This document shows, piece by piece, positions 1 to 64,000 of a stretch of 64,000 nt of DNA. Positions within the stretch are counted from its first letter, which is position 1, and the number at the start of each line of letters is the position of its first letter. The notes beneath the pieces were generated by a model, which did not search any database, was not told the DNA's origin, and saw only the letters and a list, made by a program, of their open reading frames with translations. The position numbers and the translations under genes were made by a program. The stretch spans positions 62,001 to 126,000 of IMG/VR virus record IMGVR_UViG_3300032770_000002; one strand, written 5' to 3'.

Positions 1-1329
1 ACGCCCATTGAGCGCGTTGCGATCAACAAAAACGGCCACCTTGAGGAGCTGTGGTATCCATTCGACATCTTGCACTTTCGCCGCCTCGCCAGAAACCGAG
101 AGACTGAACATGGTGAGCCCATCTGTGCGGAAGCCGAAGGCATCTATCGAAAGCTGCGAATGGGCCTTGACCAGATGGTCGTTCACCGGTGCCAGGTTCA
201 GCCCGACCGATACGTCATTAACATTGACACGCAAGAGCAACCGCCGACAGAGCAGATCAAGACGGTCAATGCGTGGCGGCGGTCGATGCGTTCACGCCAG
301 TCATTCGGCCAGGGCGGCGGGACCAACCTCAGTGACCCAACAGACTTTCGGTCATTCTACAACCCACTCGCGTTGGACACCATTCTGTGGGTGGCGAAGC
401 CAAAAGGATTTGAGCACTCGATTACCAAACTTGGCGGAACGACACAAGTTCCTGACGTCTATGACCTCGAGCTGCTGACCGACCTATTTTTTTCGATTGT
501 TGGCGCGCCGAAGATGTGGTTCGGCCTTGGGTCAAAAGATGGCGAGAACCCACCTTCTGGCCGAGCGTTGCTTGCGTCAGACATTCGCTCACTGCGCAAG
601 GTTCGGTCGATTCGCCGCCCGCTTCTTGCCGGTTACCTGTGGCTTGGCTACTTCCACGCTGTGCTGCGTGGCAAGGACCCAAGGGAGTTGACGATTAACG
701 TCAAGATGAGCGACATCGGCGGCCTCGAGGACCAGATGAAGCTCGAGCTGTTGAACTCAAAGGCCGAACTTCTCGCCTCGCTCGGCGGTGTGATGGAGCA
801 ATATAACTTGCCAAAAGACGCTTGGATTGACTTGGTCTTTCGCCGCTACCTTCACCTCCCTGATGAGGTGGTCAACACGTTCTTGACTGCGCTGCCTTCA
901 CCAATGCAGCCCATGGAGATGGAGTCCATCGCCAGTGGCCAGTTCAAGAACGTTTCGACGCGAGCGTTGCTTGACGCGATCGACATTCAAATTCGCAACA
1001 ACCCCAGGTGCCGCGGTCTAGTTCGTCAGATCAAACAGCTGGTTGAAGGTGAGGAGGACGGCTTGACCCCGCTTCCACGCTACGAGTCAGTCGAAGACGT
1101 CCTGTCAATGGGTCAAACCTTGAACGAGGAAGTCGTCAAGTCACCTGAAGACAGCTATCGCCTCAGCTTGATTGAACGCAACGACAACGCCGCGTCAGAC
1201 GCGAAGCGTAAAATCCACTTCCTCCAAGACTCAAAGATGACAAATGGCAACGGTTCCCAGAAGACGGTCTGGGAGTCAACGAGCTGGCGCAAGTTCATGC
1301 CGAAGCGGACCACGCAACTTCACGGATGA
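1..1329 (+). CDS. Portal vertex protein, T4 gp20-like (5' truncated by window edge)
   Basis: Frame 1 is open from base 1 (TPIERVAINK...WYPFDILHFRR). Segments RYVINID, LWVAKPKG-FEHSITKLGG...DLE and DIRSLRKVRSIRR parallel the gp20 pattern (RVFYIDVG, FWLPRREG...EITTLPGG...DIE, ELKFTKFVGRLRK). Confidence 0.72.
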   Translation, partial: TPIERVAINKNGHLEELWYPFDILHFRRLARNRETEHGEPICAEAEGIYRKLRMGLDQMVVHRCQVQPDRYVINIDTQEQPPTEQIKTVNAWRRSMRSRQSFGQGGGTNLSDPTDFRSFYNPLALDTILWVAKPKGFEHSITKLGGTTQVPDVYDLELLTDLFFSIVGAPKMWFGLGSKDGENPPSGRALLASDIRSLRKVRSIRRPLLAGYLWLGYFHAVLRGKDPRELTINVKMSDIGGLEDQMKLELLNSKAELLASLGGVMEQYNLPKDAWIDLVFRRYLHLPDEVVNTFLTALPSPMQPMEMESIASGQFKNVSTRALLDAIDIQIRNNPRCRGLVRQIKQLVEGEEDGLTPLPRYESVEDVLSMGQTLNEEVVKSPEDSYRLSLIERNDNAASDAKRKIHFLQDSKMTNGNGSQKTVWESTSWRKFMPKRTTQLHG

Positions 1330-2024
1330 TCACGATTACCCACAGCGAGACGCTTGTTGGCCGCAAGCTGGCCGTTCAACTGGCCGCGACGGACGACGTT
1401 GTCCTATACACCAATGCCCTGGACGTCAGCATCTCGTGGGGCGACGGAACGGCCGTCCAGGTAATCTCAGGGTTTAGCCCATTTGAGTCGGCCGTTTACC
1501 ACACTTTTCAGGCCGACGGGCTCTACCTCATCCAAGTCACGGCCAAAAATCACCGCGCTCCAACCCCAGATGCCTCAACAGTCAGCATTCCACTGACCAT
1601 TCGAACGCGCCCGCCCATTCAGCTGTCCACGCAGGTTTCAAATGGGTTCATCTTTGGCCCAATCATTCCACTTCAGCGTCGATTTCCAAATCAAGACCAG
1701 TGGTGTTTCAACATTGGCAGTGACTTGCAGGTGCTTGAGTCAAATGTGACGCTCCTGGCCTTGACGTCATACGGTGAGCGCTTGATGAACCCGACATACG
1801 GGACGGGGTTGCGCCAGCTTATTTTTGAAAAGGACCTGCAGTTTGTCGAGACTGTCGGCAAGGAGCAGCTAAGCATTGCCGTCAATCAATTCGAGCCTCG
1901 AGTCAACGTCGAGTCCGTCACGGTCAAGAGCCTCAGCGACACGTCGGCCATGATCACGCTGCAGATTTCCCCGAAGGACAATCTTGGCCAAGCAATCGAG
2001 ATTAGTTCAACGCTTTCTCAATGA
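1326..2024 (+). CDS. PKD-like domain fused to baseplate wedge gp25/GPW domain
   Basis: N-terminal ISWGDGT...HTFQADGLYLIQVTA (PKD motif). C-terminal LTSYGERLMNPTYGTGLRQLIFE...AVNQFEPRV (gp25 motif). Confidence 0.85.
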   Translation: MITITHSETLVGRKLAVQLAATDDVVLYTNALDVSISWGDGTAVQVISGFSPFESAVYHTFQADGLYLIQVTAKNHRAPTPDASTVSIPLTIRTRPPIQLSTQVSNGFIFGPIIPLQRRFPNQDQWCFNIGSDLQVLESNVTLLALTSYGERLMNPTYGTGLRQLIFEKDLQFVETVGKEQLSIAVNQFEPRVNVESVTVKSLSDTSAMITLQISPKDNLGQAIEISSTLSQ

Positions 2025-2359
2025 GCACAACGGTCAACCCACCTAAGCGAAAAGCCGTCACGCGAAATGACTTTATTCGACGATTTCACCACTGTGGTCT
2101 GACCTACCGCCAGGCGACTGAGATTTATGACCAAGTCATTGACTTGGTAGGCGTCGCCGTCTTGAACCGGCAGCAGGTTGAGTTTGGAAAGGTCGGCAAG
2201 ATAGTTCCGATCGTGGCTCCGTCTAAGACGGTCAGCATGAATTTTCCAAATCGTCGGAGACAGATCATTTTGGGTCAGAGGATTCGGTTCAAGTTTAAGG
2301 TTCACCGAGCATTCCTTGAAAACCACCCGATTGACTGGTGGCCGCGCGGTGCTATTTAA
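2021..2359 (+). CDS. HU/IHF-like DNA-binding protein
   Basis: VTRNDFI...[18 protein letters not shown] helices, VEFGKVGKI, arm region and [11 protein letters not shown] resemble the HU fold; 112 aa, basic. Confidence 0.65.
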
Positions 2360-2364
2360 CCCAT

Positions 2365-3513
2365 ATGGACCAGATCAACACGGTCAATCTTCCGTCGGCT
2401 GGCGGCATTGACTTTAACCAAGGCGACGTTCGCCACATCGGGCCGACGTCAGCATTGGACTGGGAGTCAATTTCATTTGCCACACGGTGCCTTGCCAAGC
2501 GTGACGCCATATTGCGTGACGCGCTTAACACCGTCATTGCGTCATGGAACAATTTTGAGCCGCCTGTCTACCTGCCAATCGTAAAGACGCGCATCCGCGT
2601 TGGAGGGACCGAGCAGGTCTCAAACTACCGCATTCCAGACGGCTATCAGGCCCGTGTCAGCAACGCCATCGTGGCGTCAGTTCCGGCCAACTCAGTCAGG
2701 CTGGACGTCCTCTATAGCACCAACACGTTTGGGGCCAGTTCTGGCACGACCATAGCGACCACGGCGACCGAGTTGACGTCTCCGACGGCATTCTTCAATG
2801 GACCTGGTGAGCTCATTGTGGTGTTGACCAACATTGGGACGTCTGACGCTGACGTGGTTGGAAGCATCCTCGTCGGTGTGCGCTCACTCGTCGTTGAGCG
2901 AAGCCAGCTTTCAGCCATCACGATTTCCAACACCACGCAGGTGGTTGTTGGGCCAAAGGGCGACCAAGGGCCGCGTGGCCTTCAGGGCGACCAAGGGCCG
3001 CGGGGTTACCAGGGAATACAGGGCCCGCAGGGGTCGATTGGTCCAGCGGGGATACAAGGGCCACAAGGTTCGATCGGTCCAGCAGGAAGTGGGATCACGG
3101 CCACGACCGCGGCGGTCTCTGGAACGTTGATCGCGTGGGATGACTTTTCATCGACCAGCTCACCCTACCTCGACTACCAGTCCGGTGGCACTATCGGTGG
3201 AACGTATTACCTGCCGATGCAGCAGACCAAGGTGGCTGGCGACACGACGTCGCTGGACATGCTGATGTGGACATACCACCACATCTTCAGTGGCTCAGTC
3301 CTTGTCAGGCTTCCGACGCAGGCCTATGGGGCCGACATTGACTGGAGTGTGTCGCAGACAGTTTGCATCGCCGTGGCGAGCACGGTTGGCGGCGATGTCA
3401 CGACTCAGGCCGTTGTGTCACAGTATGACAACAACACCTGGCAGATTGACGTGGACGCTCCGACCGAGCAGCTAGTGGCCGTGACCATTGTCGGTCAGAT
3501 TGCGGTCATTTGA
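2365..3513 (+). CDS. Collagen-repeat virion fibre/structural protein
   Basis: 15 Gly-X-Y triplets; T/S/G-rich beta-type sequence; next to portal and baseplate genes. ATG 2365 preferred over 2338. Confidence 0.7.
2950..3084 (+). repeat. Collagen G-X-Y coding repeat ([45 protein letters not shown])
   Basis: Seen directly; includes a duplicated GGCGACCAAGGGCCGCG. Confidence 0.95.
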
Positions 3514-4632
3514 CATGGCCCGTTCAACGGCTGAGATGACGTCAGCCGGTTGAATGTGTGAGATGACTTCACACTGGTTTCTAGGGCCAGTCGTTGACGT
3601 TGGGCAGAAGTGCGGGAAGTTTTGCAGGAAAGTGTAGCATGGGCAGTGCGGGCAAGCTTCCTTTGGCCAAACTGGGTGGTGATTTTTATAGTAGGCCACA
3701 CGAGAGTCTGGGTTGGTCGGTCCCCACAGCCCAACACACGGAACTTCAAGGACTCCAGCGATGTGGACCATCATGCTGTCTGGGCACACCACGACCTTGG
3801 CCCGTTGCGCAAGCGCCCACAGGAGCCTGAGTTTTCGCGTGAAGCAAATCTGAATGTTTTCAGGGAGCGCGTCCTTGGTTAGCTCCTTCCGGTGGCTTTC
3901 ACCCATGAGGTTGTCGTGGATGGCGACCCAAGCTATGGTCGGAAATGTTTCAGCGAGCTTTTTCAAGAGGTAAACGCTCTCAGACGCAATCAATGACCGA
4001 GTTACCGAGCCACTGTGCAGCTGAAAGATTGCGACGTGCTGCCCTTTAAACAGGGCCGCCTCTTCGTCCATCTCAGCCGCTGAGAAAAATGGCTTGACTG
4101 ACTTCCTGCTTACGTCAATAGTCGTTGGGTCAATGCCGATCTTGTGGAGCATTGCGTCCACCGGGTGGGCCTGGTCTTGGTGTTCGTCCATGTTTGAGAC
4201 GATCTCAAAGAAGGCGTGGTGGTCAAACAGCTCGAGCATTGAAAATTGAATTGGAAGAACGTGAATGCCCTTGACCCACGGAAACAGCTGCCAGCAAATG
4301 TCGTTTCCAGGGTCGGCTAGGACGTGCACCTCGTAGCCATAGTCATCGAGGATCTTGGAGATTGGCCACGTCAAAATTTGGTCGCCAAAACCTCCGCACC
4401 CGTTATACAGAAGGACCCGGCCCCGCTTGGGGTCGTTGACGTTGAAGTTTTTCAACCTTGGCTCGAGGGACGAAGACCGGAACACCTTTCCTTTGACTTG
4501 CGGGAGCGTTAGGGCCGCGTGCTGCGGTCTGGCGAAGACGTAAGGAACGTAAGGGTGACACGTGACCGGGAATGTTCCGATGCTTCGCGTAAATGCGAGG
4601 TTCACTGTGTCCGACATTGTCAACAGATTCAT
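3472..4632 (-). CDS. Glycosyltransferase family 9 (heptosyltransferase-like)
   Basis: [11 protein letters not shown] (GDxv motif), [29 protein letters not shown], Cys-rich CPHCPC...C...C tail. Confidence 0.88.
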
Positions 4633-4880
4633 GGTAATTTCGTCCGCGTGGTGTCAGTTCAAAGTTTTCAACTGGGCCTAGTTTTTCAACGTCGTCCATG
4701 TCATTTAACACGTCGCTGTCTTTGTTCAAACATCGAATTAGCCTGCGATGACGCATTGCTAGCCGGATGTTGTCATCGTTTGGTTCTGCTCGGCGGCGGC
4801 GAATTAGCGCAATGAGCCGATCAAGTGGCGACGGTCGAGTCACAGGTTAAGTTACGACACGATACCTAGAACAGAAACTT

Positions 4881-5399
4881 ATGCACATCACGAAAGTCAA
4901 CGACAGCTACGACGATTACAAGATGGAGTTGAGCTGGTCGGAGCTGAAGGCCATTGAGGGCGCGCTTTCACAGCACCACGTTGGGGCCATTGCTGACGAG
5001 ACTTATGCCAGGTTGAAATTTTACATGCCCCGTCTGCCCGGTCCTGGCCAAGAGAAGGAAAAGGGCGATGGCCAGACGTTGGAGCAAACTCGAGCCAAGG
5101 AGGAACTCGCGGCGTCGCGTGAAACCACGCCGCAGGAGTTGCTCAATCCAGACGAGGTGCCGATGCCTCCAGGTTCTTCTGAGGGAGCGGAAGCAGGGTC
5201 GCGCGGCGGTGAGAACTTTCCACTGCCTGTAGGTTCGCGTGAGGCCGAAGGGTCACCACCGACACATGAGGAGTCAGCCACAGTTCCAGCGGCCGTCAGG
5301 GTTCCAGCACGAAGCCTCGTTGAATCGACGAGTGAGATTACCGTCGACAGCATTCCAATGCCAGGTAGTCGACCGGGCAGTCTACGACGCTTGTTCTAG
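4881..5399 (+). CDS. Hypothetical acidic/Pro-rich protein
   Basis: 172 aa ORF colinear with neighbours; low-complexity C-terminal half. Confidence 0.6.
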   Translation: MHITKVNDSYDDYKMELSWSELKAIEGALSQHHVGAIADETYARLKFYMPRLPGPGQEKEKGDGQTLEQTRAKEELAASRETTPQELLNPDEVPMPPGSSEGAEAGSRGGENFPLPVGSREAEGSPPTHEESATVPAAVRVPARSLVESTSEITVDSIPMPGSRPGSLRRLF

Positions 5400-5406
5400 C
5401 CATTGA

Positions 5407-6033
5407 ATGGAGTCCAAAGCGGTCATCGCCGAGTCAGCGGCGGAGTCGGCGACCAACCAGTTGCTCGACTTAAGCGAGCTGTTTACAGTCCACGTCAATT
5501 CTGGCCTTGAAGCCCACTCTGATTCCCTGCTTTTGACCGGAGTCCCGTGGAAGGACAACAACGGCATCGTTGTAACTCCCGACACGTTTCGTTTCCGAAC
5601 TGTCACACAGTCTGGAACGCTTGTCCTCTTGGACATGCCGATCTTTGCCCTTGGCTCCACCGTCCTGAACAACCCAATCACTGAGCCTGCACCGCCTGGA
5701 GCTCCACAGACTGGCTTACGTCCAACGACGTTCGACGCGACGACAACCGTGGCGGGAACACTTTCGCCAACGTCGTTGATCACTGAGGCCGAAATTGACG
5801 AGTTTCAAGACGCCATCAACCAGCTTGAAACAGCCATTCGGGCGCACGTCATCGCAGCCATTGGGAACGTCCACGTTCCAGGTGGTGAGGAGGTCGCCAT
5901 CACGAGCGGCACGAACTACACCAACTCTGACCACGTCGGCCTCGGCAATGCCCTTGTGGTCATCACGTTCAACCCGACGCCTCCGGCCGTTCAGCCAACG
6001 GTGCTTAACATTCCAGCAAGGATAGTGGTATGA
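5407..6033 (+). CDS. Hypothetical, probable virion protein (N-terminus MESKAVIAE)
   Basis: 208 aa, T/P/A-rich; stop overlaps next start. Confidence 0.6.
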   Translation: MESKAVIAESAAESATNQLLDLSELFTVHVNSGLEAHSDSLLLTGVPWKDNNGIVVTPDTFRFRTVTQSGTLVLLDMPIFALGSTVLNNPITEPAPPGAPQTGLRPTTFDATTTVAGTLSPTSLITEAEIDEFQDAINQLETAIRAHVIAAIGNVHVPGGEEVAITSGTNYTNSDHVGLGNALVVITFNPTPPAVQPTVLNIPARIVV

Positions 6034-7133
6034 CTGAACGACGTGTTGGACTGGCGACTGAGAACATTGTCAGCAGCGTCCCGATTCTCATTGACACGCT
6101 TAATGGACAGTTAGCGGACCACAGCCGACTGGACATTGGAAACTCACACGGTGGCTTAGCGGCCGCTCCGCTTAGTCTTTACGACGAAAACACGAATTGG
6201 TATGATTCAAACCACGCCGTTCGTGGAAAGAAGGTAGGGACGTATGGGATTCAGGTCTTGATCGGCGGGCAGAAGTGGCTGTTCCCGGCGGCCATTGACG
6301 CAACTGGCCCTGGTAAAGTTCCTCGGCTTGGGGCATTCAGCCCTTCGTTTTTCAGCTGGTCAACGACCGGTCCAGGTGAGTCGTTTTACAATGAATTTCA
6401 CCCTACGCCCAATGTCTTGGGTGGCACTGGGCCGTTTACGTATCACTACGACTACTACCTCAATGGCAATTGGATTACGTGGCCGTCAGTCGAACAGGGC
6501 GGCGCTCCTGCAACGCTCTTTTTCACGGATGGAACTGGATTCTACGGGCAGTATAGCGGTAGCAACGGGGTCATCACGTTTGGTGGCGGTGGCGACGGCA
6601 CCCACACATTCATTGCCAGGTTGACCGTGACCAATGCTTACGGCAAGGCGGACACGATCTGGCCCGATAACACGACGGCGTGCACGTTTCAATATCAGTT
6701 CACGCACAACCCGAGTGGAAGCTGGATCATCTTCGAGACGAACAAGGTCAGGCAGCTAAGCAGCACTGAGATTTTTCGAGTTCACAAGTTGAAGTCGTGG
6801 GCCACAAAACACCACCCCGTTGAGACGGCCTTTTACACTGGCCCAGATGGAAAACGCCTTGTGGAGCGGATGGTTGCGGCCAACCATGACTTTAATACCA
6901 CTCTTCCCGTCGTGGAGGTCATCCTCAGCGACGCTTCTTACGAAGACCGATTCGCGGCCTTTAGGGACCTTGTGCTTGAGTCAGTGGCGAGATACTGGCC
7001 AGAGTGCCAACACCCAGTTTGGCTTGTAAACAAGCCAAGAATTTTGCACCAAATCAGGATGGGCCAGTTGGCTACACCGCTTCTTCAAACGACTTCAGGC
7101 CCGGTTCGATTGGAACCCACCGATTCCCTTTAA
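6030..7133 (+). CDS. Probable virion protein with G/T-rich beta domain and helical C-terminal module
   Basis: 367 aa ORF; G/T/Y-rich middle, then GSWIIFE...FYTGPDGKRLVERM. Confidence 0.6.
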   Translation: MTERRVGLATENIVSSVPILIDTLNGQLADHSRLDIGNSHGGLAAAPLSLYDENTNWYDSNHAVRGKKVGTYGIQVLIGGQKWLFPAAIDATGPGKVPRLGAFSPSFFSWSTTGPGESFYNEFHPTPNVLGGTGPFTYHYDYYLNGNWITWPSVEQGGAPATLFFTDGTGFYGQYSGSNGVITFGGGGDGTHTFIARLTVTNAYGKADTIWPDNTTACTFQYQFTHNPSGSWIIFETNKVRQLSSTEIFRVHKLKSWATKHHPVETAFYTGPDGKRLVERMVAANHDFNTTLPVVEVILSDASYEDRFAAFRDLVLESVARYWPECQHPVWLVNKPRILHQIRMGQLATPLLQTTSGPVRLEPTDSL

Positions 7134-7701
7134 GTTCGCGGCCCGTTCCACGGTCAACGAATCGTAGTCGGCCAGAGTCGTCGGTCATGAACTCCCACTC
7201 GGTTGACTTGTCACCGCGAGGTTGGTCCTTGATCAGGTCAAAGCCGGTTTGGCGTGCAACGATGCCGCGTTGTTCCAGGAATTTTAGCTGAGCTTCGACT
7301 TGCTCAGGCGGAGTGGCGTGGGCAATGGCTAGATTCGGCCTGCTTGACTTTGCCAGCAACACCACCTTATAGGCCGTCGGGAACATGCGCCTGAAGGCGC
7401 TTAAGTTTTGAACGGTCACGTCGACAAGACCTTTGGCCTTGTTGTCGACATTCAGCAGCACTTCATTGCCAAACAGGTCAATGGCCTTGTAGCCAACGAT
7501 GGCCGTGGCAAACGGGTGGTGCAGTGTGGCGGTTCGACCACCGACAACGGTCGTGACGTAAGCTTGATTGGCGCGAACTCCACCGCCTGGCGGTAAGATT
7601 GGGGTCTTGTCAAGTTCCTTGTGAACGTGCGTAATGGCCGGTTTGATTGAAAAAGCCGCTCCGGCCAACGCCAGTGACTTGATAAAAGTTCGACGTTTCA
7701 T
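7072..7701 (-). CDS. Hypothetical protein with twin-arginine (Tat)-like signal
   Basis: MKRRTFIKSLALAGAAFSIKPA matches RRxFLK plus a hydrophobic stretch; ATG at 7701. Confidence 0.6.
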   Translation of the reverse strand: MKRRTFIKSLALAGAAFSIKPAITHVHKELDKTPILPPGGGVRANQAYVTTVVGGRTATLHHPFATAIVGYKAIDLFGNEVLLNVDNKAKGLVDVTVQNLSAFRRMFPTAYKVVLLAKSSRPNLAIAHATPPEQVEAQLKFLEQRGIVARQTGFDLIKDQPRGDKSTEWEFMTDDSGRLRFVDRGTGRELKGNRWVPIEPGLKSFEEAV

Positions 7702-7732
7702 AGTGTGATTATACATCACTTTTGATTATACA

Positions 7733-9466
7733 TTGCTAGAACAATTCTTTTCTGGTGTGGTCAAGATCAAAGAATCGGCGATCAAGATTTACCTTTCGGG
7801 TGAAAGGGCCGAAATCTACCAAATCTGTGATGGGCTGAAGTTTCGGCCACCCGACTACTGGCGTTCGGACGCCTACGTCCTCTACAAGCAAAGTGGTGGA
7901 AAGGTGGGGTGGAACGGATACACGTATCCAATCAAGTTCGTGCCTGGCACGAAGGACAGGGCCGTCGGCCTTCGTGGTTTTTTGGGCGACGTCAAGTCAC
8001 TATGCTCAGCTCACTCCATCACGCTTGACCTCTCGCAGTGTATGACCAGTCCATTTGCTGGCATGACAGTTGATGACATCCCTGACGACGTCATCAAGGC
8101 CCCGTTCCTTCTCGACTACAACCAGCTCCGGTGCATCGTGGCTTGGTTGACTGAGGCCAACGGGGTTTGCCACGCGGCCGTCTCGTCAGGAAAGACGGCG
8201 ATGTTTGCCGCGGCGGCTGAGATGGTCTTGCGCAAGTTTCCAACGGCTAGGCTGCTCTATTTCACGCCAACTGAGCGGCTCGTCCGGCAGAGCTTCGCTG
8301 AGATGAAGAAGTTCCTTCCAGGCCGCTCAATCAGCCAGTTTGGTGGAGGTGAGCATGACAAAGACGGTCAGATTGTCGTCGCCACGAACGCCATCCTCTG
8401 GAAGCACTTCAAGAACCTGCGTGAGAAGTGGCTTAAGTCGTTCATGGTCGTGCTGGCCGACGAGTCACACCACGTCTGCTCACCGTCAGTTGAGAAGATC
8501 CTGCTCGAGATGCCGGCCTACTTCCGATTCGGCGCGTCTGACTCAAAGAAGGAAGCCGACCCGGTCAAGTATCACAAGATTGTCGGCCTGCTTGGGCCAT
8601 ACCTCGAGACGATTGAGACGAGCGAATTGATTGACGCTGGCCGAACCGCGAGGCCAATCATCTACATCGTCGACGTCCCAGCTTGGAAGGACAAGCACAA
8701 GGAACTGGACCACACGCCACAGCCTGACACTGACGCGTGGGCTTTGATTGGTGGGCAGTGGAAGCGGGGTGTCTACGTCGGGCCTGCATTTGAGCCACAG
8801 GAGAAGCCAAGTGACGAGCCAGTTCGGATTCCGAACGTTCACCTCATCCAGATTGATGGCGAGGTCCTGCAGCTTAACTCACGGTGGTGCCTCCTCAACA
8901 GGCTCTATGACAAGGCCATCATTCGCTTCAAGGAGCGCAATGAGCTCATTGCTCAGTGGGCCGCGCACTATTCAGGGCTTGGCTATCAAACGCTGGTGGT
9001 GGCAACCAGGACGCTCCACGTCTACATCCTGGAGAGCCTCATCGCGCAGAAGGTTCATGGCAGCATGGTCCGCGTGCTGTTTTCAGAGCATGACTCAAAG
9101 GCCCGCGACCAGACGTTTAATTGGCTCAAGAAGACGCCTGGAGCCATCTTAGTCAGTCCGCTGGTCAAGGAGGGTGTCAGCATCAATGAGCTGCGGGCCG
9201 GCGTGATAGCGGACCCGATAGCCGACTTTGAGGTGGCCCGCCAGCTCATTGGGCGGTTCATTCGAAAGAAGGTTGACGGCGTTGACAACGTCGCTCACAT
9301 CACCTGGTTCCTCGACAGGCAGCACCCGACGCTGCGCCAAAATGGGATGAAGTTGTTCAGGTCGCTTGAGACAATCAGGGGATTTACGTTCCTGCACCCA
9401 GTGACGACGCCAGACTCAATTTCAAGCGCCACGCGATTTGAGCCTGTCATTATTCCACGGCCATAG
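7733..9466 (+). CDS. uvsW: SF2 DEAD/DEAH helicase, UvsW-like
   Basis: AAVSSGKT (motif I), LADESHH (motif II), FGASDS, KEGVSI (motif V), RQLIGRFIR (motif VI); N-terminal FRPPDYW..Y..G.WNG segment typical of UvsW. True start may be slightly downstream. Confidence 0.85.
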   Translation: MLEQFFSGVVKIKESAIKIYLSGERAEIYQICDGLKFRPPDYWRSDAYVLYKQSGGKVGWNGYTYPIKFVPGTKDRAVGLRGFLGDVKSLCSAHSITLDLSQCMTSPFAGMTVDDIPDDVIKAPFLLDYNQLRCIVAWLTEANGVCHAAVSSGKTAMFAAAAEMVLRKFPTARLLYFTPTERLVRQSFAEMKKFLPGRSISQFGGGEHDKDGQIVVATNAILWKHFKNLREKWLKSFMVVLADESHHVCSPSVEKILLEMPAYFRFGASDSKKEADPVKYHKIVGLLGPYLETIETSELIDAGRTARPIIYIVDVPAWKDKHKELDHTPQPDTDAWALIGGQWKRGVYVGPAFEPQEKPSDEPVRIPNVHLIQIDGEVLQLNSRWCLLNRLYDKAIIRFKERNELIAQWAAHYSGLGYQTLVVATRTLHVYILESLIAQKVHGSMVRVLFSEHDSKARDQTFNWLKKTPGAILVSPLVKEGVSINELRAGVIADPIADFEVARQLIGRFIRKKVDGVDNVAHITWFLDRQHPTLRQNGMKLFRSLETIRGFTFLHPVTTPDSISSATRFEPVIIPRP

Positions 9467-9473
9467 TTAGTGC

Positions 9474-10316
9474 GTGAACGCAAGATTGGTTATTGACGAG
9501 CACTGCGGCTTCTGTCCGGACGACCGTGTGGGTGACACTGTTTTGGAGAAGTGTCCAAAGTGCCACTCAAAGACGATCTTCAAAGGGCACAGCGGCAAGG
9601 CCTCAAAGTTTGAGTGCCCGAAATGCGGGCATAAGTTTCAAAAGGAACTAGCAAGTCACAAAGAAGCACACGAGTCATTGTTGACTGAGTTCGGAAATGT
9701 GCAGGCATGTCGACAATGCCGTATTACTTTTCCACACTACAGTAATAAGCATGGTCCGATTACACGATGTCCAGATTGTGGAAGCACTGATTTAGTTCAA
9801 TCTTCTGAGTTTTCGTCCTTACCGCCACATTCCAGAGAATATAACTGGAGCCAGACTCTTTATGGCCCATATCCAAAATCTGGTGAGCAGCTTCCAAAAC
9901 CTATTCAAAAACTATCTGATAATCCGTATAATTTAGCGCCAGACATCATTGCAGGACTACGTCGGAGTGCGGGGCTTAAGGAGACCCAGTTACTGGAGCG
10001 TAACTGGAGGTTTGGCCTGGACATCGACCTTGGGTCTCCTGAGTTTGAGGACGTTGACCCGGGTGAGGCTCGCCGGCTTGTCGTTGAGAGGCTTAGGCGC
10101 AAGATGAATGACGTGTCCAAGCTGGAAGCCTACGCGAAGAGCCAATACGAGGACATCATCGACGAGTTTGAGATGCTCAACGACGAGGCCGATGAGGATG
10201 AGTTCAACTACGTCATGCAGCGGCTCTATGACTGGGCCGACGACAATGAGATTTGGGTCGGAACTTTGACAAAAGGAACTGGTCCGAAAAGCGAGCAGGG
10301 CACGATTGAACTGTGA
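9474..10316 (+). CDS. Multi-module Zn-ribbon protein with shared N-terminal leader (MNARLVIDE)
   Basis: Five CxxC pairs (CGFC, CPKC, CPKC, CRQC, CPDC) and an acidic C-terminal domain ending LYDWADDNEIWV. Confidence 0.7.
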   Translation: MNARLVIDEHCGFCPDDRVGDTVLEKCPKCHSKTIFKGHSGKASKFECPKCGHKFQKELASHKEAHESLLTEFGNVQACRQCRITFPHYSNKHGPITRCPDCGSTDLVQSSEFSSLPPHSREYNWSQTLYGPYPKSGEQLPKPIQKLSDNPYNLAPDIIAGLRRSAGLKETQLLERNWRFGLDIDLGSPEFEDVDPGEARRLVVERLRRKMNDVSKLEAYAKSQYEDIIDEFEMLNDEADEDEFNYVMQRLYDWADDNEIWVGTLTKGTGPKSEQGTIEL

Positions 10317-10735
10317 GGGCCCGTGACGTCATTGATGAAGTTCACGACCACGCGCTTGGCGAGGTCCTCGTCCCATTCACGGCTGATGACCTGATAGAGA
10401 TCAGCCAGCTCGTTCACGACCTCATGGCCGACAGTGCTTACTACATCAGTGACCTGATGGCTAGTCAATATCGCCTGAAGTTCACCCTTGACGACGTGAA
10501 CTACCAGCGTGAACGGGTAAAATACTCGCTTGAAACAGGGCACGAGCTTCCGCCACTGTTTGGAGTCGTTGGGGCTTTCTCGTGGGCGCTTCTTAAGACC
10601 GACAAAGGGTGGACGTCAGCCGTCCTCGGACCAACTTCGGCTACTATTCCTCGGGATTCAACTTATCACCGTGACTTGCGCAGAGCTTTTCTCGATTTTG
10701 TCAATCACCAAGATTCCATAGACTTAAGCCAATGA
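10313..10735 (+). CDS. Leader-bearing hypothetical (MRARDVIDE)
   Basis: GTGA overlap with upstream stop; shared leader. Confidence 0.7.
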   Translation: MRARDVIDEVHDHALGEVLVPFTADDLIEISQLVHDLMADSAYYISDLMASQYRLKFTLDDVNYQRERVKYSLETGHELPPLFGVVGAFSWALLKTDKGWTSAVLGPTSATIPRDSTYHRDLRRAFLDFVNHQDSIDLSQ

Positions 10736-10920
10736 AGGCTCGTGAACTCATTGACCACCTGACGCACACGTCCGTTCGCACGTTGCGGCGTGACTTGTTC
10801 GCCAAGACACTGGGTGATTTGGCCATTGAAAAACGAAGCCAGAAGGACAGAGATCGTGAGCGAGTTTGGCGGGCCATCTCAACTGGACAGCGGCAACTAC
10901 GATATCGACGGCGCCACTAG
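10732..10920 (+). CDS. Leader-bearing small protein (MKARELIDHL)
   Basis: Similar to 26238..26456 (IDHL...LRxLxxxLFA). Confidence 0.65.
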   Translation: MKARELIDHLTHTSVRTLRRDLFAKTLGDLAIEKRSQKDRDRERVWRAISTGQRQLRYRRRH

Positions 10921-11435
10921 ACAGGCGGCGGGCGGTGCAGTTTAAGCGCTCTCTTCAGCCAACCATCCTTGATCCATATCGTCTCCAAGACTCCGGTCTG
11001 CCACAACTGAGCCGGCGCGATCTCGTCAGCATCCACGCGGCTATTGAAGGGTTCGATGCCACCGCCACGAAGATAGAGTGTCACGATGCTTGAACAGATG
11101 CGGCTCGCCTTTCGATGTTTGGACCACGGGTTGAAGAAGCGCTCAAGGGCTGAAATTTCATAGGGCGTTCCGAGAAACGGCCTGATGGCTTCATGCCCGT
11201 TTTTGACGTTAAATGAGTGCGGACGCCTGATGCACACGAGGTGCTTGTCGACGCGAGCTGAGTAGATGTTGACCCCGTTAATCCGGGCGGCAACGACGTC
11301 GTCATCACGCCAAACTGACTCAACGTGAGCGAGCCACGTCCACGTCTTGATGGCGATGAGAAGTCCGACTAGTTCACTCGGGGAGTAGAAGAGAACGTCA
11401 CCCGGTAGGAGGTCAGGAATGTCCGCTATTTCCAT
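10917..11435 (-). CDS. Permuted papain-like amidase (YiiX/YaeF-type NlpC/P60)
   Basis: LLPGDVLFY, AHVE (His before Cys), LGTPY, ICSSIV. Confidence 0.8.
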   Translation of the reverse strand: MEIADIPDLLPGDVLFYSPSELVGLLIAIKTWTWLAHVESVWRDDDVVAARINGVNIYSARVDKHLVCIRRPHSFNVKNGHEAIRPFLGTPYEISALERFFNPWSKHRKASRICSSIVTLYLRGGGIEPFNSRVDADEIAPAQLWQTGVLETIWIKDGWLKRALKLHRPPPV

Positions 11436-12735
11436 TTGCCTTGTTGGTCAACGGATATGGTTTGTCTGGATTTGGAACATTTAAAAACCTGCACAGTTCG
11501 CTCCAGTCACCGCCCTTGCCCATGTCCATGACCAACAGGTCCTCGGGCCGGTCTTTGAAGTGCTCAATGACTTCGGCGTTGTGTCTTCGATAACGTTCCA
11601 AAAATACGGTCGGTTCAAAGTCCGTTCTACCATAAAGTATTTGGTGGACACGGTTGGAAAAAGGGTCGTTGTCCCAAGCCGCGCGAAACGGGTTGAGCCT
11701 AGGGTCCCAATGGTTTCGCACGCTAGTCAACCAGTCTTGCTCATCGCGAATTGTCAGGATAAATTTGGACCTAGGGTATGCGGCGTCAAGCTTTCGAAAG
11801 AGCATCGGGATTGGCAGGTCCGTGGCCGCGTAGCACCTTTCGAGTGTGGGTGACCTTCCAAACTGGTTCATCTCACGCCAAACGGCTTTGGCCCAGTGCG
11901 CACTCGGCCAATGAGCGCACTTGAAGCCAAGTATCGTCAGGGCGTGGTGCAGGCTGGTCGTGGCCGTCTTGTGCATGCCTATGCCGAAGACGCGCGTTGG
12001 AACTGGATTGACGTGAATCACGCCGTCGCCAAAGTTTTTGAACACTGCCCCGCACCCGATGACGCCGCTGTTGGCTACCGTGGCGTGTGGCTCAATGTGA
12101 AAGTCTTCGCTGATGTTGAAAGCGGCTTCAGGGTAGTCCTTAAACCGCATCTTGTCATTGTGCAGGATGGCCTGCAGAAAGCGTGGGTCAATTTCACGGC
12201 CGTCAAAGCCAAGCCGGCGCAGCCTTGCATTGAAGTCCTTGTCATCCGGGCTGTAGGTGTGATATTTCTCATCATAGCCACCGGCTATGAAAAAGGCCGA
12301 ACGTGAGACGGCGATTCGGCCACTAATTCCGCGTGGCAGACGGTTTTCACCTTCCTTGACCATGCGCGACCACAGGAAGATGTCATCGCCGCTTTGAAAC
12401 TGCTCCCTGACATAGTCGGCAAAGCCTTCACCTGTAAAATTGTCCGCGTCTAGGTTGACCAAGACGTCACCGCCCTCGATCGCCCCAAGCCGGTGGGCAA
12501 GGTTCTTCGCGTGAGCCATGTGGAACGCAACAGGTTCCTTATACTGGTAGACGACGAGCCGACCACTTTCGATGTCCTTGGCGTGATTTGACTTCAAGTA
12601 ACTGGTCAAGCCGTCTTGATCATTGTAATCCACGACTACGAAGCGAGCTTCGGGATTGTGGGCCAAATTCCGAGGCAGCGTTCGTTCGAGGTGCTGCACC
12701 CGGCCTTTGCACGTGGTGCAGAAGACGATGTTCAT
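11413..12735 (-). CDS. GT2 glycosyltransferase fused to sulfotransferase domain
   Basis: N-half: CTTCKGR, VVVDY, LVNLDAD, GGYDE..DD.DF. C-half: VFGIGMHKTATTSL (5'-PSB loop), ATDLP, KFILTIRD..DWLTS, GDWSELCRFL. Confidence 0.85.
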   Translation of the reverse strand: MNIVFCTTCKGRVQHLERTLPRNLAHNPEARFVVVDYNDQDGLTSYLKSNHAKDIESGRLVVYQYKEPVAFHMAHAKNLAHRLGAIEGGDVLVNLDADNFTGEGFADYVREQFQSGDDIFLWSRMVKEGENRLPRGISGRIAVSRSAFFIAGGYDEKYHTYSPDDKDFNARLRRLGFDGREIDPRFLQAILHNDKMRFKDYPEAAFNISEDFHIEPHATVANSGVIGCGAVFKNFGDGVIHVNPVPTRVFGIGMHKTATTSLHHALTILGFKCAHWPSAHWAKAVWREMNQFGRSPTLERCYAATDLPIPMLFRKLDAAYPRSKFILTIRDEQDWLTSVRNHWDPRLNPFRAAWDNDPFSNRVHQILYGRTDFEPTVFLERYRRHNAEVIEHFKDRPEDLLVMDMGKGGDWSELCRFLNVPNPDKPYPLTNKANGNSGHS

Positions 12736-13289
12736 AGATTTCTTAATATGAATAAGCTGTCCCAGTAATTTAGTGAGTTCGGCTTTCCATAGAGCCGGTG
12801 TTGCCGCACGTTATACCACCGCCGAAGTTTTTGAACGAGCTCAGCCATAAACTCCTTGCTGCGTCGTGCGGGAGTGTGCTGGTGAAATTCCACCGTGATT
12901 TGGTCGGCTGGTGGGTGTTCCAAGTTCCACAGGATCTCATATTCGCCTCCTTCGCAGTCTAACTTAATAGCGTCCCAATGGGCTACGCCGACAATTTCGC
13001 TGAAAGACTTGATGGTCCAAACATTGAGGCGATCGCCACTGACGAGTTGACGGGCTAAAGGGTCCGGGTCATGGCTGACGTCACCATAACCGTCAGCCGC
13101 GGCGATGCCACAGCGGTAATAGTGCTGGGAATTGCCGAGGTCATCAATGTCAACCTCGTAGACCCTGGCATGAAAACGCTTGCGCAATTCATTTCCAAAG
13201 CCAAAGCCACGGCAACCGACGTCGAGCACGGTGCAACCGGGTTTCAAGAGCGCCGTGTCCAACGTGTGCTCTTGAAACGTTTCCAACAT
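12732..13289 (-). CDS. FkbM-family SAM-dependent methyltransferase
   Basis: VLDVGC motif I, IKLDCEGGEYEIL, QITVEFH. Confidence 0.82.
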   Translation of the reverse strand: MLETFQEHTLDTALLKPGCTVLDVGCRGFGFGNELRKRFHARVYEVDIDDLGNSQHYYRCGIAAADGYGDVSHDPDPLARQLVSGDRLNVWTIKSFSEIVGVAHWDAIKLDCEGGEYEILWNLEHPPADQITVEFHQHTPARRSKEFMAELVQKLRRWYNVRQHRLYGKPNSLNYWDSLFILRNL

Positions 13290-13291
13290 AG

Positions 13292-14047
13292 TCAGGTTTT
13301 GGTTTTGTTGCTGCCGTGGTGGTGATGGTGGTGTTGACGTCGAGACCTTCTTGGAATGCCTGTGGTAGGCGGCATCAGGATAATCACATCACCGTCATTG
13401 TTCAGCAGGCTCTCAAAGTCTTTAAGCGTTAAATAGAATCGTCCTCGCAGGCCCCAAGATTCGCCCCACGAGTTGTCAAAAATCAGTCTTTCACCGTTTT
13501 GGTCGAACTCACGACACAGTATCTCATGGCCACCGGCTATGGCCCCAGTTGGACGCACTCGGCCATCAGCGTCTGGCGTAAACATTCTCTCGTGCCAGTC
13601 ACACCCGAACAAAAACGGATACGCTGACAACGCCAGCAAAACAGAACTAATGTCAAAGCAGTGCTGATAGCTGGTAATCACGCCAGCGTGGGCCAGGACC
13701 TTTGCGCACGTCAAACCACTGCTGCCGTTGTCATTCGGCGGATACGGGCCGTCACCGTCAAGGTTCTCCTCGTCATTGTAAAGCTTCAAGACTCCGGCCT
13801 GGTCGAGTGAGTATGGGTTGTGCGCCAGGTTGTCGAAGAGTGGGCTTGTGCCAAGGTTGCCTATCCCGGCGTCTCCAGTGCATGAGCCAACTTCGCCTTG
13901 ATCGAGGATTGGGATGTGCCTTTGGTGGACAACACTCTTGATCTGCAGGCCCTCCGTTCGGAAGGTAAATCGACGGCTTTCACTGTCGTGGTTGACGTGC
14001 CGGCCAAGTTTCGGGTGTGGGTGTGCGTAACGTCTTTTGGTGATCAT
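13292..14047 (-). CDS. Papain-family (C1) cysteine peptidase
   Basis: LDQGEVGSCTG (Gln, Cys), GGHEI (His), FDNSWGESWG (Asn); C-terminal HHHHHH. Confidence 0.88.
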   Translation of the reverse strand: MITKRRYAHPHPKLGRHVNHDSESRRFTFRTEGLQIKSVVHQRHIPILDQGEVGSCTGDAGIGNLGTSPLFDNLAHNPYSLDQAGVLKLYNDEENLDGDGPYPPNDNGSSGLTCAKVLAHAGVITSYQHCFDISSVLLALSAYPFLFGCDWHERMFTPDADGRVRPTGAIAGGHEILCREFDQNGERLIFDNSWGESWGLRGRFYLTLKDFESLLNNDGDVIILMPPTTGIPRRSRRQHHHHHHGSNKTKT

Positions 14048-14110
14048 AACACGCTAGATACATCAATTTTTGGTTCAACGTTCTAGGCTGCATGACTCAG
14101 TCAGGAAGCC

Positions 14111-14383
14111 GTGTATCTCGCGCTGTGTTTTACGCAGACTGAGTGCCATGACGAGTGGCTGGTGGTTCAACGACGCCTGCTGCCAATGATTCGAACTCGG
14201 GCCCGATTTAAGGAGCGTGTGCCACCGTCAGTCGAGTGTGAGTTGGCCCACATCGGGTCGATTGGCAATATCCAAGTTTTCCTTGAGCTTAAGGCCGACT
14301 CCTTTTCCTATGACTTCATGTGTGGCAGCAACCTTGGAGCGGCCGTTGGACAGGTCATCAACCACCCGCACTTCGGAGCCTGA
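14111..14383 (+). CDS. Hypothetical protein
   Basis: 90 aa ORF filling the gap before the neck gene. Confidence 0.4.
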   Translation: MYLALCFTQTECHDEWLVVQRRLLPMIRTRARFKERVPPSVECELAHIGSIGNIQVFLELKADSFSYDFMCGSNLGAAVGQVINHPHFGA

Positions 14384-14394
14384 TTGTTAGGCTG

Positions 14395-15132
14395 ATGACG
14401 GTTCAAGCAGACCAAAGCGTCAACCAAGACACGCTGCCGTATCCCTACACTCGGGAACAGCTCAAGGACTTTATCTTTCGCCAGCTTGGCAGTCCGCAGT
14501 GGACGATTGAGTTGACAACTCAGCAAGCTTACGACGCGATCTCAGTCGCATTTAACGAGTATTGCATCTGGCGGCCACGCATTCGCTATGGCTCGGTTCG
14601 CCTGATTCGCAACGTCGTGATGTATATGAAGGGCCAGGACATTGGCACTGTCGTCAATGTCGATTTTGTCGATACCCTGCCGACCCCAACTGAGATCTTT
14701 TACGGCAACTTGATTTCGCCGGCTCCTCTGCTGCGGACTGGCCTTGATGAGTATGCCAACTTCCTCAACTGGAGAAGGACCTGGCAGCGCGTGACGTCAG
14801 TGTTGCCTGACTGGCTCTACGACGACCAGGAGAAGGTGCTTTACGTCCACAACCCTGTTGAACGCTACCACTGTGGCATCACGGCCCACCAGCGATATAC
14901 TGACGTGAACGTCCTGGACTTCGTTGGGGCCAACTGGGTTCGTGACTACGCCTTGGCAAGGGCGCGTTACATCTACGGGGAGTTTCTGGCCAAGTTTGGC
15001 AACGCCATTCCTGCGCCATTCAAGGACCTGTCACTTGACAACCAGAAGCGTCAAGAGGCCAACACTCAGATGAAGGACCTGATGGAACACTTGAAAGCCA
15101 TGCAGGTTCCTGTTCCTTTCTACACAGACTAG
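14395..15132 (+). CDS. Neck protein, T4 gp13-like
   Basis: TREQLKDFIFRQLGSPQWTIEL and WVRDYALARARYIYGEFLAKF match the gp13 N- and C-terminal signatures; ATG 14395. Confidence 0.82.
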   Translation: MTVQADQSVNQDTLPYPYTREQLKDFIFRQLGSPQWTIELTTQQAYDAISVAFNEYCIWRPRIRYGSVRLIRNVVMYMKGQDIGTVVNVDFVDTLPTPTEIFYGNLISPAPLLRTGLDEYANFLNWRRTWQRVTSVLPDWLYDDQEKVLYVHNPVERYHCGITAHQRYTDVNVLDFVGANWVRDYALARARYIYGEFLAKFGNAIPAPFKDLSLDNQKRQEANTQMKDLMEHLKAMQVPVPFYTD

Positions 15133-16253
15133 TGGGCCTCTTCCTTTTGGGCCGCCGACTTCTTCTTGGCCGTGGCGCTGGGAGTTTTTGGGATGAGCGA
15201 CATGACCACTTCGTATTGGTCCTTGTGGTGCCGCTTCACGTGGTCATCAAGCTGCGACCGAAAATTGTAGGTCGTCTTTTCACTCGAACAGATTGGGCAA
15301 CTAAATCGCCGCTTTCCACCGGGTTCTGTGGCAGGAGGTTGGGCCTCTTCCGCAGCGGGTGGTTCACTAGTAGGCTGGACTTCAGCCGTCGCTGGCTGAT
15401 TTAAAGTCGGCGAAGGAAGGTCCGTCGGCGGCTTAAACCCAGAAATTTCTTCAACCACAGCGGCTGAAGGAGCTACTTGTTCCACGACTGGAGCTTCGTC
15501 GACTGCGCCGACAACAGGCGATTCGGACGCTTCGGCCAAGGCTTGAGTTTCAGCTTCTTGCTGCATTCGTTGGGCTTCAAGTTCCTGTCGGCGTGGTGAG
15601 ATGACGGCCATCGGCACGCCCTTTGGGGTGCCTGGAGGCAACCTGACGCCCTGTGATTCTTGTTGTGGCTGCGGTTGTTTCGGCGGAACGGTGATGACTG
15701 TCGGGGTCAATGGCCGACCGTCCAAGTTTGGCCTGTGTGACACGTCGCGGTCTGATACCGTCGAGGCCAGCGTCTGACGTGACTCATAGAGTTCGGCTGG
15801 AGGCAGTCCAGTCGTCTCCTTGATGGGTGATTCAGGCGCCATCTGACCACGTCCACGAATGAACCCGGCCTTGACGGCGTCGTCAAAATTTTGAAACGCA
15901 ATGACGCCTGATTCAGCATGGGCGTTTGGGGACGGGTGTTGGGTCCCATGCATTGAAGTTCCAGCAAAGCCTACGTTTCCTTGCCCAACTTGGCGCGGTC
16001 GTGGACAGAGAACGAGTGGAACTGGCGTTGGTGAGACTTCCTTTTGAAGACCGCCTGGCCGAACGTAGCGTTCGAAAATCGGGTCATTGATCTTGACTTT
16101 CGACTTGGTCGTAATCGGCTGGCCCGGGTCGAGTTGAATAAACCCGCCGCCAAGGGCCGGAATTGGGCCGATGTTGATTGGGTGTTTGTGCGGGTTGATA
16201 TACCCGACCGTGAGCGTGGTCTTCTGTGTGGTCTTCTGTTCAGTAGAAGGCAT
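15129..16253 (-). CDS. Hypothetical Pro/Glu-rich protein with C-terminal C2H2 zinc finger
   Basis: CPIC...QLDDHVKRHH. Confidence 0.65.
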   Translation of the reverse strand: MPSTEQKTTQKTTLTVGYINPHKHPINIGPIPALGGGFIQLDPGQPITTKSKVKINDPIFERYVRPGGLQKEVSPTPVPLVLCPRPRQVGQGNVGFAGTSMHGTQHPSPNAHAESGVIAFQNFDDAVKAGFIRGRGQMAPESPIKETTGLPPAELYESRQTLASTVSDRDVSHRPNLDGRPLTPTVITVPPKQPQPQQESQGVRLPPGTPKGVPMAVISPRRQELEAQRMQQEAETQALAEASESPVVGAVDEAPVVEQVAPSAAVVEEISGFKPPTDLPSPTLNQPATAEVQPTSEPPAAEEAQPPATEPGGKRRFSCPICSSEKTTYNFRSQLDDHVKRHHKDQYEVVMSLIPKTPSATAKKKSAAQKEEAH

Positions 16254-16324
16254 ATGCGTTTTGGCGTATTGGTTGCCTGGTCTCTAGAACATGACAACCT
16301 GCGCGGGTTCAGCGAGATGTGACT

Positions 16325-16900
16325 TTATTGAACTTCAACTTCTTTGGACGCGGCTTTGCCACACTTGACGATGTAGAGAATTGCGGCAAGTGAGTCAGCA
16401 ATGCCTTCGGCCAAAGCTGAGTTGATCCCCTTCTTTCGTTTCATCGTAGGCCAAGGGACATTCGGAAAGAATTTTGAGACGGCCTTGATGACTTCATCCT
16501 TTTCAGCATGCCGGTCTCCGCAGCACCACAGCTTTGAATCGTAAGGGCTGATGAGCTCAAGCTTGTCATGCTTGAAATAAGACTCGACGGTGGCGATCGT
16601 AAGGGCCGTCGCGAACCCCATTCCCTTGATGGCGAGAGCCGACCTGGCTCCAGACGTTGGCAGTTCCAACACGACGAGTGACGGTCGAAACCTGTCATGG
16701 GTCTCACGGAGCCACTTGCTGATCATTGAAATGCGGCGGTGGTCGTCCAAGATCACAGACACCCGGTCTTCACGGCGTTCCGTCTCAAGTGTTTCACCGT
16801 GCTTGAAGTCTAGTATGGGCTGGTCGGCCGATGTGTTGTCAAAGTCAACAATGGCGCACCCAGGGTGGGTGTATCCACAGTCAATTCCCATGATGATCAT
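16325..16900 (-). CDS. ruvC: Holliday junction resolvase RuvC
   Basis: IMGIDCG (D), VVLE (E), G..HAEKDEV, ADSLAA (D). Confidence 0.88.
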   Translation of the reverse strand: MIIMGIDCGYTHPGCAIVDFDNTSADQPILDFKHGETLETERREDRVSVILDDHRRISMISKWLRETHDRFRPSLVVLELPTSGARSALAIKGMGFATALTIATVESYFKHDKLELISPYDSKLWCCGDRHAEKDEVIKAVSKFFPNVPWPTMKRKKGINSALAEGIADSLAAILYIVKCGKAASKEVEVQ

Positions 16901-17115
16901 AGTGGCGTCAGTTCCTCAGGAGCAAATGTAATCGGGGCCGCGTTAAGCCACTCGTCAAGCCTGACTTTTATGACGACGTAGCCGAGTTCGCGGCAAACTT
17001 TAGTGACGGTGCCCACTCGGCGTAGGTGGCGTTCAGTGACGCTTCGATTAACTTTGACCTTGGAGTTGACCAAGAATCGTCGCTTGGCTTCTTCAAGGCT
17101 CATTTTCGATTCCAA
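16897..17115 (-). CDS. Hypothetical small protein (SH3/KOW-like beta)
   Basis: 72 aa, overlaps ruvC start. Confidence 0.5.
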   Translation of the reverse strand: MESKMSLEEAKRRFLVNSKVKVNRSVTERHLRRVGTVTKVCRELGYVVIKVRLDEWLNAAPITFAPEELTPL

Positions 17116-17327
17116 ATCTCATTGGCAATCGACTTGATCGTCGAGGCGTAGTGAACGGCTTCAAGCCCTTCGATGGGCCGACCATTGACGATTGGACGTT
17201 TTGGCTTGGACTGGGCCTTAAGAGACTTTTCAAAGGCGTCGCGAGGATACATGCGCCCTGGCCATGATCGGGTTGTGGCTCGGGCTAGGACTCCTTTAAT
17301 AACGTGCTTTACCGCGTCGTCGCTCAT
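17100..17327 (-). CDS. Hypothetical protein
   Basis: 75 aa in a coupled minus-strand operon. Confidence 0.5.
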   Translation of the reverse strand: MSDDAVKHVIKGVLARATTRSWPGRMYPRDAFEKSLKAQSKPKRPIVNGRPIEGLEAVHYASTIKSIANEIWNRK

Positions 17328-17728
17328 TTTGTCGTGGGCGTGTTCGTCATGCTCAAGAACTTGGCCAGTTGCGGTGACGCCTGCAACTGTCCTTTGGCGT
17401 CACGGGCAAAAAGCATCGTTTGACCGGCTGCTGAGCAAGCTTCTGGGCCGACGGCCAAGCGTTGGCTAAAGCTGCCTGATGGCAAGCCACCGAACGTGAT
17501 TTCAAACATGACGTCTGTTCTGGGCACCCCATTGGTGTTCGTTGGAATGAGCCCAATTTCCGTTCGCGCGTAGCCCAATTTTGCTTCGTAAAGTTGTGTC
17601 GCTGGATTCTGGGCGACTGAAAACCCGAGCACCGTCCCAGAAGCGACAAAAACGTGGTCCTTGACCGCCGCACACCCGGCTTGAAGAATCAACGCCAGGA
17701 GCGCCACATATTTTAATGATTTTGTCAT
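17324..17728 (-). CDS. Predicted lipoprotein
   Basis: MTKSLKYVALLALILQAG-C lipobox. Confidence 0.65.
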   Translation of the reverse strand: MTKSLKYVALLALILQAGCAAVKDHVFVASGTVLGFSVAQNPATQLYEAKLGYARTEIGLIPTNTNGVPRTDVMFEITFGGLPSGSFSQRLAVGPEACSAAGQTMLFARDAKGQLQASPQLAKFLSMTNTPTTK

Positions 17729-17759
17729 ATTGTCTTATCTACTTGCGATTTTGTGAAAT

Positions 17760-17794
17760 TTTTTGTTTACAAATCACGGCCATTGTGGTATATT
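17760..17794 (+). promoter_or_regulatory. Early sigma70-type promoter (T4-early-like)
   Basis: TTTTTGTTTACA (-35 TTTACA 17766-71), 17 bp, TGTGG-TATATT (17789-94). Confidence 0.8.
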
Positions 17795-17804
17795 CACACC
17801 AACG

Positions 17805-17948
17805 ATGAACACGACAACGCTCACTTTAACGCCGGCAATGCAGATCGCGCTGCATTTCAGCTGCCTAGCCCACGGCAACATTTTTCACCCACGTCGGCTC
17901 GTTTTTCACCTGTGCGGCATTCGCCGAGCAATCCTTGAGGTCATATGA
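17805..17948 (+). CDS. Small early protein (47 aa)
   Basis: ATG 10 nt after the -10; stop overlaps next ATG. Confidence 0.45.
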   Translation: MNTTTLTLTPAMQIALHFSCLAHGNIFHPRRLVFHLCGIRRAILEVI

Positions 17949-18430
17949 GTCAAGTCGCCAAAATCATCGAAGGTTGGCACCTCCTCTTTCGTGGAAGCCA
18001 CGGAGTCCCGACCATCGGGATCAAGGTCAAACTTCTGAAATACGACCCTGTGGCCGATCGGGCCTATCGCGAGGTCTGGGAGATGAATGAATACACGTTC
18101 ACGGTCAATCCGCGAAGGACTAAGGAATTTCTCGGCCTGACTGACTCCGATTACAAAAAGCTTCGCGAGGAGATGGAGGCAAAAGAGCGCGAGGTTTGGC
18201 CGCCTAGTGTCGTGCTGAACCCCCGCGAACCACTCAAGGGATTATCCGCCGGGTTTTGTGTCTTTTGCGGCGGCTCCCTCGGGGCACCGTATCAGGAAGA
18301 CCTGTATCACGAGGAGTGCCTTAAGGAGGAAGAGTCGAAGAGGTCACTGACACCAGAGACCCTGAACCAGTGCGTCATACCAAGAAAGAGACCCCATCAT
18401 GAGTTCATACTTCGACGCATTCGACCGTGA
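17945..18430 (+). CDS. Hypothetical early protein with Zn finger (CVFC...HEEC)
   Basis: 161 aa ORF. Confidence 0.6.
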   Translation: MSQVAKIIEGWHLLFRGSHGVPTIGIKVKLLKYDPVADRAYREVWEMNEYTFTVNPRRTKEFLGLTDSDYKKLREEMEAKEREVWPPSVVLNPREPLKGLSAGFCVFCGGSLGAPYQEDLYHEECLKEEESKRSLTPETLNQCVIPRKRPHHEFILRRIRP

Positions 18431-18917
18431 GGTCGCCGAACTGGCCAGAGCCTGCAAGTCAGACGAGGACTTTCTTAAAAACCTCGAGCTTCTGGAACAG
18501 CGGATGGTCAACGACTGCGAACTGTTCGCTGGCGACATTGAGACGCCAGAGGACGTTCGTCAGTGCATCATGGCCGTCATCTCACTTCAAGGCATTCGTT
18601 CCGACAAGAGTGGAAGCGCCAAAGCCAAGGAGATGGCCGTGTGCTGCAAGACGTCACCGCTCAGCCGAGACATGCACAGCCTGTGGCACGACATTGCCAG
18701 GATGCGTTATGAGTTTCGCTACGCGATGGTCTTCGATGACCCAGCCACGGCGGTCAAGCACCGTGACGAGTATGAGTGGGATGACAAGCCACTCAATCGA
18801 ACAGTCCGGCCATTTGAGATTCGAGACGCACCTGCTTATTGCAAGAAGGTGCTTGAAAAACTGGCCCATGGCCAAGACCCTGACTGGGAGGACATGAACA
18901 AGCAATATTATCCATGA
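18399..18917 (+). CDS. Hypothetical protein
   Basis: 172 aa ORF. Confidence 0.6.
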   Translation: MSSYFDAFDREVAELARACKSDEDFLKNLELLEQRMVNDCELFAGDIETPEDVRQCIMAVISLQGIRSDKSGSAKAKEMAVCCKTSPLSRDMHSLWHDIARMRYEFRYAMVFDDPATAVKHRDEYEWDDKPLNRTVRPFEIRDAPAYCKKVLEKLAHGQDPDWEDMNKQYYP

Positions 18918-18939
18918 ACAAGCAATATTATCCATGAAC
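18894..18939 (+). repeat. 20-bp tandem duplication ATGAACAAGCAATATTATCC x2 plus ATGAAC
   Basis: Seen directly at 18894-18913, 18914-18933, 18934-18939. Confidence 0.95.
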
Positions 18940-19248
18940 CAGAAACCACACCCACTCTTTTTCGTGCTGAGCCAGAACAACGGTGAAGCCGACTTTGAGA
19001 TATATGACCCTAACAATGTCCGTTCGGCCGTTCAGTCAATGTATGCTGAAGAAGGCAACGAATGTTCCGGAAATATCATCCTGTCGGTCATGGTTCGTGA
19101 TGTTAAGACGAATCGACCAGGACACCTGGAGTTGATGGCCGTCGTTGACGGCGAGGTTCAGGTCTTCGACGACCATTTTGCCCAAGTTGAGATGGACCCC
19201 GCATTGTGTTCAAACCCTAATCCACGGCAGAATTCCGAAAAACGCTAA
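18934..19248 (+). CDS. Hypothetical protein
   Basis: 104 aa, TAATG overlap with next gene. Confidence 0.6.
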   Translation: MNQKPHPLFFVLSQNNGEADFEIYDPNNVRSAVQSMYAEEGNECSGNIILSVMVRDVKTNRPGHLELMAVVDGEVQVFDDHFAQVEMDPALCSNPNPRQNSEKR

Positions 19249-19799
19249 TGAAAGCACTATTCTACGGCTCACTACGAAACGGTTTCCGCAATCACGACGT
19301 CGCCAGGGGAGCTAAGCTCGTTGGGCCTGGCAGGACGCTCCAGAACTTTAGGCTCTTTGTTCACTTTCGCGGCGGCGAGATGGGCATCCCCACGGCCATC
19401 CCAGACGAAACGGGCTATCCCCTGGTCGGTGAGGTCTATGAACTGCCACCGGCCGTTGCCGAGACTGTCGACTGGCTTGAGCATGGCTATTCCAAGAAGC
19501 ACGTCGACGTCAAGTTAAACGGTGTCCTTACCAGCGAGCCTGGGTCAAAGTTCAGCGTGGTGACTGATGGTGACGTCATTCCAAACGTGCTCGTCTATTG
19601 CTGCGAGTCGCTCGACTTGTCCGGATACCGAACGGCCGAAGAGGTCGAAGCCACGACGGGTGATTATGCTGACGTCTGCACCAAGTATGGCAAGCGGATT
19701 CAGACGCCCATTGACTGGCAGGTTCAGCCCATCCGGTCGACCGAACTTTTTCAGTGTGACATTGACGACAATGAAAACGAAGACATACACGCACGTTGA
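19248..19799 (+). CDS. Gamma-glutamylcyclotransferase (AIG2/GGACT-like)
   Basis: LFYGSLRNGFRNH, VGEVYE, DWLEHGY. Confidence 0.85.
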   Translation: MKALFYGSLRNGFRNHDVARGAKLVGPGRTLQNFRLFVHFRGGEMGIPTAIPDETGYPLVGEVYELPPAVAETVDWLEHGYSKKHVDVKLNGVLTSEPGSKFSVVTDGDVIPNVLVYCCESLDLSGYRTAEEVEATTGDYADVCTKYGKRIQTPIDWQVQPIRSTELFQCDIDDNENEDIHAR

Positions 19800-19939
19800 C
19801 CAGTCTGGAATGAAATGGCGCTTTGAAGGCGCCCGGCCTGTTTCTGAGCTTGCGGACTCCGTGATGTCTGGCGTTCACTCTCTCAGGCCCATAAAACCTC
19901 TCTGGAGACAGCGGAGGCGCAAAGCGGCCAGGCGGTGAA

Positions 19940-19976
19940 AATTTTTGTTTACAAAGCGCGGCAATTGTGATATAAT
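19940..19976 (+). promoter_or_regulatory. Early promoter (T4-early-like)
   Basis: TTTACA 19948-53, 17 bp, TGTGA-TATAAT 19971-76; ATG 7 nt downstream. Confidence 0.85.
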
Positions 19977-19983
19977 CCACTCC

Positions 19984-20817
19984 ATGAAGATTGGCTTTGA
20001 ATACGAAGGCGTCATCCTTGACGAGGACAACAAAATCGTTCGGTGGACCAAAATTCCACTCAAGCGGCAGTTCCGGATCAAGACCAAGATGGACATGATG
20101 GACGTCAAGCAGGACCCGATCGACACCTACGATTGCCTGGCTGAAGTCAGAACCGAGCCGCTGGAAAACAAGACTCCACGTGAGCTTGTCGTCGCCTTGC
20201 GCGACGCAATTCAAACGGCCGATCGGGCATTTAGCTCTGAGGGCTACAGCATCTTCTGGGGTGAGATGCGAGTTCCAAAGTCACTCCACAATGAAATTTT
20301 AGCACACATCGAATTTACTAAGGAGTTCAAGAAAGAAACACGCACGCTCGACCACGGGTGTGACCAACATTACGAGTCTGAAGGAAACGTTTGGCGCGGT
20401 GGTGGCCTGCACGTCAACGTCAGCCCAATGCCAAAGCCGATGGTGACGGCGATGGCCGTTAATCTTCACACTGTGCTGCACGACCTGATTGATAATTGGG
20501 CACTCAACTCAAACTATCGGAATAACCTTCTCTGGCGTCATCGCGAAGTGCGTGACAAAGAAGGCGTCGTGACCGACAAGATCGGTGAGTATATGTCATT
20601 CGGGTTTAACCTCGAGGACGTTGGCCCATTGGATATTTGGGAGGAGGCCTCGTCACACTGGTCAAGTTATTATCCGATCCAGTGGATGACTAAGATTCAC
20701 AACGAACTTATGCTGCTCGTCCACGGCGAAGACAACACTGAGTGGGTTGATCACGAGACCACTGAGGCGTATCTTCGCCTTAAGAAGGCCGAAGTTGAAG
20801 TCCTCCAAGACGCATGA
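19984..20817 (+). CDS. COOH-NH2 ligase (glutamine synthetase fold), phiEco32 type-2-like
   Basis: IGFEYE, LAEVRTEP, GGGLHVN, GEY.S.GF. Confidence 0.6.
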   Translation: MKIGFEYEGVILDEDNKIVRWTKIPLKRQFRIKTKMDMMDVKQDPIDTYDCLAEVRTEPLENKTPRELVVALRDAIQTADRAFSSEGYSIFWGEMRVPKSLHNEILAHIEFTKEFKKETRTLDHGCDQHYESEGNVWRGGGLHVNVSPMPKPMVTAMAVNLHTVLHDLIDNWALNSNYRNNLLWRHREVRDKEGVVTDKIGEYMSFGFNLEDVGPLDIWEEASSHWSSYYPIQWMTKIHNELMLLVHGEDNTEWVDHETTEAYLRLKKAEVEVLQDA

Positions 20818-21014
20818 CATTGCCACTTGAAATACTGAAGAAGGCCATCGAGCGCGGCGTTGTAGTCAGCCTCTGGAAAGACAGGCGTGGCCAATACACG
20901 TGTGAGATGAGCTATCCACGTTGGGCCGGTAGCGTGTGCGTGTCATCGAAGACGCTTAAGAAGGCCATCAAGCAGGTTTGGAAGGACGTGCGTAACCTTG
21001 ATTCAGCCGATTAA
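20814..21014 (+). CDS. Hypothetical protein
   Basis: 66 aa, ATGA coupled. Confidence 0.5.
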   Translation: MTLPLEILKKAIERGVVVSLWKDRRGQYTCEMSYPRWAGSVCVSSKTLKKAIKQVWKDVRNLDSAD

Positions 21015-21456
21015 AAAGCGAAGTCAGTTTGACGGCTTCTTCATCAGCCAAGAAGTTGACAGTTTTCTTGATGAGTTACGGAAAATCGGTGAAGAGCCTG
21101 GGGCTTTCAAACACTACCGCATTGCCATCGACTCTGACCGACGCCAGTTGGAAGAAGGACGAGTGCTACTCAAGACGTGGGCCGAGGCCGATAAGGTTGG
21201 TGATTTTGTCGCCATTGTGGACCGCCGAGGGACGGCTGGAAAACACCGCACCATCATGCTCAAGGACATCCGCGTCTTTGGCGTCAAGTTCGTCCTGGAG
21301 CATCACATCTGGGTCCACTATACAAAACTATGGCAGCGGGTCGAACCGTTCGTTCAGGGTCAAAAGGTGCTGGTCCATGGACGCGTCATTCCCTATGAGC
21401 GCGAGGACGGAAGCGTCGACTACACGATTCTTCCTGAAAAGGTCATCAAACTATGA
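20998..21456 (+). CDS. Hypothetical protein with OB-fold-like C-terminus
   Basis: FVQGQKVLVHGRVIPYEREDGSVDY. Confidence 0.55.
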   Translation: MIQPIKKRSQFDGFFISQEVDSFLDELRKIGEEPGAFKHYRIAIDSDRRQLEEGRVLLKTWAEADKVGDFVAIVDRRGTAGKHRTIMLKDIRVFGVKFVLEHHIWVHYTKLWQRVEPFVQGQKVLVHGRVIPYEREDGSVDYTILPEKVIKL

Positions 21457-21758
21457 ACGTTCCTAAACCAGATCCGAATGTTGAAGCTCCTTCCTTTGAA
21501 TATCAAAGTTGGGGATGTGATCCTAAACTGGCTGAGAAAATGAACAAGAAAAGTAATTCAAAAACCAAAGGCCCGTATTTCCAAGGGCAGCAGACATCAG
21601 CGAACTGTGGTTGCTACTACCCTGACGTTTCTCGCACGCCAAGTGGCGGCTTGTATTGTTTCGAACATGGCTGGATTCGCGGCCCAATAAATGAGGACGA
21701 GAAGCCAACTGAAGCGTGGCGTAACATTGAGCTTAAGCGCTTGGAAGAGGAAGGGTGA
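21453..21758 (+). CDS. Hypothetical protein (CGC...CFEH)
   Basis: 101 aa, ATGA coupled. Confidence 0.5.
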   Translation: MNVPKPDPNVEAPSFEYQSWGCDPKLAEKMNKKSNSKTKGPYFQGQQTSANCGCYYPDVSRTPSGGLYCFEHGWIRGPINEDEKPTEAWRNIELKRLEEEG

Positions 21759-21759
21759 C

Positions 21760-22887
21760 TTACGGGTTTCCAACCGGCATCTTCTGCATAAAGCCTTCGT
21801 CACTTCCTGAAACGTCAATCTTGCCAGCGGCCACGATCTTCTCCACGTCTTCTTCCGGCGCGTAGTTGACGACAATCAGCCCTTCAGGTTCATTTTGCCA
21901 GTAGTCCAGGTTCATTGGGTCATCGTAAATCATCTGGGAAATCTTGGCTCCTGCCGCGATCTCAAGTGACTTTACCTTGACTGGCATGCTACGTGGGACG
22001 GCCGCGCTACGCAACGTTGCGGCTGCGTTGCATGTTATCTGAGCTTCAGCGCCCGGACCGCTTGGCCCGGTGGCGCCTTGGTTGCCACTTTGAAACTTCA
22101 AACTGGAGGCAAATGTTACTGGACCGGCCGTGTATGTGTGGGTTCCTATTGACTTATCGTAAAGGACGTTGTCCGTGAAATAGGTGGAGTCACCACCGAC
22201 TGGCGTGTCCTCGCTTAATGAGCACAATCCTCGTGTGACCACCCGCTCGACAGGCCGCTGTTCCTTTGAGAGGAAGAAGCTGATCCCAATGGCGAATACC
22301 CGGTCGGCCTTCAGGATCGCCTTGGCCACACTCCGGACTTCATTGGCCGTAAAGACATACTGACGTATGGCCCCGTCTTCAGCGCGAAACCCGTCAATCC
22401 AGAGGCCACCTCGTGGCGTCCCTGTGCTGCAGAGGTAATTTTGCTTTGGCCACTTAAAGTTGCACTGGGCACAAAATCGGTCAGGTCCAAACGGCTTCTT
22501 GTGTTTTGGGCACTCGTCACGATATTGCTCAAGCGTCGCGTCCTTACATGGAAGCCCAGTGATGGCGTTGACGCCTTGGATGCTGACGACGATGGCCGCG
22601 TGATTCGTCGTGTGGTGAAGGCAGTCATTGAAGTCAAGCCACAGCCCACGGTCTTCCTTGACGGCGACGAAGTAGGATTTGACCCGGCCTGAGCTGCGCA
22701 TCCAGTGCGGTGGACATGCTGGGTATTCATCGACCAAGAAAGCGCGGCGAGGGTGGTGAGGTGGAAGGCCGTGCACCTGTTCCACGCTACCTTGCACTAG
22801 AGACTTCAGAGCAGCTGGCAGGTTGAGGACGGCGGTTAGTCCATTGACGGACATGAATCGGTCATTTGTGGAAGAGTCAAAGTTCAT
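21760..22887 (-). CDS. Uncharacterised conserved-looking protein
   Basis: 375 aa; LWLDF, VNAITG, QNY, WIDGF...GAIRQYV, AAGAKISQMIYDDP. Confidence 0.7.
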   Translation of the reverse strand: MNFDSSTNDRFMSVNGLTAVLNLPAALKSLVQGSVEQVHGLPPHHPRRAFLVDEYPACPPHWMRSSGRVKSYFVAVKEDRGLWLDFNDCLHHTTNHAAIVVSIQGVNAITGLPCKDATLEQYRDECPKHKKPFGPDRFCAQCNFKWPKQNYLCSTGTPRGGLWIDGFRAEDGAIRQYVFTANEVRSVAKAILKADRVFAIGISFFLSKEQRPVERVVTRGLCSLSEDTPVGGDSTYFTDNVLYDKSIGTHTYTAGPVTFASSLKFQSGNQGATGPSGPGAEAQITCNAAATLRSAAVPRSMPVKVKSLEIAAGAKISQMIYDDPMNLDYWQNEPEGLIVVNYAPEEDVEKIVAAGKIDVSGSDEGFMQKMPVGNP

Positions 22888-22898
22888 GGCATATGAGC

Positions 22899-22934
22899 GA
22901 AGCTGGCCGCCAAGAGTGACGACCAGCTTCTTTT
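22899..22934 (+). terminator. Hairpin GAAGCTGG...CCAGCTTC followed by TTTT
   Basis: 8-bp perfect inverted repeat plus T4 in an intergenic gap. Confidence 0.45.
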
Positions 22935-22944
22935 GGGTTGAGGT

Positions 22945-23817
22945 CTAGTAGTTGCGTTTAACGCCAAACGGGTTGTTTGATTTGACGTCGACGTTGCGTA
23001 ATGAAACGCGGAGCTTAGGCAACTCATCACGCTGCTTGAGCTGGCGGAAGTTTAAGTCAGCTTCCGGGTAGGCGTTGGCCAGGTTTGAGGTGTCATCATT
23101 CGGGTTTGTGGCCCGCTCGATGAGGCGAAGGACGGCTTCAGTGTTGTTGGTGTCAATTTCACCGCGCTCGACGACGATTCTGATGAACTTCCGGCAGTTT
23201 GGCTGCACGTTATTCCAGTTGCGGTGGTTGACGGTGCTGTAGCCGCCACGAAGCGGCTTGCCAGGGAACATCGGGTCCTCATCGACCATCTCGTTTGGAA
23301 GGACACCCGCGGGATAGAGCGTCACCAAGCGGCCGTCCACCAACGTGGCCGTGACGCCTTCGGTCACCAGTCCCTGTTCGAAGTCGTTGATGAAGTTAAG
23401 CGTCTCCTCAACGGCGACGGTGCCGTCATCGTGGAAGGCGATGAATGGCCTGTCACCGAATCGCTTCTTCAGCGCGACGGTGATGGGGTCCGACGGCTTG
23501 CCAGGCAGGTAGTTCCGCAATAGCTCATCGACCCCGATGGTGTCGAGATTGGGCTTGATGCCCATGTTTTTGAGCACCTCAGTGCGGTTGCCAGATTTTT
23601 CACCAGCTTTTCCACCCTTGAGGGCCGAAAAGGCCATGCGAGCCACGATGGGCGACTTGTCCTTGAAGACCTCGCGAAACTCACCGAACTTGAGGTCATC
23701 ACCATCGAGGGCTTCAACACCCATCTCGGGTGTGAGTCCACTGATCTCTTGAAACTTTTCGATGGAGAGTCCGAGAAGCTTTGCGGCCTTGGAGACACGG
23801 TCATTCCAGTCATTCAT
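22945..23817 (-). CDS. Uncharacterised protein
   Basis: ATG 23817 (MNDWNDRV); DEDPMFPGKPL motif. Confidence 0.7.
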   Translation of the reverse strand: MNDWNDRVSKAAKLLGLSIEKFQEISGLTPEMGVEALDGDDLKFGEFREVFKDKSPIVARMAFSALKGGKAGEKSGNRTEVLKNMGIKPNLDTIGVDELLRNYLPGKPSDPITVALKKRFGDRPFIAFHDDGTVAVEETLNFINDFEQGLVTEGVTATLVDGRLVTLYPAGVLPNEMVDEDPMFPGKPLRGGYSTVNHRNWNNVQPNCRKFIRIVVERGEIDTNNTEAVLRLIERATNPNDDTSNLANAYPEADLNFRQLKQRDELPKLRVSLRNVDVKSNNPFGVKRNY

Positions 23818-23914
23818 ACAGTCATTCACTTTCAATCGCGTCGATGTGTTTTGGCCAGTTCCCGCTCGACGGCAACGGCTGGCTGACACCGTTAAAGTGT
23901 CACTCCTAAGAACA

Positions 23915-24163
23915 CTATTGTGAGACGACTACATTAGTTGCAGACGTGGAGACAACCTTGGACGACGTGAAACCGATGGAGGTTGAAAACGTGGGAGCCG
24001 ACGTGATGACGGCTCCCACGGCCACAGTTTTTACGGCCTGCGTTACTTGATTCGTGCCACTAGAAACCAGGCCAATGCCGATAATGAGCGTGCGATGTTG
24101 ACCGATCGGGACGCACCCGGTGAGCAGCAGGCTCAAACCGACGATGATCCTTATCGAGGACAC
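23915..24163 (-). CDS. Small predicted lipoprotein
   Basis: IIVGLSLLLTG-C lipobox. Confidence 0.6.
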   Translation of the reverse strand: MSSIRIIVGLSLLLTGCVPIGQHRTLIIGIGLVSSGTNQVTQAVKTVAVGAVITSAPTFSTSIGFTSSKVVSTSATNVVVSQ

Positions 24164-24720
24164 GGACGCGGTAAGATGTGCTGCGCCTGCGATTCAGGCC
24201 GAATGGCCGATTTTAGGCCAATTGAGCGTGAGAGCACTTGGCGTCCAAGCGCCTGGTTAAAGCCGTCTTGGATTGCCGTTGCGAACTCGACGACAACCGG
24301 CGCGTTGCTGGCCAGGTTTGACTGGACATACTGGCCGTAGTAGAGCTGGTAGAGGTCAACGACCGAACCGATTGCAATTTGGACGTAAACGTCGTGGAGC
24401 ACCGGGACGTTGATCGACAACAGGTCTTGTTGAAGAGCACCTGGCGTGTAATTCGTCCTGGAGATAAACGTGCCAAGCGCGTCGCTTGCGGCAGCGAAAT
24501 AAGCGGCGTTATTGGTCTGACCGGTTGGCGGCGTAATTGCGGCAAGTGCTCCGGCTCGAGCGACGCCTCGAAGGACGACGGCCGCCGCGTCGATGTTGGC
24601 CTGACTTGGAGGTTGATTTGACCCCGGTGGCATGGTTGTGCAGGCTTCAAAGACGGATGCGGTGATGATGGACGCAAGGCTCAAGACGACGATGGAGACG
24701 AGTTTCACAGTGTTTTTCAT
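24151..24720 (-). CDS. Secreted/lipoprotein-like hypothetical
   Basis: MKNTVKLVSIVVLSLASIITASVFEAC hydrophobic N-terminus. Confidence 0.6.
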   Translation of the reverse strand: MKNTVKLVSIVVLSLASIITASVFEACTTMPPGSNQPPSQANIDAAAVVLRGVARAGALAAITPPTGQTNNAAYFAAASDALGTFISRTNYTPGALQQDLLSINVPVLHDVYVQIAIGSVVDLYQLYYGQYVQSNLASNAPVVVEFATAIQDGFNQALGRQVLSRSIGLKSAIRPESQAQHILPRPCPR

Positions 24721-24736
24721 ATGTGGCTAACTACCG

Positions 24737-24949
24737 GTGCGGGTTCTTGAAGATCAAGTGAAATTTGTGATTAAGCAGGCCAATGCGGACCAGTTTATTG
24801 GCGTTTACGAAGGCCGATACTTCTGGACACCTTCACTGATTACCCGGCGATTCTTTGGGTCGCGTGCCGAGGCCCAAAGGTTCATCCGAAAACACTCCTT
24901 AAGCGGGGTTGAACTCGTTGAGGTCCCATGCCCGGTAAGCGCTACCTGA
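24737..24949 (+). CDS. Hypothetical protein
   Basis: 70 aa upstream of the methylase. Confidence 0.5.
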   Translation: MRVLEDQVKFVIKQANADQFIGVYEGRYFWTPSLITRRFFGSRAEAQRFIRKHSLSGVELVEVPCPVSAT

Positions 24950-25887
24950 AGTTTTTCAACTGGCCTGGATCGAAAGTTCGTGTCCTTCCATGGCTGTTGC
25001 CAAAATTTGAGATAGCCGATCGTGGACTTTACGTCGAGCCATTTCTTGGCTCTGGGAACGTGTGGCTGAATGTCCCTGAAAAGTTCAGCCAATACATCCT
25101 GAATGACAAGGTCCCCTACGTCATTCGGTTCTTCAAGGCCATGGCCGACGTTTCATGCCGCGTGGCCTTGCTTGAACAACTTGAACGATTGCGGGCCACT
25201 TACCCAGTAAAACCGTCGCCTAAGTTAAAGCAAAAAATTGTCAACCACGCTGAGTTGACGCCTGATGAAGTAGAGCAGCGCAACACGTTAAAGCAAAGCT
25301 ATTACAATCTTCGTGACAAGTGGAATGGGCATCGGCGTGAAAACCTTAATAACGCGGCAAATTTAACCTGGTCTAACGCGGCCTTTGCGTATCTCTGTGG
25401 GGCCTGCATCAACAACCTTGTCAGGTTTGGAAGCAACGGAAACTTTAATCAAGGGTGGGGACAGCGAGAGCTTGACTTGAATTCATTCGGATTGGTTGCC
25501 GACCGAGTCGCCCACCGAAATAATCGGACGTGGTTTCACACGCATGACTTCAACAGTCTGCTCAGCAACATCAGTGTGAGAGGCCTGCTTTCACGGAGCG
25601 TGGTCTACCTTGATCCGCCGTATGGCACGCGGTCCGAGGCGAGGGTCAACGGGCTTTACGGATTGGAAAATTCATGGACGGCTGAAAATGACCAAGCCGT
25701 CATGGCATGGTGTCTGGCCATCCACAAGGCTGACGGGCTCTTTGTCCTGTCAAATTTGATGGAGAATCCAGGCGTGGCGAGACTGATTCAGGAGTTCAAC
25801 GTCCAAGTCGTGCCAATCAAGTATAAGGCGTCCGTTGGACGGCACGAAGTTCGTGAACAAACTGAGGTCATCATCTCGAATTTCTAA
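24928..25887 (+). CDS. dam: N6-adenine DNA methyltransferase, Dam/D12 class
   Basis: WPGSK, YVEPFLGSG (motif I), ILND, VYLDPPY (motif IV). Confidence 0.9.
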   Translation: MPGKRYLKFFNWPGSKVRVLPWLLPKFEIADRGLYVEPFLGSGNVWLNVPEKFSQYILNDKVPYVIRFFKAMADVSCRVALLEQLERLRATYPVKPSPKLKQKIVNHAELTPDEVEQRNTLKQSYYNLRDKWNGHRRENLNNAANLTWSNAAFAYLCGACINNLVRFGSNGNFNQGWGQRELDLNSFGLVADRVAHRNNRTWFHTHDFNSLLSNISVRGLLSRSVVYLDPPYGTRSEARVNGLYGLENSWTAENDQAVMAWCLAIHKADGLFVLSNLMENPGVARLIQEFNVQVVPIKYKASVGRHEVREQTEVIISNF

Positions 25888-26096
25888 TGGCGTGGGACCC
25901 AATAGTCAAAGTCACCAGCGATGATTATTCCTGATATGGCAAGATCGTCAAGGACGACGAGAATGGCCTGGTAATTGACGGCATTTGGCCTCCTGATCCT
26001 GACACTGCCAGACGGTGGGTCTTTGCGCCACACCAGTCTGGGGAGTTTGTCACAACGGCTTCCATGTCCATGGGTTTTCGATACCCATTTCGACAT
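25884..26096 (-). CDS. Hypothetical protein
   Basis: 70 aa convergent ORF. Confidence 0.35.
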   Translation of the reverse strand: MSKWVSKTHGHGSRCDKLPRLVWRKDPPSGSVRIRRPNAVNYQAILVVLDDLAISGIIIAGDFDYWVPRH

Positions 26097-26237
26097 TCGT
26101 TAAAATTCAAGGCATCATTGGAGATGGTCAATGAAATGAGACGGGCCGTAAAGGCCATAATGTCAACGTGACAAACATTTTCGATGTCAACGTGGCGAAC
26201 ATTGTTCTCACCCGCGTTATTGGCGTAGTTATGACAA

Positions 26238-26456
26238 ATGGACGCCCGAGCGACGATTGACCACCTCATTGAGCAGGACCACTTGCGCTCCCTGCAGAAG
26301 AGCCTCTTTGCCCGGGCCATGCGTCTCTTTGATGACGGTTACACCCCCGACGAGATCTTCCAAGTCGTCAAGAAAACTGACGGACAGTTACCGGCTCACT
26401 TTGTCGACACGGTCAAGTCCGCGTGGCAGGAATATCGAAGGCGCGGGTTCGCATGA
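26238..26456 (+). CDS. Leader-bearing small protein (MDARATIDHLIE)
   Basis: Shared leader; similar to 10732..10920. Confidence 0.7.
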   Translation: MDARATIDHLIEQDHLRSLQKSLFARAMRLFDDGYTPDEIFQVVKKTDGQLPAHFVDTVKSAWQEYRRRGFA

Positions 26457-27535
26457 GGGCCAGAGACTCCATTGACGTCCTCTTCGAGTCGATTGAGGGT
26501 CTTGGCTCACGCAAGGTTGGGATTGAGCTTGAGATTCTCGTCCTCAGCAAATTCAAGCGTCAGTTTCAACAGCTTGCCAGAAGCTTGGACATTGGCGTTG
26601 GCTCAGACTTTTCAATGGAAAAGCGGCACGAAGGGTTTGAGCAATTTTATGGGACGGTCGAAATTGACATCGGCCGACGCCCATGGACTGAGATCGAGGG
26701 CCGACTGACTCAACTGACAAGTTGGCTGCGCCACGAGGTGCCAATAAAATTCAAGTCGCAAGCAAGGCCGCGAGTTCCAGCGCGAGAGCATGAAATTCAC
26801 CTTCCAATTGGTCGCGTCTCGCAGACCATGACCGGCGCGTTGCACATTCACTTTGACATCGATGATTGGTTTCGTGACCACGACCACTTTCGCTCGTTTT
26901 TGGCCGTGTTCAACGAGTTCCTCGACCGCGGCGACCTCGAGTCGATGGTGGCCAAGTCGCGCTACGCCGTTGCGCCAAAGAAGTCCAAGTTCGACACCTC
27001 GAGCCCATATGGACAGGGACACGAGTATGCCAAGCCTTGGCCAGCTCCAGTTCCAAGGCCAACTGACGTAAAGCGATTTCAGAACCTTCCATCCGACGAG
27101 CTGACGACGATGTCTGCCGGGTCCAAGACCGTTCGGCGCAAGTTGACGTTTGACACGTCTCGCGTGCGTGACTTTGTCCGGTGGTGGGCCAAGGAGATGG
27201 ATGTGGACCGGCTTCAGGCGGTAAATCTGCTGTCGTCATGGGACCACGGCACGCTGGAGTTTCGATTCCCAAACGCGACGCTCAGCATCAGCGCAATTTC
27301 AGGGTGGGTGGAATTTCTGGCTGGTCTCATCAACTTTAGCCGCGACAAGAATTACGGCCAGTTTTTGTGGGCCTCACGGCGAGGTGAACACAAGACAATC
27401 GGTCAGTTCATGGACAAGCGCAAGGCGGCCCATGGGCACCCACAGTTTCCGCCGCCGTGGGACAGGTATGACTACGAGGTGCCAAGGTCTTATCGGAAAT
27501 TGGGCCTCGAGTCATTGCAGCCGCTGTCAATGTAA
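26453..27535 (+). CDS. Putative amidoligase (Amidoligase_2, GS fold) with leader MRARDSIDVLFE
   Basis: VGIELE, GTVEI, GALHIHF, HGTLEFRF. Confidence 0.8.
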   Translation: MRARDSIDVLFESIEGLGSRKVGIELEILVLSKFKRQFQQLARSLDIGVGSDFSMEKRHEGFEQFYGTVEIDIGRRPWTEIEGRLTQLTSWLRHEVPIKFKSQARPRVPAREHEIHLPIGRVSQTMTGALHIHFDIDDWFRDHDHFRSFLAVFNEFLDRGDLESMVAKSRYAVAPKKSKFDTSSPYGQGHEYAKPWPAPVPRPTDVKRFQNLPSDELTTMSAGSKTVRRKLTFDTSRVRDFVRWWAKEMDVDRLQAVNLLSSWDHGTLEFRFPNATLSISAISGWVEFLAGLINFSRDKNYGQFLWASRRGEHKTIGQFMDKRKAAHGHPQFPPPWDRYDYEVPRSYRKLGLESLQPLSM

Positions 27536-27574
27536 AATTTCTTCAAGCAGGCCTTTAAAGTCACGCCCCAGTCG

Positions 27575-27626
27575 TAAAATTTTGTTTACAATTTCTGTTT
27601 ACAAAATCGTGTCGTCATGGTAGAGT
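27575..27626 (+). promoter_or_regulatory. Early promoter with duplicated -35
   Basis: GTTTACA at 27584 and 27597; second copy has a 17 bp spacer to TGG-TAGAGT (27621-26); ATG at 27636. Confidence 0.7.
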
Positions 27627-27635
27627 ATTACCACG

Positions 27636-28568
27636 ATGACAAACACGACCAAACTGCCAAAAAACCTGAAATTCACTCGAAGCGGCCAGCAACTTTCTGG
27701 CATTGTCACCCGCATCTCTGCCGAAGTCCAGCTCCAAGACGGCCGCCGCGTTTTCAAGACCCTGACTGACGAAGACCTCTGCCCGACTGAACCAGCGCTC
27801 GCTCCGACCGATGACTCCCAAGCGCAAGTCATGGTCGAGACGCCGACGTGGACGATCATGCAGAAGTTTGACTTCATGGCCAACCTCATCCGCATGGTCA
27901 TTGACGACGTGACGTGCTCCCTGGTCATCACCGGGTCTGGCGGCCTTGGCAAGACCAGCAGCGTCTTTGAAGCGCTGAAGCGGGCGAGCCTGACAGCCGA
28001 CCGCGACTTTGTCGTCCTGAAGGGCTACACCACGCCACGCGGTTTTTACGAATATCTGTATCGCAACAATGGCCGGCTCATCATCGTTGACGACTGCGAC
28101 GCCGTCTTCAAGACGCAGACCGGCGTGAACATCCTCAAGGCGGCGCTTGACTCTTTCGAAGACCGCACCGTCAGCTGGCAGTCGCGTGAGCGCGCCGCCT
28201 CGAGCGAGGACGAAGAGGGTGACGACTCGGTCCCCAACTCCTTTGAATTTTCCGGCCGAATCATCTTCATCAGCAACCTGTCACACGACGACGTCCCACA
28301 GCCTGTTCGCAGCCGCTCGATGAACATCGACCTGACGATGAATGTCCAGGAACGCCTTGACCGAATCAACTACCTGATGCCGGTTCTCGCCAGCAACGAG
28401 GAAGTGACGATGGACCAAGCCAAGGAGTGCTTCGACCTCATCGTGGCGAATCAGAGCCTCATCAAGGACATCAACATCCGCACGGCCATCATGACGCTGC
28501 GCATTCGGAAGACCAACAGCGACGTCATCTGGAAGGACATGGCCACGTTCCAACTGCTGCACAATTAA
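27636..28568 (+). CDS. P-loop AAA-type ATPase (conserved phage family)
   Basis: ITGSGGLGKT (Walker A), IIVDDCD (Walker B), NILKAALD, IIFISN, VRSRS. Confidence 0.82.
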   Translation: MTNTTKLPKNLKFTRSGQQLSGIVTRISAEVQLQDGRRVFKTLTDEDLCPTEPALAPTDDSQAQVMVETPTWTIMQKFDFMANLIRMVIDDVTCSLVITGSGGLGKTSSVFEALKRASLTADRDFVVLKGYTTPRGFYEYLYRNNGRLIIVDDCDAVFKTQTGVNILKAALDSFEDRTVSWQSRERAASSEDEEGDDSVPNSFEFSGRIIFISNLSHDDVPQPVRSRSMNIDLTMNVQERLDRINYLMPVLASNEEVTMDQAKECFDLIVANQSLIKDINIRTAIMTLRIRKTNSDVIWKDMATFQLLHN

Positions 28569-28591
28569 AACGACTGACCTGAAAAATTTAC

Positions 28592-28807
28592 ATGAAAACT
28601 TCCCTTACTCAAATAAATTTGGCCGTCGGAATGGCGTTGCCGTTAGCTTTTACAACGCCTGTTCCAGGATTCGGCAATGATTGCTTGCCTGCTCGCATCG
28701 AGGAAATTAGGCCTGACGGTAGGGTGAAAGTTCAGTGGCTTCATCGCGATGGCGACTGGTCACCGCGGTGCGTTATCCACCCGTCTAAACTGTTTACGAA
28801 GGTCTAA
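28592..28807 (+). CDS. Hypothetical early protein
   Basis: 71 aa. Confidence 0.5.
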   Translation: MKTSLTQINLAVGMALPLAFTTPVPGFGNDCLPARIEEIRPDGRVKVQWLHRDGDWSPRCVIHPSKLFTKV

Positions 28808-28808
28808 T

Positions 28809-29093
28809 ATGAAACCAGCTGAATACTTCCAACTTGTGGTTGAGACCATCGCAACCCACGGTCACCGTGACAACGACCACTTTAAGTCGGCCTTCTCGAT
28901 CGCCCAACAGGCCCTGGCAGCCAGATTCTCTGACGAGGTCATGCTTTACGAGTCGATGCGTGTCAGAGACCAGCTCACGGAAGGAAGGTTGACGTATCGG
29001 CCCGGGTGCGACTGGTATGACCCTCGGACGAGCGCTCAATATGAATTTCTCGAGCTTTCTGAGGTGTCCCTCAAAGAGAAGGAGGCCGTATGA
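28809..29093 (+). CDS. Hypothetical early protein
   Basis: ATG 28809; coupled to next gene. Confidence 0.55.
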   Translation: MKPAEYFQLVVETIATHGHRDNDHFKSAFSIAQQALAARFSDEVMLYESMRVRDQLTEGRLTYRPGCDWYDPRTSAQYEFLELSEVSLKEKEAV

Positions 29094-29347
29094 CCAGCGC
29101 CAAGTTCAATCAGTTTGTTAAAGGATCCACGGCAAAGGTCCCAGTCTTTCGGTCTAAAGTCACCAGGGATGACATCTCCAAGGGCGATGAAGTTGTCTAC
29201 ATGACCGACGTTGACGCGTTTTTCGGTGTGCGGTTCGACGGTGAAAGTGTCACTATTTTGTCAGGGCATGGCACCGAGCTTGGTCCAAAACACGTCGAAT
29301 TCTTGACTTGGAAAGTTGTCAATTTGGAGGAATGGATAAGTTTATGA
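29090..29347 (+). CDS. Hypothetical early protein
   Basis: 85 aa, ATGA coupled. Confidence 0.55.
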   Translation: MTSAKFNQFVKGSTAKVPVFRSKVTRDDISKGDEVVYMTDVDAFFGVRFDGESVTILSGHGTELGPKHVEFLTWKVVNLEEWISL

Positions 29348-29703
29348 AAACAGTTCAAATGACCAATACTGAGCATCGTGAGCTCGTGCTCCTGCTCAAG
29401 GGACAATGCGACTCACGTCCACTGGCCGAATTGCTTTACCGCATAACGTCAGTGTCACCAGCCGCCCGCAAGAAGGTCTTAATTGACCGCAACGGCCAAG
29501 AAATCAAGACCGGCACCACGGTCCGTTATCGTGACGGTTGGATGTCCGTGGCGTCAGTTTTTGTCGGCTCACAGCGCGTCAATCTGAAGGGCATCTTTGG
29601 GAGCCGCATTGTTCATAAACGTGTTCCACTCAGCGAGATCTACGAGGACTATGAAAACTGGTCCGTCGCGTGGAGCAAGTCCGAAACATACCGATCAATG
29701 TGA
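29344..29703 (+). CDS. Hypothetical protein (YopX-like DRNGQEIK.G segment)
   Basis: ATG 29344. Confidence 0.55.
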   Translation: MKTVQMTNTEHRELVLLLKGQCDSRPLAELLYRITSVSPAARKKVLIDRNGQEIKTGTTVRYRDGWMSVASVFVGSQRVNLKGIFGSRIVHKRVPLSEIYEDYENWSVAWSKSETYRSM

Positions 29704-29708
29704 GACTC

Positions 29709-29921
29709 ATGATCAAAGAAACTCCCATCTCATCGCTGCTTATTGAGCGCTACGGCCGTGACTTCCGACAGAAGTTGAACTACTACCGAACGGCTTCTTG
29801 GAAGGGCCAGCCGGTTGCGATCATGGAGGTGGACACGCGGACGCTAGCGGCCCTGGTCAAGATAGCGGATGGGAAACACCACAGCGTTTCTGTCAATGAC
29901 CTAACTGACTTTGTCTTATGA
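29709..29921 (+). CDS. Hypothetical protein (MIKETPISSLLIE)
   Basis: ATG 29709. Confidence 0.5.
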   Translation: MIKETPISSLLIERYGRDFRQKLNYYRTASWKGQPVAIMEVDTRTLAALVKIADGKHHSVSVNDLTDFVL

Positions 29922-30268
29922 ACCAAGATAATTCCTGCCAATGTAAAATTTGTGGAGCGACGACCCTCATGACGTCGACGCGGCTTTGCAACGCCTGCTG
30001 GCAAGGCACCCGAGGGCTTGAGCACTTTGCCAAGCTTATTCGACACACCGACCAAGCAGGCACCGTGGCGAAAGCGATCATCGACATGTTGGCATCAAGG
30101 CCAGCGGCATCAGTGCCAACGAAACTCTACATCGCGGTCATTCCGTGGGACCACAACGACGCCATCGTCGAGGTGTGTTCGACACGCGCGGAAGCGGAGC
30201 AAGTTATCGAAGAACGGGCAGAAGACAACAAGGCTAACGCCAAGGTCATTGAGCACGTCGTTGCATGA
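29918..30268 (+). CDS. Hypothetical Zn-binding protein (CKIC...CNAC)
   Basis: 116 aa. Confidence 0.55.
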   Translation: MNQDNSCQCKICGATTLMTSTRLCNACWQGTRGLEHFAKLIRHTDQAGTVAKAIIDMLASRPAASVPTKLYIAVIPWDHNDAIVEVCSTRAEAEQVIEERAEDNKANAKVIEHVVA

Positions 30269-30335
30269 CCCGTCCTCCTTGGAAGCGGGTCTGAGAATCT
30301 GTTGGCAAAGCAAAGAACATAGAAAGGACCAAAAC

Positions 30336-30716
30336 ATGATCGGCTCATCTACACTTATCGTGAAACAGGCTGGAAAGTATCACCTCCACGTTTACAATGG
30401 GGGTCTTTGCTTTGCCTGCTTTGGCAACGAAAAAGCCACCAAACAGGATTATTTCGAGGCCATGAAGCTCAACAACTCTGAGTGGGGCAAACCGGACAGG
30501 GTGAATTTGACCCAAGAGGAAATTGATTCGATTCGAACGTCACACCAGTGCATCAACCCGAAAGAGCCAAACTACAGCGAATTTGCTGGTGATACCGTCG
30601 GCCTGTTGGACCTCGACGCTGGCGTCCTCTACGGCCGAAATGGGCGCGACAACGGCGACCAATGGGTTGAGTATGACCCTAACCCAAGTCCAAAACTTTC
30701 CGTGGAGCGAGTTTGA
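30336..30716 (+). CDS. Hypothetical protein
   Basis: ATG 30336; the upstream part of the ORF-track call overlaps another gene. Confidence 0.55.
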   Translation: MIGSSTLIVKQAGKYHLHVYNGGLCFACFGNEKATKQDYFEAMKLNNSEWGKPDRVNLTQEEIDSIRTSHQCINPKEPNYSEFAGDTVGLLDLDAGVLYGRNGRDNGDQWVEYDPNPSPKLSVERV

Positions 30717-31105
30717 AAATGCAATCGTTGTCACTACCATTTCTGCCAGAGTCATTTGAGCTGGTCAAATCGAGATTTGACCGAGCCATCGCCAAGTCGG
30801 TTACAGCCGGGGAGATGTTGGACAAGGCGTTAAAGACACTTGAGAGTGGCGTGCCACCACAAGACCGCGAGCATGTCTTTGACTTTGACAGTGGGCTTCG
30901 CATGATTGCTGACAAGGAGAGTCTGATGGGGCTGGAGATCATTCACTTGTCGTTCGGCCTGTGGAACCACAAGTCTGGCGGGTTTCTGGATGAGGAAGCT
31001 TTCATTCAGGAGACGAGCAAGATTATGGCTCAGCTGTTGAATCGGGCCGACCCATTCAGGTCTTTTCGTTCAAATAACGTCGTTCACTTTTTCTTCAAGG
31101 TGTGA
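30713..31105 (+). CDS. Hypothetical protein
   Basis: 130 aa. Confidence 0.55.
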   Translation: MKMQSLSLPFLPESFELVKSRFDRAIAKSVTAGEMLDKALKTLESGVPPQDREHVFDFDSGLRMIADKESLMGLEIIHLSFGLWNHKSGGFLDEEAFIQETSKIMAQLLNRADPFRSFRSNNVVHFFFKV

Positions 31106-31112
31106 TTAGGAT

Positions 31113-31646
31113 ATGATTGACATTGGAGACAGGATAGAGTTTAACGCCCGTGGCCGAACCATCCAAGGAACGGTGACTGACGTCACGTTCACAAAGCGTG
31201 GTTCGCGCAACGCGCTTGTGCGGGCCTACAACCTCCACGTGCCGTCGACGCGCGTGCTCGTGGTCTTGCCCGATGACGGTGGTGGGGTGTGGAAAATTTC
31301 TGAGCAGAGCGCCAAGGTCATTGGAAAAGCCAAGGACCCAAGGGTGGCCCAGTCCAAGGCTGGTGAGATCATCAACCAGATCCACTCACAACGCTACCAA
31401 AGGGCTTCCCAGGGACGTGAGGCGGCCGCCAACGCAGGTTTTTATGACCTCAAGCCCGGTGACGCGATTGAGGTCAAATTCCGCGACCGTGGGTGGCAAC
31501 CAGCGTTCTTCGCCAAGTTGACGCACAACGGGAGAGTGGGCTTCACACTTGGAAAACCGGGTGAACGCGGCGAGCTGTGGACCGAGGAAGTCAGGTTCTC
31601 ACACCCGCAGTTCGTTCGCCGCCATGGAGGTTCTGAGCAGACATGA
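31113..31646 (+). CDS. Hypothetical protein with two SH3/KOW-like beta modules
   Basis: IDIGDRIEF...GTVTDV and LKPGDAIEVKF repeats. Confidence 0.6.
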   Translation: MIDIGDRIEFNARGRTIQGTVTDVTFTKRGSRNALVRAYNLHVPSTRVLVVLPDDGGGVWKISEQSAKVIGKAKDPRVAQSKAGEIINQIHSQRYQRASQGREAAANAGFYDLKPGDAIEVKFRDRGWQPAFFAKLTHNGRVGFTLGKPGERGELWTEEVRFSHPQFVRRHGGSEQT

Positions 31647-31957
31647 GTGGCCCGGTTAAAATCAAGACCTACGACGACACCCACAATGACCACTGTCCGA
31701 GTTGTGGAAACAAGGTCGACGCCGTCACATCAGTCGGCCCGAAAGGCGGCAAGTCTTACCCAGGAGCCATCACCATCTGCTTGAAGTGCGGTGAGGTCAT
31801 GAAGTTCGACGAGAATTTGAAGCTAGTGATGTTTCCACTGAATGAGTTGGTGAAGCTGTCACTAGACCAACGGCGCTTGCTTAACATTCTTCAACAATTC
31901 GTGAAAAACAATGCGAAAGAGCGATCTGATTCGGATTCTCAACGACATTCCGGGTGA
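31643..31957 (+). CDS. Zn-ribbon protein (CPSC...CLKC)
   Basis: 104 aa. Confidence 0.55.
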   Translation: MSGPVKIKTYDDTHNDHCPSCGNKVDAVTSVGPKGGKSYPGAITICLKCGEVMKFDENLKLVMFPLNELVKLSLDQRRLLNILQQFVKNNAKERSDSDSQRHSG

Positions 31958-32153
31958 CCCTGAAATTGGGATGCCACACCCGGCGATTGTCGGGGCCTTA
32001 ACCACGTCCCTGCACGTCCACGAAGACCGTGCTGGCAAGAAGTCTGGTTTTGCTCCGACGGCGTTTCCGACTCTCTACCTTCAACGATACTACTCGACCG
32101 TCATCAAGAATGCCGCGCCAGTGATCATCCTCTCAACGTGGCCAAAAATTTAG
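31911..32153 (+). CDS. Hypothetical protein
   Basis: 80 aa. Confidence 0.5.
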   Translation: MRKSDLIRILNDIPGDPEIGMPHPAIVGALTTSLHVHEDRAGKKSGFAPTAFPTLYLQRYYSTVIKNAAPVIILSTWPKI

Positions 32154-32160
32154 CGGTGGT

Positions 32161-32565
32161 ATGCCACCGCTAGTTAGCTTGATGACACTCTCTGAGCGAA
32201 TGGTTGTCGTGATGCTTGGCAAGCCTGAAGTTGGCACGTGCCCATGTTGTAACAAGTCTGACCAAGAGCTCCGGCCATACGGGGAGAATGGGTCGATGAT
32301 TTGCCATGAGTGCGCAATGAAAGACGAGCAGGGCACGGCTAAACGCTTTGACGCCATCATTCAGCAAGCAGTCGCAGCCGCTGAACAGGCCGAACAAGGC
32401 CAAGAGCAACCTTCAATTGAGGACGTTCCGCACCCGCTTTTCAAGCAGGCTATTGAGCACCCGACGGATGTCTCGACCAAGATGATGCAAGACAGTATTT
32501 TTCGCTTAACCCACCCATTATTCGAAGTTCCATCTAAGAAAAGTGATCCTCCAGTAAATGGTTGA
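32161..32565 (+). CDS. Zn-finger protein (CPCC...ICHEC)
   Basis: ELRPYGENGSMICHEC. Confidence 0.55.
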   Translation: MPPLVSLMTLSERMVVVMLGKPEVGTCPCCNKSDQELRPYGENGSMICHECAMKDEQGTAKRFDAIIQQAVAAAEQAEQGQEQPSIEDVPHPLFKQAIEHPTDVSTKMMQDSIFRLTHPLFEVPSKKSDPPVNG

Positions 32566-32577
32566 TTCTACGTAGAC

Positions 32578-33291
32578 GTGAGATTTTATGTCTATGTGTT
32601 GATTGTTCGTCCTGGTGGCACCGTTTGCTACGTTGGTAAAGGGACCAAGAATCGGATGCACGTTCATCGTAAAGCCACATTTCAGACGTCTCGTCAAACC
32701 ATCAGTCTCTATCGCCGTCTTCGTGAGTTAATCATTTCTGGCAAAGATTTTGAACCGGTTAAGGTCTTTGAAAGTGACGATGAATTTAGGGCTTTGCAAG
32801 AAGAGAAACGCTTAATCGACATTTACGGATTAGACAATTTGTTTAATTCAACCAATGTTAACTGGGCCGTTGACTGGACCGAGGCTAGACGCCAAGCTAT
32901 TTCGCTTGGCGTCAAAAGATACGCGGAAAGATGTAGACAACTTTACGGTAAAGGAGTTTCACCCGAACATTCAATTGCAATCTCACGTGGTCACATTTAT
33001 AGAGTTCCAGTTAGTCAAGAAACACGCCAAAAGATGTCAATGTCTAGTCGCCATAAGCATTATCCGCGTAAGTTGCAGACACTCCCAATTAATCGAAAGC
33101 CAGTCAATTCAAAATCAAAGTTTAAAGGAGTGAGCTGGAATAAGCCACACTGTCGATGGGTGGCCAGGCTGTGGTCGCCTGAACTTCGAAAAAACCTTGT
33201 GCTTGGAAGTTCCAAAACTGAAACTATTGCGGCCACTATTTACGATGATGTTATTGAAAAACTATTTGGTTTGAGACCGAATCAAACATGA
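32578..33291 (+). mobile_element. Free-standing GIY-YIG homing endonuclease with AP2-like C-terminal DNA-binding domain
   Basis: FYVYVLI...CYVGKG..NR..H; SKFKGVSWNK..RWVARL...LG; visibly AT-richer than its flanks. Confidence 0.8.
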
Positions 33292-33647
33292 GCCGAGCCA
33301 AGGCCATAGTCGAAGAGGAGTTTTTTGCCAACTACCATGATTGGCAAGCTCGCATGGCTTTGCGCAACTTCATTGAGGAGCACATTGAAGATTTGGTTGA
33401 CCCGCCTTATGCTTTTGAAGGTTACGACGAGTTGGCCGAGTTGATGTGTGGGGTTAGGGCTGCCACACTCATTGAACAAGGCGTGATGAATGAACCGAGT
33501 CTTTTCGTAAACTTGCTTGTCGGCGGCATTGACCGGACGGAGCTAGTCAATGCCATTACGGCTGTGGCTGGCAAGATTGGCGGTGCCGACGGACAAGAGT
33601 TGCTGCGCAAGTTCGTTGGTCGCTCTTTGGAGGGTCCAAGTGAGTAA
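33288..33647 (+). CDS. Leader-bearing hypothetical (MSRAKAIVEE)
   Basis: ATGA overlap with the endonuclease stop. Confidence 0.65.
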   Translation: MSRAKAIVEEEFFANYHDWQARMALRNFIEEHIEDLVDPPYAFEGYDELAELMCGVRAATLIEQGVMNEPSLFVNLLVGGIDRTELVNAITAVAGKIGGADGQELLRKFVGRSLEGPSE

Positions 33648-33987
33648 TTGGAAAGGCATCAACTTCAGGAAGATCGTTGAGAATGCCTTGACGGTCCTTG
33701 TGACGTCGGTGTTTCTTGGTGCCGGAGTCATCGTGTGGAATGGGGCGACAACGGTTGACCAGCGAGTCAGGTCCACTGAAGACGGTTTAAAGTCGTTGAT
33801 CGACAACCTCTCGACCAAATTATCAAGCTATGAAGTCCAACTCCAGGCCCAGAGCAACCAGCTAGCCGAAGTCTACGCTGAAGTCAAGCGGTTGCACCCG
33901 ACTCACACTTACACCAACGCCCCGCGTGAGTTTATGCAACAGCGTGCCGTCGAACAGGACATTCGACGGCAACTGTTGAAGAAGTAG
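33640..33987 (+). CDS. Membrane-anchored coiled-coil protein (spanin/holin-like)
   Basis: One TM (ALTVLVTSVFLGAGVIVW) followed by a heptad-rich tail. Confidence 0.5.
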   Translation: MSNWKGINFRKIVENALTVLVTSVFLGAGVIVWNGATTVDQRVRSTEDGLKSLIDNLSTKLSSYEVQLQAQSNQLAEVYAEVKRLHPTHTYTNAPREFMQQRAVEQDIRRQLLKK

Positions 33988-33991
33988 CGCG

Positions 33992-34450
33992 TCACGCTGG
34001 TGGTGCCGGAGGTGGTTGCGGAGGCTGAATTGGTTGCGGTGCGGGCGGGGTCGCCTTTGACGCAAAATACTGGCGCAGTTGGTCGATGACCTCGCGCACG
34101 CCAACGCCAGCGGCTCCACACATCGCCCCTAATTGCCAGCTGCTTGCCGGCATCTTGCCCGCTTCGGCTATGAGCCAGTTGGCCAACACGCCAAGCATCG
34201 GGGCCACAATCGGCCAGATGGTGCCTGAGATGTTCACGTTAACCTTAGACGCGGCCCACTTAATCCCGGCGATGACGAGTGGGACGATGGCGATGATGAG
34301 TGCATTCCACATCCCGACCATGCCCAAGATGTCTGGGTTGGCCGGTGGCATAGGTGGCGCGTTGGTTCCTGGCGTGTTGGTCTGAGCGACTGCCCAGCAA
34401 GTGGACAACGTAAGCAACATCACGAACGCTACGAATCGTTTCGTTTTCAT
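33992..34450 (-). CDS. Signal peptide plus multi-TM protein, holin-like
   Basis: Signal sequence, three hydrophobic segments, GAAGVGVREVIDQL, Pro-rich tail. Confidence 0.55.
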   Translation of the reverse strand: MKTKRFVAFVMLLTLSTCWAVAQTNTPGTNAPPMPPANPDILGMVGMWNALIIAIVPLVIAGIKWAASKVNVNISGTIWPIVAPMLGVLANWLIAEAGKMPASSWQLGAMCGAAGVGVREVIDQLRQYFASKATPPAPQPIQPPQPPPAPPA

Positions 34451-34453
34451 GGT

Positions 34454-34981
34454 TTACGTATCAACTTTTGCGAGTAAGCTCGGCCAGTCAACAATTTCTC
34501 CTTTGACGTGACGCAGTCGGATGTCATTTGAGGTCGGTGACGGTTTTTCGACTGAGATGTAAAAGGCATTTTCAGCAAGATTTCGGTCGTAAACCACCGT
34601 GTGGTAAATTAAGGTTCCTAAAATGGCTCGCCCTTGGTCATCGGCTTCGAAGAGTCCATCCTTGCACTTCGCATAGACCATATGCGGCAAGGACATAGTG
34701 ACAACTCTCGCTTGGTTGCCAACAATGAGCAACACCTTTTCTTGAGTAAAATCACGGTTGAGCAGACCGCTCCCTGATTCGACGGCATCGATGAAACTGA
34801 ACTTGTGAGTCTGATAACAAATTCCTGGAGGAACAGTTGCTGACCACTGGACGGTCCCACAGCATCGACTGTCAGGGCTAACGCCTCCAGCTCTTGGCCA
34901 AGGTTGACTAGGAAGGACGTGGTCGGCTGTTGTCGCGATTGCCACGAATCCAAAAGCTTTAAGAGCATCACGACGGTTCAT
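34454..34981 (-). CDS. Hypothetical with Tat-like signal (MNRRDALKAFGFVAIA)
   Basis: RRxxLK plus hydrophobic stretch; ATG 34981. Confidence 0.55.
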   Translation of the reverse strand: MNRRDALKAFGFVAIATTADHVLPSQPWPRAGGVSPDSRCCGTVQWSATVPPGICYQTHKFSFIDAVESGSGLLNRDFTQEKVLLIVGNQARVVTMSLPHMVYAKCKDGLFEADDQGRAILGTLIYHTVVYDRNLAENAFYISVEKPSPTSNDIRLRHVKGEIVDWPSLLAKVDT

Positions 34982-34992
34982 ACGAATAAGAA

Positions 34993-35562
34993 CTAAGCAT
35001 TGCGCCACCGGCCATCTGAAAGAGACTCGATAGCTGGTGGCTTTTTCACGAACATCCTCCTTCTGGACCGTTTTTGTTTCTCCCTTTTCGGACGAACTGG
35101 GTAGCCGTTAGGGTGTGGGTTTGAAGGCAGCAAAACCGGCGGTTTCGTCGCAATCGACGAACCCCGTAAGAGGACTGTCCTATCAACTAGATGATGGTTA
35201 GATGATGGTTCAAGGGCTGTCACGTGATGACAGCCCAGGCTGACACCCTGGTGGCAGCCCACCTCCACATGGGCTGTCTTGGTGACAGCCCACCTCTTTA
35301 GTCTGTAGGAATTTGATTCTTGTGAACCGTTTTTTCGAAGTGAATGATTGACTTCGATCCAACCGAGTTCGGCCATGGACTTAAGTCGACGTTCAACCGT
35401 TCGTCGAGAAACTTTGGATTTTTTGGTTATGATTTTAAGTCCAGGCCAACATTCCCCTTTGTCATTTGCGTGATCGGCTAAAATAAGAAGGATAAGGAGA
35501 TCGGATTGATCGTGGATATTTTCGGCATCAGCCCAGACGGCTGACATTAGTTGGATGCTCAT
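34993..35562 (-). CDS. Winged-HTH (HTH_36-like) replication-initiator-type protein
   Basis: MSIQLMSAVW...LLILLILADHANDKGECWPG...SKVSRRTVERRLKSMAELGWI. Confidence 0.8.
   Translation of the reverse strand: MSIQLMSAVWADAENIHDQSDLLILLILADHANDKGECWPGLKIITKKSKVSRRTVERRLKSMAELGWIEVNHSLRKNGSQESNSYRLKRWAVTKTAHVEVGCHQGVSLGCHHVTALEPSSNHHLVDRTVLLRGSSIATKPPVLLPSNPHPNGYPVRPKREKQKRSRRRMFVKKPPAIESLSDGRWRNA
35189..35297. repeat. Iteron-like repeats inside the HTH gene
   Basis: TGACAGCCC-like at 35228, 35241, 35252, 35283; inverted GGGCTGTC at 35214 and 35271; AGATGATGGTT x2 at 35189-35210. Confidence 0.7.
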
Positions 35563-35789
35563 AATCTGTCATGAAATTTCGTAGCGGACTTTGTTTAGAA
35601 AGAGTCGGCGAGCAGATTGCTCCACTCGCCGGGCACAGGCACTAGTGGCCCGTTGACCGCAAAGAGTTGGGACCTCGTGGTCCGAAGGCCGCGGTCCTAA
35701 GAGCATGGCCTGCGCTCAGCAGAACACCGACAGGTTTTTCGACATCGTGCATTGTTTTGTAAACAGATTTGTCGCCAGGCACGATTAAA

Positions 35790-35825
35790 ATTTTTGTTTA
35801 CAAAATCACGTTGGCGTGGTATATT
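35790..35825 (+). promoter_or_regulatory. Early promoter (T4-early-like)
   Basis: TTTACA 35797-802, 17 bp, GTGG-TATATT 35820-25; ATG 6 nt downstream. Confidence 0.82.
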
Positions 35826-35831
35826 TCTGGC

Positions 35832-36035
35832 ATGAATGAAGACGAAGTCAGGCTTCTCCTTGAGCAGCATGGCCTGCGATTTCACAAACGCTCGAACGGG
35901 CTGGTCGTCGTTTCAGGGCAACCGGCCTTAGACACATTGGTGAAGGCCGTCAACGCGGCGATTGAACGGACGCTTCGCGCTGATGCCAGCTCGAACCTTT
36001 CACACATTATGGCTCGATTGCAAAATTTTCCGTAA
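35832..36035 (+). CDS. Hypothetical early protein
   Basis: Leaderless-type ATG at 35832. Confidence 0.55.
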   Translation: MNEDEVRLLLEQHGLRFHKRSNGLVVVSGQPALDTLVKAVNAAIERTLRADASSNLSHIMARLQNFP

Positions 36036-36046
36036 AGTCAAACCGC

Positions 36047-36523
36047 ATGAAATCCAACGACGTCAGTGCCAGAACGGGTGTGGTTATCTCAATGAAAACA
36101 TTAACGGACATCTGCAGCAAGCTTGTGACCGCACTGCGTGACGTTAGAGCCCGCCTGCCGTTGGATGGCGCTGACAAGGTGCAATACGTGCAGGAGGTGC
36201 TTGACAGGGCCGACCGCGTCGTTGACGACTCGAAGATGTTCCTCGAGGCAAGAAAGAAGGTCATGACCTTCCGTGAGTTTTTCGACTCCCACTTTGCGAC
36301 GGCTTCGGCTTGGTGCGTCATCACCATCAAGCACCCAAACTTGGCCGCTTGCTCCGCCATCGTGCTCCAGTGGGAGCCGAGCAACTACAAGTGGTATCGG
36401 CCAAATCCAATTGAAGGCCGCGAGGAGTGCGGCTCTTACGACAGCATCGGCCCAATCCCCGAATATGGCGGCATCAAAGGTGAGGTCGAAGGAATTCGCG
36501 TTCTCGTTTCTGACATTGTCTGA
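36047..36523 (+). CDS. Hypothetical protein
   Basis: 158 aa. Confidence 0.55.
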   Translation: MKSNDVSARTGVVISMKTLTDICSKLVTALRDVRARLPLDGADKVQYVQEVLDRADRVVDDSKMFLEARKKVMTFREFFDSHFATASAWCVITIKHPNLAACSAIVLQWEPSNYKWYRPNPIEGREECGSYDSIGPIPEYGGIKGEVEGIRVLVSDIV

Positions 36524-36546
36524 CCACCAACAAAAAGGAAAATAGT

Positions 36547-36759
36547 ATGATGAAGTTCATCGCAGTCTGCCTCGACGTCCTTGTCCAGGCCCAAAAGGAA
36601 GGCGCCTCCATGCGCGACCTCTACAAGATCGCTCAAGCCGCTGACATGCCGAAAGGCCCGTTTAGCACCTTCTGCACCTACTACTGGACCATTCGCAAGA
36701 TGCCGGCCAAGCGGCGCAAGGACATCCTGAAGCCGAAGATGGAAGTGGTCAGGGATTGA
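36547..36759 (+). CDS. Hypothetical basic protein
   Basis: 70 aa. Confidence 0.55.
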   Translation: MMKFIAVCLDVLVQAQKEGASMRDLYKIAQAADMPKGPFSTFCTYYWTIRKMPAKRRKDILKPKMEVVRD

Positions 36760-36765
36760 ATTTTA

Positions 36766-36849
36766 GGGAGCGCGCGTTCCGCCGTGATCCCACAATCCCG
36801 GACCCGCCGTTGGCGAGCTAGCCGGGCTTCACAAAGGAACCGCGCTCCC
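36766..36849 (+). ncRNA. Candidate rod-like structured RNA (84 nt), family unknown
   Basis: Nested pairings GGGAGCGCG/CGCGCTCCC, GTTCC/GGAAC, GTGA/TCAC, CCCGG/CCGGG, CGCC/GGCG fill an intergenic gap. Confidence 0.55.
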
Positions 36850-36869
36850 GCTCTTTTGAGATACACCCA

Positions 36870-37343
36870 ATGAACAAGGACAAGTGCCCAAAGTGTGGCG
36901 GAACTGGCCAACTTTTACAGGATGAGGTCGACATTGGAGTCGGCATGCAGCGAGTGACCACCGGCTTTGAGTGCGACACCTGTGGCCAAATTTCATATTG
37001 CTCGTCATGCGGCGCGTGGGACTTTCAACCGCACGCCAAGTGGTGTGCTGCCAAGGTGGACGACGTGGATGAAAAATTGGTCCGCGAGATGGTCCTCTTT
37101 GCGTGGGTCGGCGAGGACGAAATGGGCAGCGGTGAGTTCGGCTTAAAGCAAGGATTGACCCAACTCGGACTCATTCCACTCGTCGCCTGCAAGGAAGGCA
37201 AGATAGACCAGCTTACCTTGATCGAGCAGTTGAAAAATCAAGCCAAGCTCTTTAAGAAGACCATTCGCCTCGCCAAGTTCAAGTTCGACTCAATCGAAAT
37301 TACCATCACGCCTGACGGAGCGGCGCAGCGAACTGACAGTTAG
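36870..37343 (+). CDS. Zn-finger hypothetical (CPKC, CDTC, CSSC..H..C)
   Basis: 157 aa. Confidence 0.6.
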   Translation: MNKDKCPKCGGTGQLLQDEVDIGVGMQRVTTGFECDTCGQISYCSSCGAWDFQPHAKWCAAKVDDVDEKLVREMVLFAWVGEDEMGSGEFGLKQGLTQLGLIPLVACKEGKIDQLTLIEQLKNQAKLFKKTIRLAKFKFDSIEITITPDGAAQRTDS

Positions 37344-37346
37344 GCT

Positions 37347-37832
37347 GTGAAATCGCGTTCGCTTATCGACGCACTGGTGTTCAACAACCCGTCCGACCTT
37401 GTGTCGATGACGGAGTCGTTTGACCTTCATCCAAAAAATGACTCGTCAAGATTCAGTGTTTCGAGTTGGGTGTGGAAGGCCCTGCTGTGGGTGATCGAGA
37501 GTTCGGCCGCGCTCGCTGGGCTCGCCATTGACTTTGACTACTGGGACTCCAATGACAACCGCGGACTAGGAACCCAGGCCGAGTGCGATGAACTGGCCGA
37601 CGCCATTGAAAAGTTTATTCGCGGCCGGTCAGATGACTTCGTCTTTCACCGCCCATTCAGTGAGGGTGAAAAGCAAAGCATCGTCTTGATGCTCATCAAC
37701 AGCACCGGGTCAACGCAAGCTGACGCTGAGGACTTTGTTCGGCGTGAGACAAAACACTACGTCGTTGACGTCGCGACGATTCGCGAGTTCATCGCATTCC
37801 TACGCCAGTGCGGCGGCTTCGAAATCGGCTGA
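37347..37832 (+). CDS. Leader-bearing hypothetical (MKSRSLIDAL)
   Basis: Variant leader; TGATG overlap with next gene. Confidence 0.65.
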   Translation: MKSRSLIDALVFNNPSDLVSMTESFDLHPKNDSSRFSVSSWVWKALLWVIESSAALAGLAIDFDYWDSNDNRGLGTQAECDELADAIEKFIRGRSDDFVFHRPFSEGEKQSIVLMLINSTGSTQADAEDFVRRETKHYVVDVATIREFIAFLRQCGGFEIG

Positions 37833-38083
37833 TGAAGGCGTGGCACTTATACATTGTCCGGTGTGTGGACAACTCGCTTTACACAGGCATCACGACTGAC
37901 GTGGCCCGCCGAGTCGTGGAGCACAACACGTCGCCACGTGGCGCCCGCTACACGCGGTCAAGGCGGCCGGTAGAGCTGGTGTGGAAGAGCCTTGGCGTTG
38001 AGCGGTCATTTGCGGCCAAGGCAGAAGCGAAGTTTAAGACCTACTCGAAGCGGCAGAAAGAGGAATTTCTGAAGATGCTATGA
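37832..38083 (+). CDS. Small GIY-YIG nuclease (YhbQ/UPF0213-like)
   Basis: WHLYIVRCVDNSLYTGITTDVARRVVEHN...GARYTRSRRPVELVW. Confidence 0.88.
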   Translation: MKAWHLYIVRCVDNSLYTGITTDVARRVVEHNTSPRGARYTRSRRPVELVWKSLGVERSFAAKAEAKFKTYSKRQKEEFLKML

Positions 38084-39141
38084 TCCTTCACGAGGTCAAC
38101 CTCAACCAAGGCCGAATTGGCGTCGAGATGGAAATGCTCATTCGCCTCGACCTGTCACGCGACGCGGACACGCACGTGACTGACCCTCGTTTCAGGGCCA
38201 AGATGCGCCAGGTCTTCACTGACTGTGGCTTCACCCTCGGTGATGACCCAACGGTCATTCAGCACAGCCTCTCAACGGACATCTTTTACGCCAGCTTTGA
38301 GACGGCCAACCAGGAGCTTGAGGGCGCGGCGTGGAGCGACCTTGAGCCAAGGCTGACGGCGCTCCTTTCATGGCTGAAGCGCAACGACCGAGTTTGGGTT
38401 GACCGGATGTCTCACGCTGTCACCACCATACCGCAGTCTGGAGCGTCCTGGGCTGACACGGTGCTGCCGAGGGCCAAGATGCCGAACAACACGACGTGTG
38501 GGCTGCACATTCACTTCCACGCTGAAGACTGGTTCGGTGACTTTGACCACGCCATCCGCTTTGTCCAGCTGTGGAACCGCTCACGCGACTTCTTCAAGAA
38601 ACTGGCCCACCCGGCTCGGTATAAGACTGGCCAAGGCTACGTGGCCACCGGCGACGAGCACGCCGACATCAGCAAGCCGATGAGCGTCCCAACACCAGAC
38701 ACGGTGCGCAGGCTGAAGGCCGAGTGGGAAATGACGCCGACTGGCTATCAGGTTCGTAAAATCCTCAAGTGGATGTCACTGCACCGGTGGACGGCGCTCA
38801 ACACGACGCGGGTTGAATTTCGCAAGGACATTGAGTTTCGGCTGGCCCATGGGACGATGAACATTGGCACCATCACGCACTGGGTGAGCATGTTCGCGTC
38901 GCTCATTGAAGCCGCGAAGGAGACACGCATGCCGTCAACCTTTACGCGATACATGTGGAGTGAGGAGCGCCCGCTGATGGTTGACTACCTCAAGCGCAGT
39001 GGAAAGCTGGCCAAGGCCGACACGTCACACGCCGCGCCCTATGACCTTCCAAAGCGAATGGGCCGTCCCATTCGCCGACTGCTCTACCCGCAAAACGCCA
39101 AATTTATCCCAGTCAAAAGTGAAGGCGCGGCAACTCATTGA
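38080..39141 (+). CDS. Putative amidoligase (Amidoligase_2, GS fold)
   Basis: IGVEME, TCGLHIHF, RWTALN, DIEFRLAHGT. Confidence 0.82.
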   Translation: MILHEVNLNQGRIGVEMEMLIRLDLSRDADTHVTDPRFRAKMRQVFTDCGFTLGDDPTVIQHSLSTDIFYASFETANQELEGAAWSDLEPRLTALLSWLKRNDRVWVDRMSHAVTTIPQSGASWADTVLPRAKMPNNTTCGLHIHFHAEDWFGDFDHAIRFVQLWNRSRDFFKKLAHPARYKTGQGYVATGDEHADISKPMSVPTPDTVRRLKAEWEMTPTGYQVRKILKWMSLHRWTALNTTRVEFRKDIEFRLAHGTMNIGTITHWVSMFASLIEAAKETRMPSTFTRYMWSEERPLMVDYLKRSGKLAKADTSHAAPYDLPKRMGRPIRRLLYPQNAKFIPVKSEGAATH

Positions 39142-39760
39142 CGACGTGAATGACCAGGAGCTGCTCGTCCGGGCTCACCGGCTCGTGCTCGCCCGTGGGA
39201 TGGGCGAACAGATTCCGGCGAACGACCCAGTCCTTGCCCAGCTAACTCAAGCCGTCATTCAGTGGATGGATGAAATACAGGTCCCGGCCAGTGAGCGAAT
39301 GCGCTATCTCTACTTCGCGATTTTAAACAACACATCCGAGCACATTCGAGCGCGATTGAGCCGCAACCCACTCGAAGTCGTCTTTTACGAACTGCTACGA
39401 ACAAACCTATCGTTGCTGTGGACGGCTTATGCTAAACAAGCCGACTTTCACGAGCAGCGCAGGCTGTGGCGCAGCGCGATGCACAAGATCGCCTCAGTCA
39501 AGCGGAGTGGGTGGCAGGTGTGGCATTGTTCGCCGCGGTATCGCGACGACTCACGTATGAGCGCCAGTAGTGATGACTGCGTGGCCGTCATCCACCCGGC
39601 TTTCTTCCCATTCATTCAAACATGTCAAGGCGCTGAGCAGGTCACTGATGAGCGAGCAAGCAACATCATGGAGCCTGACGCTGGCGAATTAGAAGGACCG
39701 GATGAACCGCCATTTAACGAGACAGGTGACGTGGCTGGTGGTTATCTTGATGACGAATGA
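39119..39760 (+). CDS. Leader-bearing hypothetical (MKARQLIDD)
   Basis: GTG 39119 in frame with the ORF-track call. Confidence 0.7.
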   Translation: MKARQLIDDVNDQELLVRAHRLVLARGMGEQIPANDPVLAQLTQAVIQWMDEIQVPASERMRYLYFAILNNTSEHIRARLSRNPLEVVFYELLRTNLSLLWTAYAKQADFHEQRRLWRSAMHKIASVKRSGWQVWHCSPRYRDDSRMSASSDDCVAVIHPAFFPFIQTCQGAEQVTDERASNIMEPDAGELEGPDEPPFNETGDVAGGYLDDE

Positions 39761-40521
39761 CAGCACGAGCTAAAATTGACGAGATGGCCGAATACATGAT
39801 GGGCCAGCATAGTGAGCGCCAGAAGGCCAGGCGAAAGGTCTCCGTTGGCAAGGTTCGGCTTACCTTGGGCAAGGGGAGGTTCGGAAAGCCAGAACAGGCC
39901 ACGAAGTGGGAGCTTCGTTTCACCATTTATGGGAAGAATTACTCGATCAAGTCCTATGAAGCCTCCGGCCACTTGCCAGCATCGATAGTTCGACGCTACG
40001 GCCTTGAGGTTGGCACCGCCATAGACCCAGCGCCGGCTTACGGCCCGGCGATTGACTACCCCACGCTTAATTTTGGCGGTTGGAACAAGAATTCAACTGT
40101 CAACTCCGTCATGGACGAGATCGCCGCTGATCCAGGCAAGGGCGACGTCCTTCGGTTCTTTATTGAGCGCATCGTCCCGCTCATCAAGCAGACCGTTGAC
40201 ACGTTCAGCGTTGAGGATGACCTGCCAAAGGTCTTCATGGGAAAGGGCTCAAGGGCCGACTTGCGGTTCACCGCCCGCGGCCGCGGCTTTCGCCTCGCCT
40301 TGAACAAGTATCGCTTTACGCGTGCGGGTCCTGGCGCTCAGCTTGAGCGGTTTGTCCAAGTCGCCCGCAAGCCTGAAGACGTCCTCGCCAAGGTGGAGAT
40401 TGCCGACCAAGGGTTTCCGAGCACCTTCTGGGTCCTGCTCAACCCTGAGGAGCTTGACAGCTTTAAGGTTGACATTCAACGAAACGCGCGTGAACACGTT
40501 GGAGGCATCCTCGGCCGATGA
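39757..40521 (+). CDS. Leader-bearing protein, paralog family A (MTARAKIDE-MAEY...WVLLNPEE)
   Basis: Shared N- and C-terminal motifs with 40518, 46972 and 48577. Confidence 0.75.
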   Translation: MTARAKIDEMAEYMMGQHSERQKARRKVSVGKVRLTLGKGRFGKPEQATKWELRFTIYGKNYSIKSYEASGHLPASIVRRYGLEVGTAIDPAPAYGPAIDYPTLNFGGWNKNSTVNSVMDEIAADPGKGDVLRFFIERIVPLIKQTVDTFSVEDDLPKVFMGKGSRADLRFTARGRGFRLALNKYRFTRAGPGAQLERFVQVARKPEDVLAKVEIADQGFPSTFWVLLNPEELDSFKVDIQRNAREHVGGILGR

Positions 40522-41330
40522 ATGCACGAAACTTCATAGATTTTGTTTACAAATCACGGATTTGTGGTATGATCCGTGAGATGGCCGAGTATCGCATGCC
40601 TGACGAGCCAAAACACGTGATCACCGTGTCGACCGGCGTAAAGATTGGCGATGAGTATCTCTCACTTCGCCACTCGCGTGGCTGGTCTAATTTGTCGTGG
40701 CGCACTACAGGTCCTGCAAACGCGCAAAACATCTCCGTTTTCGCTAATTCTAGCGTGCAACTGTCTGATCGGCGTGAGCGGTCGTTTCAGGTTATTCGCC
40801 CGCCTTCGACTGAGTTTGCCACGGCTCTTCGCGAGCTCTTGCAAAAATTTTTCACAGCCCGAGGCCGTGGGATCTCACGTTTTTCATTTCCGTGGTCAAG
40901 GCACCTTAAGGCATTGAACACCAAGTTTCCAAATGCCCTCGATGACGTGAAGGCCGAGGCCTACGAAAAGGCCGAGGCGTGGGTGGCGGAAAATGAGTTT
41001 CCAAGCCATGAGCTAGAGCCAGTTGAAAAGATCGAGCTTCCAGAGCCAGTTGATGACAACCCTGAGAGGTTTTGGCCTTATCTCGCGCCGCTCATTCAAG
41101 ACATTCGCTTCATCACCCACACTAATGAAAAGAAAATTGCGGCCTTTCTCAAGTTAAAAGGGCCTGACGATGACGTTGTCCGAGTTGACATAGGCTTTCA
41201 CGAGGTTTACTTCTTGGTCAACCCCGAGGAGCGTGAGATGCTCAGGCGCGCCATCACCTTGGCGCTTCGCAAGTTCATCGAAGAGGTCGGACTTGGCCAG
41301 CGTGAAGAGGAGAACGATGAGGTCCGATGA
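40518..41330 (+). CDS. Leader-bearing protein, paralog family A, with internal early promoter
   Basis: MNARNFID-FVYKSRICGMIR-EMAEY...YFLVNPEE. Confidence 0.75.
   Translation: MNARNFIDFVYKSRICGMIREMAEYRMPDEPKHVITVSTGVKIGDEYLSLRHSRGWSNLSWRTTGPANAQNISVFANSSVQLSDRRERSFQVIRPPSTEFATALRELLQKFFTARGRGISRFSFPWSRHLKALNTKFPNALDDVKAEAYEKAEAWVAENEFPSHELEPVEKIELPEPVDDNPERFWPYLAPLIQDIRFITHTNEKKIAAFLKLKGPDDDVVRVDIGFHEVYFLVNPEEREMLRRAITLALRKFIEEVGLGQREEENDEVR
40541..40573 (+). promoter_or_regulatory. Early promoter embedded in frame in a CDS leader
   Basis: TTTTGTTTACAAATCACGG (identical to 17761-79), 16 bp spacer, TGTGG-TATGAT 40568-73; ATG 40581 lies 7 nt downstream. Confidence 0.78.
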
Positions 41331-41695
41331 TGCGAGCCAAGCACCTCATCGACGAGATCAATCGTGACAAGGTAGTCATGCTTCAACGGTTGGGGGCCGG
41401 GCTTAGTGTTTGTGATGAGCCGCCGTGGTTTGGCCAGATAACTTCCATCAAGTCTGGTGTCTTAGGCATCGAGCTTGACGACTGCGCCAACTTGCTTGAC
41501 CACTGGTGGCTGCACCACGCCACATTTAGCCCAAGCACAATCGGTGAGTCTGGCGTCTACGTGTCCAAGAGCTGGCATCATGGGAGCGTGGAAGAGGACA
41601 TTCGCCAGAATTTCAAAAACGGAATGCCAATCTCATTCTGGCTTGTCAAGTTCAACGCCTCGCGTGACAAGGTCAACTTCTTTCTCAACCAATGA
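41330..41695 (+). CDS. Leader-bearing hypothetical (MRAKHLIDE)
   Basis: Shared leader. Confidence 0.7.
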   Translation: MRAKHLIDEINRDKVVMLQRLGAGLSVCDEPPWFGQITSIKSGVLGIELDDCANLLDHWWLHHATFSPSTIGESGVYVSKSWHHGSVEEDIRQNFKNGMPISFWLVKFNASRDKVNFFLNQ

Positions 41696-42039
41696 CTCAG
41701 TATGTCAAGGCAGTTCGCACGCCCGTTGCGTGGCATGAGGCGCACGCTAGGACGGACCGGTTCCTGGTTGAGGAGGTCACCCGACACGGGCGTGAGCGGA
41801 TGTCCAAGGGCGAGGACGTGCTTTACGGCGAGGACGTCGACGGGCTCATCCACCTCAAGCCAGAGCCGAACGGGAACGGGATAAGCCGAGTGCTGCGGAA
41901 GAACTCCATCGTTCGCAACGCGACGACGGCCATCTACGTCTGTGACTTCGATAAGCCAACGTGGGGCGTCCGTCAAGCTTACTACTACGTCGAGTTCATC
42001 AGCCCGCAGGAATATGTCAGGCACCTACTTAACTCATAG
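41692..42039 (+). CDS. Hypothetical protein
   Basis: 115 aa, ATGA coupled. Confidence 0.55.
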   Translation: MTQYVKAVRTPVAWHEAHARTDRFLVEEVTRHGRERMSKGEDVLYGEDVDGLIHLKPEPNGNGISRVLRKNSIVRNATTAIYVCDFDKPTWGVRQAYYYVEFISPQEYVRHLLNS

Positions 42040-42042
42040 AAA

Positions 42043-42597
42043 ATGAGCGACTCAGTCAAGCGCATCTTGGGCGAGGCGAATTACACGCGCCTTGGCATGG
42101 CTTCATTCGTCAACAAGGTCAACGGCGTGTTGAAGCAGCTTGACGGGCTTAACGACGAGCACGTCAAGCAAGCTGCCAATGACCTGCGCCAAGCGATGGG
42201 ACGATACGTCGTCAGCCAAAACCTTGAAGGAAAAGAGGAAGGGCATCGATTTACGCCGCATGAACTCCAGGTGGCCACGATGGCCGCGACCGGGTCAAAG
42301 AACTGGGTAATTTCCGCTAACGCGGCGATGATAACAATGGAGTATGATGATGTCATCAATGCCCTCAGTGACTCTGGAGTTTACGCCGATGAGGAGGACG
42401 TCGACTTCATCATCTTGGCGAATAGACCACAAGACATCCTCATCACCACGGCCACCGTCCCAGGGACAATTTTAGTCCTGACAGTCAACAAAGGTGACTC
42501 CGTGTCGGACTACTTCATCGCGGCCGACCTCGAGTCCTACAAGGCCCAGCTTCAAGACACGATAGCGGAGCTCACGCAAAATTTGGAAACTGACTGA
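42043..42597 (+). CDS. Hypothetical with leader-like start (MSDSVKRILGE)
   Basis: 184 aa; two modules split by QNLE. Confidence 0.6.
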   Translation: MSDSVKRILGEANYTRLGMASFVNKVNGVLKQLDGLNDEHVKQAANDLRQAMGRYVVSQNLEGKEEGHRFTPHELQVATMAATGSKNWVISANAAMITMEYDDVINALSDSGVYADEEDVDFIILANRPQDILITTATVPGTILVLTVNKGDSVSDYFIAADLESYKAQLQDTIAELTQNLETD

Positions 42598-42610
42598 ACT
42601 CCACAAACTA

Positions 42611-44719
42611 ATGATCCCACTCAAGACATTCAAGGAAGGCATGATGATGCGGCTCTTACCGCGCGTCATCAGCCAAGCGGACAAGCGGGGGCAAATTGAG
42701 GCCGCCATCTCGGGTTTCCAGGACCGCATTGAGCAGCTCCGAGCCCTCGTCGACGGCTACCAGTCGCTGATCGACCCAACGATCGACCAGGGGCGCACCC
42801 CAAACGCCATCATCGTCACCTTTACCTCGAGCTTTGGGAAGACCGTTCGCCGCTCCCTGTGGCTCACCCCATACCTTGACACGGTCGCCACGCTCCTCGG
42901 TTACCAGAACGTGGACAAGGCGCCATTGCTGGCGTGGGCCGAGAGCCTGTTAGGGCTCAACACGGGGCAGGTGACCGACGTCGCCCTCGGGCATGACCAA
43001 GCCATGGCGCCACTGCAGTCGACGGCGCGCCTCCTCGCGAAGACCCTCGGCGTGATGGAGCTGCCTGACTCCACGCCTGACTCAACGGTCCGCCTCCTCG
43101 CCCGAGACCAGCTCCAGTATGCGCAGGCCAAGGGCACCCCTCGGGCGCTGAGCCAGAGGCTGTTTGCGCTCGGCTTCCAGGACGCCATCTTGAGCCCGCT
43201 CTGGTGCAGGTTGGCAGTCCGTGGGGACAATTCTCTGCTTCCTAGGGAAGCAGTGGTCGCCGGCGCAGAGTTGGACCGGCGCCCAACGGCCGACCAAGTT
43301 CCAGAGGACGCAACCTACGACATCACGGCTCTCCGGGACGGCGTGTTCTCACTGTGGAGCCAGACCTGCTCACTCCAAGACTCAACGCAAGCTTATACAA
43401 GCGTCAACGGCGACTCCCCGTTCGTCCAGGTCGCGCTCCTCGGCAATTCCAATCCAAACTATCGCGGCGAGTTCTCCACGCGCGAGCAATACGGCCTGGG
43501 CGACGTGGCGACACTGTCCGGCTCAACATACCTGGCGACGGCATACCCGCCAGGAACCCCCGGCGCCGACAACTCCGGCTGGACTCGAATCAAACAACCT
43601 GCAGCTGAAGCAGTCCCAGAGGACCAGCCGGTTGAATACACGCTTGCAGGCGGAACCCCTTCGGAAGAAGCAACCGCCGAGCTGCTGGATGAGGACGGCA
43701 ATGCAACGGGCATCACGCTGTCGGCCATTGCGCCTGGAACGGCCTTCAACGGCCTGCGCGTCAAGCTGTCGGCGTGGTCGCTTAACAACCTCTCCACGCT
43801 GCCGAGCGTCACGTCGGCCCAGCGCGTCAGCATGGGGTCGTATGGGCCAGGCACTTTTAGGCTGTCCTATGTCGGCGGCGCGTGGCAATACTACCCGAAC
43901 CGGTGGGTCGTCACCAAGCAGCCGACCGGTTCGCCGGGTTGGTTCATCACATTTTACGCCGGCAGCGTTGCGAATGCGGTCAACCTGCCAGAGCCAGACA
44001 CGACGAGCGGCTACTCCAGTTTGGCTGACGCAAAGGCTCACGTGCGTGACGCGTCGGTCACCTTCGATCACCCTGGTGGTGAGATCTGGTTCGAGTTCAC
44101 TGACGTGGTTGACGGGTATGCCAACAACGCGGTAGGAATGCCAATGCCGACCTTCAAGCTTGAGGACTTCTCACCTGAGCGCCGGAGCCTGACGGTGTTT
44201 GACCGGTTGAGCAAGGTCAAGTTTCGGTCGAGTAACTTTGACGCGCTGGCGGCACCAGCAGCAATACCCGTTGAGCCAATCCAACCGAACGAGCTGCTGC
44301 GTGACAACCCGACCTTGATTCCAGGCTACACGGCTGTCGCGCCTTACCGGCCATTTGGCGGCGCCAGTTTTACCCAGGTCGATGCGACGGCCGTCCAGCT
44401 GGCAGACGACAAGCTGTCTGACGAAGACGCGCTGGTGAACTCGGTCATTGAGGACTGGCGGCCGGCAACTAGGACTCCAAGAAGGAGCGGCATTGCCATC
44501 CCAATCGTTGATGAAGAACGGATTGCACCATATGACATGAGCGAGATCCTGTTCACGACGAACGGTGAGACTGAGGTCTTTTCTGGGACGTCGACCGACC
44601 CGCTTCCACCGAAGTTTATCGACTCACTGAGCGGGGTGTCACTCGACATCGTTGACTTGGCAACGGAAGACCTAGCCATTTTCATCACGGAAGACGGTAA
44701 GATTCTGATCACCGAATGA
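42611..44719 (+). CDS. Probable tail/baseplate protein with carbohydrate-binding-like insert
   Basis: YAQAKGTPRAL segment as in baseplate/tail P2_I-type proteins; QYGLGDVATLSGSTYLA...SGW resembles CBM5/12. Confidence 0.55.
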   Translation: MIPLKTFKEGMMMRLLPRVISQADKRGQIEAAISGFQDRIEQLRALVDGYQSLIDPTIDQGRTPNAIIVTFTSSFGKTVRRSLWLTPYLDTVATLLGYQNVDKAPLLAWAESLLGLNTGQVTDVALGHDQAMAPLQSTARLLAKTLGVMELPDSTPDSTVRLLARDQLQYAQAKGTPRALSQRLFALGFQDAILSPLWCRLAVRGDNSLLPREAVVAGAELDRRPTADQVPEDATYDITALRDGVFSLWSQTCSLQDSTQAYTSVNGDSPFVQVALLGNSNPNYRGEFSTREQYGLGDVATLSGSTYLATAYPPGTPGADNSGWTRIKQPAAEAVPEDQPVEYTLAGGTPSEEATAELLDEDGNATGITLSAIAPGTAFNGLRVKLSAWSLNNLSTLPSVTSAQRVSMGSYGPGTFRLSYVGGAWQYYPNRWVVTKQPTGSPGWFITFYAGSVANAVNLPEPDTTSGYSSLADAKAHVRDASVTFDHPGGEIWFEFTDVVDGYANNAVGMPMPTFKLEDFSPERRSLTVFDRLSKVKFRSSNFDALAAPAAIPVEPIQPNELLRDNPTLIPGYTAVAPYRPFGGASFTQVDATAVQLADDKLSDEDALVNSVIEDWRPATRTPRRSGIAIPIVDEERIAPYDMSEILFTTNGETEVFSGTSTDPLPPKFIDSLSGVSLDIVDLATEDLAIFITEDGKILITE

Positions 44720-44943
44720 TACGCCTTTACAAGTTTAACCTGACCAACCAGGTCAAGGTCACGTGTGAGCGGCCCGAGATCTCGGTTGTCAAGGCTTTAG
44801 TGGCATTTAACTGTGGCCGCCACATCTTAAGCGGCTGGGTCAATGGGCTTGAGACAGCGCTCTTCAGGTTTGACGATTCAAGCGACACCGAAAAGTTTAT
44901 GAACCAGCTATCAGCAAGGTGCGACGTCCTGCGTCTTAATTGA
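44716..44943 (+). CDS. Small protein, paralog family B
   Basis: ALVAFNCGRHILSG...FRFDD..D...F..QLSARC. Confidence 0.6.
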   Translation: MIRLYKFNLTNQVKVTCERPEISVVKALVAFNCGRHILSGWVNGLETALFRFDDSSDTEKFMNQLSARCDVLRLN

Positions 44944-44945
44944 AA

Positions 44946-45437
44946 ATGAAAGCACGCGACGTCATTGAGCAGTCAATTCGGTGGTCCAAGCCTAATCCGG
45001 TCATCACGGTTGTTCCGATGGAACCAGAGGAGGTGGAACTTGTCGCGTCACTGGCCAATCGACGAGTCAAGCGAGTCGATAGCCTCTTCTTTTGGGATGA
45101 GGCCATCGGGTCTCATTTGATTGTTGGCGACCAACAATTTAAAATCATCCACTCACAGGATTATCTGCGAAGAAAGTTCAAAAATGTCTTGAACACTGGG
45201 CACGGTGGAGAGAATTTAGGATTTGGCCGGCAAACGTTTCTTACCTCTCAGCCGCCTGGTCCAGGTCAATTCCAAGAGCTTAACCCTGGGATTTACATCA
45301 TGGTGTTCAAGACTGAACAGGGTTGGGTTGTGCTTCGAAAAGTTTCAGGGTTGGATGACGTGCAGTCTTACGGCCATCCTATTCCGGACTTGAAGCAAGC
45401 AATCGACGTGTTTCTCAGCCTGTTGAAGAACCCGTAA
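44946..45437 (+). CDS. Leader-bearing hypothetical (MKARDVIEQ)
   Basis: ATG 44946. Confidence 0.7.
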   Translation: MKARDVIEQSIRWSKPNPVITVVPMEPEEVELVASLANRRVKRVDSLFFWDEAIGSHLIVGDQQFKIIHSQDYLRRKFKNVLNTGHGGENLGFGRQTFLTSQPPGPGQFQELNPGIYIMVFKTEQGWVVLRKVSGLDDVQSYGHPIPDLKQAIDVFLSLLKNP

Positions 45438-45453
45438 ATGCGTGATTTTCAAA

Positions 45454-46221
45454 ATGAAGGCCCACCACATCATTGAGATGGCCATGCGCAAGGCGCGCAA
45501 GGTCAAGTATCATGCCATTGACAGCACGGACGTTGGTGGCCGAGGAAACTATGGCACCAGCGAGTATGATACGGTTCACGCCGACCAAGTCTTGAAGCTG
45601 TTGAAGAAGATTGACTGGAGCCGAGGACCAGCCGCTGAACTCTTGGCCTATGCGGCTAGGGTCGCCAAGGGTTGGCGTGACAACCCGCGAAAACCAGATG
45701 ACGATGACATGGTCACACCTAAGCTGCGGCGTGAGTTCAGCCAGTTAACGATGAACTTGGAGGGTTCACACATTCTCGGCCTCGCTCTCCACCCGGCGAT
45801 GGTCTACAAGATTGGGCGCGGCGGAGCCTTGCATCCAAATCAATGTTTTGGCCACGCCCGTGACGAGGCTAAATCTTCCGGCTCGGACGTCGTCGTTGGA
45901 CTCTTGGTCGACCAGAACAGTCTGCCATACAAGTTCAAGAAATCTCTCGTCCCGCTCATTGGCGGTGACCGTTACCCGGAAGACCCAGACTGGGTTGTCC
46001 ACGCGTGGAACCAAAAAGACGGCAAGATGTATGACGTCACGCGGAGCGGCGGCTACGCTTACTACCCGGGCCGAATTATCCCGGCGGCTGAAGCCGTCGG
46101 CATGACTGAGATGGGGATAGCTCAGGCGGCGTGGCAGTTTAGCACCGCGTGTGAGATGGCCGTTGACACGTATCGCAGGACGCCGGAGTTTCAAGCCATT
46201 TTACGAAAGGCCATGGAGTGA
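45454..46221 (+). CDS. Leader-bearing hypothetical (MKAHHIIE-MAM); C..HA W..D putative catalytic-like residues
   Basis: ATG 45454; QCFGHA, VVHAWN, YDVT. Confidence 0.7.
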   Translation: MKAHHIIEMAMRKARKVKYHAIDSTDVGGRGNYGTSEYDTVHADQVLKLLKKIDWSRGPAAELLAYAARVAKGWRDNPRKPDDDDMVTPKLRREFSQLTMNLEGSHILGLALHPAMVYKIGRGGALHPNQCFGHARDEAKSSGSDVVVGLLVDQNSLPYKFKKSLVPLIGGDRYPEDPDWVVHAWNQKDGKMYDVTRSGGYAYYPGRIIPAAEAVGMTEMGIAQAAWQFSTACEMAVDTYRRTPEFQAILRKAME

Positions 46222-46610
46222 AAGCTAGGCGGGTCATCGACGAGGACCGTAGCCCGATCCAAGCTTGGTTTCGGGTAAAGGCAAGCGAAGCTTTGAAAGG
46301 GAATGAGTTGTCCTTTACGGAAGTCCTTGAGTGGATCATGACCTACGACTCAAATCCTGACTTATATCTCGAAGAGCCGTCACGCGATCTAATGGTCGCG
46401 TGGGAGTTTATCAAAAACAACATTCGGAGCCACGTCAGTGAACCGTGTGACAGCGAGGAGTTGGCCAAATTTGCGGCGTGGTCACACTCTTGGCTGGGCA
46501 CCGGATATGACATCTTTACCTGTGCTTTTGGCGAGGACGTGGCGGCATTCGCAATCAACCCAGCGCTCAGCCCACTTTTTAAGGCTGAAGGACTTCATCA
46601 GGCCACGTGA
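46218..46610 (+). CDS. Leader-bearing hypothetical (MKARRVIDE)
   Basis: GTGA coupled. Confidence 0.7.
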   Translation: MKARRVIDEDRSPIQAWFRVKASEALKGNELSFTEVLEWIMTYDSNPDLYLEEPSRDLMVAWEFIKNNIRSHVSEPCDSEELAKFAAWSHSWLGTGYDIFTCAFGEDVAAFAINPALSPLFKAEGLHQAT

Positions 46611-46975
46611 AAGCTGTAGCGCGCGTCATCGACAAGTTCAAGCGTTGGATTAAGTCGCACAAGCTTGGTGAACCTTATGTCGTGACCACGAGCTACGTCC
46701 ACGACATGCCACTTCTCCCGGGCGTTTATCATCGATACATGATTTCTGGCGGCGATTTTCCACTGGACATGCGGACTGACTTCTGTCAGGTCGATGATAA
46801 GGTTGACTCGCTCATTCACTCACTGGCCACGCTTAACGGCGGAAGTTACCTCAAGAGCGGTATGATTAACCACGACCGCCTCATCGTCTTTACGTTCGAT
46901 GACCTCGCCGACGTGGACAACTTCAAGCTTCAACTGGACCGACGGGCACCGAAGGTCGTGGTTAGGGTGAAATGA
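46607..46975 (+). CDS. Leader-bearing protein, paralog family B (MKAVARVID)
   Basis: SLATLNGGSYLKSG...FTFDD..D...F..QL.RR.P. Confidence 0.7.
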   Translation: MKAVARVIDKFKRWIKSHKLGEPYVVTTSYVHDMPLLPGVYHRYMISGGDFPLDMRTDFCQVDDKVDSLIHSLATLNGGSYLKSGMINHDRLIVFTFDDLADVDNFKLQLDRRAPKVVVRVK

Positions 46976-47805
46976 ACGCGCGCACGGTTATTGACGAGAT
47001 GGCGCAATATTATGTCGGCCCGATGCGACCTTACGACGAGACTCACGTTGAGGATGTCGAGCTGAAGTTTTATGACCGCAGGCGCTTTGACCAGAAGTGG
47101 TATTTCACAGCTACTGTTTATCACAAAGGGAAGATTTACAGGTATCGAATTAATGGCAGTCTGTCAGAGCGGCTGATCAATAAAGTGAAGACAGTGTCAT
47201 CGCGGACGTGGAAAGGCTTTGAAGATAAGATTCAATTAAACCCACTCCTTTGGAAGCTTTACACCGAGAATATCAAGCCGCAGTTTACAGCGGCGCTTAA
47301 TGACGTGAATGCGCACTTGTCGCTTCACCCAGAACGCCGGTTCGACGGCTTCAAGTTTATAGGGATGCCACATAACAGGGACAAGCCAATTGAGTCGTAT
47401 CAATTTCTTGGGCCATCCGTCAGGTTGACACCAAGGAAGCCAGACGAGGTGTTGACCTACCCATGGCTAACTCGCAAGGAGCTAATCGATTTCCTTGACG
47501 TTGAAGGTTTTCGCTATATAGACACCATTAGCCAATACGGTATCGAAATGTCAACTCGACGTGGCCGCGAGATTGGAGCAAAAGATCCACAACATCGTTT
47601 GGCTACCTTCCTTAACAAGCTTGAAAGACCGGGTGATTCACTTTTAACAATCAAATCCTCGCAAAGTGTGGGAGAGCTTTGTTGGGTCCTGATGAATCCT
47701 GAGGAGCGTAAGCGGTTTGGCCTTGAAATTAAGAGAATGGCCCGTAACAGAGTTAAAGATCTGTTGAGTCATGAAGATAATCCAGATTTAGACTTAGAAT
47801 ATTGA
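46972..47805 (+). CDS. Leader-bearing protein, paralog family A (MNARTVIDE-MAQY)
   Basis: Closely similar to 48577..49392 (YY.GP..PYDE.H.E..ELK.YDR...QKWYF). Confidence 0.78.
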   Translation: MNARTVIDEMAQYYVGPMRPYDETHVEDVELKFYDRRRFDQKWYFTATVYHKGKIYRYRINGSLSERLINKVKTVSSRTWKGFEDKIQLNPLLWKLYTENIKPQFTAALNDVNAHLSLHPERRFDGFKFIGMPHNRDKPIESYQFLGPSVRLTPRKPDEVLTYPWLTRKELIDFLDVEGFRYIDTISQYGIEMSTRRGREIGAKDPQHRLATFLNKLERPGDSLLTIKSSQSVGELCWVLMNPEERKRFGLEIKRMARNRVKDLLSHEDNPDLDLEY

Positions 47806-48053
47806 ACGTTCTGCAAGGCATGACTATCGCTGAACTCTGCAGCACCTATCGGACTTGGGTCTCGGCAACCCAAAAGGATGAACAGCGTGACCACGTCCTC
47901 TGGATGCTTGATGAAATTCCAAAGATGCCAACGGCCGATCGCGGCAAGGCAAACCGCTGGCTCGGGTTTGTCCAAGGCTGGCTGTGGACCAAGGGTTGGA
48001 GCATCGACCAGATGAGGAAGGACGTCCGCTCACTTGACAGCGGACAGTTATAG
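47802..48053 (+). CDS. Hypothetical protein (KANRWLGFVQG motif)
   Basis: 83 aa; HVLWML...GKANRWLGFVQGWL. Confidence 0.6.
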   Translation: MNVLQGMTIAELCSTYRTWVSATQKDEQRDHVLWMLDEIPKMPTADRGKANRWLGFVQGWLWTKGWSIDQMRKDVRSLDSGQL

Positions 48054-48079
48054 CGTGACGACCGCACGTTCTGTCATTT

Positions 48080-48577
48080 ATGTCATATAAGCAAAAACAA
48101 GCGTGTAGACGACGAATGGTTCGGTTGTGGAAAGATCAAAATTGGCGTAAGAAGATCGCCAAATCTACGAAACGTCAATGGTCCAACCCTGATTTTGCAT
48201 CACGCGTAAGAAACCCGATGGTGTTTTTCAACTATCTTCGCAGTAATTACAGATGCGGAGCGGCCAGACGAAATCTTCCGTTTGAATTAACCCCTGAACA
48301 AATAGCCGAGATAGTGATTCGTCCGTGTTTCTATTGCGGTTCCATGCCGGAAAAGTCAAAGTGGGCCGTCTTTATTGAACGTGGTCGAGCAGTCTACAGG
48401 CGATTTAGCGTTGTTCCGGATCATCACGGGATTGATCGTGTTGAAAATTCAAAGGGTTACACTCTCGACAATGTTGTAAGTTGTTGCAGTATTTGTAACG
48501 TCGCTAAAAGAACGATGTCGAAAGATGCATTCTTAGAGTGGGCAAAAAGATTGGCCCATCATCAAGGTTGGATTTAA
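48080..48577 (+). mobile_element. Free-standing HNH (His-Me) endonuclease
   Basis: CFYCG...GIDRVENSKGYTLDNVVSCCSICNVAK; AT-richer than its flanks. Confidence 0.85.
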
Positions 48578-49392
48578 TGGACTCACGCCAAACTATTGAT
48601 AGGATTTTTGAGATGGCGCGATACTACATCGGCCCGATCAAGCCGTATGACGAGATTCACCTTGAAAACGCTGAGCTGAAGTATTACGACCGCAAGCGTG
48701 GGCCACAGAAGTGGTATTTTCGGGTCAATGTCCTCTATCAAGGGCGGGTCTTTGAATATAGGAATTGGGGAGACCTTGCGAAGCGCCACACGAGTAGCAT
48801 TGATTGGGAGAAGCGGCGTGAGCTGAAGCAGACCAACCAGCCGAAGGCCATCTTCTCAATGTCTTCAATGACGTTGAAGAAGTGGGAGGAAAAGGCCGCC
48901 AAGAACCCAGACGTCTGGAAGCTCTACACCGAGACCATCAAGCCGCACCTCGACAAGTCACTTGAGGACTTTGAGAAGATGTCTGGCAAGCCAACGATTC
49001 AGCCCGACCAATTTCTTTCAGGAACTGCTAACCGGCAAGACGACGACACGTGGGCCGATCCAGAGCGTTGGAGAAGAGCGGCGAATCCGCGCGATTTTTC
49101 ATGGCTGTCGAACGATCAGTTTCGACAGGTTCTCGATGATGAGGGCATTCGCTACATGCAGGACATCGCCGAATATGGTGTGGAACGCTACGCCAAGTAT
49201 TGGCAAATGGACGATTGGAAGCGTGTGGCGGTGTTTATCGACAAGCTGATGAAGCCAGACGACAAGTTGTTCGACATCAGAACGGCTCAGCGTCACCACG
49301 ACTACGTCCTGATGAACCCAGAGGAGCAGGAGCGGTTTGAAGCGCGCATTCAACGGCTGGCCCGCCAGAATGTCAGCGGCATGCTCTCATGA
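48577..49392 (+). CDS. Leader-bearing protein, paralog family A (MDSRQTIDRIFE-MARY)
   Basis: TAATG overlap with the HNH stop; YVLMNPEE. Confidence 0.78.
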   Translation: MDSRQTIDRIFEMARYYIGPIKPYDEIHLENAELKYYDRKRGPQKWYFRVNVLYQGRVFEYRNWGDLAKRHTSSIDWEKRRELKQTNQPKAIFSMSSMTLKKWEEKAAKNPDVWKLYTETIKPHLDKSLEDFEKMSGKPTIQPDQFLSGTANRQDDDTWADPERWRRAANPRDFSWLSNDQFRQVLDDEGIRYMQDIAEYGVERYAKYWQMDDWKRVAVFIDKLMKPDDKLFDIRTAQRHHDYVLMNPEEQERFEARIQRLARQNVSGMLS

Positions 49393-49700
49393 AAGCGCGT
49401 GACATCGTTGATGATGGCTTCAAGAAGCTTCGGCGTTTTTACATGGAGGTGGGTTTTCCAGCCGACTCAGACGACCTAATCGGACCTACTGTTCACGCCA
49501 TTGCGGCGTTAAATGGTGGCCAGCACATGGCTTCTGGCTTCAGTAACAAACGAAGACACATTGTCTTCGTGTTTGACAGCGAACCTGACGCCAATTCGTT
49601 TCAAGAGCAAGTTCACAAGCGGTGTCCATCCGTCGATTTCTATGGGCGCGGCGGCATGCTTCCGACGCGTTTTTCATTGCCATTTCATGACTCCCCGTGA
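49389..49700 (+). CDS. Leader-bearing protein, paralog family B (MKARDIVDD)
   Basis: AIAALNGGQHMASG...FVFDS..D...F..QV.KRCP. Confidence 0.72.
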   Translation: MKARDIVDDGFKKLRRFYMEVGFPADSDDLIGPTVHAIAALNGGQHMASGFSNKRRHIVFVFDSEPDANSFQEQVHKRCPSVDFYGRGGMLPTRFSLPFHDSP

Positions 49701-50034
49701 CGTCATTGAGTTGCTGAACTTGGACTCGCGGTTCGTGGTTGTCTACACGCCAGGGTCGGAGAGGTCGGGTGGGTCAGATAGCATTGCGACAGTTCTGATT
49801 GGACTTTCAGCCATGAACGACGGCTATTTTTGGGCCGGCTCATTCTCTAGCTTAAACAAAGAACGGGCGTTCCTGTTTGAATTTAAAGACCCTAACGACG
49901 CCTTGAACTTCAAGAAGCAGGTCTTGTCACGCTGTCCAGACGCTGACGTGGTAACCCGGCCGTTCTGCGGCTTGGCTCCGACCACGTTCAGGGAGAAGCA
50001 GGTTCAGTCGATCGTCGTGCGAAAATCAGGGTGA
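49687..50034 (+). CDS. Leader-bearing protein, paralog family B (MTPRDVIE)
   Basis: LSAMNDGY...FEFKD..DA..F..QV.SRCP. Confidence 0.7.
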   Translation: MTPRDVIELLNLDSRFVVVYTPGSERSGGSDSIATVLIGLSAMNDGYFWAGSFSSLNKERAFLFEFKDPNDALNFKKQVLSRCPDADVVTRPFCGLAPTTFREKQVQSIVVRKSG

Positions 50035-50050
50035 AAGTTATACTTTATTC

Positions 50051-50314
50051 ATGGCAGCAGTCAAGCCATGGTCATATGCCGTAGACCTGCTGCAAAACAG
50101 CCCGTTGAGGACCAATCCTCAGGACTGTATGGAGAAGTTCACATCAAACCGCTGTGCAACCCAGTGCCCAATATTGACGGGCACTAACTCAGTTTTAACG
50201 ACACGTGGAGCGGCAGGCTGGGAATTAGCAGCCATCATGCCTCTCGCCGGCCGTTGCCACGTCTTTGAGGGTTGCGCCAATGCGTGCTGTGTTCTGATCT
50301 TCAAGAAACAGTAA
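50051..50314 (+). CDS. Hypothetical, DUF4177-like
   Basis: GAAGWELAAI...LIFKK. Confidence 0.45.
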   Translation: MAAVKPWSYAVDLLQNSPLRTNPQDCMEKFTSNRCATQCPILTGTNSVLTTRGAAGWELAAIMPLAGRCHVFEGCANACCVLIFKKQ

Positions 50315-50346
50315 GGGTAAGGGTCGCGGCTTCGTTGGGAATAGGA

Positions 50347-50688
50347 ATGAACGACGCCATTCCAGTCAAGGCCATTGAAGGCCATTGCCAGGCCATTTTT
50401 CGGTGCCCGAAGTGCTGGGTTCAACTGCTTACTGAGGAGTGGTGCATCCCGCCTTACGTCCTGCGGCACTCCACGTGCCCAGACCATGGTCCAGTGTGGG
50501 ACATCATGGAAGGCGTCCCAGAAGCAGTCAGGAACGAAGTCTTGGCCATCCCTGCACCACACTATCGTTGGACGGTCCCTCAGCTTGGGCCGCTGTATGA
50601 GCAGTGGGTGGCTAGGTTGCGGGTCACTTGGGCGCTCAACGGTGAGCCAGAGGGACCTTTTGGGTGTTATTTTAGGCATGGCACGTGA
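50347..50688 (+). CDS. Hypothetical Zn-binding protein
   Basis: CPKC...CPDH; ATG 50347. Confidence 0.5.
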   Translation: MNDAIPVKAIEGHCQAIFRCPKCWVQLLTEEWCIPPYVLRHSTCPDHGPVWDIMEGVPEAVRNEVLAIPAPHYRWTVPQLGPLYEQWVARLRVTWALNGEPEGPFGCYFRHGT

Positions 50689-50953
50689 CGTCAACATCCA
50701 GTTCACAACGGACGAGCACACCCTCCTTCATGGGCCGCCGGGCATGGCGCGGTGGTGTGACGACTTTACCCGGTTGGAGTTCATGTGCCCGTGTGGGAAC
50801 GACCACCTTGCTGGTGTGAGGTTCCAGCCTGCGTTTCAACAAGGGTGGAAGTGGGACGGCGACAAGGAGAAGCCAACGGTCACGCCAAGCATCCTCATCA
50901 ACCCCTGTGGGTGGCACGGCTACCTCACGAAGGGCCAGTTCAAGGAGTCTTAG
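50678..50953 (+). CDS. DUF6527-like small Zn-binding protein
   Basis: FMCPCG...WKWDGDKEKPTVTPSI...CGWHGYLTKG. Confidence 0.7.
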   Translation: MARDVNIQFTTDEHTLLHGPPGMARWCDDFTRLEFMCPCGNDHLAGVRFQPAFQQGWKWDGDKEKPTVTPSILINPCGWHGYLTKGQFKES

Positions 50954-51150
50954 CGAGCGCAAGTTCTGTCAGGCATGGGCCTGAACGTCACGCACACCTT
51001 CGTCAAGCTGCCAGTCAGCGAGCGAACATTCAACGAAATTTACGCGAAGCTGCTGGCGGCTCACTACGTCGACCAGATCCACAACGTCGACGGCGACACG
51101 CTGATTGACATGCACGGGCTCGCCATCACCAAGAAAAAGAAGAGGCGCAA

Positions 51151-51372
51151 ATGAAGGAGTTTATGTTCACGTCCGTGACCGACCTCGGGTCAATCACCGC
51201 GGATGACCTCGCGAAGGAGCTTGGCAAGGACGTCAAGGACCTGACCTACGCTGACGTCAACGCCTATGGCGTCAAATTAGAGTTGACCTACGTTAATCCT
51301 AACGGCGCCCAATTGAACCCGCCTGGCGGCAAGCGGCTCGTCATCTCGACGTCATCCACGGACTCAAGGTGA
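51151..51372 (+). CDS. Hypothetical protein
   Basis: 73 aa. Confidence 0.5.
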   Translation: MKEFMFTSVTDLGSITADDLAKELGKDVKDLTYADVNAYGVKLELTYVNPNGAQLNPPGGKRLVISTSSTDSR

Positions 51373-51608
51373 AACTGAGCGACTTAACTGACTTGGCTAA
51401 GAGGATGGCCGACACTCACAGTGAAGCTGAGGTCGCGGTGTTAGTCAAGCGGGCCGACGGCAGTTACGTCATTGCCAATCCTGTCTTCGTCACCACATTT
51501 ACGGTTTCTTCGACCCTGTCCGGGCGACCTGGGATTCTATTTCACTGCAACGAGTTGGGACTTCCAATCGATGATAAGACTACCGACATTTGCCAAGAGC
51601 AAGGTTGA
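51369..51608 (+). CDS. Hypothetical protein
   Basis: 79 aa, GTGA coupled. Confidence 0.5.
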   Translation: MKLSDLTDLAKRMADTHSEAEVAVLVKRADGSYVIANPVFVTTFTVSSTLSGRPGILFHCNELGLPIDDKTTDICQEQG

Positions 51609-51840
51609 GTCGTTAAGCGCGGAGTGGGAAACCTTGCGGGTCATTGAGCATGAAGTTGGCTCGATCGCTGATTGGGATGAGGCTAGGCTTTTGAAGCTGA
51701 TTAGCGATTACAATCACTACGCCGTCACGACGGCGGATCGCGGGTCATGGCGGTTTCGGTGGACCGCCGAGGAACTGGCGGAGATTCGCCAACAGCTCGC
51801 TCGAATTATGGTCAAAAAAGAACTCAACCATGAAAGCTAA
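51571..51840 (+). CDS. Hypothetical protein
   Basis: Start uncertain. Confidence 0.45.
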   Translation: MIRLPTFAKSKVESLSAEWETLRVIEHEVGSIADWDEARLLKLISDYNHYAVTTADRGSWRFRWTAEELAEIRQQLARIMVKKELNHES

Positions 51841-52030
51841 AAAGGTCAGGATTAAAGTCTGGACGGTCACTGGTGAAACCCAAGTCTATGGGCCGTTCTT
51901 CTCGAAGAAAGAGGCCGACGAGTGCCGGTCTTACAACACTAACGGCTGGGGCACGGTGAGGTCAAAGACGGTCATGGCCGTTGTCGCGAGCGACCGAAAG
52001 ACACCGCGTCGTCTAGCCATCGCCGCCTGA
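51830..52030 (+). CDS. Hypothetical basic protein
   Basis: 66 aa. Confidence 0.5.
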   Translation: MKAKKVRIKVWTVTGETQVYGPFFSKKEADECRSYNTNGWGTVRSKTVMAVVASDRKTPRRLAIAA

Positions 52031-52033
52031 TTT

Positions 52034-52480
52034 ATGGGCCAAGCCACAATCCTGACAAACGGGTGCTTTGACATCATCACCGTCGCCCACGTCCGCGTCA
52101 TCCAGTATGCGTCGCTCTTGCGCGGGCAGTTTGGCAAGCTCATCGTCGCGGTCAATGATGACGCGTCGGTCGCGTATCTCAAGGGACCAATGCGGCCGAT
52201 CAACACGTGTTCCTTGCGAATGGAGGTCGTGTCAGCGTTGAAGGGCGTCGACCAGGTCGTGAGCTTCAATGAGCCGACCATCACGCACCTCATCCACAAG
52301 TTCAGGCCAACGCACTGGGTCAAGGGCGGCGACTACACGCTTGACAAGCTCAACGCTGAGGAGGTCAACGCGGCTAATGACGTTGGCTGCAAGATCGTCC
52401 TCATTCCACGCGTGGATGGGGTCTCGACGACTGAGATTGTTGAGCGGCTCAAGGAGCACGCGTGGCCAGACCATGGTTGA
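52034..52480 (+). CDS. Cytidyltransferase-like nucleotidyltransferase, HldE/RfaE domain II-like (heptose-1-P adenylyltransferase)
   Basis: TNGCFDI, LIVAVNDDASV..LKG..RPIN, VDQVVSF.E.T, VKGGDY, GVSTT.I; HxGH is degenerate (TVAH). Confidence 0.85.
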   Translation: MGQATILTNGCFDIITVAHVRVIQYASLLRGQFGKLIVAVNDDASVAYLKGPMRPINTCSLRMEVVSALKGVDQVVSFNEPTITHLIHKFRPTHWVKGGDYTLDKLNAEEVNAANDVGCKIVLIPRVDGVSTTEIVERLKEHAWPDHG

Positions 52481-52482
52481 CT

Positions 52483-52851
52483 ATGCCCGAATACGTGACG
52501 TTTTTCGACAAGTTTGGGACGGCCGTCTACGAGTGGCCAGAAAGGACGGAAAACATAATTGGCGACTTTTGGGGCCGAGAGAAGGTCATCCTGCCACCTG
52601 GCCGATACGCCGTCGAGTTTGACGCGCCACGTTCGCTCATCCTGTTAACGGACTCCGCTAACCGCACATTTGTCATCCAGCAAAGCGCCTATAAGACGGC
52701 TCTCGTAAGTTTGAACGCGGTCTTGGATAGCCGCGCCAAGAAGTGGCTTGAGCACCTGAAGCGCGTTCCAATCTTCAGTGATGAGGCCAGTGCATTGCTG
52801 CAAAAGCTCGAACGTGAACGCGTGAAGGCCACGCTGGACGTCGCGACGTAG
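52483..52851 (+). CDS. Hypothetical protein
   Basis: ATG 52483. Confidence 0.55.
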   Translation: MPEYVTFFDKFGTAVYEWPERTENIIGDFWGREKVILPPGRYAVEFDAPRSLILLTDSANRTFVIQQSAYKTALVSLNAVLDSRAKKWLEHLKRVPIFSDEASALLQKLERERVKATLDVAT

Positions 52852-52877
52852 GCCATTGACAAGGCAATATGTAATGC

Positions 52878-53849
52878 ATGCCGTCATGTTTTGCGCCCCA
52901 ATCGAAGCTCCTCTTCTACCCGACCCAAGTAAAAGCCTTCGTTGACGACCACTCCGCACCGCCAGTCAACATTGAAATCAGCCCGACCCATGACTGCCCA
53001 GCTCGTTGCCCGTGGTGCTGGTTTGTGTCGTCAAAGGCGAATCACCCGCGCCACGTGAAGGAGGAGCTGAAATTTTCAGTGCTTGCGCAGACAATCGACG
53101 CCATGGCCCGAATGGGCGTCAAGGCCATCACGTGGACTGGAGGCGGCGACCCGTCGGTCTATTCGGCGATCAACGAGGCGATTGACCTCACAGCCAGTTT
53201 TGGCCTCGAACAGGGGATGTTCACCAACGGCTACAAGCCGATCAACCACCCTGAGAAGCTGGCGTGGATCCGCCTGACTGTGACTGAGCAGTTCAGGGTG
53301 CCAAAGTCAGCGAGTGGCTACGCGGCCAAGACCAAGGTCGGCGTCAACTTCAACCTGTGCCAGGAGAACGCGACGCACCTGCGCGCGATGGTTGAGGCGG
53401 CTCGCAGTTCTGGCGTGCACTACTTCCAAGTGCGCCCAGCGTTGGCCACAAGCGCTGAGAAACAACTTCCAGTTGAGTTCCCTGAGTGGCTGCAGGACTA
53501 CTCGACTGAGAACTTTGAGGTCGTCACGACCGACTACAAGTTCAACGACTACCTCAAGCCACACGGCTATCCGCTTTGCCACGGCCACCGGCTCGTTCCA
53601 TTTGTCTGGCACAACGGTGACGTGGCCGTTTGCGCCTACCACTTCGGGAAGCCTGAGTTCATCTTCGGCAACTTGAACGAGCAGTCATTCGAGGAGATTT
53701 GGAACGGTGAGCGGCGCGCGACGATGCTCAGGGATGGCGTCGCCGTCATCCCGGCCTGTCAACGCTGCTGCAAGAACCACGAGATCAACAAGGCCCTTGC
53801 CGCCTTGCGTGGTGAGTATGCCCTGGTCAAGGACCAAAAGTTCCTATGA
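52878..53849 (+). CDS. Radical SAM enzyme with SPASM/twitch domain
   Basis: CPARCPWC (CxxxCxxC), TGGGDP, GDVAVC...GNL...FEEIWNG...CQRC. Confidence 0.9.
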   Translation: MPSCFAPQSKLLFYPTQVKAFVDDHSAPPVNIEISPTHDCPARCPWCWFVSSKANHPRHVKEELKFSVLAQTIDAMARMGVKAITWTGGGDPSVYSAINEAIDLTASFGLEQGMFTNGYKPINHPEKLAWIRLTVTEQFRVPKSASGYAAKTKVGVNFNLCQENATHLRAMVEAARSSGVHYFQVRPALATSAEKQLPVEFPEWLQDYSTENFEVVTTDYKFNDYLKPHGYPLCHGHRLVPFVWHNGDVAVCAYHFGKPEFIFGNLNEQSFEEIWNGERRATMLRDGVAVIPACQRCCKNHEINKALAALRGEYALVKDQKFL

Positions 53850-54592
53850 GGCCGATGCGGTGGGAGGACTTCAGGCCGGCGGTGCTGGCCTTGGGCAACA
53901 CGCTCTACACGAGGGACCATGTCCAGGAAAAGCTGGGCATCATCCGCGGGCAACCCAACAAGCGGTGGGCCTTGGTGACGATGGGGACTGACCCGCCAGT
54001 TGGCGACCAGCACGCCTTGCAGTTGCCTGAAAACGCCACGTGGTTCGCGCAGAACTGTTGGACAAAGATGCGGCGGATGCAAGGCATCCCAATTGGCCCG
54101 CCTTGGGGAGCCGACAATAAGTTCGAGAACATAACAGCCAACGTCAACACGCCCAAGACTAAGCGGCTCTTCGCTTGCCTGTCCATCGGCAACAACCCAG
54201 GCCAGCGAGTTCCAGCAATGGCGGCCGCTGAGAAGGTCAAGTCGGCCACGCTTCGGCCATACGCCAACAACCACCCAAAGCTGATGGGCCACCTTGAGTT
54301 CATCAAGCTGATGGCACAGCATGAGTTTGTCCTGTGCCCGCCAGGAGCTCACGACAGTGACACCCACAGGACGTGGGAAGCGCTGCACCTTGGCTGCGTG
54401 CCGATCTGCAAGCGCTCACCCGTGTTGGACTGGTTCGTCGACCTTCCGATCATGTTTGTCGACGACTGGTCTGAGCTGACCGACGCGGCGATGGACCGGG
54501 CCAAGGCGGAGCTCGAGCCGAAGTGGCCCAACTGCAAGACGATGCTGTGGACCGACTACTGGCTCGAGAAGGTGAAGCGTGCGATCGCCTAG
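53846..54592 (+). CDS. Exostosin/GT47-like glycosyltransferase
   Basis: FVLCPPG...DTHRTWEALHLGCVPI...LPIMFVDDWSEL. Confidence 0.75.
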   Translation: MRPMRWEDFRPAVLALGNTLYTRDHVQEKLGIIRGQPNKRWALVTMGTDPPVGDQHALQLPENATWFAQNCWTKMRRMQGIPIGPPWGADNKFENITANVNTPKTKRLFACLSIGNNPGQRVPAMAAAEKVKSATLRPYANNHPKLMGHLEFIKLMAQHEFVLCPPGAHDSDTHRTWEALHLGCVPICKRSPVLDWFVDLPIMFVDDWSELTDAAMDRAKAELEPKWPNCKTMLWTDYWLEKVKRAIA

Positions 54593-54593
54593 C

Positions 54594-55403
54594 TTACTGG
54601 TAGAGCCCGTTGGACGCCGTCGCGCCGGCGATGCTGCCGGGCAAGGTCACGCCCGAGTTGATGATCCCGCCAAGCACGGCGGTGTATCGCTGGCCCGTCG
54701 CGCTCCCGCTGTAGGTGTTTCCAGTCAAGAGGATGTTTGAGACCATTTGGCAGTAGACGAACGCGCCAGTGTAGGCCGGCGTCCCGGTCAGGGTCACGGT
54801 CGTGTTGATGATTTGAACGATGCCGCCGTAAGACGCGAGGATGTGCGTGCTCCCTCCGCCAGAGATGGAGTAGTTGCCATTCGACATGAGGACGCTGGCG
54901 TTGGTGACGACGATTTGGTTCGACAGGCCAGTGTTGAAGTCAATGGCTGAGAACGTGACACGAGCGCCATAGGACAGGAGCAGCCCTGACGGCGAGCCGC
55001 CGGTCGCCTTGAGCCGAAACCCTTGGATGAGGTAACTCTGGCCGCCAGAAAAGCTGAAGATCTGGCCGATGGCCGAGCCAGTTTGAATGACGACGTTCGA
55101 CGGTGTCGTCGTGTTGCCAATGACGGCGATCGTCCCACCGCCCGAGCCCCGGTCACAGGTGATTGAGGCCGAGACGTTGTAGGTGCCATCGGCGAGCTGG
55201 ATGGTCGCCTGAACGCCGCGAAGAATCTCATACATGTTGACAGTGTCAATGGCTTGTTGAATCGTCAGGAATGGGTAGCTTGACGAGCCGTCATGGCTGT
55301 CGTCCCCACCAGGTGAAACATACCACGTTCGGTTGGACGTGAGGATGTAAGAGCTTTGGCCATCGGCCTTCATCGGATTTGGAACTGGTGTTATTGGTAA
55401 CAT
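54594..55403 (-). CDS. Pectin-lyase-like beta-helix tail fibre/spike domain protein
   Basis: WYVSPGGDDSHDGSSSYPFLTIQQAID, IQLADGTY, G/S/T-rich beta repeats. Confidence 0.7.
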   Translation of the reverse strand: MLPITPVPNPMKADGQSSYILTSNRTWYVSPGGDDSHDGSSSYPFLTIQQAIDTVNMYEILRGVQATIQLADGTYNVSASITCDRGSGGGTIAVIGNTTTPSNVVIQTGSAIGQIFSFSGGQSYLIQGFRLKATGGSPSGLLLSYGARVTFSAIDFNTGLSNQIVVTNASVLMSNGNYSISGGGSTHILASYGGIVQIINTTVTLTGTPAYTGAFVYCQMVSNILLTGNTYSGSATGQRYTAVLGGIINSGVTLPGSIAGATASNGLYQ

Positions 55404-55528
55404 GGTGACTTAAATAACGTCCAGAGACGTTCTTAGCCACATGACAACAAACGGGCTACCCAGTCAGGCTGCTGCCACTGCCCAGTGAGATCACGTCGTC
55501 AAAGTCTGGCCAGTTGACGAAGCCGTGA

Positions 55529-55741
55529 TTAGACATTCAGGTTTCTCTGCGTGAAGGTTCGTTTGGGTGACGTCTTAACGAAGGGCGCAGGTTCCCAAAT
55601 TCTGCGCCCTTCAAATATGAGCTGCTTGACCCGCAACCTCAAGTGAACCCCTGTCCAATAACTAAGGCGCCGAATTGTTCGACAACGAAGCCGGTTTCGA
55701 AAAGCTTGCTCGAGTTTCCACTCAATGCGGTTGGCGTTCAT
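55529..55741 (-). CDS. Hypothetical basic protein
   Basis: MNANRIEW..., directly downstream of NADAR. Confidence 0.4.
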   Translation of the reverse strand: MNANRIEWKLEQAFRNRLRCRTIRRLSYWTGVHLRLRVKQLIFEGRRIWEPAPFVKTSPKRTFTQRNLNV

Positions 55742-55745
55742 GCTT

Positions 55746-56258
55746 TTACGGGTCGCGCAGCTCTTCGGGCATGTGGTGATCTGGCCGTGTCTCGCGAATG
55801 ACGGAACGCACAACCATCAGCAACCGGCCAAGGTGGTTTTTGCCACGCCAAGTCGTGTCGTCACAACCCCAGAAGCGGTCGTTCCAACTGTTGCCCTCAA
55901 TTAGCTGTGCATCCCCAGTCTCTAGGAGCTTATGGCGCAATATCGGGTCGCTGAACTTAATCATGAGCAGGTTGAACATGACTTCCAGCTTCACCTCTTC
56001 CCAATCGGCGCGTAGGGTGCAGTGCTTGCCTTTGGCCTTAGCCTCGCCGGGTGTTGCAGTCAGGCGGATGTCCTCGATCTCGTCCTCGTTGAGCGTCTTC
56101 GCGGCTTGATAGGCGTGCTCTACGCTTGGGTAGAACTTTTCAGTTTCGTGCGCGCCTTCGACCCGAATGACTCCCATGTGGAAGTTTGACAGAAAGCGGT
56201 AGTCACCCCTGAAGTGCTTGATTGGCCCTGGGCCAATCGTGCTTGTTTCGTGTTCCAT
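55746..56258 (-). CDS. NADAR (YbiA-like) family N-glycosidase/ADP-ribosylhydrolase
   Basis: FLSNF, SVEHAYQAAK, RADWEEVK, LLETG...LIEGN.W.DRFWG, GKNHLG.LLM.VR. Confidence 0.92.
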   Translation of the reverse strand: MEHETSTIGPGPIKHFRGDYRFLSNFHMGVIRVEGAHETEKFYPSVEHAYQAAKTLNEDEIEDIRLTATPGEAKAKGKHCTLRADWEEVKLEVMFNLLMIKFSDPILRHKLLETGDAQLIEGNSWNDRFWGCDDTTWRGKNHLGRLLMVVRSVIRETRPDHHMPEELRDP

Positions 56259-56261
56259 ATG

Positions 56262-56840
56262 TTAGACGACCCACTCCCAAAACAACATCAAGCCGAGCAG
56301 CTCCTCATGAAAACCGTTCTTTTTCATCTCGGTCCAAGCGTCGTCCTTCGTCCACCCCTGTTCCCAAACTCGGTAGCACCCGATGACAAGGCCAGTTCGG
56401 TCTTGGCCATGCTCACAGTGGACGAACACGCTCGTTGGGACTTCAAAGGCCGTTGTGATGATGGACGTGGCCGCGACGACGAGGTCCTTGCGCGGCTTGA
56501 AGACGAGTTGGTCTTCAAGCGGGATCGGCATGTAGTGGACGCGAATGCCAAGGGCCTCAGCCGCGACGTCAGACGATTCACCCTCAGTGTTGAGCTTGAC
56601 GACGTCCGTCACGCCTTTGTCCTTGAGCCACTTAAAGCCGTCATTGTCGGGCTGCCCGCCACGGTAGATGAATTTCCCTGGCGGTGCGCTGATGGCTCCC
56701 TCAACGGTCATTAGGTTAGGGATTCCTACGTCTGGCATGATGTTCATGGGACCTAGAACACCGACCCTGTTCTTCTGGCCATGGGCAATGGATTTGACGA
56801 ACCGAGTGAGCATGTCAAGAACACCTGCAAGGTTGGCCAA
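56262..56840 (-). CDS. Cys-based protein tyrosine/dual-specificity phosphatase
   Basis: YRGGQP, VFVHCEHGQDRTG (HCxxGxxR). Confidence 0.9.
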   Translation of the reverse strand: MANLAGVLDMLTRFVKSIAHGQKNRVGVLGPMNIMPDVGIPNLMTVEGAISAPPGKFIYRGGQPDNDGFKWLKDKGVTDVVKLNTEGESSDVAAEALGIRVHYMPIPLEDQLVFKPRKDLVVAATSIITTAFEVPTSVFVHCEHGQDRTGLVIGCYRVWEQGWTKDDAWTEMKKNGFHEELLGLMLFWEWVV

Positions 56841-56999
56841 GACAACGTGACCTGCCGATACCTGGCATTTTCCGGCGGGTTCAGGTGCGTCAAGTTAGAC
56901 CCAGGCCTCAAGGCTCAGCTGGACAAGCGCGTGGCTGAAGACAGCATTGGCGCCCAAGGTGACAACTGCCCTGGAAAGCCGTTTGACTCCAAGTTATGA
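56781..56999 (+). CDS. Small Cys-rich hypothetical
   Basis: CKVG...CRYL...CVK...GDNC; overlaps the phosphatase 5' end, so one start is likely shorter. Confidence 0.55.
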   Translation: MGNGFDEPSEHVKNTCKVGQDNVTCRYLAFSGGFRCVKLDPGLKAQLDKRVAEDSIGAQGDNCPGKPFDSKL

Positions 57000-57277
57000 C
57001 CACGAAGGAAGCGACCATTGCCGGGGTGATCCTCGGTGTCACTGCCGGTTTTGTCTTGACGCTTCACACGCTGTATGTCACCCACCGTGACGCGAAGACC
57101 TTTGCGTCAGACGGAACCGCCGCACTGTGGGAGGCCATCAGCTCGAGCTCGACGACTCAGCTCAACTTCTTCATGGCCCATGGTGGAATTGTCTACACAG
57201 CCAAGGGCAGTTCCTCCAATGGCGTCTACGAGATCCGGCTCTCGCCGATTTGGACAAACAAGTCAGGTCACCAGTGA
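56996..57277 (+). CDS. Membrane-anchored hypothetical
   Basis: N-terminal TM. Confidence 0.5.
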   Translation: MTTKEATIAGVILGVTAGFVLTLHTLYVTHRDAKTFASDGTAALWEAISSSSTTQLNFFMAHGGIVYTAKGSSSNGVYEIRLSPIWTNKSGHQ

Positions 57278-57633
57278 CCAATCAGGAGGACGAGCTCCCA
57301 CATAAACCCGATGTGGAAAGCCTGGTCAACGCAGAACGGGCCAGTGGGCCACTTCGTCACCGGTGATTGCCCGAATCGCCTCATCCACCACAGGTGCAGC
57401 GCATATCGGTCTTGAAGCCAGTGCTCAACCAAGATGGCCAGGACGATCGGCCACGTGACAACGTTGCAGGACCACAAGGTCCAGAATGGGATTGAATAGG
57501 CAACCACGTGGACGGTGCAGGTGAAGCTGCTCTTCGACTTGGCTTGCATCCAGTGATTTTGCAGGATCAAGTCGCCAATGAGGTGGGCACCGATGAGCAT
57601 CGCGAGCATACTCAATGCCAGAACAGCAACCAT
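57268..57633 (-). CDS. DUF3307-like membrane protein
   Basis: AHLIGD..LQ, HV..Y, EHWLQD, DQAFH. Confidence 0.78.
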   Translation of the reverse strand: MVAVLALSMLAMLIGAHLIGDLILQNHWMQAKSKSSFTCTVHVVAYSIPFWTLWSCNVVTWPIVLAILVEHWLQDRYALHLWWMRRFGQSPVTKWPTGPFCVDQAFHIGFMWELVLLIGHW

Positions 57634-57645
57634 ACTTAGGAACGT

Positions 57646-57975
57646 ATGGCCGTTGACGAGCGAGTTCCATTTTCAGGTCTTACCGCGGCAGACCCGGTAA
57701 CGCCGTTCAAGCTGACTGACATCATTGCGAAGTCTGACGTCGCGATCGAAACTCCACAGAGCCAGCGCGCGACGATTGACCAGCTGATTACGTTCATTCA
57801 GCAAAACATCATCACGTTCATTCAGCAGAATGCGAAGCAGGTCTACGACTACGTTTCTGACCCAAACACTGAGGGCATCGTTCCAGTCAACCAGGACGTC
57901 CCGAACATCGCATATCCAGCAAGTGGCGTTGGCTCAATCATGGTCTGGAACAAGACGTCGAAGATATGGATATGA
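57646..57975 (+). CDS. Hypothetical, probable virion protein
   Basis: 109 aa. Confidence 0.5.
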   Translation: MAVDERVPFSGLTAADPVTPFKLTDIIAKSDVAIETPQSQRATIDQLITFIQQNIITFIQQNAKQVYDYVSDPNTEGIVPVNQDVPNIAYPASGVGSIMVWNKTSKIWI

Positions 57976-58074
57976 AATCTCGCTCAAGAACTGTTCGCAT
58001 CGGCCTCATTCAACGGCAACTGACGGCCCTGCGAAAGCAGTTGAAGCGTCTCCTCACCTCACGTTCTACTGGGC

Positions 58075-58308
58075 ATGGAAAGAGACGAGCACTCCGCCCG
58101 CGTTAAGGCCTGGGTAAAGTCCGGCCAGTCAGTTGACCTCGACATCATTCAATACCGCCACGACGTTCGCAACGCGGTCTTTGTCTTAGACCAACTGCAC
58201 GCGTGGCCTGATTCGGTTGACAGCGTGTCGGTTGAGCAGGTCTTGTTTTGCTGGCAGTTGATTGAGCGGCTTCGCAGCCAGAAGTTTCCAGAGGAGCTGC
58301 GGATGTGA
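58075..58308 (+). CDS. Hypothetical protein
   Basis: 77 aa. Confidence 0.45.
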   Translation: MERDEHSARVKAWVKSGQSVDLDIIQYRHDVRNAVFVLDQLHAWPDSVDSVSVEQVLFCWQLIERLRSQKFPEELRM

Positions 58309-58399
58309 GTGGTAGGTGATTACCCCATTTAAACCACGCAATAAGTCATGTAATGATTAAAGAATGGCGTGGGGTCGGATGTAACTAAGAGCAGACAGC

Positions 58400-58756
58400 A
58401 TGGCGAAAAACATTTGGAACCACCCAATTTTTAGCCGCATCAGCGGGCTTCTCGGCCTGTTTGTAGTCGCCCTCTCGACTTACGCCATGCTGTCACACTT
58501 GATGGCTGACATGAAGCCGCCTGTCTCCATCCAAACCGCCATCGGGTTCTTCATCATTGGGTGTGCCATCTTCATCCTGGCCGCGCGGAAGCGAGCGGCC
58601 ATCCATGTCATCGAGGGCCGGATTGAGATTGATGAAAATCGGTTGGACAAGATTGAGGCGGCCCTTAATGACCTTGCGCTGATCGTCCATGAGCTGAAGC
58701 TGAGCATCGCGTCATTCCACGACGACAAAGACCACCACGATGCCCGCGCTGCGTGA
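58400..58756 (+). CDS. Two-TM protein with coiled-coil tail (holin-like)
   Basis: Two hydrophobic segments followed by heptads. Confidence 0.55.
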   Translation: MAKNIWNHPIFSRISGLLGLFVVALSTYAMLSHLMADMKPPVSIQTAIGFFIIGCAIFILAARKRAAIHVIEGRIEIDENRLDKIEAALNDLALIVHELKLSIASFHDDKDHHDARAA

Positions 58757-59066
58757 GCTCGACGCTGAATTTCTCAAGCACCACGAGGACGGCCACACCC
58801 GAGTTGAGACACTGGCCGAGGCCGACGGCATCTACTTCCTCTGCCCAAAGTGTTTCCGCCAGCTAGGCAGTCGAGTCGGCTGCCACGGCGTCATCTGTTG
58901 GTTTACTGGGAAGGTCCCGAACGGGCTTTATCCAGGTCCTGGGAGGTGGAACCCAAGTGGAACTGGGATGGATGACCTGACGTTCGTGCCGCCCGGCGCC
59001 TTTTCAGTCCAGCTTGTCGGCGGCTGCGGGTGGCACGGTTACGTCAAGAACGGGTCGGCCGATTGA
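58740..59066 (+). CDS. DUF6527-like small Zn-binding protein (second copy)
   Basis: FLCPKC...H...RWNPSG...SVQL..GCGWHGYVKNG. Confidence 0.65.
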   Translation: MPALRELDAEFLKHHEDGHTRVETLAEADGIYFLCPKCFRQLGSRVGCHGVICWFTGKVPNGLYPGPGRWNPSGTGMDDLTFVPPGAFSVQLVGGCGWHGYVKNGSAD

Positions 59067-59068
59067 CA

Positions 59069-59683
59069 CTATGGCCCAGTGACGTGGAAGTTGCCAGGGG
59101 CGACCGGGATGACTGAAAGCGTTGCCGGTGCACTGGTTGCCGACCCACCAGGGTTGGTCACCTTGACGGTGTAGACGCCGTTGTCAAGGCCGGTGACTGC
59201 CGTCAGCGTCAACGTCGCGGTCGTCGCCCCACTGACCGTTCCACCATTCGAGAGGTTCGTGCCGTTCTTGAGCCACTGGTATGTCAGGTTAGACCCGCTC
59301 GCGCTGACTGACAGGGTGATCGTTGAACCAGAGTTGTTGGTCAAGCTTGTCGGGCTGGTCAGGATGACTGGCGCCGCAAACGGCACTTGGTAGCTGATCT
59401 CTGACGAGTATGTGCTCTCCAGTCCGTTTGTCGAGACCGACGTGGCCGCGAAATAATAGGTGGCGCCCTCAACCAAGCCGGTAAACTGGGCCGTCGTGGT
59501 GTTGCGTCCTGAGACGGCGACCTTGTTTGTGTAGGTGTGCGAGGCGCCGCCCTCATAGACGTTGTAACCAGAGACGGTCACGTCCGACACGGCCGTCCAA
59601 CCTAGCGTGACGGTGTTCGCTTTGGCCGTAAAATTGAGTGCAAGGAGGAGCGTTGCTGCGAGTATTAGTCGTGAAGGTTTCAT
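59069..59683 (-). CDS. Secreted FN3 plus Ig (I-set) domain protein
   Basis: Signal peptide ending AKA; VTLGW...GYNVY...GL..GATYYFA (FN3); P.ILTSP.S...LSVSASG..LTYQWLKNG...GVYTVKVTN (Ig). Confidence 0.88.
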   Translation of the reverse strand: MKPSRLILAATLLLALNFTAKANTVTLGWTAVSDVTVSGYNVYEGGASHTYTNKVAVSGRNTTTAQFTGLVEGATYYFAATSVSTNGLESTYSSEISYQVPFAAPVILTSPTSLTNNSGSTITLSVSASGSNLTYQWLKNGTNLSNGGTVSGATTATLTLTAVTGLDNGVYTVKVTNPGGSATSAPATLSVIPVAPGNFHVTGP

Positions 59684-59721
59684 ATTGGCTACATACGCAA
59701 GGACGTTGAAGTTCTGTCAGG

Positions 59722-60102
59722 GTGACGGCAAACTGGCACTTTATGAGTGACTTTGACCCGACAAAACTGGCCCAGATGCCAATCGCAGAACTGCTTGACA
59801 AAGTGGGCGCCTACATCAAGCACGTTCGGAAGACGCGCTACCCGCTCCTGGCTATTTTGACGTGGGTCAATGAGCAAATGCCTGCGACGTTGACCGACGG
59901 CCGCCACGTCTGGCTGAGTCGGCTTATACCGCACACGCTCGGGCCGAACAACGATGTCATTGCCACGTCAATCATGGCCGCGTATACTGATAACCCACTC
60001 AAGACAAACAAGCACCAAATTGAACTGATTGCAGTGAAGGTCAACGAAATTGCCAAATTAGGCCACGAGATCGACGACGGCGAGGAGAAGCCAAAGCCAT
60101 GA
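59722..60102 (+). CDS. Hypothetical protein
   Basis: 126 aa. Confidence 0.55.
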   Translation: MTANWHFMSDFDPTKLAQMPIAELLDKVGAYIKHVRKTRYPLLAILTWVNEQMPATLTDGRHVWLSRLIPHTLGPNNDVIATSIMAAYTDNPLKTNKHQIELIAVKVNEIAKLGHEIDDGEEKPKP

Positions 60103-60233
60103 AAATCAGCTTCATTTTTGCGTGGTATGATTTGTGGGTCGGCGCTTATTGGGACAAGAAGAATCGTCGGCTTTACATTTTGCCATTGCCGACGATTGGA
60201 CTATGTATCGAAATCACTAAAACCACAAAGTAG
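60099..60233 (+). CDS. Small protein (44 aa, FAWYDLWVGAYWD)
   Basis: Read by eye; ATGA coupled; below the ORF-track cutoff. Confidence 0.55.
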   Translation: MKISFIFAWYDLWVGAYWDKKNRRLYILPLPTIGLCIEITKTTK

Positions 60234-60234
60234 T

Positions 60235-60414
60235 ATGCACAGCGAGCACTCATCAAAAGGTGACAGAGACCCGGAGCCTAGAAATGAACAAGCCGAACGG
60301 GCACGGGAATTCTATTTCCACAAGGACAAAGCAGAGGACGCCAGAAAGCGCGGTGACTACGAATCTGCACGCTATCATGAACGTGAAGAAGCAAGGTTAT
60401 TCAGGGGTGATTGA
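60235..60414 (+). CDS. Small charged helical protein
   Basis: ATG 60235. Confidence 0.5.
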   Translation: MHSEHSSKGDRDPEPRNEQAERAREFYFHKDKAEDARKRGDYESARYHEREEARLFRGD

Positions 60415-60630
60415 TTGATTTTTATTTGCCAAGAACCAGCGCGCCACAAGCCGCCCGGACCATACTGGTCTGGAAGTCACTGGTGCGGCGTTGAGTCACG
60501 AAAGACCTACTTGAACGAGGCGCTCGCCTGTGAGGAAGCTTGGAAGATCTTCAAGACATCTCAACGCCCGGTGCTTGTCATGAACGACAACACGCTAGTC
60601 CTGCGAATTCGGCCGCGTCGTGGAGTATGA
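60415..60630 (+). CDS. Hypothetical protein
   Basis: 71 aa. Confidence 0.45.
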   Translation: MIFICQEPARHKPPGPYWSGSHWCGVESRKTYLNEALACEEAWKIFKTSQRPVLVMNDNTLVLRIRPRRGV

Positions 60631-61040
60631 ACAACAGCCAAAAGTTAGCGGCCATTGACGCCGTCTATGCGTCCTTGCCGAAGTTGGAGTGCCAGCGAAA
60701 GTGCATGGCATGTTGCCAGACATTCGGCATGACCGGCATTGAACTGAAGCGGCTCCAAGCGGTTGTCGGCCCACTCAAGACGCGGAAGACGCGGTGCTAC
60801 ACCGAGAACCCGCTCACCTTTCGCGGCGTGCTGATTGGCGTCCAAGAGGTCCTTCACTGTCGGACTTGCCCAATGCTTCAAGGCGACACGTGCTCAGTCT
60901 ACGCCATTCGTCCACTCGTGTGCCGCATCTGGGGACTGACGGAGCGCACCCGGTGCTCATTTGGTTGCGTGCCAGAACGCTGGTTGACTGACGAAGAGGC
61001 CTATGCCATTGCGATTCGTGTCCAACAGCTGAGTGCTTAG
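60627..61040 (+). CDS. YkgJ/CxxCxxCC-family Zn/Fe-chelating protein
   Basis: CQRKCMACC, CPML...CSVYAIRPLVCRIWG. Confidence 0.82.
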   Translation: MNNSQKLAAIDAVYASLPKLECQRKCMACCQTFGMTGIELKRLQAVVGPLKTRKTRCYTENPLTFRGVLIGVQEVLHCRTCPMLQGDTCSVYAIRPLVCRIWGLTERTRCSFGCVPERWLTDEEAYAIAIRVQQLSA

Positions 61041-61043
61041 TCC

Positions 61044-61451
61044 ATGCACGCCATTCAACTCGGCCCTAGCCAGCCACCGCTTGAGGGCGAGTTGCCGAAG
61101 GACTTCATCCGGTGGCTCATCCTTGAAATCAATGGGCGTGTCGCTAGGGTCGGTTCAAAGTGTGAGGCTGACATAACTTGGCCGAATCGGGAAGCCCAGA
61201 AAAAGCTCGAAGAGCGTTACATTGCCATCATTGTTGAGCCAAGCTATGATCGCAATGGCTACTATGACCCGGGGGCTGGGTTTGTGTGGGAGGACGAGTA
61301 TCAGGAGCACGTTCAGAAGTTGACGGAGATGATTGGGGTTGTCTTGCCACAGTCTTTTTTCCAGTGCCCGAGGTGTTCGAATGTTCACACGGCGCCGACG
61401 CGGCATTGTCGCGAATGTGGATTTTCGCTCGGCGAGCCGCCCAGTGCCTGA
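61044..61451 (+). CDS. Hypothetical with C-terminal Zn ribbon
   Basis: CPRC...CREC. Confidence 0.55.
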   Translation: MHAIQLGPSQPPLEGELPKDFIRWLILEINGRVARVGSKCEADITWPNREAQKKLEERYIAIIVEPSYDRNGYYDPGAGFVWEDEYQEHVQKLTEMIGVVLPQSFFQCPRCSNVHTAPTRHCRECGFSLGEPPSA

Positions 61452-62187
61452 TTCGGTCATAGCGACGATACCGTTCTTTTACGCTTTCACTTTGGCTCGC
61501 CCACCAAGTCTTCCAACTTATCCTGCGTCGGTTACGGCGCTCTGGATTTTCACGATACCTCATTCGGTCACGCTCACGGATGACCTCGCGATTTTTGTAG
61601 TAAGAGCGCCGCGCCTGTGCACGGATTCGGCAGACTGAGGAGTGATACCGCTTGCCATGCTTTGGCTTGAACCTGACGTTGCACTTCTTCCAAGCGCACT
61701 TGACCAATGGTCGAGCTTGCAGCTCACGCCGGCGCCGCTCGGCTGACGTCCACTTCATCCTGCACCTTGCCTTGCAAAACTTTTGCTGTAATCGATATGG
61801 GTCGAATGGCATGCCACAGCCTTTGCATAACGGCTTCTTCTCCATGGACATGCGGATTCTGGCCGGTTGGTGCGGGCGGTTGGACATCAGCGCTGGGCAG
61901 AAGTGTGTCATGAACCGTCGCTTGATGAGCTGCCACAGGGCGTGAAGCTCTTGCGCCGGCCGGTGGTCATCATTTTCAGTTCTTGGGTGGAGTTTGACCT
62001 TCAACCTGTCATAGAGTTTTTTCGCGTCATCAAACAGATACTCGAGCTCGGCTCTCGAGCGGTCCCAGAAGTGGCCATGGTTGTGCGGGACACGCACGCC
62101 AAGCTGCGCCAAGAGGGCCTTCGTTTGGACGTGGCGACGTGGCTTGTGGTTCGGTCGTTGATACTCGACAACGGCATGTTTCGTCAC
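61228..62187 (-). CDS. Basic protein with J-domain-like helix pair and tandem treble-clef Zn fingers
   Basis: AKKLYDRLKVKLHPR...QELHALWQL; CKGC...FCKARC; CAWKKC...YHSSVC. The 3' end overlaps a plus-strand gene. Confidence 0.5.
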   Translation of the reverse strand: MTKHAVVEYQRPNHKPRRHVQTKALLAQLGVRVPHNHGHFWDRSRAELEYLFDDAKKLYDRLKVKLHPRTENDDHRPAQELHALWQLIKRRFMTHFCPALMSNRPHQPARIRMSMEKKPLCKGCGMPFDPYRLQQKFCKARCRMKWTSAERRRRELQARPLVKCAWKKCNVRFKPKHGKRYHSSVCRIRAQARRSYYKNREVIRERDRMRYRENPERRNRRRISWKTWWASQSESVKERYRRYDRIRHWAARRAKIHIRDNAASAPCEHSNTSGTGKKTVARQPQSSPSTSERAPDTRPPTQTQPPGHSSHCDHSLAQQ

Positions 62188-62485
62188 AGTCTACTATACG
62201 GGTTCAACCGACGATGAGTTGAGGACGACCTTCGAGTTCTTGTTTACATGAAAAAACTTTCGATAACTCGTCAAAATATCCACAAAGGAATAGAAGCTTC
62301 GTGTCAGGCCTTAGCTAAAGCTGAAGGAACTGACGTTGTCGAAGAGAGGGCCAGAGTTGCCAGGTTCGTTTATACTTCGATTAAAACGACGCAGCGTAGT
62401 CAATTTCACGAAATAAGTGGACTTCAACCGGCTTGCGGTCGACCCGGGCATCGTCATTGCGGGTGATTTGACGTAGTTATGCCAC

Positions 62486-62767
62486 ATGAGCACTGGCATC
62501 AGTCGGATTCTCGAGTCGAAGGACAACACCAAGCGTGTCGGGCGTGACCTCGTCGACGCGCTAAACAAGCTGAAGGAGTGCGTCCGAGTTCAGCTCGTTG
62601 ACAACCAAGAAGAAGAGGTGGAGGGCCGCGAGCTTGCCATTGGCCGGCGCATCCTCGAAATCTGTGGTGGCACAATGTCCCACAAGGAAGTGGCTGAAAT
62701 TCGAGAACTGGCCCAAGAGCTCGTCAACATTCACTCGCCCACCGGTCCTGAACCGGTTCTTCAATGA
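62486..62767 (+). CDS. Hypothetical with leader-like start (MSTGISRILE)
   Basis: 93 aa. Confidence 0.6.
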   Translation: MSTGISRILESKDNTKRVGRDLVDALNKLKECVRVQLVDNQEEEVEGRELAIGRRILEICGGTMSHKEVAEIRELAQELVNIHSPTGPEPVLQ

Positions 62768-62768
62768 C

Positions 62769-63134
62769 GTGAGACATTCTCGTGGTTTAAACTCTGATCG
62801 ATATCGTCAATATAGCAAACAATGGAATTTAAGAAACAAGGAATATGGCAGCAACTGGCGACGTGAACGGCGAGCGGCCAATAGAAAATTTCTCTTTGAA
62901 TATCTTAAAACTCATCCGTGCGTAGATTGCGGTGAGGACGACTTTGTTGTCTTAGATTTTGACCATGTATACGGAAAGAAGACCGTTGGCTGGAATCAGC
63001 TTATGCCAGGAAGTCGCTTCAGGCTTTTGCAAGAGATTCAAAAATGTGAAGTTCGATGTGCAAATTGTCATCGACGTAGACACTATCGAGAAAAATCAAG
63101 AGGAGCTAGATTTCGAGGATTGGTGCCTATTTAA
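62769..63134 (+). mobile_element. Free-standing HNH endonuclease
   Basis: HPCVDCGE...LDFDHV...EIQKCEVRCANCHRRRH; AT-rich; GTG 62769. Confidence 0.85.
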
Positions 63135-63772
63135 TGACCCGCAACCCGCATAACGCCATCAAGCGACTCGTCGAAGGGCCGGCTGAACTGACGAAGTATT
63201 CTTCGGTCAGGACGGAGCTTGACTTCGCCCTCGGTGAAATCCGTGACAAGATCACCACGCTGCTCAAGCTGCCTGTCAGCCAAGACCTGAAGGACGCCGC
63301 AAAGCTCTTCATCCAGCACCTTGAGCGCTATACCGTCAAGCGGTCGCTCGACCAAGACTCCGAATTGAGGACGGCGACAAAATTCTCATCGTCAAAGGCC
63401 GCCGGACGGGTTTACTCCTCGGCGGTGATCTTGCAGGCCATCAAGAAAGCCACTGGCAAGCGAAATTGGAGACAAGTTGAGGATGACGAGGAGTATGAGG
63501 CGGAGATGGTCGGTGAGACGATTGCCCACCTCTATGACGACTATGGCATCGAGGTCACGACGCAGGAACTCGTTCACATGGCCTTCGAGCGTGAGACTGA
63601 CAATCGCAGCGCTTTGGCCTACGTCTCAGTCTGGCTATTTCCTGGCGGCATCTACATTCAAGACCTTGCCACAGACCGCGTCAGCGGCTACGACAGCATT
63701 GTGAAGACGCCGCGCGAACTTGAGAAGGAGATTCGTCACTTTAGTGCCTATGATGGAGATGATTGGGAATGA
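63134..63772 (+). CDS. Hypothetical with leader-like start (MTRNPHNAIKRLVE)
   Basis: TAATG overlap with the HNH stop. Confidence 0.65.
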   Translation: MTRNPHNAIKRLVEGPAELTKYSSVRTELDFALGEIRDKITTLLKLPVSQDLKDAAKLFIQHLERYTVKRSLDQDSELRTATKFSSSKAAGRVYSSAVILQAIKKATGKRNWRQVEDDEEYEAEMVGETIAHLYDDYGIEVTTQELVHMAFERETDNRSALAYVSVWLFPGGIYIQDLATDRVSGYDSIVKTPRELEKEIRHFSAYDGDDWE

Positions 63773-64000
63773 CCCGCAACCCGCATCACCACTATCACAA
63801 GGCCTTACATAACTTGGACACCCTTATTGACACGACTAAGGGTCAACTCGCGATATTTGTGGAGTTGGCCGAGGGCCCGTGGAACCGAGTCATTGATGAT
63901 GACTGGAAAGCAGACTTAGAGTCCATGACCTTGCTTCAGCGAAAGGTCAAGCGCATCCTGTTGAAACGTGAGTTGAACCGGGAGTTTAGCCGTGCGACTC
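63769..64000 (+). CDS. Hypothetical (MTRNPHHHY...), 3' truncated
   Basis: ATGA coupled; open to the window end; first 18 nt identical to the 63134 gene. Confidence 0.6.
   Translation, partial: MTRNPHHHYHKALHNLDTLIDTTKGQLAIFVELAEGPWNRVIDDDWKADLESMTLLQRKVKRILLKRELNREFSRAT

Follow-up and report, generated by a model that had tools for sequence, protein, structure and literature searches.

What is the function of a short N-terminal peptide that recurs on many mostly unrelated proteins of one uncultured phage? The peptide was first seen in a window of 64,000 nucleotides (positions 62,001 to 126,000 of IMG/VR record IMGVR_UViG_3300032770_000002), which lies in a 230-kb metagenomic contig, of which 88% was recovered for the present analysis. 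An initial annotation, made from the sequence alone, listed the leader on about 19 proteins and proposed that it is a capsid-targeting signal, removed by a protease, that loads at least 20 proteins into the head as a possible anti-defence or host-takeover arsenal. The observation itself is confirmed, and the set is larger than first described. All 19 listed coordinates are start codons (13 ATG, 6 GTG) of ORFs of 62-360 aa with the N-termini given (Table 1). The strict pattern.AR..ID was found 10 times in the six frames of the window, in each case directly after ATG or GTG on the + strand. A looser pattern gave 95 hits, 19 of which followed a start codon, 18 of them on the + strand.

A genome-wide comparison of N-termini had been suggested in advance as a check on the motif. 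Our scan, done without a pre-set motif over 213 called N-termini, showed enrichment of K at position 2 (p=5e-15), A at 3 (8e-6), R at 4 (2e-6), I at 7 (1e-12) and D at 8 (5e-6). A position weight matrix trained on 16 leaders from the window was then used to search 202 kb. Scores of at least 14 were found at 26 start codons, where 1.7 were expected, and at 3 other codons; two of these three are leaders offset by one or two residues after the Met, and the third is an in-frame internal Met. The JGI gene calls, which were made independently, use the same start for 12 of 15 leader genes between 37 and 50 kb and for 2 of 2 at 9.4-10.7 kb.

We considered whether the motif could be a nucleotide-level or translation initiation signal, such as a downstream box for mRNAs without a Shine-Dalgarno sequence, or an artefact of start-codon choice or chance. 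Most genes here do lack a Shine-Dalgarno sequence, and codon 2 often begins with A because of ATGA/GTGA start-stop overlaps. However, codons at the conserved positions vary synonymously (GCA/GCC/GCT/GCG; CGN and AGR for Arg; ATT/ATC/ATA; GAC/GAT), the 40 nt upstream do not align, and conservation extends to residues 7-12. In all of IMG/VR, only this contig has more than one match to a degenerate DNA form of the leader. The signal is therefore in the peptide and not in the DNA, selection acts on the peptide, and with the agreement of the independent gene calls and the concentration of matches at start codons this reading is already disfavoured and very unlikely.

The leader is not confined to the window; about 21 more leader genes lie elsewhere on the contig, giving about 40 in the portion recovered, or roughly 13% of the genes seen. 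The initial annotation held the proteins to be unrelated, with bodies that mostly do not align with each other. When the first 34 leader genes were compared by BLAST with their first 15 residues removed, they fell into 23 clusters, so that only the 9-12 residues are shared, with no extension into the bodies. Paralogue families do exist: family A with 9 members, family B with 3 members plus 1 leaderless, a repeat family of 3, and one pair. The cases in which the acidic residue is followed directly by Met-Ala, which had been read as a leader added to an older start codon, are mostly family A paralogues and so are not independent events. The motif had also been described as absent from recognisable replication, glycosylation and early genes, but one recognisable enzyme, an Amidoligase_2 protein, does carry it. 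Other recognisable bodies include zinc-ribbon proteins; an NTP-transferase-like and a DMP19-like body are only below-threshold hints.

Table 1. Leader genes, loose variants, leaderless paralogues and the portal gene in the window. A caret follows the Glu of the putative cut site.
Coordinates	Strand	Feature	Length (aa)	N-terminus	Observations
70..1329	+	T4-type portal, C-terminal part			Pfam Portal_T4; places the phage among those with T4-type heads
5407..6033	+	Loose variant	208	MESKAVIAE^S	
9474..10316	+	Leader gene	280	MNARLVIDE^H	Zinc-ribbon-rich body; TAGTTA motif at 9464-9469
10313..10735	+	Leader gene	140	MRARDVIDE^V	GTG start overlapping the upstream stop
10732..10920	+	Leader gene	62	MKARELIDHL	No early Glu site; N-terminal 30 aa resemble those of 26238 and 39119
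26238..26456	+	Leader gene, 12-residue class	72	MDARATIDHLIE^Q	Four orthologues in other samples keep A-R/E..I/V-D/N.L.E; TAGTTA motif at 26226-26231
26453..27535	+	Leader gene, Amidoligase_2 enzyme	360	MRARDSIDVLFE^S	Orthologues keep the leader (MMTARELIDE; TTG-NSRSFIDWLFE); model shows the leader as a detached low-confidence helix
33288..33647	+	Leader gene, gapped variant	119	MSRAKAIVE^E	
37347..37832	+	Leader gene	161	MKSRSLIDALVF	GTG start; no early Glu site; JGI calls a later start
38080..39141	+	Amidoligase paralogue without the leader			24% identical to 26453
39119..39760	+	Leader gene	213	MKARQLIDDV	Asp, not Glu, at position 9
39757..40521	+	Leader gene, family A	254	MTARAKIDE^MAEY	
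40518..41330	+	Leader gene, family A	270	…MIRE^MAEY	Leader followed by a 12-aa insert; Glu again directly before MAEY
41330..41695	+	Leader gene	121	M(M)RAKHLIDE^I	
42043..42597	+	Loose variant	184	MSDSVKRILGE^A	Same K/R-R-I/L-L-(G)-E type conserved on the gene upstream of the sheath gene in two phages
44716..44943	+	Family B paralogue without the leader	75		
44946..45437	+	Leader gene	163	MKARDVIE^Q	A paralogue lies outside the window (contig 176918)
45454..46221	+	Leader gene	255	MKAHHIIE^MAM	
46218..46610	+	Leader gene	130	MKARRVIDE^D	
46607..46975	+	Leader gene, gapped variant, family B	122	MKAVARVIDK	
46972..47805	+	Leader gene, family A	277	MNARTVIDE^MAQY	In the model, helix 3-15 is followed by a low-confidence linker
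48577..49392	+	Leader gene, family A, 12-residue class	271	MDSRQTIDRIFE^MARY	
49389..49700	+	Leader gene, family B	103	MKARDIVDDG	No Glu site
49687..50034	+	Leader gene, family B	115	MTPRDVIE^L	JGI calls an earlier start
62486..62767	+	Loose variant	93	MSTGISRILE^S	TAGTTA motif at 62474-62479
63134..63772	+	Loose variant	212	MTRNPHNAIKRLVE^G	

The leader comes in a 9-residue form (…I-D-E) and a 12-residue form (…I-D-x-φ-φ-E, where φ is hydrophobic), both of which end in hydrophobic-x-Glu, the type of site cut by the T4 gp21 protease. Of 34 leaders, 23 have [LIVMF]-x-E ending at residue 7-14, against 30 of 179 other genes (odds ratio 10, p=7e-9); 11 of 34 have no such site within 14 residues. 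Among the leaders without an early Glu, 10 of 21 have φ-x-E at residues 11-14, against 17 of 179 (p=5e-5), so that a Glu at position 12 appears where Glu9 is missing. In family A the Glu stays directly before M-A/P-x-Y even where 3 or 12 residues are inserted. The helical hydrophobic moment of residues 2-12 is 0.51, against 0.30 for other genes (p=2e-11), and AlphaFold models of two unrelated bodies show the leader as a low-confidence helix (residues 3-11 and 3-15) with a coil before the first confident strand. The leader does not resemble a Sec, Tat or lipoprotein signal peptide: it lacks a hydrophobic core of 7 or more residues after a basic N-region, being charged and amphipathic (K/R, D, E) with only two or three hydrophobic residues.

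The leader is also modular. Of five amidoligase paralogues in this genome, only one has it, and one member of family B lacks it. The family A member at contig position 206867 starts MPEYVLGKK, exactly where its paralogue at 12935 continues after …LLCE^MPRYVLGKK, and a stop lies 5 codons upstream of that start. In relatives the leader is conserved. Amidoligase orthologues at 45-50% identity keep it, all four orthologues of the 72-aa gene keep …L-φ-E, and a syntenic phage contig at 55% identity has VTARQLIDQLFE upstream of the 580-aa gene. Of 32 non-self family A homologues, 14 start with the leader, and proteins of two or three units carry it at every unit junction, which is what a processing site would look like.

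These observations bear on the possibility that the peptide is inherited or recombined family sequence with no common function, being the first helix of one expanded family (family A and its derivatives) that reached other bodies by descent, gene fusion or mosaic recombination. The existence of paralogue families, the conservation of the leader plus E^M-P/A-x-Y across family A in many metagenomes and in tandem repeats, and the relatedness of most E-Met-Ala cases agree with this view; in family A the leader could simply be the first helix of the domain, which would also explain its presence at repeat junctions. Against it, the bodies do not form a single homologous family by BLAST, although remote homology among the orphan bodies is not excluded, and they include a Pfam enzyme family in which most paralogues in this genome lack the leader. 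Furthermore, the leader is kept under purifying selection in orthologues while the adjacent linker diverges. We consider this explanation unlikely.

Identification of a prohead protease had been named beforehand as a check of the capsid-targeting interpretation, and one was found. The genome encodes a gp21-family protease (Pfam Peptidase_S77, 59.6 bits against a cut-off of 27) fused to a helical tail of about 400 aa, and a gp23-type capsid protein (84.7 bits) with about 90 N-terminal residues before the start of the Pfam model, which carry several φ-x-E sites. A gp20-type portal is also present. The presence of a protease raises the possibility that the peptide is a processing signal only, cut by the S77 protease or another Glu-specific protease to mature polyproteins or activate zymogen-like precursors, without directing packaging. 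The motif at every junction of multi-unit family A proteins, an in-frame internal copy in a 479-aa gene, and the Glu-site statistics fit this reading. However, the most conserved positions (A3, R4, I7, D8) lie upstream of the minimal φ-x-E site and are not needed for a gp21-type cut, and in T4 such upstream residues carry the targeting function. In addition, gp21-family proteases act inside proheads, and removal of 9-12 residues from single-unit proteins has no obvious purpose unless those residues did something first. This explanation also appears unlikely.

The arrangement of the genes gives some support to another view. Leader genes lie largely in long arrays of small, same-strand ORFs with overlapping start and stop codons (62% against 29% for other genes), an early-like layout; in other phages such arrays are typically early genes. 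The peptide might thus be a docking or sorting helix unrelated to the capsid, which binds one hub, such as a host protein, a phage chaperone or a tubulin-organised site in the cell, and marks a fast-diversifying set of host-takeover proteins that act in the cytoplasm and are not packaged. The very large set, the third of leaders without a Glu site, and the presence of genes for a tubulin homologue and a GroES-like protein are compatible with this. It does not explain the compensating Glu at position 12, the Glu kept before the family A body despite insertions, or the paralogue that starts exactly after the Glu, and no candidate hub or import system was identified. We regard it as unlikely, though less so than the other alternatives.

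The best explanation, which we hold to be somewhat more likely than not, is that the leader is a prohead-targeting propeptide of the T4 capsid targeting sequence (CTS) type. In this model, residues 2-8 (basic/polar, A, R/K, x, hydrophobic, I, D) would form a short amphipathic helix that binds the assembling scaffold core, so that the tagged protein is enclosed when the gp23-type shell closes. The gp21-family serine protease would then cut after the Glu of the terminal hydrophobic-x-Glu (position 8-9, or 12-13 in the longer class), and the mature protein would be released inside the head and leave with the DNA at infection. Leaders without the Glu would be packaged but not trimmed, as described for the T4 CTS with Asp at position 10. 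In favour of this model, the candidate start-site motif TAGTTA precedes leader operons, the portal operon and a tape-measure-like gene, which suggests co-regulation. The interpretation offered in the initial annotation is thus partly supported: each sequence-level prediction that we could examine came out as predicted. Our analysis demonstrates the peptide, its position at gene starts, its conservation as protein, its modularity, the Glu-site pattern and the presence of a T4-type protease, capsid protein and portal, whereas scaffold binding, packaging, cleavage and injection are inferences. The phage is known only from a metagenome, and neither the presence of trimmed proteins in virions nor the sufficiency of the tag for entry into the prohead was assayed. 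The proposed anti-defence role, likewise not examined experimentally, has only two below-threshold hints in its favour, a Lar-like zinc ribbon and DMP19. Several features fit the model less well: 11 of 34 leaders have no φ-x-E within 14 residues, many leader genes sit in the early-like arrays, the tagged proteins are far more numerous than any known CTS set, they total over 7000 residues per single copy of each, and their bodies are not biased toward basic, DNA-binding proteins (median pI 6.2).

In its broadest form, which is possible but somewhat less likely than not, a lineage of uncultured phages with T4-type heads uses one modular tag of 9-12 residues to load about an eighth of its proteome into the capsid for co-injection, including enzymes, DNA-binding proteins and multi-unit polyproteins that are cut apart inside the head. 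This would be the largest sequence-defined packaged-cargo set known, and a ready-made portable packaging tag. A less likely but stranger alternative is that the tag addresses proteins to a so far unknown intracellular destination or timed-destruction pathway of the phage. If the tag works as proposed, the packaged and injected protein set of an uncultured giant phage can be read directly from its genome, which for other giant phages takes virion mass spectrometry. It would show that the T4 targeting principle is old and widespread among phages with T4-type heads and can scale from a few proteins to dozens, would give about 40 orphan proteins a common biological context, first contact with the host, and would offer a second, independent short tag for loading foreign proteins into phage heads.

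The closest known system is the CTS of the T4 internal proteins IPI, IPII and IPIII and of Alt. T4 internal proteins are diverse and share only the CTS (PMC3012670). In the 10-residue T4 CTS, residues 4 and 7 are used for targeting and residues 8 and 10 are needed for processing, while Asp10 blocks cutting but not targeting (PMC9026906). Cuts of the gp21 type include ITE-6 in Alt and LIE-9 in gp21 itself. As in T4, a short amphipathic N-terminal peptide is shared by otherwise unrelated proteins (10-19 aa is the range for peptides of this type) and ends in hydrophobic-x-Glu with the same I-x-E spacing, and the cargo genes are polymorphic between related phages. The sequence differs, however, and is one residue shorter; the likeness is one of pattern only (M-K … φ-I-x-E), and nine residues are too few to infer common descent, so that the question of homology is left undecided. 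The present phage further differs in having a second, 12-residue class, about 40 cargo genes instead of a handful, with enzymes of 360-480 aa and paralogue families among them, a protease fused to a long helical, scaffold-like tail, and relatives that include multi-unit proteins with the tag at internal junctions. The giant phages phiKZ, 201phi2-1 and SPN3US also package dozens of proteins, many in paralogue families, that are processed after Glu by a protease distantly related to gp21, and two SPN3US paralogues share an identical N-terminal 15 residues that contain a cut site (PMC5694885). Those sites have a small residue at P3 (A/S/G-x-E; PMC5694885), while P3 here is I, L, V or F in nearly all leaders; those propeptides are often long and not one common tag, and the protease found here hits Peptidase_S77, the T4 type, whereas the phiKZ/SPN3US type is an S80 protease. 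In encapsulins, a short terminal cargo-loading peptide is likewise sufficient to direct diverse cargo into an HK97-fold shell and is modular across cargo families, but these peptides are usually C-terminal, bind the shell rather than a scaffold and are not removed by a protease, and the cargo is not delivered to another cell.

The window (positions 62001-126000) belongs to the virus record IMGVR_UViG_3300032770_000002, which is JGI contig Ga0335085_10000140 (230,253 bp). By walking along this contig we recovered positions 2935-155376 and 157972-207795, 202 kb or 88% of it; the census of leader genes does not cover the missing 12% (1-2934, 155377-157971 and 207796-230253). Nucleotide and protein searches against 50,697 deposited phage genomes gave no DNA match and no match for a family A protein (family A being the largest paralogue family among the leader genes), the 569-aa protein or the 380-aa protein. 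Only the portal hit Flavobacterium and Microcystis phages, at 24-26% identity. When IMG/VR and metagenomes were searched for relatives with the helicase, the amidoligase and the 580-aa protein, only the source contig, one 27-kb relative and three short fragments were found. Most genes of the phage lack an upstream Shine-Dalgarno sequence; the capsid gene is an exception, with AAGGAA 7 nt before its ATG. This suggests a host or phage in which initiation is largely independent of Shine-Dalgarno pairing.

The shared N-terminal leader described in the initial annotation is real: all 19 of the positions listed there are start codons of genes with the N-terminal peptides reported. The strict pattern x-A-R-x-x-I-D occurs 10 times in the six frames of the window, each time directly after ATG or GTG on the + strand. 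The conserved residues use different synonymous codons, including both CGN and AGR for Arg, and the upstream DNA does not align; selection therefore acts on the peptide. An examination of N-termini beyond the original set had been put forward in advance as a test of the motif. Over all 213 called N-termini, with no motif assumed, A3, R4, I7 and D8 are enriched (p from 1e-5 to 1e-12). A weight matrix trained only on leaders from the window found 26 sites at start codons, where 1.7 were expected, against 3 at other codons, and it recovered new leader genes outside the window. A degenerate DNA form of the leader, scanned over all IMG/VR as a control, matched 82 stretches, and only this contig matched more than once. 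A DNA or RNA motif was rejected because the codons vary, and a gene-calling artefact because the independent JGI gene calls agree with the leader start in 14 of 17 cases checked; we consider a nucleotide-level signal or artefact very improbable. A text search of the literature for six leader strings found no paper.

Besides the 19 leaders in the window, canonical leaders were found at 21 other contig positions. In total there are about 40 leader genes, roughly 13% of the genes seen, amounting to more than 7000 residues. With the first 15 residues removed, the first 34 leader genes fall into 23 BLAST clusters; family A has 9 members. The possibility that the leader is merely inherited family sequence without a common function is regarded as doubtful. 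In PHROGs and Pfam searches almost all of the leader proteins are orphans. The few recognizable bodies are an Amidoligase_2 enzyme, zinc-ribbon proteins, one of which has a weak Lar-like hit, and a possible nucleotidyltransferase and a possible DMP19-like protein, both of which scored below threshold. The 479-aa leader gene also contains an in-frame internal Met at residue 405, followed by a full leader (MSNARKVIDEF) and a 75-aa proline-rich basic tail, which could be a nested gene, a gene fusion or an internal processing site.

The core of the leader is M, then a polar or basic residue, A/S, R/K, x, a hydrophobic residue, I and D. There are two classes: a 9-residue class that ends I-D-E, or V-I-E at position 8, and a 12-residue class that reads I-D-x-φ-φ-E. 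Of 34 leaders, 23 have hydrophobic-x-Glu ending at residues 7-14, against 30 of 179 other genes (p=7e-9). Among leaders without an early Glu, 10 of 21 have the site at residues 11-14, against 17 of 179 (p=5e-5). In family A the Glu sits directly before M-A/P-x-Y in every member that has a Glu, even where 3 or 12 residues are inserted after the core. Residues 2-12 have a high helical hydrophobic moment (0.51 against 0.30; p=2e-11). AlphaFold models of two unrelated bodies, built from shallow alignments (pLDDT 65 for family A, pTM 0.67 for the amidoligase), both place the leader in a low-confidence predicted helix, residues 3-15 and 3-11 respectively, followed by a coil before the first confident strand. 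A secretion signal was rejected, since the leader has no hydrophobic core. A Foldseek search with the family A model found nothing significant; its N-terminal beta-rich part (residues about 25-115) weakly resembles the WGR nucleic-acid-binding domain of PARP enzymes, but not significantly (E 0.08, probability 0.63). A PDB sequence search found nothing.

The leader behaves as a module. The amidoligase at window position 26453 carries it, but the paralogue at 38080 and three further amidoligase paralogues do not; of these five Amidoligase_2 paralogues in one genome, one is fused to a WGR domain. The member at 44716 of family B, a second paralogue family, also lacks it. The family A paralogue at contig 206867 begins MPEYVLGKK, exactly where the gene at contig 12935 continues (MPRYVLGKK) after its …LLCE, and a stop lies 5 codons upstream of that start. 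This supports the suggestion in the initial annotation that the leader is an add-on in front of an older start; however, the E-Met-Ala examples listed there are mostly paralogues of one family.

The leader is also found in other genomes. Amidoligase orthologues at 45-50% identity from two other samples keep it, while the linker behind it diverges. All four orthologues of the 72-aa gene at window position 26238 keep A-R/E-x-x-I/V-D/N-x-L-φ-E. A 27-kb IMG/VR contig, syntenic with contig 32-44 kb at 55% identity, has VTARQLIDQLFE on a different body at the same position, upstream of the 580-aa gene, and VNAIRRLLDE on the gene upstream of the sheath gene, where our phage has MDSIRRLLGE. The conserved 580-aa protein has a SWIM-like CxC…CxH motif and a long acidic tail rich in Gly, Glu and Ser. 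Its N-terminus ends in φ-L-E at residue 9 in both phages, and in both it is preceded by a leader gene whose body appears to differ between the two. A word-based search for family A homologues found only the query itself, and a profile search was needed to find relatives. The profile found 32 non-self homologues among 1.84 billion representative proteins, of which 14 start with the leader. Several proteins of two or three units (P0014, P0015, P0017, P0018 and P0024 in our listing, all from other metagenomes) carry A-K/R-x-x-I/V-D-x-φ-φ-x-E, followed by M/S-P-x-Y/F, at each unit junction, and look like polyproteins. That the leader is a processing signal only is thought unlikely.

Whether the phage encodes a prohead protease had likewise been named beforehand as a point to check. 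Pfam and PHROGs scans of contig 135-155 kb found neither the protease nor the capsid gene; they lie at contig 15.6-18.9 kb, outside the window. The contig encodes a Peptidase_S77 (T4 gp21 family) domain in residues 43-184 of a 606-aa protein, whose remaining 400 residues or so are helical and scaffold-like with a Q/P-rich end; in T4 the protease and the scaffold are separate proteins. Next to it is a Gp23-type capsid protein in which the Pfam model starts at residue 93, leaving an N-terminal extension with several φ-x-E sites. A T4-type portal, a gp25-type baseplate protein and a sheath protein are also present, and the portal/gp25 operon includes a protein with collagen triple-helix repeats that may be a fibre or head decoration. 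Because the phage has a tubulin-family gene (Pfam PF00091) we considered a nucleus-forming phage; markers of such phages were not searched for specifically, none turned up in the Pfam and PHROGs results, and the recovered parts of the genome gave no support for this reading.

The hexamer TAGTTA is rare, with 20 copies in 202 kb on both strands against about 71 expected from base composition. Of the 20, 14 lie 2-12 nt upstream of the start codon of an ORF. These ORFs include six leader genes, the gene heading the portal operon and a 777-aa tape-measure-like gene. The hexamer may be a promoter for leaderless or near-leaderless mRNAs, and it suggests that leader genes and structural genes are co-regulated. 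Coordinates of these and other features are listed in the table.

Coordinates of leader genes and other features. Window and contig positions are given separately; L-numbers denote individual retrieved sequence stretches, L101 being from the second phage that has the 580-aa protein.
Feature	Window	Contig	Stretch	Strand
Canonical leader, family A		12935		
Canonical leader		31788		-
Canonical leader		32458		
Canonical leader		126527		
Canonical leader		129105		
Canonical leader		131277		
Canonical leader		141230		-
Canonical leader		146979		
Canonical leader		147650		
Canonical leader, 479-aa gene with internal copy		148838-150277	L096:14587-16026	
Canonical leader		148423		
Canonical leader		151230		
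Canonical leader		152449		
Canonical leader		154606		
Canonical leader		175431		
Canonical leader		175909		
Canonical leader		176325		
Canonical leader		176918		
Canonical leader		190795		
Canonical leader		196488		-
Canonical leader		203676		-
Amidoligase_2 with leader	26453-27535			
Amidoligase_2 without leader	38080-39141			
Amidoligase_2 without leader			L050:11040-12146	
Amidoligase_2 without leader			L098:11764-13014	
Amidoligase_2 without leader			L100:1752-2780	-
Family A gene used for the model	46972-47805			
Peptidase_S77 fused to helical tail		15568-17388	L104:2867-4687	
Capsid gene			L104:4721-6172	
Tubulin-family gene		about 182.3-183.4 kb	L098:4490-5626	
580-aa protein, this phage		32693-34435	L100:8256-9998	
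580-aa protein, second phage			L101:2743-4482	
Collagen-repeat protein	2365-3513			
BubE, GIY-YIG, NADAR, a dual-specificity phosphatase, and a radical SAM/SPASM enzyme next to glycosyltransferase-like genes	50678-50953, 37832-38083, 55746-56258(-), 56262-56747(-), 52878-53849			
TAGTTA	9464-9469			
TAGTTA	26226-26231			
TAGTTA	32171-32176			
TAGTTA	62474-62479			
TAGTTA	24728-24733			-
TAGTTA		31799		-
TAGTTA		31233		-
TAGTTA		60704		
TAGTTA		142382		-
TAGTTA		175899		
TAGTTA		190782		
TAGTTA		203686		-

The best reading of these data is that the leader is a prohead-targeting tag resembling the T4 capsid targeting sequence (CTS) and removed by a protease, a reading we hold to be somewhat more likely than not. 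The interpretation offered in the initial annotation, that the leader packages proteins into the head for delivery at infection, has partial support. The peptide, its position at start codons, its modular distribution, the pattern of Glu sites and the genes for a T4-type head were observed directly in the sequence, but packaging, cleavage, injection and any anti-defence role are inferences that were not examined experimentally. A sorting or docking tag unrelated to the capsid is the strongest of the alternatives, although it too seems unlikely.

In T4, the internal proteins are diverse and share only the CTS, which loads them onto the scaffold core (PMC3012670). Within the 10-residue T4 CTS, residues 4 and 7 carry targeting and residues 8 and 10 carry processing; Asp at position 10 blocks cutting but not targeting (PMC9026906). 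Sites of the gp21 type include ITE-6 in Alt and LIE-9 in gp21 itself, while the giant phages phiKZ and SPN3US cut after Glu at A/S/G-x-E (PMC5694885). Sites of the phiKZ type were rejected for the leader, in which P3 is not a small residue. The leader has the T4 type of site, with a hydrophobic P3 and I-x-E, and the phage has a T4-type protease, but the leader sequence is different from that of T4 and the cargo set is far larger.

What the first reader, a model, noticed from the sequence alone, without database searches (positions are those of the whole stretch)
19248..39141. Dispersed peptide/amide-ligation toolkit: GGCT plus three GS-fold ligases, one carrying the packaging-type leader
Seen: GGCT (19248), a COOH-NH2 ligase-like gene under its own early promoter (19984), and two Amidoligase_2-like genes (26453, 38080) retaining ExE, HxH and ExR. 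The 26453 copy begins MRARDSIDVLFE; the 38080 copy begins MILHE and sits in the leader-gene block. Established: phage phiEco32 encodes COOH-NH2 ligase, amidoligase and GGCT gene sets predicted to make gamma-glutamyl-type amides; their substrates are unresolved. Inference: at least one amidoligase may be virion-delivered to modify a host target or metabolite immediately on entry, with GGCT reversing or recycling the product.
Basis: partly seen in the sequence, partly recalled or inferred. Interest (0 to 1): 0.65.

Follow-up and report, generated by a model that had tools for sequence, protein, structure and literature searches.

The report
Jumbo-phage amide-ligase toolkit with leader tag
An uncultivated 230-kb wetland phage carries a gamma-glutamyl cyclotransferase and three glutamine-synthetase-fold ligases in this stretch (seven such ligases genome-wide), and one ligase bears an N-terminal tag shared by about 25 unrelated phage proteins that looks like phage T4's capsid-targeting signal, so the enzyme may be packed into the virion; this is untested.

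Summary
19248-19799 is a GGACT-type gamma-glutamyl cyclotransferase. 26453-27535 and 38080-39141 are paralogous Amidoligase_2 enzymes that keep ExE, HxH and ExR. 19984-20817 has a glutamine-synthetase/GCL/PafA-type fold and its own near-consensus sigma-70 promoter, which gives a leaderless mRNA.

Corrections:
- The 19984 gene is not a Pfam COOH-NH2_lig member. It belongs to a small unnamed family (50 clusters among 1.84 billion proteins) that sits beside true COOH-NH2_lig, Amidoligase_2 and GGACT genes in other phage contigs.
- The toolkit is larger than reported. The 230-kb genome has four more Amidoligase_2-like genes, one of them fused to WGR, and a class-II glutamine amidotransferase.
- Amidoligase genes here repeatedly neighbour AAA+ ATPases.

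The leader M-x-A-R-x-x-I-D is real: 20 strict and about 27 relaxed start-anchored copies, against 0-3 in shuffles. It is conserved in all three orthologues of the 26453 ligase. It is often followed by [I/L]-x-E, and the phage encodes a T4 gp21-type (S77) prohead protease.

Virion delivery is therefore plausible but unproven. Substrates remain unknown. I rate this a new variant of the known, uncharacterised phage amidoligase system.

The parts
17766..17794 (+). Sigma-70-type promoter (TTTACA-17-TG-TATATT) of the operon that ends with GGCT. Its first ORF starts 10 nt downstream at 17805.
19248..19799 (+). Gamma-glutamyl cyclotransferase (GGACT/AIG2-like), 183 aa, with YGSL and the putative catalytic Glu. 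Its start overlaps the stop of the upstream gene.
19817..19833 (.). GC-rich hairpin just after the GGCT stop; a possible operon end.
19948..19976 (+). Near-consensus sigma-70 promoter (TTTACA-17-TG-TATAAT, 11/12) ending 7 nt before ATG 19984, which predicts a leaderless mRNA.
19984..20817 (+). GS/GCL/PafA-fold carboxylate-amine ligase of a small unnamed family, 277 aa. Invariant residues are E6, E8, D47, E54, E94, R138, H143, R179 and E202.
26238..26456 (+). 72-aa leader-bearing small protein, coupled to the amidoligase by an ATGA overlap. The pair is conserved in L013 and L024. The C-terminus carries a conserved (Y/F)RRR.
26453..27535 (+). Amidoligase_2 enzyme, 360 aa, carrying the N-terminal leader MRARDSIDVLFE ahead of the first strand (residue 21).
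27636..28568 (+). AAA+-like ATPase (phrog_1250) with Walker A GSGGLGKT and Walker B IIVDD. It lies downstream of the amidoligase here and in L013 and L024.
37347..37832 (+). Leader-variant gene (GTG start, VKSRSLID). Its orthologue directly precedes the amidoligase in L025.
37808..38083 (+). Small GIY-YIG nuclease. It is present in L023 and absent in L025, so it is probably a mobile insert and not part of the system.
38080..39141 (+). Amidoligase_2 paralogue, 353 aa, without leader, embedded in the leader-gene block.
39119..39760 (+). Leader gene with a GTG start (KARQLIDD), overlapping the end of the amidoligase by 23 nt.
39757..41695 (+). Three further leader genes, starting at 39757, 40518 and 41330. 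They lie upstream of a weakly P2-gpI-like gene at 42611.

Best explanation
The interval holds four genuine enzyme genes of an expanded phage amide-bond toolkit. There are three glutamine-synthetase-fold ligases: two Amidoligase_2 paralogues and one member of a small unnamed family. By the known chemistry of the fold, such ligases activate a carboxylate as an acyl-phosphate with ATP and join it to an amine. The fourth gene is a GGACT-type cyclotransferase, which removes a gamma-glutamyl group with a free alpha-amine as 5-oxoproline.

These genes belong to a genome-wide set of seven such ligases plus a Cys1 class-II glutamine amidotransferase. The set is a dispersed and enlarged version of the COOH-NH2 ligase / amidoligase / GATase / GGCT system of phiEco32- and LUZ24-like phages.

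I infer, without direct evidence, that the ligases make gamma-glutamyl-type or isopeptide amide bonds on macromolecular targets, most likely proteins, during takeover or assembly. I also infer that GGCT works with the 19984-family ligase, either trimming or reversing its product or using gamma-glutamyl as a transient group.

The 26453 ligase carries a short leader shared by about 25 unrelated phage proteins. I read that leader as a T4-like capsid-targeting and processing signal cut by the phage's S77 prohead protease. On that reading this ligase would be packaged and delivered with the DNA.

Shown: gene identities, folds, catalytic motifs, the promoter, the statistics and conservation of the leader, and synteny. 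Inferred: substrate class, the role of GGCT, and packaging.
For: Enzyme identities.

Genome-wide set. The GATase starts MCAII behind its own promoter.

GGCT with the 19984-family ligase: the two are adjacent in a 57%-identical relative and lie within 2 kb in a distant 108-kb phage contig that also has PF14395 and Amidoligase_2. The 19984 family lies near Amidoligase_2 in L011, L013 and G001 and near PF14395 in L020.

Lean towards protein targets:
- An AAA+-like gene follows the 26453 ligase in three phages.
- A VAT/CDC48/PAN-like AAA lies beside the WGR-amidoligase.
- A small conserved protein is translationally coupled to the ligase.

Leader:
- 20 strict copies against a mean of 0.2 in shuffles; binomial p 2e-12.
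- 30 relaxed copies against 0-3 in shuffles.
- It sits on non-homologous proteins.
- It is kept in the orthologues of the 26453 ligase.
- [IL]xE follows in 13/20 leaders against 25/332 other proteins, p 1.6e-9.
- An S77 protease lies next to the major head protein.
- Residues 1-12 of the ligase model lie outside the fold.

The T4 capsid-targeting sequence (CTS) is described in PMC5694885.
Against: - No substrate evidence of any kind.
- No expression or virion data; only one DNA run holds the sequence.
- The sigma-70-type promoter class suggests early or host-RNAP transcription for the GGCT operon and the 19984 ligase, and the 38080 ligase and following leader genes lie downstream of such a promoter at 35797. 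That fits virion proteins less well.
- 7 of 20 leaders lack [IL]xE.
- Leader genes cluster beside a weakly baseplate-like gene rather than the head genes.
- A WGR fusion, a divergent thymidylate-synthase paralogue and a PurZ-like gene next to other amidoligase copies point to nucleic-acid or nucleotide targets instead.
- Folding the small protein with the ligase gave no verdict.
Confidence: 0.45

Rival explanations
1. DNA or nucleotide hypermodification. The amidoligases, with the GATase, would add or amidate amino-acid-like groups on modified bases or nucleotide precursors. GGCT would remove a gamma-glutamyl protecting group.
For: - Lee et al. report amidoligase and amidotransferase genes co-associated with thymidine-hypermodification clusters in viral contigs (PMC8989533).
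- In this genome one amidoligase is fused to a WGR domain.
- Another lies 0.75 kb downstream of a divergent thymidylate-synthase paralogue.
- Another is the divergent neighbour of a PurZ-like adenylosuccinate synthetase.
- A Dam-like methyltransferase lies 0.5 kb upstream of the 26238/26453 pair.
Against: - No 5-hmdU DNA kinase helical domain in the genome.
- None of the three ligases in the flagged interval sits next to a nucleotide-metabolism gene in the relatives.
- This reading explains neither the AAA+ partners nor the leader.
Confidence: 0.2
2. Small-molecule or cell-envelope chemistry, as proposed for phiEco32. The ligases and GATase would make or amidate a gamma-glutamyl-type metabolite or cell-wall precursor, for example to block superinfection or rewire nitrogen or glutathione-type metabolism. 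GGCT would recycle the product.
For: - The cell-wall and superinfection proposal of Iyer et al. 2009 is summarised in PMC10580990.
- An auxiliary nitrogen-metabolism reading appears in PMC10945688.
- Lipoprotein genes lie between the ligase genes here (23915-24720, minus strand) and in L013.
- GGCT enzymes are known to act on small gamma-glutamyl compounds (established knowledge).
- A 19984-family gene lies beside an NAD-salvage cluster in L011.
Against: - Seven very divergent paralogues with targeting-type additions (WGR, Pro/Ser/Thr-rich tails, leader) are not what a metabolic gene set looks like.
- No NCBIfam equivalog hit.
- The two lipoproteins are not homologous.
- The AAA+ partners are left unexplained.
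Confidence: 0.2
3. The leader is not a packaging signal. It would instead be a recognition tag for the amidoligases themselves or for an AAA+ partner. The ligases would then modify the invariant acidic residue of leader-bearing, perhaps tail or baseplate, proteins during assembly.
For: - The 38080-type amidoligase sits inside the leader-gene block in four phages, namely the window, L021, L023 and L025.
- The 26453 ligase is coupled to a small leader protein in three phages.
- Position 8 of the leader is Asp in 19/20 and Glu in 1/20, and position 4 is always Arg.
- The block abuts a weakly P2-gpI-like gene.
Against: - No precedent known to me.
- The enrichment of [IL]xE together with an S77 protease is explained better by proteolytic processing.
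- Folding the small leader protein with the ligase gave no verdict.
Confidence: 0.1

Closest known systems
Phage COOH-NH2 ligase / Amidoligase_2 / class-II GATase (with or without GGCT) gene sets of phiEco32 and LUZ24-like phages such as UFV-P2, tf and PaP3 (Iyer et al. 2009; PMC3890496)
   Same: The same enzyme types are present: Amidoligase_2, a Gn_AT_II GATase with Cys1, and a GGACT-type cyclotransferase. They are phage-borne and their substrates are unknown.
   Different: - The genes here are dispersed over 230 kb rather than in one operon.
- There are six Amidoligase_2-like paralogues rather than one.
- No PF14395 gene is present; a separate small GS-fold family takes that place.
- tblastn against 50,697 phage records finds no match.
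- One copy is fused to WGR and one carries the leader.
PafA/Dop with the Mpa AAA+ unfoldase (pupylation)
   Same: GS-fold ligases are paired with AAA+ ATPases of the CDC48/PAN clade. PafA and Dop are among the structural matches, Z 7.7-8.3.
   Different: - No Pup-like tag with a C-terminal Gly-Gly-Gln/Glu was found.
- There is no proteasome.
- The relation is at fold level only.
- No binding has been shown.
YbdK/GCS2, gamma-glutamylcysteine ligases and glutamine synthetases
   Same: The fold is shared, as is the acidic/His/Arg metal- and ATP-binding constellation. Best Z values are 8.8-10.6.
   Different: - Sequence identity is 9-16%.
- No sequence-level hit to PDB chains.
- The proteins are much shorter (277-360 aa) and lack the N-terminal beta-grasp domain of GS.
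T4 capsid-targeting sequence on internal proteins IPI-III, cut by gp21, and the packaged enzyme Alt
   Same: A short N-terminal tag is shared by unrelated proteins and is often followed by [I/L]-x-E. An S77 (gp21-family) protease lies next to the major head gene. An enzyme is among the tagged proteins.
   Different: - The sequence differs: M-x-A-R-x-x-I-D.
- About 25 carriers are present, against a handful in T4.
- Many carriers lie beside a putative baseplate gene.
- Neither cleavage nor packaging has been shown.
Butirosin BtrJ/BtrG: a ligase adds a gamma-glutamyl protecting group and a GGCT-fold enzyme removes it (recalled from memory, not tested here)
   Same: It pairs an ATP-dependent gamma-glutamyl ligase with a GGCT-fold cyclotransferase.
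   Different: BtrJ is an ATP-grasp enzyme, not GS-fold. No carrier protein or aminoglycoside genes are present here.

Membership tests
GGACT / AIG2-like gamma-glutamyl cyclotransferase (PF06094) | Profile score above the curated cut-off | tested here: met
   47.5 bits against 22.8, E 3.2e-12. PHROG 2520 at E 6e-13.
GGACT / AIG2-like gamma-glutamyl cyclotransferase (PF06094) | N-terminal YGSL substrate-binding motif and a catalytic Glu | tested here: met
   FYGSLRNG occupies residues 5-12. The Glu in DWLEHGY aligns with the E-I-G region of PH0828, PDB 1v30. That pairwise alignment is weak.
GGACT / AIG2-like gamma-glutamyl cyclotransferase (PF06094) | Releases 5-oxoproline from a gamma-glutamyl amide | not testable with these tools
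   Needs an enzyme assay.
Amidoligase_2 (PF12224) | Profile score above the curated cut-off | tested here: met
   26453: 32.1 bits. 38080: 36.4 bits. Cut-off 22. Confirmed on the genome.
Amidoligase_2 (PF12224) | ExE, H(x)H, R, N and ExR catalytic constellation | tested here: met
   Invariant in all eight aligned sequences.
Amidoligase_2 (PF12224) | GS-like fold | tested here: met
   In the 26453 model, the top 18 structure matches are all GS/GCL/YbdK/PafA/Dop, Z 6.5-10.6.
COOH-NH2_lig (PF14395), for the 19984 gene | Profile score above the curated cut-off | tested here: not met
   12.7 bits against 25. None of 38 family members hits any GS-fold Pfam family at E <= 0.01. True PF14395 genes stand beside family members in two contigs.
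Glutamine synthetase / GCL / PafA carboxylate-amine ligase fold, for the 19984 gene | Fold match covering the domain, standing above unrelated folds | tested here: met
   VIA-align ranks 1-19 are all of this superfamily, Z 6.0-9.3 with 161-226 aligned residues; the next fold scores Z 5.5. The Foldseek top hits YbdK, GS, Dop and GCL reach only E about 3e-3.
Glutamine synthetase / GCL / PafA carboxylate-amine ligase fold, for the 19984 gene | Conserved acidic/His/Arg active-site residues | tested here: inconclusive
   E6, E8, E54, E94, H143, R179 and E202 are invariant in 38 members. Their positions in the active site were not mapped in 3D. Profile-profile comparison with the amidoligases is not significant.
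Iyer-type phage amidoligase system | Amidoligase, class-II GATase and GGCT present in one phage | tested here: met
   The GATase is at genome 224936-225898 and starts MCAII.
Iyer-type phage amidoligase system | A PF14395 COOH-NH2 ligase, with the genes clustered in one operon | tested here: not met
   No PF14395 gene is present. The genes are spread over the genome.
T4-type capsid-targeting sequence | Short N-terminal tag shared by non-homologous proteins | tested here: met
T4-type capsid-targeting sequence | gp21-family prohead protease and a P1-Glu cleavage motif after the tag | tested here: inconclusive
   Peptidase_S77 at 59.6 bits. [IL]xE follows in 13/20 leaders, but 7 lack it. The specificity of this protease is unknown.
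T4-type capsid-targeting sequence | Carriers present in proheads or virions and cleaved | not testable with these tools
   Needs virion proteomics. The phage is known only from a wetland metagenome.

The most novel reading that the evidence does not exclude
M-x-A-R-x-x-I-D is a capsid-targeting and processing signal that defines a cargo set of about 25 proteins in an uncultivated jumbo phage. On this reading the 26453 GS-fold amidoligase is packed into the head, trimmed by the S77 protease and ejected with the DNA, and it then ligates an amino acid or amine onto a host target in the first moments of infection. This would be an Alt-like injected enzyme with a chemistry (ATP-dependent amide ligation) not yet known for any virion-delivered phage protein.
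Probability: 0.22. Interest if true: 0.8.

Novelty: new variant of a known kind. Interest (0 to 1): 0.6.

Why it matters
Phage amidoligase/GATase/GGCT gene sets were predicted in 2009. They are widespread and still have no known substrate.

This genome offers three new handles:
- A seven-fold expansion with telling partners: AAA+ unfoldase-like ATPases, a WGR fusion and a coupled small protein.
- A previously unnamed GS-fold family that travels with the system.
- A ligase carrying a portable N-terminal tag.

If the tag is a capsid-targeting signal, it gives a sequence-readable list of a jumbo phage's internal or ejected proteins. It would also identify the first candidate for an injected amide ligase. 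Both claims can be tested directly by expressing the proteins.

Tried and rejected
**Similarity searches that found nothing**
- Megablast of 19248-27535 against 50,697 phage records: no match.
- tblastn of the 38080 and 19984 proteins against the same records: no match.
- Single-protein scans of viral contigs: nothing. The alignment-based scan found one locus.
- Sequence search of PDB with the 19984-family profile: nothing.
- hhalign of the 19984 family against the amidoligases: probability 2%, with only the G-L-H motif aligned.
- An HMM built from the six amidoligase paralogues does not pick up the 19984 protein.

**Other negative or empty results**
- ESM Atlas search for the leader protein at 46972: no usable lead.
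- The lipoproteins lying between the ligases in the window and in L013 are not homologous.
- The ORF at the 5' end of L013 is not a GGCT.
- No 5-hmdU kinase domain in the genome.
- No enriched intergenic motif other than the TTTACA promoter, so no late-promoter class could be defined.
- Sequencing runs: one DNA run from a wetland metagenome, probably the source, and no RNA.

**No verdict**
- Complex prediction of the 72-aa leader protein with the 26453 ligase: no verdict, score 0.00. This is evidence neither for nor against binding.

**Not available**
- The Iyer et al. 2009 paper is not held. Its content is cited from memory and through PMC10580990 and PMC3890496.

Full report
**Setting.** The window is bases 62001-126000 of a complete 230,253-bp virus record with direct terminal repeats and 54% GC. 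The only sequencing run that holds it is a wetland metagenome. Most genes have no Pfam or PHROG match, and no GenBank phage is similar at the DNA or protein level. Genes lack Shine-Dalgarno sequences.

About 21 sites of the form TTTACA-N16/17-TG-TATATT lie 6-9 nt upstream of an ATG, which predicts leaderless mRNAs. TGTTTACA is the only enriched intergenic word.

**The observation.**
- GGCT, 19248-19799, is a GGACT-type gamma-glutamyl cyclotransferase: PF06094 at 47.5 bits, PHROG 2520, with YGSL and the Glu of DWLEHGY. It is the last gene of an operon that starts at the 17766 promoter and is followed by a hairpin.
- The genes at 26453-27535 and 38080-39141 pass the Amidoligase_2 cut-off. They are full-length paralogues, E 5e-23, and keep ExE, HxH and ExR. 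A model of the first matches only glutamine synthetases, GCLs, YbdK, PafA and Dop in its top 18 hits, Z 6.5-10.6.
- The gene at 19984-20817 starts at the ATG, not at the upstream TTG. All homologues begin MKIGxEYEG, and the 11/12 promoter with an extended -10 lies inside the TTG extension and ends 7 nt before the ATG.

**What the 19984 gene is.**
- It has no Pfam, PHROG or NCBIfam hit. PF14395 gives 12.7 bits against a cut-off of 25.
- Its family is small, 50 clusters among 1.84 billion representatives. None of 38 members hits a GS-fold Pfam family.
- The model (pLDDT 80.6) matches GS/GCL/YbdK/PafA/Dop chains in ranks 1-19, Z 6.0-9.3, and the next fold scores 5.5. Foldseek agrees weakly.
- E6, E8, D47, E54, E94, R138, H143, R179 and E202 are invariant.
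- It is therefore a GS-fold ligase of an unnamed family, not a COOH-NH2_lig member.
- Its company shows which system it belongs to. GGACT stands directly upstream in a 57%-identical relative. GGACT, a true PF14395 gene and two Amidoligase_2 genes lie within 10 kb in a 108-kb contig. A true PF14395 gene lies 0.8 kb downstream in L020. Amidoligase_2 genes lie 1-8 kb away in L013, G001 and L011.

**The toolkit is larger than flagged.** The genome has four more Amidoligase_2-like genes, all with the catalytic constellation:
- 26189-27217 on the minus strand, with an N-terminal WGR domain.
- 178925-180022.
- 189534-190784.
- 223787-224887.

It also has a class-II GATase at 224936-225898 that starts MCAII, giving a Cys1 nucleophile. 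Five of the about 21 strong promoters drive genes of this set.

The neighbours are informative:
- An AAA+-like ATPase follows the 26453 ligase here and in L013 and L024.
- A classical AAA, whose best PDB relatives are VAT, CDC48/p97 and PAN at E 1e-25, lies beside the WGR-amidoligase.
- A DMP19-like gene and a divergent thymidylate-synthase paralogue flank 189534.
- A PurZ-like gene faces 178925.

**The leader.**
- Twenty ORFs of at least 50 aa start, on ATG, GTG or TTG, with x-x-A-R-x-x-[ILV]-[DE]. Shuffled genomes give a mean of 0.2. Of the 82 occurrences of the core in six frames, 23 sit on a start codon, p 2e-12.
- Allowing Ser at position 3 or Lys at position 4 gives 30 ORFs against 0-3 in shuffles.
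- Codons vary synonymously, so the constraint is on the peptide.
- The carriers are unrelated apart from one paralogue trio.
- Fifteen carriers lie in the window: 9474, 10313, 10732, 26238, 26453, 37347, 39119, 39757, 40518, 41330, 44946, 46218, 46972, 48577 and 49389.
- All three orthologues of the 26453 ligase keep the tag: MRARDSIDVLFE, MMTARELIDE, and an in-frame NSRSFIDWLFE. In the model it is a low-confidence helix outside the fold.
- [I/L]-x-E starts at residues 7-11 in 13/20 leaders against 25/332 other proteins, p 1.6e-9.
- The genome encodes a Peptidase_S77 (T4 gp21 family) prohead protease directly upstream of the major head protein.
- In T4, 10-20-residue capsid-targeting sequences on internal proteins direct them into the prohead and are removed by gp21 (PMC5694885).
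- The analogy is therefore well founded but untested. Seven leaders lack the motif. Many carriers lie beside a weakly P2-gpI-like gene rather than the head genes.

**Mechanism.**
- Shown: the genes, folds, motifs, promoter, synteny and tag.
- From established knowledge of the families: GS-fold ligases form an acyl-phosphate and couple it to an amine. GGCT-fold enzymes release 5-oxoproline from gamma-glutamyl amides that have a free alpha-amine.
- Inferred: the ligases build gamma-glutamyl-type or isopeptide bonds, GGCT works with the 19984-family ligase, and the targets are more likely macromolecules than metabolites. The grounds are the AAA+ partners, the WGR fusion, the low-complexity tails, the coupled small protein and the tag.
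- Rivals, all open: DNA hypermodification (PMC8989533), envelope or metabolite chemistry (PMC10580990, PMC10945688), and the tag as a ligase-recognition signal.

**Verdict.** This is a new variant of a known but uncharacterised phage system. The tag and a possibly packaged ligase are the most interesting parts.

Noticed in passing
window 9474, 10313, 10732, 26238, 26453, 37347, 39119, 39757, 40518, 41330, 44946, 46218, 46972, 48577, 49389; further copies outside the window (genome 12935, 31788(-), 146979, 148423, 151230, 176325, 176918, 196488(-)): An N-terminal peptide tag M-[KN]-A-R-x-[VLI]-I-D-(E) sits on about 25 mostly unrelated proteins. Variants with Lys at position 4 or Ser at position 3 occur in relatives L021, L024 and L025.
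   Followed up: yes
window 17766-17794, 19948-19976, 35797-35825; about 18 more in the genome: A promoter family, TTTACA-N16/17-TG-TATATT, lies 6-9 nt before an ATG, so the first genes of operons are predicted to be leaderless. Genes in general lack Shine-Dalgarno sequences.
   Followed up: partly
outside window: genome 177387-178379 (-), L007:7387-8379: A PurZ-like adenylosuccinate synthetase (PF00709, E 8e-18). Its tblastn hits are to PurA-like genes of Vibrio, Acinetobacter and Arthrobacter phages. The genome may contain 2-aminoadenine.
   Followed up: partly
outside window: genome 22684-23565, 188054-188782, 47776-48276 (-): Three thymidylate-synthase-family genes: one canonical (350 bits) and two divergent (55 and 33 bits). 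The divergent ones could be pyrimidine hydroxymethylases. One lies just upstream of an amidoligase.
   Followed up: no
outside window: genome 182191-183396: A TubZ/PhuZ-like tubulin (PF00091 and TubZ-like_C).
   Followed up: no
window 26238-26456 and 10732-10920; L013:1842-2057; L024:309-530: A small-protein family (62-74 aa) with the leader, a conserved LFA(R/K) and a C-terminal (Y/F)RRR. One member is translationally coupled to the 26453 amidoligase in three phages. It could be an adaptor or a substrate.
   Followed up: partly
window 24928-25887: A D12-class N6-adenine DNA methyltransferase (PF02086, E 9e-26).
   Followed up: no
window 32578-33291 and 37808-38083: Two GIY-YIG nucleases. The first has a LEM-3-like domain plus a weak AP2 hit, as in homing endonucleases. 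The second is a 91-aa stand-alone domain that is present in L023 but absent at the same place in L025.
   Followed up: partly
outside window: genome 150050-150277, inside the 509-aa ORF 148748-150277: An in-frame internal MSNARKVIDE followed by a 65-residue Pro-rich basic tail. It could be a nested gene or chance.
   Followed up: no
L021:5666-5944: A Tad2-like (anti-Thoeris) gene lies 1.7 kb upstream of the amidoligase orthologue in a related 52.5-kb contig.
   Followed up: no
L011:11566-14995: An NAD-salvage cluster (QRPTase_N, NMNAT-like, NAD synthase, isochorismatase) plus RtcB lies next to a 19984-family gene in a distant 107-kb phage contig.
   Followed up: no
window 23915-24720 (-) and L013:1267-1809 (-): Lipoprotein-like genes lie on the opposite strand between the two ligase genes in both phages, but they are not homologous.
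   Followed up: yes

What the first reader, a model, noticed from the sequence alone, without database searches (positions are those of the whole stretch)
39757..49392. Four-member expanded paralog family A (E-MAxY ... [WY]xLxNPEE) among the leader genes
Seen: 39757, 40518, 46972 and 48577 (about 255-280 aa) share E-MA[EQR]Y at the N-terminus and a C-terminal block (WVLLNPEELDSFKVDIQRNAREHV / YFLVNPEEREMLRRAI / WVLMNPEERKRFGLEIKRMARNRV / YVLMNPEEQERFEARIQRLARQNV). The middles diverge strongly, although 46972 and 48577 are much closer to each other. I recognise no family. Inference: a diversifying family under arms-race pressure, for example targeting variable host defence proteins.
Basis: partly seen in the sequence, partly recalled or inferred. 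Interest (0 to 1): 0.6.

Follow-up and report, generated by a model that had tools for sequence, protein, structure and literature searches.

The report
Protease-tagged phage protein family, expanded
The four genes are real members of an uncharacterised family (at least 13 copies in this 230-kb wetland phage) whose conserved ends look like cut sites for the phage's T4-type head protease, so they are probably proteins loaded into the capsid, though nothing here proves it.

Summary
The four ORFs are homologous. 46972 and 48577 match at E=3e-54, and 40518 scores 4e-15 against a profile built without it. They belong to a family of at least 13 domain-bearing ORFs in this 230-kb DTR myovirus. About 47 further representatives exist in metagenomes, and none in Pfam, PHROGs, GenBank phages or PDB.

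Each unit has four parts:
- an N-terminal leader, M-K/N-A-R-x-V/L-I-D, shared at peptide level by at least 33 otherwise unrelated genes;
- the motif [L/I/V]-x-E followed by M/S/A-P/A-x-Y/F;
- a variable middle;
- an ~85-aa alpha/beta domain with no confident structural match, ending R..V..L(G)(E).

In other phages the units are fused head to tail, with junctions reading L-G-E then S/A. The genome encodes a T4 gp21-type (S77) prohead protease and a gp23-type capsid protein. The published gp21 cut motif is L/I-x-E. The protease ORF itself carries R-L-G-E-S just after its catalytic domain.

Best reading (about 0.4): capsid-targeted, protease-processed internal head proteins, analogous to T4 internal proteins with their targeting sequence.

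The arms-race idea is untested. Most paralogues are ancient and have orthologues elsewhere.

The parts
39757..40521 (+). Family member 1 (254 aa, pI 9.8). Orthologue P0025 at 42% identity.
40518..41330 (+). Family member 2 (270 aa). It overlaps member 1 by ATGA. The leader is followed by a 12-residue insert before IRE|MAEY. Orthologues P0027 and P0031 at ~33% identity.
   Evidence: (leave-one-out E=4.3e-15)
46972..47805 (+). Family member 3 (277 aa). Closest paralogue of member 4.
48577..49392 (+). Family member 4 (271 aa, from the ATG at 48577).
39757..39783 (+). Leader M-T-A-R-A-K-I-D-E of member 1. The predicted L/I-x-E site is I7-D8-E9, followed by M10.
40518..40580 (+). Leader plus insert of member 2 (M1-E21). 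The predicted site is I19-R20-E21, followed by M22.
46972..46998 (+). Leader M-N-A-R-T-V-I-D-E of member 3. The predicted site is I-D-E9, followed by M10.
48577..48612 (+). Leader M-D-S-R-Q-T-I-D-R-I-F-E of member 4. The predicted site is I10-F11-E12, followed by M13.
40252..40518 (+). Conserved C-terminal alpha/beta domain of member 1 (aa ~166-254), with topology beta-alpha-beta-alpha-beta-beta-alpha.
   Evidence: pLDDT 83.5
41043..41288 (+). C-terminal domain of member 2 (aa ~176-257).
47446..47778 (+). C-terminal domain of member 3 (aa ~159-269). It has a low-confidence insert at aa 190-203.
49117..49389 (+). C-terminal domain of member 4 (aa ~181-271).

Best explanation
The four genes are members of a modular phage protein family. 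Each unit has four parts: a short N-terminal leader (M-K/N-A-R-x-V/L-I-D); a [L/I/V]-x-E site followed by M/S/A-P/A-x-Y/F; a variable middle that differs between subfamilies; and a conserved ~85-aa alpha/beta domain whose last helix ends R..V..L(G)(E).

The most likely mechanism is as follows. The leader works like the T4 capsid-targeting sequence and brings the protein into the assembling prohead core. The phage's T4 gp21-type (S77) prohead protease then cuts after the Glu of the L/I-x-E motif. In the fused multi-unit versions of other phages it would also cut at the L-G-E|S/A junctions. The mature protein stays inside the head with the DNA and is probably ejected into the host.

Shown here:
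- homology and family size;
- peptide-level conservation of the leader;
- position-specific L/I/V-x-E;
- fused and split forms with L-G-E junctions;
- presence of the S77 protease and the gp23-type capsid gene.

Inferred, not shown: targeting, cleavage, packaging, ejection, and any anti-defence role.
For: 1. The genome has T4-type head machinery. The ORF at genome 15553-17388 matches Pfam Peptidase_S77 at 59.6 bits (cut-off 27). The ORF at 17422-18873 matches Pfam Gp23 at 84.7 bits.

2. Published gp21 specificity is L/I-x-E, and the T4 targeting sequence is a ~10-residue N-terminal peptide ending in that motif, shared by otherwise unrelated internal proteins (PMC9026906, PMC3012670, PMC9958956).

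3. In 58 family units from 59 proteins, the residue two before the conserved Glu is L 33, I 14, V 7, while the residue between varies.

4. Unbiased clustering of N-termini gives one dominant cluster of 24 in this genome, all carrying the leader. At least 33 genes carry it in total. In 21 of those 33, [LIV]-x-E has its Glu at residue 8-15, against 13% of control ORFs (p=3e-11).

5. Codons of the leader vary synonymously, so the peptide is what is conserved, not DNA or RNA.

6. Homologues in other phages are polyproteins of 2-3 full units or many C-domains (P0004, P0012-14, P0039). Their junctions read ..R..V..[L/M]-G-E|[S/A], followed by a leader or by L-M-E|M-P. Many stand-alone members stop at the equivalent Glu (..LDDE..LDTE..IGGE). 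P0016 fuses the equivalents of two adjacent G000 genes.

7. The protease ORF itself has R-R-L-G-E|S-T-P immediately after the catalytic domain. This is conserved as L-R-E|S/A in its closest relatives. C-terminal autocleavage has been reported at the equivalent place in SPN3US gp245 and phiKZ gp175, and proposed for T4 gp21 (PMC5694885).

8. One member (genome 12935-13480) lies ~2 kb upstream of the protease and capsid genes. A 580-aa ORF (32693-34435) has leader-like M-A-N-S-R-E-I-L-E, then the domain, then S-L-G-E|S.

9. Eight of 12 members are basic, pI 8.7-9.8.
Against: - There are no virion proteomics, expression data or isolate.
- The phage is known only from a wetland metagenome, and no RNA run holds it.
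- Complex prediction gave no verdict.
- A related 238-kb phage with a 70%-identical capsid protein and the same protease type has neither the family nor any shared leader. The head machinery therefore does not require them.
- About a third of leader genes lack a Glu in the right place.
- The window's leader genes sit in a long, tightly packed + strand block headed by a sigma-70-like promoter match. Such a block looks more like an early region than a late one, but this is weak: the count of promoter matches is not above shuffles.
- L/I/V-x-E is a short motif, and its conservation could simply reflect an amphipathic helix.
- 33 packaged species would be many for a T4-type head.
Confidence: 0.4

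Rival explanations
1. These are cytoplasmic host-takeover or anti-defence proteins that are never packaged. The leader and the R..V..LGE tail would be linker or docking helices of a modular, recombining protein family, or a tag read by some other phage or host factor. The resemblance to protease sites would be coincidental.
For: The genes lie in a dense block of small ORFan genes headed by a sigma-70-like promoter match. That block also holds enzymes: Amidoligase_2 at window 26453 and 38080, and a DMP19-like DNA-mimic domain in one leader protein. A relative with the same head genes lacks the system. A third of leaders lack the Glu.
Against: This does not explain several observations:
- The Glu and the hydrophobic residue two positions before it are the best-conserved positions across very divergent homologues.
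- Fused forms have L-G-E|S/A at every junction, and split forms stop at that Glu.
- The same L-G-E-S follows the catalytic domain of the S77 protease.
Confidence: 0.3
2. These are prohead core, scaffold or 'inner body' components. They would be packaged and processed as in the best explanation, but their role would be structural (head size, DNA condensation). They would be degraded or retained as bulk protein, not act as host-directed effectors.
For: - One member sits next to the protease-scaffold and capsid genes, in the position of T4 genes 67/68.
- Most members are basic.
- The subfamilies are ancient and individually conserved rather than fast-evolving.
- phiKZ and SPN3US have paralogous processed internal proteins with conserved propeptides (PMC5694885).
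Against: A relative with a 70%-identical capsid protein does without them. The 13 copies have very different middles. There is no coiled-coil or scaffold-like prediction in the models.
Confidence: 0.2
3. The C-terminal domain is a Phd/YefM-like dimeric DNA- or protein-binding module, so the proteins are regulators or antitoxin-like factors.
For: A profile of 66 C-domains gives weak, near full-length hits to several YefM/RelJ antitoxin chains (E 0.16-0.48). From memory only, the beta-alpha-beta-beta-alpha core and the 'VL..PEE...L' strand-helix junction resemble that fold.
Against: - The E-values are not significant, and the printed alignment is out of register with the fold.
- No member hits Pfam PhdYeFM at E<=1.
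- PF02604 finds nothing in the genome although it fires in the control genomes.
- No YefM/Phd chain is among the 50 rows shown (Z 2.7-4.7) in the exhaustive structural search.
Confidence: 0.05

Closest known systems
T4 internal proteins IPI/IPII/IPIII (and Alt) with the capsid-targeting sequence
   Same: A ~10-residue N-terminal peptide is shared by otherwise unrelated proteins. It ends in L/I-x-E, the motif cut by the gp21 (S77) prohead protease. The phage here has gp21-type and gp23-type genes. The cargo is diverse, lineage-variable and mostly basic (PMC9026906, PMC3012670).
   Different: There is no sequence similarity to the T4 proteins or to the T4 leader (M-K-T-Y-Q-E-F-I-A-E). The system is far larger here: at least 33 leader genes and at least 13 family members. 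It also has a conserved C-terminal domain and a second conserved L-G-E site, and it exists as multi-unit polyproteins in relatives. Neither feature is described for T4 internal proteins in the papers read here.
phiKZ / SPN3US paralogous ejection and inner-body proteins (e.g. SPN3US gp53/gp54, phiKZ gp93)
   Same: These are giant-phage paralogues that have diverged extensively but keep an identical or near-identical N-terminal propeptide holding the protease motif. Cleavage is always after Glu, and propeptides carry multiple sites (PMC5694885).
   Different: Those phages use an S80 protease with an A/S/G-x-E motif. Here the protease matches S77 and the motif is L/I/V-x-E. There is no sequence or fold match to BFVD or PDB entries.
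T4 prohead core proteins gp67/gp68
   Same: These are small proteins encoded next to the protease gene and cut by gp21 into fragments. One family member (genome 12935-13480) occupies a comparable position.
   Different: Most members are scattered in two distant clusters, and no sequence similarity was found.

Membership tests
T4-type capsid-targeted internal proteins (functional class) | The phage encodes a gp21-type (S77) prohead protease and a gp23-type capsid protein. | tested here: met
   Pfam Peptidase_S77 at 59.6 bits and Gp23 at 84.7 bits, both above cut-off.
T4-type capsid-targeted internal proteins (functional class) | A short N-terminal peptide is shared by otherwise unrelated proteins and conserved at the peptide level. 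| tested here: met
   The largest N-terminal cluster in the genome has 24 members, and at least 33 genes carry the leader in total. Synonymous codons vary. The longest shared DNA word is 18 nt.
T4-type capsid-targeted internal proteins (functional class) | The propeptide ends in the L/I-x-E protease motif. | tested here: met
   All four window members meet it. In 54 of 58 family units the residue two before the Glu is L, I or V. Among leader genes, 21 of 33 meet it, so for the wider leader set it is met only in part.
T4-type capsid-targeted internal proteins (functional class) | The protein is physically present in the virion, with its N-terminus trimmed by the protease. | not testable with these tools
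   The phage is uncultured and from a wetland metagenome. The complex prediction gave no verdict.
T4-type capsid-targeted internal proteins (functional class) | Sequence homology to T4 IPI/IPII/IPIII. | tested here: not met
   No Pfam or PHROGs family matches. There is no tblastn hit in 50,697 GenBank phage records.
phiKZ-like inner-body / ejection protein paralogues | An S80 protease with an A/S/G-x-E motif, and homology to the phiKZ or SPN3US proteins. | tested here: not met
   The protease matches S77, not S80. The motif is L/I/V-x-E. There is no viral-structure or phage DNA match.
WGR domain (N-terminal beta-rich part of 46972) | A significant Pfam or structural match to WGR. | tested here: not met
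   Foldseek's best hits are PARP WGR domains, but at E 0.13 and probability <=0.47. The exhaustive search (VIA) instead ranks LptE-like chains first, at Z 5.6. There is no Pfam hit at E<=1.
Phd/YefM antitoxin fold (C-terminal domain) | A match to PF02604 or a structural match to YefM/Phd. | tested here: not met
   see the rival explanation.

The most novel reading that the evidence does not exclude
The leader plus the L/I-x-E and L-G-E sites form a portable capsid-delivery and processing tag. In this T4-like jumbo phage lineage it would be attached to at least 33 genes. The cargo would include the 13-member family, an amidoligase and a DMP19-like DNA mimic. That would make it an injected-protein arsenal several times larger than T4's. 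It would evolve by fusion and fission of polyprotein units at the protease sites.
Probability: 0.2. Interest if true: 0.8.

Novelty: new variant of a known kind. Interest (0 to 1): 0.55.

Why it matters
If the reading is right, this lineage shows the T4 'targeting sequence plus protease' packaging principle scaled up to dozens of cargoes. It also shows that principle combined with polyprotein architecture.

That would give three things:
- a sequence rule (leader plus L/I-x-E) for predicting injected proteins in uncultured T4-like jumbo phages;
- a catalogue of candidate anti-defence effectors;
- a natural tag for loading foreign proteins into large capsids.

Independently of mechanism, the work defines an unannotated protein family and a small alpha/beta domain without a detectable structural relative. 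The family has about 59 cluster representatives among 1.84 billion.

Tried and rejected
**Family and structure searches**
- Pfam and PHROGs on the four proteins, and Pfam on 66 C-domains: nothing.
- Word-index protein search: only self.
- Foldseek against PDB and BFVD, the exhaustive VIA search and ESM Atlas, on the full model and on the C-domain model. The best results were Z 5.6 (LptE-like), Z 4.7 (a de novo designed protein) and TM 0.50. None is convincing.
- WGR and Phd/YefM resemblances: not supported.

**Binding test**
- Complex prediction of the protease domain with the first 45 residues of 46972: no verdict. It is evidence neither for nor against.

**Searches for relatives**
- megablast and tblastn against GenBank phages: no match.
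- The search for related loci with the whole-family alignment failed because no stretch was conserved enough. With a subfamily alignment it found no relatives in IMG/VR.
- Contigs of homologues are short or have no DNA available. No dN/dS and no co-occurrence test with head genes was therefore possible.
- Relatives found through the capsid protein (65-87% identity) lack the family in their 20-kb loci, and the one whole 238-kb record examined lacks it too.

**Regulatory signals and repeats**
- The T4 late-promoter consensus TATAAATA is absent from the genome.
- The sigma-70 and terminator scans are not above shuffles.
- A DNA-level repeat as the explanation of the leader is rejected: codons vary, and the longest shared words are 12-18 nt.
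- The two 702-aa ORFs next to family members are unrelated to each other.

**Not used**
- Read laying, because no RNA run holds the stretch.
Full report
**Setting.** The window is bases 62,001-126,000 of a 230,253-bp virus record with direct terminal repeats. The record was assembled from a wetland metagenome.
- It is a myovirus, with a tail sheath gene at genome 40057-42720.
- Its capsid protein belongs to Pfam Gp23 and its prohead protease to Pfam Peptidase_S77, the T4 gp21 family. The protease is fused to a long C-terminal region.
- The capsid protein is at most 31% identical to that of any cultured phage.
- The 11 kb around the finding has no near match in GenBank phages.

**Check of the observation.** The four ORFs are present at the stated coordinates.
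- Their N-termini read M-T-A-R-A-K-I-D-E-M-A-E-Y, M-N-A-R-N-F-I-D...I-R-E-M-A-E-Y, M-N-A-R-T-V-I-D-E-M-A-Q-Y and M-D-S-R-Q-T-I-D-R-I-F-E-M-A-R-Y.
- The C-terminal blocks are as quoted.
- 46972 and 48577 align over their full length at 36% identity, E=3e-54.
- 39757 aligns with 46972 at E=1e-8.
- 40518 is only marginal in pairwise BLAST. A profile of 63 C-terminal domains that excludes 40518 and its two orthologues still scores it at E=4.3e-15.
- The homology is therefore real. It extends over an ~85-residue domain, not just NPEE.
- No Pfam or PHROGs family matches.

**The family is larger than four.** A profile made from the four C-termini alone retrieves eight more ORFs from the whole genome at E<=1e-6. 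Iteration and the leave-one-out profile add a 13th. Genome coordinates of the members:
- 12935-13480;
- 32693-34435, where the domain lies near the N-terminus of a 580-aa ORF;
- the four window genes;
- 138790-140598, a 602-aa ORF with at least two fused units;
- 140595-141230;
- 145357-146001;
- 146203-146982;
- 146979-147653;
- 154468-155244;
- 206867-207541.

**Relatives elsewhere.** A profile search of 1.84 billion cluster representatives found 62 hits.
- Three are spurious repeat proteins.
- Twelve are this genome's own.
- About 47 are foreign metagenomic proteins.
- None is in GenBank phages.
- None was found in IMG/VR.

**Anatomy of a unit.**
- *Leader.* The leader is M-K/N-A/S-R-x-V/L-I-D.
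- *Conserved Glu.* After zero to twelve further residues comes a conserved Glu, followed by M/S/A-P/A-x-Y/F. In homologues this often reads L-L-E-S-P-E-Y or L-M-E-M-P-R-Y. Across 58 units, the residue two positions before the Glu is L 33, I 14, V 7, and the residue between is free.
- *Middle.* The middle region differs between subfamilies. In 46972 it is predicted as a four-stranded sheet plus helices (pLDDT 80-95 for residues 20-110). It has no convincing structural relative: WGR at Foldseek E 0.13 and LptE-like at Z 5.6.
- *C-terminal domain.* Modelled with 66 sequences at pLDDT 83.5 and pTM 0.70, it has the topology beta-alpha-beta-alpha-beta-beta-alpha. It has no match in PDB or the ESM Atlas above Z 4.7 / TM 0.5. 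No sequence match to any solved chain is significant.
- *End of the unit.* The last helix ends R..V...L, usually followed by G/D and often E.

**Fused and split forms.** Several foreign homologues contain two or three complete units in one ORF (P0004, P0012, P0013, P0014) or many C-domains in a row (P0039, P0035, P0044).
- Every junction reads ..R..V..[L/M/I]-G-E, then S or A. This is followed by a leader-like stretch or directly by L-M-E-M-P.
- Many single-unit proteins stop at the equivalent Glu (..LDDE..LDTE..IGGE..LASE).
- P0016 is one ORF equivalent to two adjacent genes of this genome, 146203-146982 plus 146979-147653.
- The genome's own 602-aa ORF has S-L-L-G-E-S and H-K-L-G-E-S-S-A-R-S-V-V-D-E-M-A-Q-F inside it.
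- The same R..V..L-L-G-E-S/A string also occurs in an unrelated leader-bearing paralogue set, at 147650 and 148748.
- Leader and tail are therefore the two halves of a conserved inter-unit junction. In this genome the junction has mostly been split into abutting or ATGA-overlapping genes.

**The leader is a genome-wide, peptide-level signal.**
- Clustering the first ten residues of all candidate starts gives one dominant cluster of 24 in this genome, all with the leader. With looser matches, at least 33 genes carry it.
- Ala, Arg, Ile and Asp codons vary freely. The longest shared DNA words are 12-18 nt. It is therefore not a DNA or RNA element.
- In 21 of 33 leader proteins, a [LIV]-x-E has its Glu at residue 8-15, against 13% of control ORFs (p=3e-11).
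- Leader-bearing proteins are mostly ORFans. One has a DMP19-like (DNA-mimic) domain above the Pfam cut-off, and one is an Amidoligase_2 enzyme.

**Link to the head protease.** The reviews read here state four points:
- T4 gp21 cuts after Glu in the short motif L/I-x-E.
- T-even internal proteins are a diverse set sharing only this leader.
- Alt is cut at both ends (PMC9026906, PMC3012670, PMC9958956, PMC5694885).

Giant phages phiKZ and SPN3US have diverged paralogous ejection proteins with identical propeptides that carry the motif.

In this genome:
- The S77-type protease ORF carries R-R-L-G-E-S-T-P directly after the catalytic domain. Its closest relatives have L-R-E-S/A there. C-terminal autocleavage has been reported at the equivalent point in SPN3US gp245 and phiKZ gp175, and proposed for T4 gp21.
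- The capsid protein has conserved M/L-L-E-N and R-L-D-E-V-T just before the start of the Gp23 profile match.
- One family member lies ~2 kb upstream of the protease gene.
- The 580-aa ORF has M-A-N-S-R-E-I-L-E, then the domain, then S-L-G-E-S.

**Interpretation.** Taken together, the most economical reading is that the leader, the L/I/V-x-E site and the L-G-E site are targeting and processing signals for the S77 prohead protease. The family members would then be internal head proteins.

I put this at about 0.4, for these reasons:
- Nothing physical supports it.
- A related 238-kb phage with a 70%-identical capsid protein and the same protease type has neither the family nor any shared leader.
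- A third of the leaders lack the Glu.
- The genes lie in a block that looks early rather than late, on weak evidence.
- The motif is short.
- The complex prediction gave no verdict and counts for nothing either way.

**What the proteins do after packaging is open.**
- The evolutionary pattern argues against rapid recent diversification. Each subfamily has an orthologue at 33-51% identity in other phages, closer than any in-genome paralogue. The exception is the 46972/48577 pair, which duplicated after the split from the P0043 lineage.
- A structural or DNA-condensing role is a serious alternative. Most members are basic.

**Novelty.** The family and its C-terminal domain are undescribed in the libraries searched. 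If correct, the mechanism is a scaled-up, polyprotein-capable variant of a known principle: the T4 targeting sequence and processing by gp21. I therefore class it as a new variant of a known kind.

Noticed in passing
window starts 9474, 10313, 10732, 26238, 26453, 37347, 39119, 41330, 44946, 45454, 46218, 46607, 49389, plus genome-wide: The N-terminal leader M-K/N-A-R-x-V/L-I-D is carried by at least 33 genes of the 230-kb genome, most of them ORFans. It is conserved as a peptide, not as DNA. A related 238-kb phage lacks it entirely.
   Followed up: yes
genome coordinates 12935-13480, 32693-34435, 138790-141230 (-), 145357-147653, 154468-155244, 206867-207541 (loci L006-L011): Nine further ORFs outside the window carry the family domain. 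They include a 602-aa fused multi-unit ORF. They also include a 580-aa ORF with a CxC...CxH (SWIM-like, read by eye) motif and a C-terminal G-S-R-E-F-G-G repeat.
   Followed up: partly
window 46607-46975, 49389-49700, 49513-50034: A second small paralogue set ('family B') shares ..LNGG...SG....R.IVF.FD...DA..F..Q...R.P.. Two of the three also carry the leader. BLAST links 46607 and 49389.
   Followed up: partly
window 26453-27535 and 38080-39141: Two paralogous Amidoligase_2 (PF12224) proteins, at 32-36 bits against a cut-off of 22. The first starts with the leader M-R-A-R-D-S-I-D-V-L-F-E.
   Followed up: partly
genome 190795-191952 (L018:4795-5952): A 386-aa leader-bearing protein has a DMP19-like (DNA mimic) domain, at 29 bits against a cut-off of 25. 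It is a candidate anti-restriction or DNA-binding-protein decoy.
   Followed up: no
window 17763, 19945-20817; genome 37848 (-), 144213, 223742: A second shared N-terminal motif, M-F-T-N/K-x-x-x-C-G-I, occurs on five otherwise unexamined ORFs.
   Followed up: no
window 34454-35008 (-), with neighbours 33992-34450 (-) and 34993-35562 (-): A 184-aa ORF matches the C-terminal third of the major capsid protein (31% over 103 aa, E=1e-9). It may be a gp24-like vertex paralogue, perhaps split over adjacent ORFs. Another fragment lies at genome 136625-136981 (-).
   Followed up: partly
window 42611-44719: A 702-aa ORF in the middle of the leader-gene block has a sub-threshold hit to the P2 gpI baseplate family (Tail_P2_I, E=0.002, 18.3 bits against a cut-off of 20.6). 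If real, the block is not purely an early region.
   Followed up: no
window 48080-48577 (also genome 51091-51804 (-) and 168213-168896): A 165-aa ORF with an HNH-like CxxC...HH..DR...N...CxxCN pattern (read by eye; Pfam gave no hit) sits between the two closest paralogues, 46972 and 48577. It has two paralogues elsewhere in the genome. A GIY-YIG-like ORF, also read by eye only, lies at 37808-38083.
   Followed up: no
window 40499-40516 and genome 147631-147648: An identical 18-nt stretch (TTGGAGGCATCCTCGGCC, encoding ..G-G-I-L-G) lies just before the start codons of 40518 and of an unrelated leader gene at genome 147650. The junction may have been duplicated or recombined.
   Followed up: partly
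window 35797-35825 (+): The best sigma-70-like promoter match (TTTACA, 17-nt spacer, TATATT, with an upstream TG) lies in the divergent gap that heads the long + strand block containing the finding. The overall count of promoter matches is not above shuffles.
   Followed up: no
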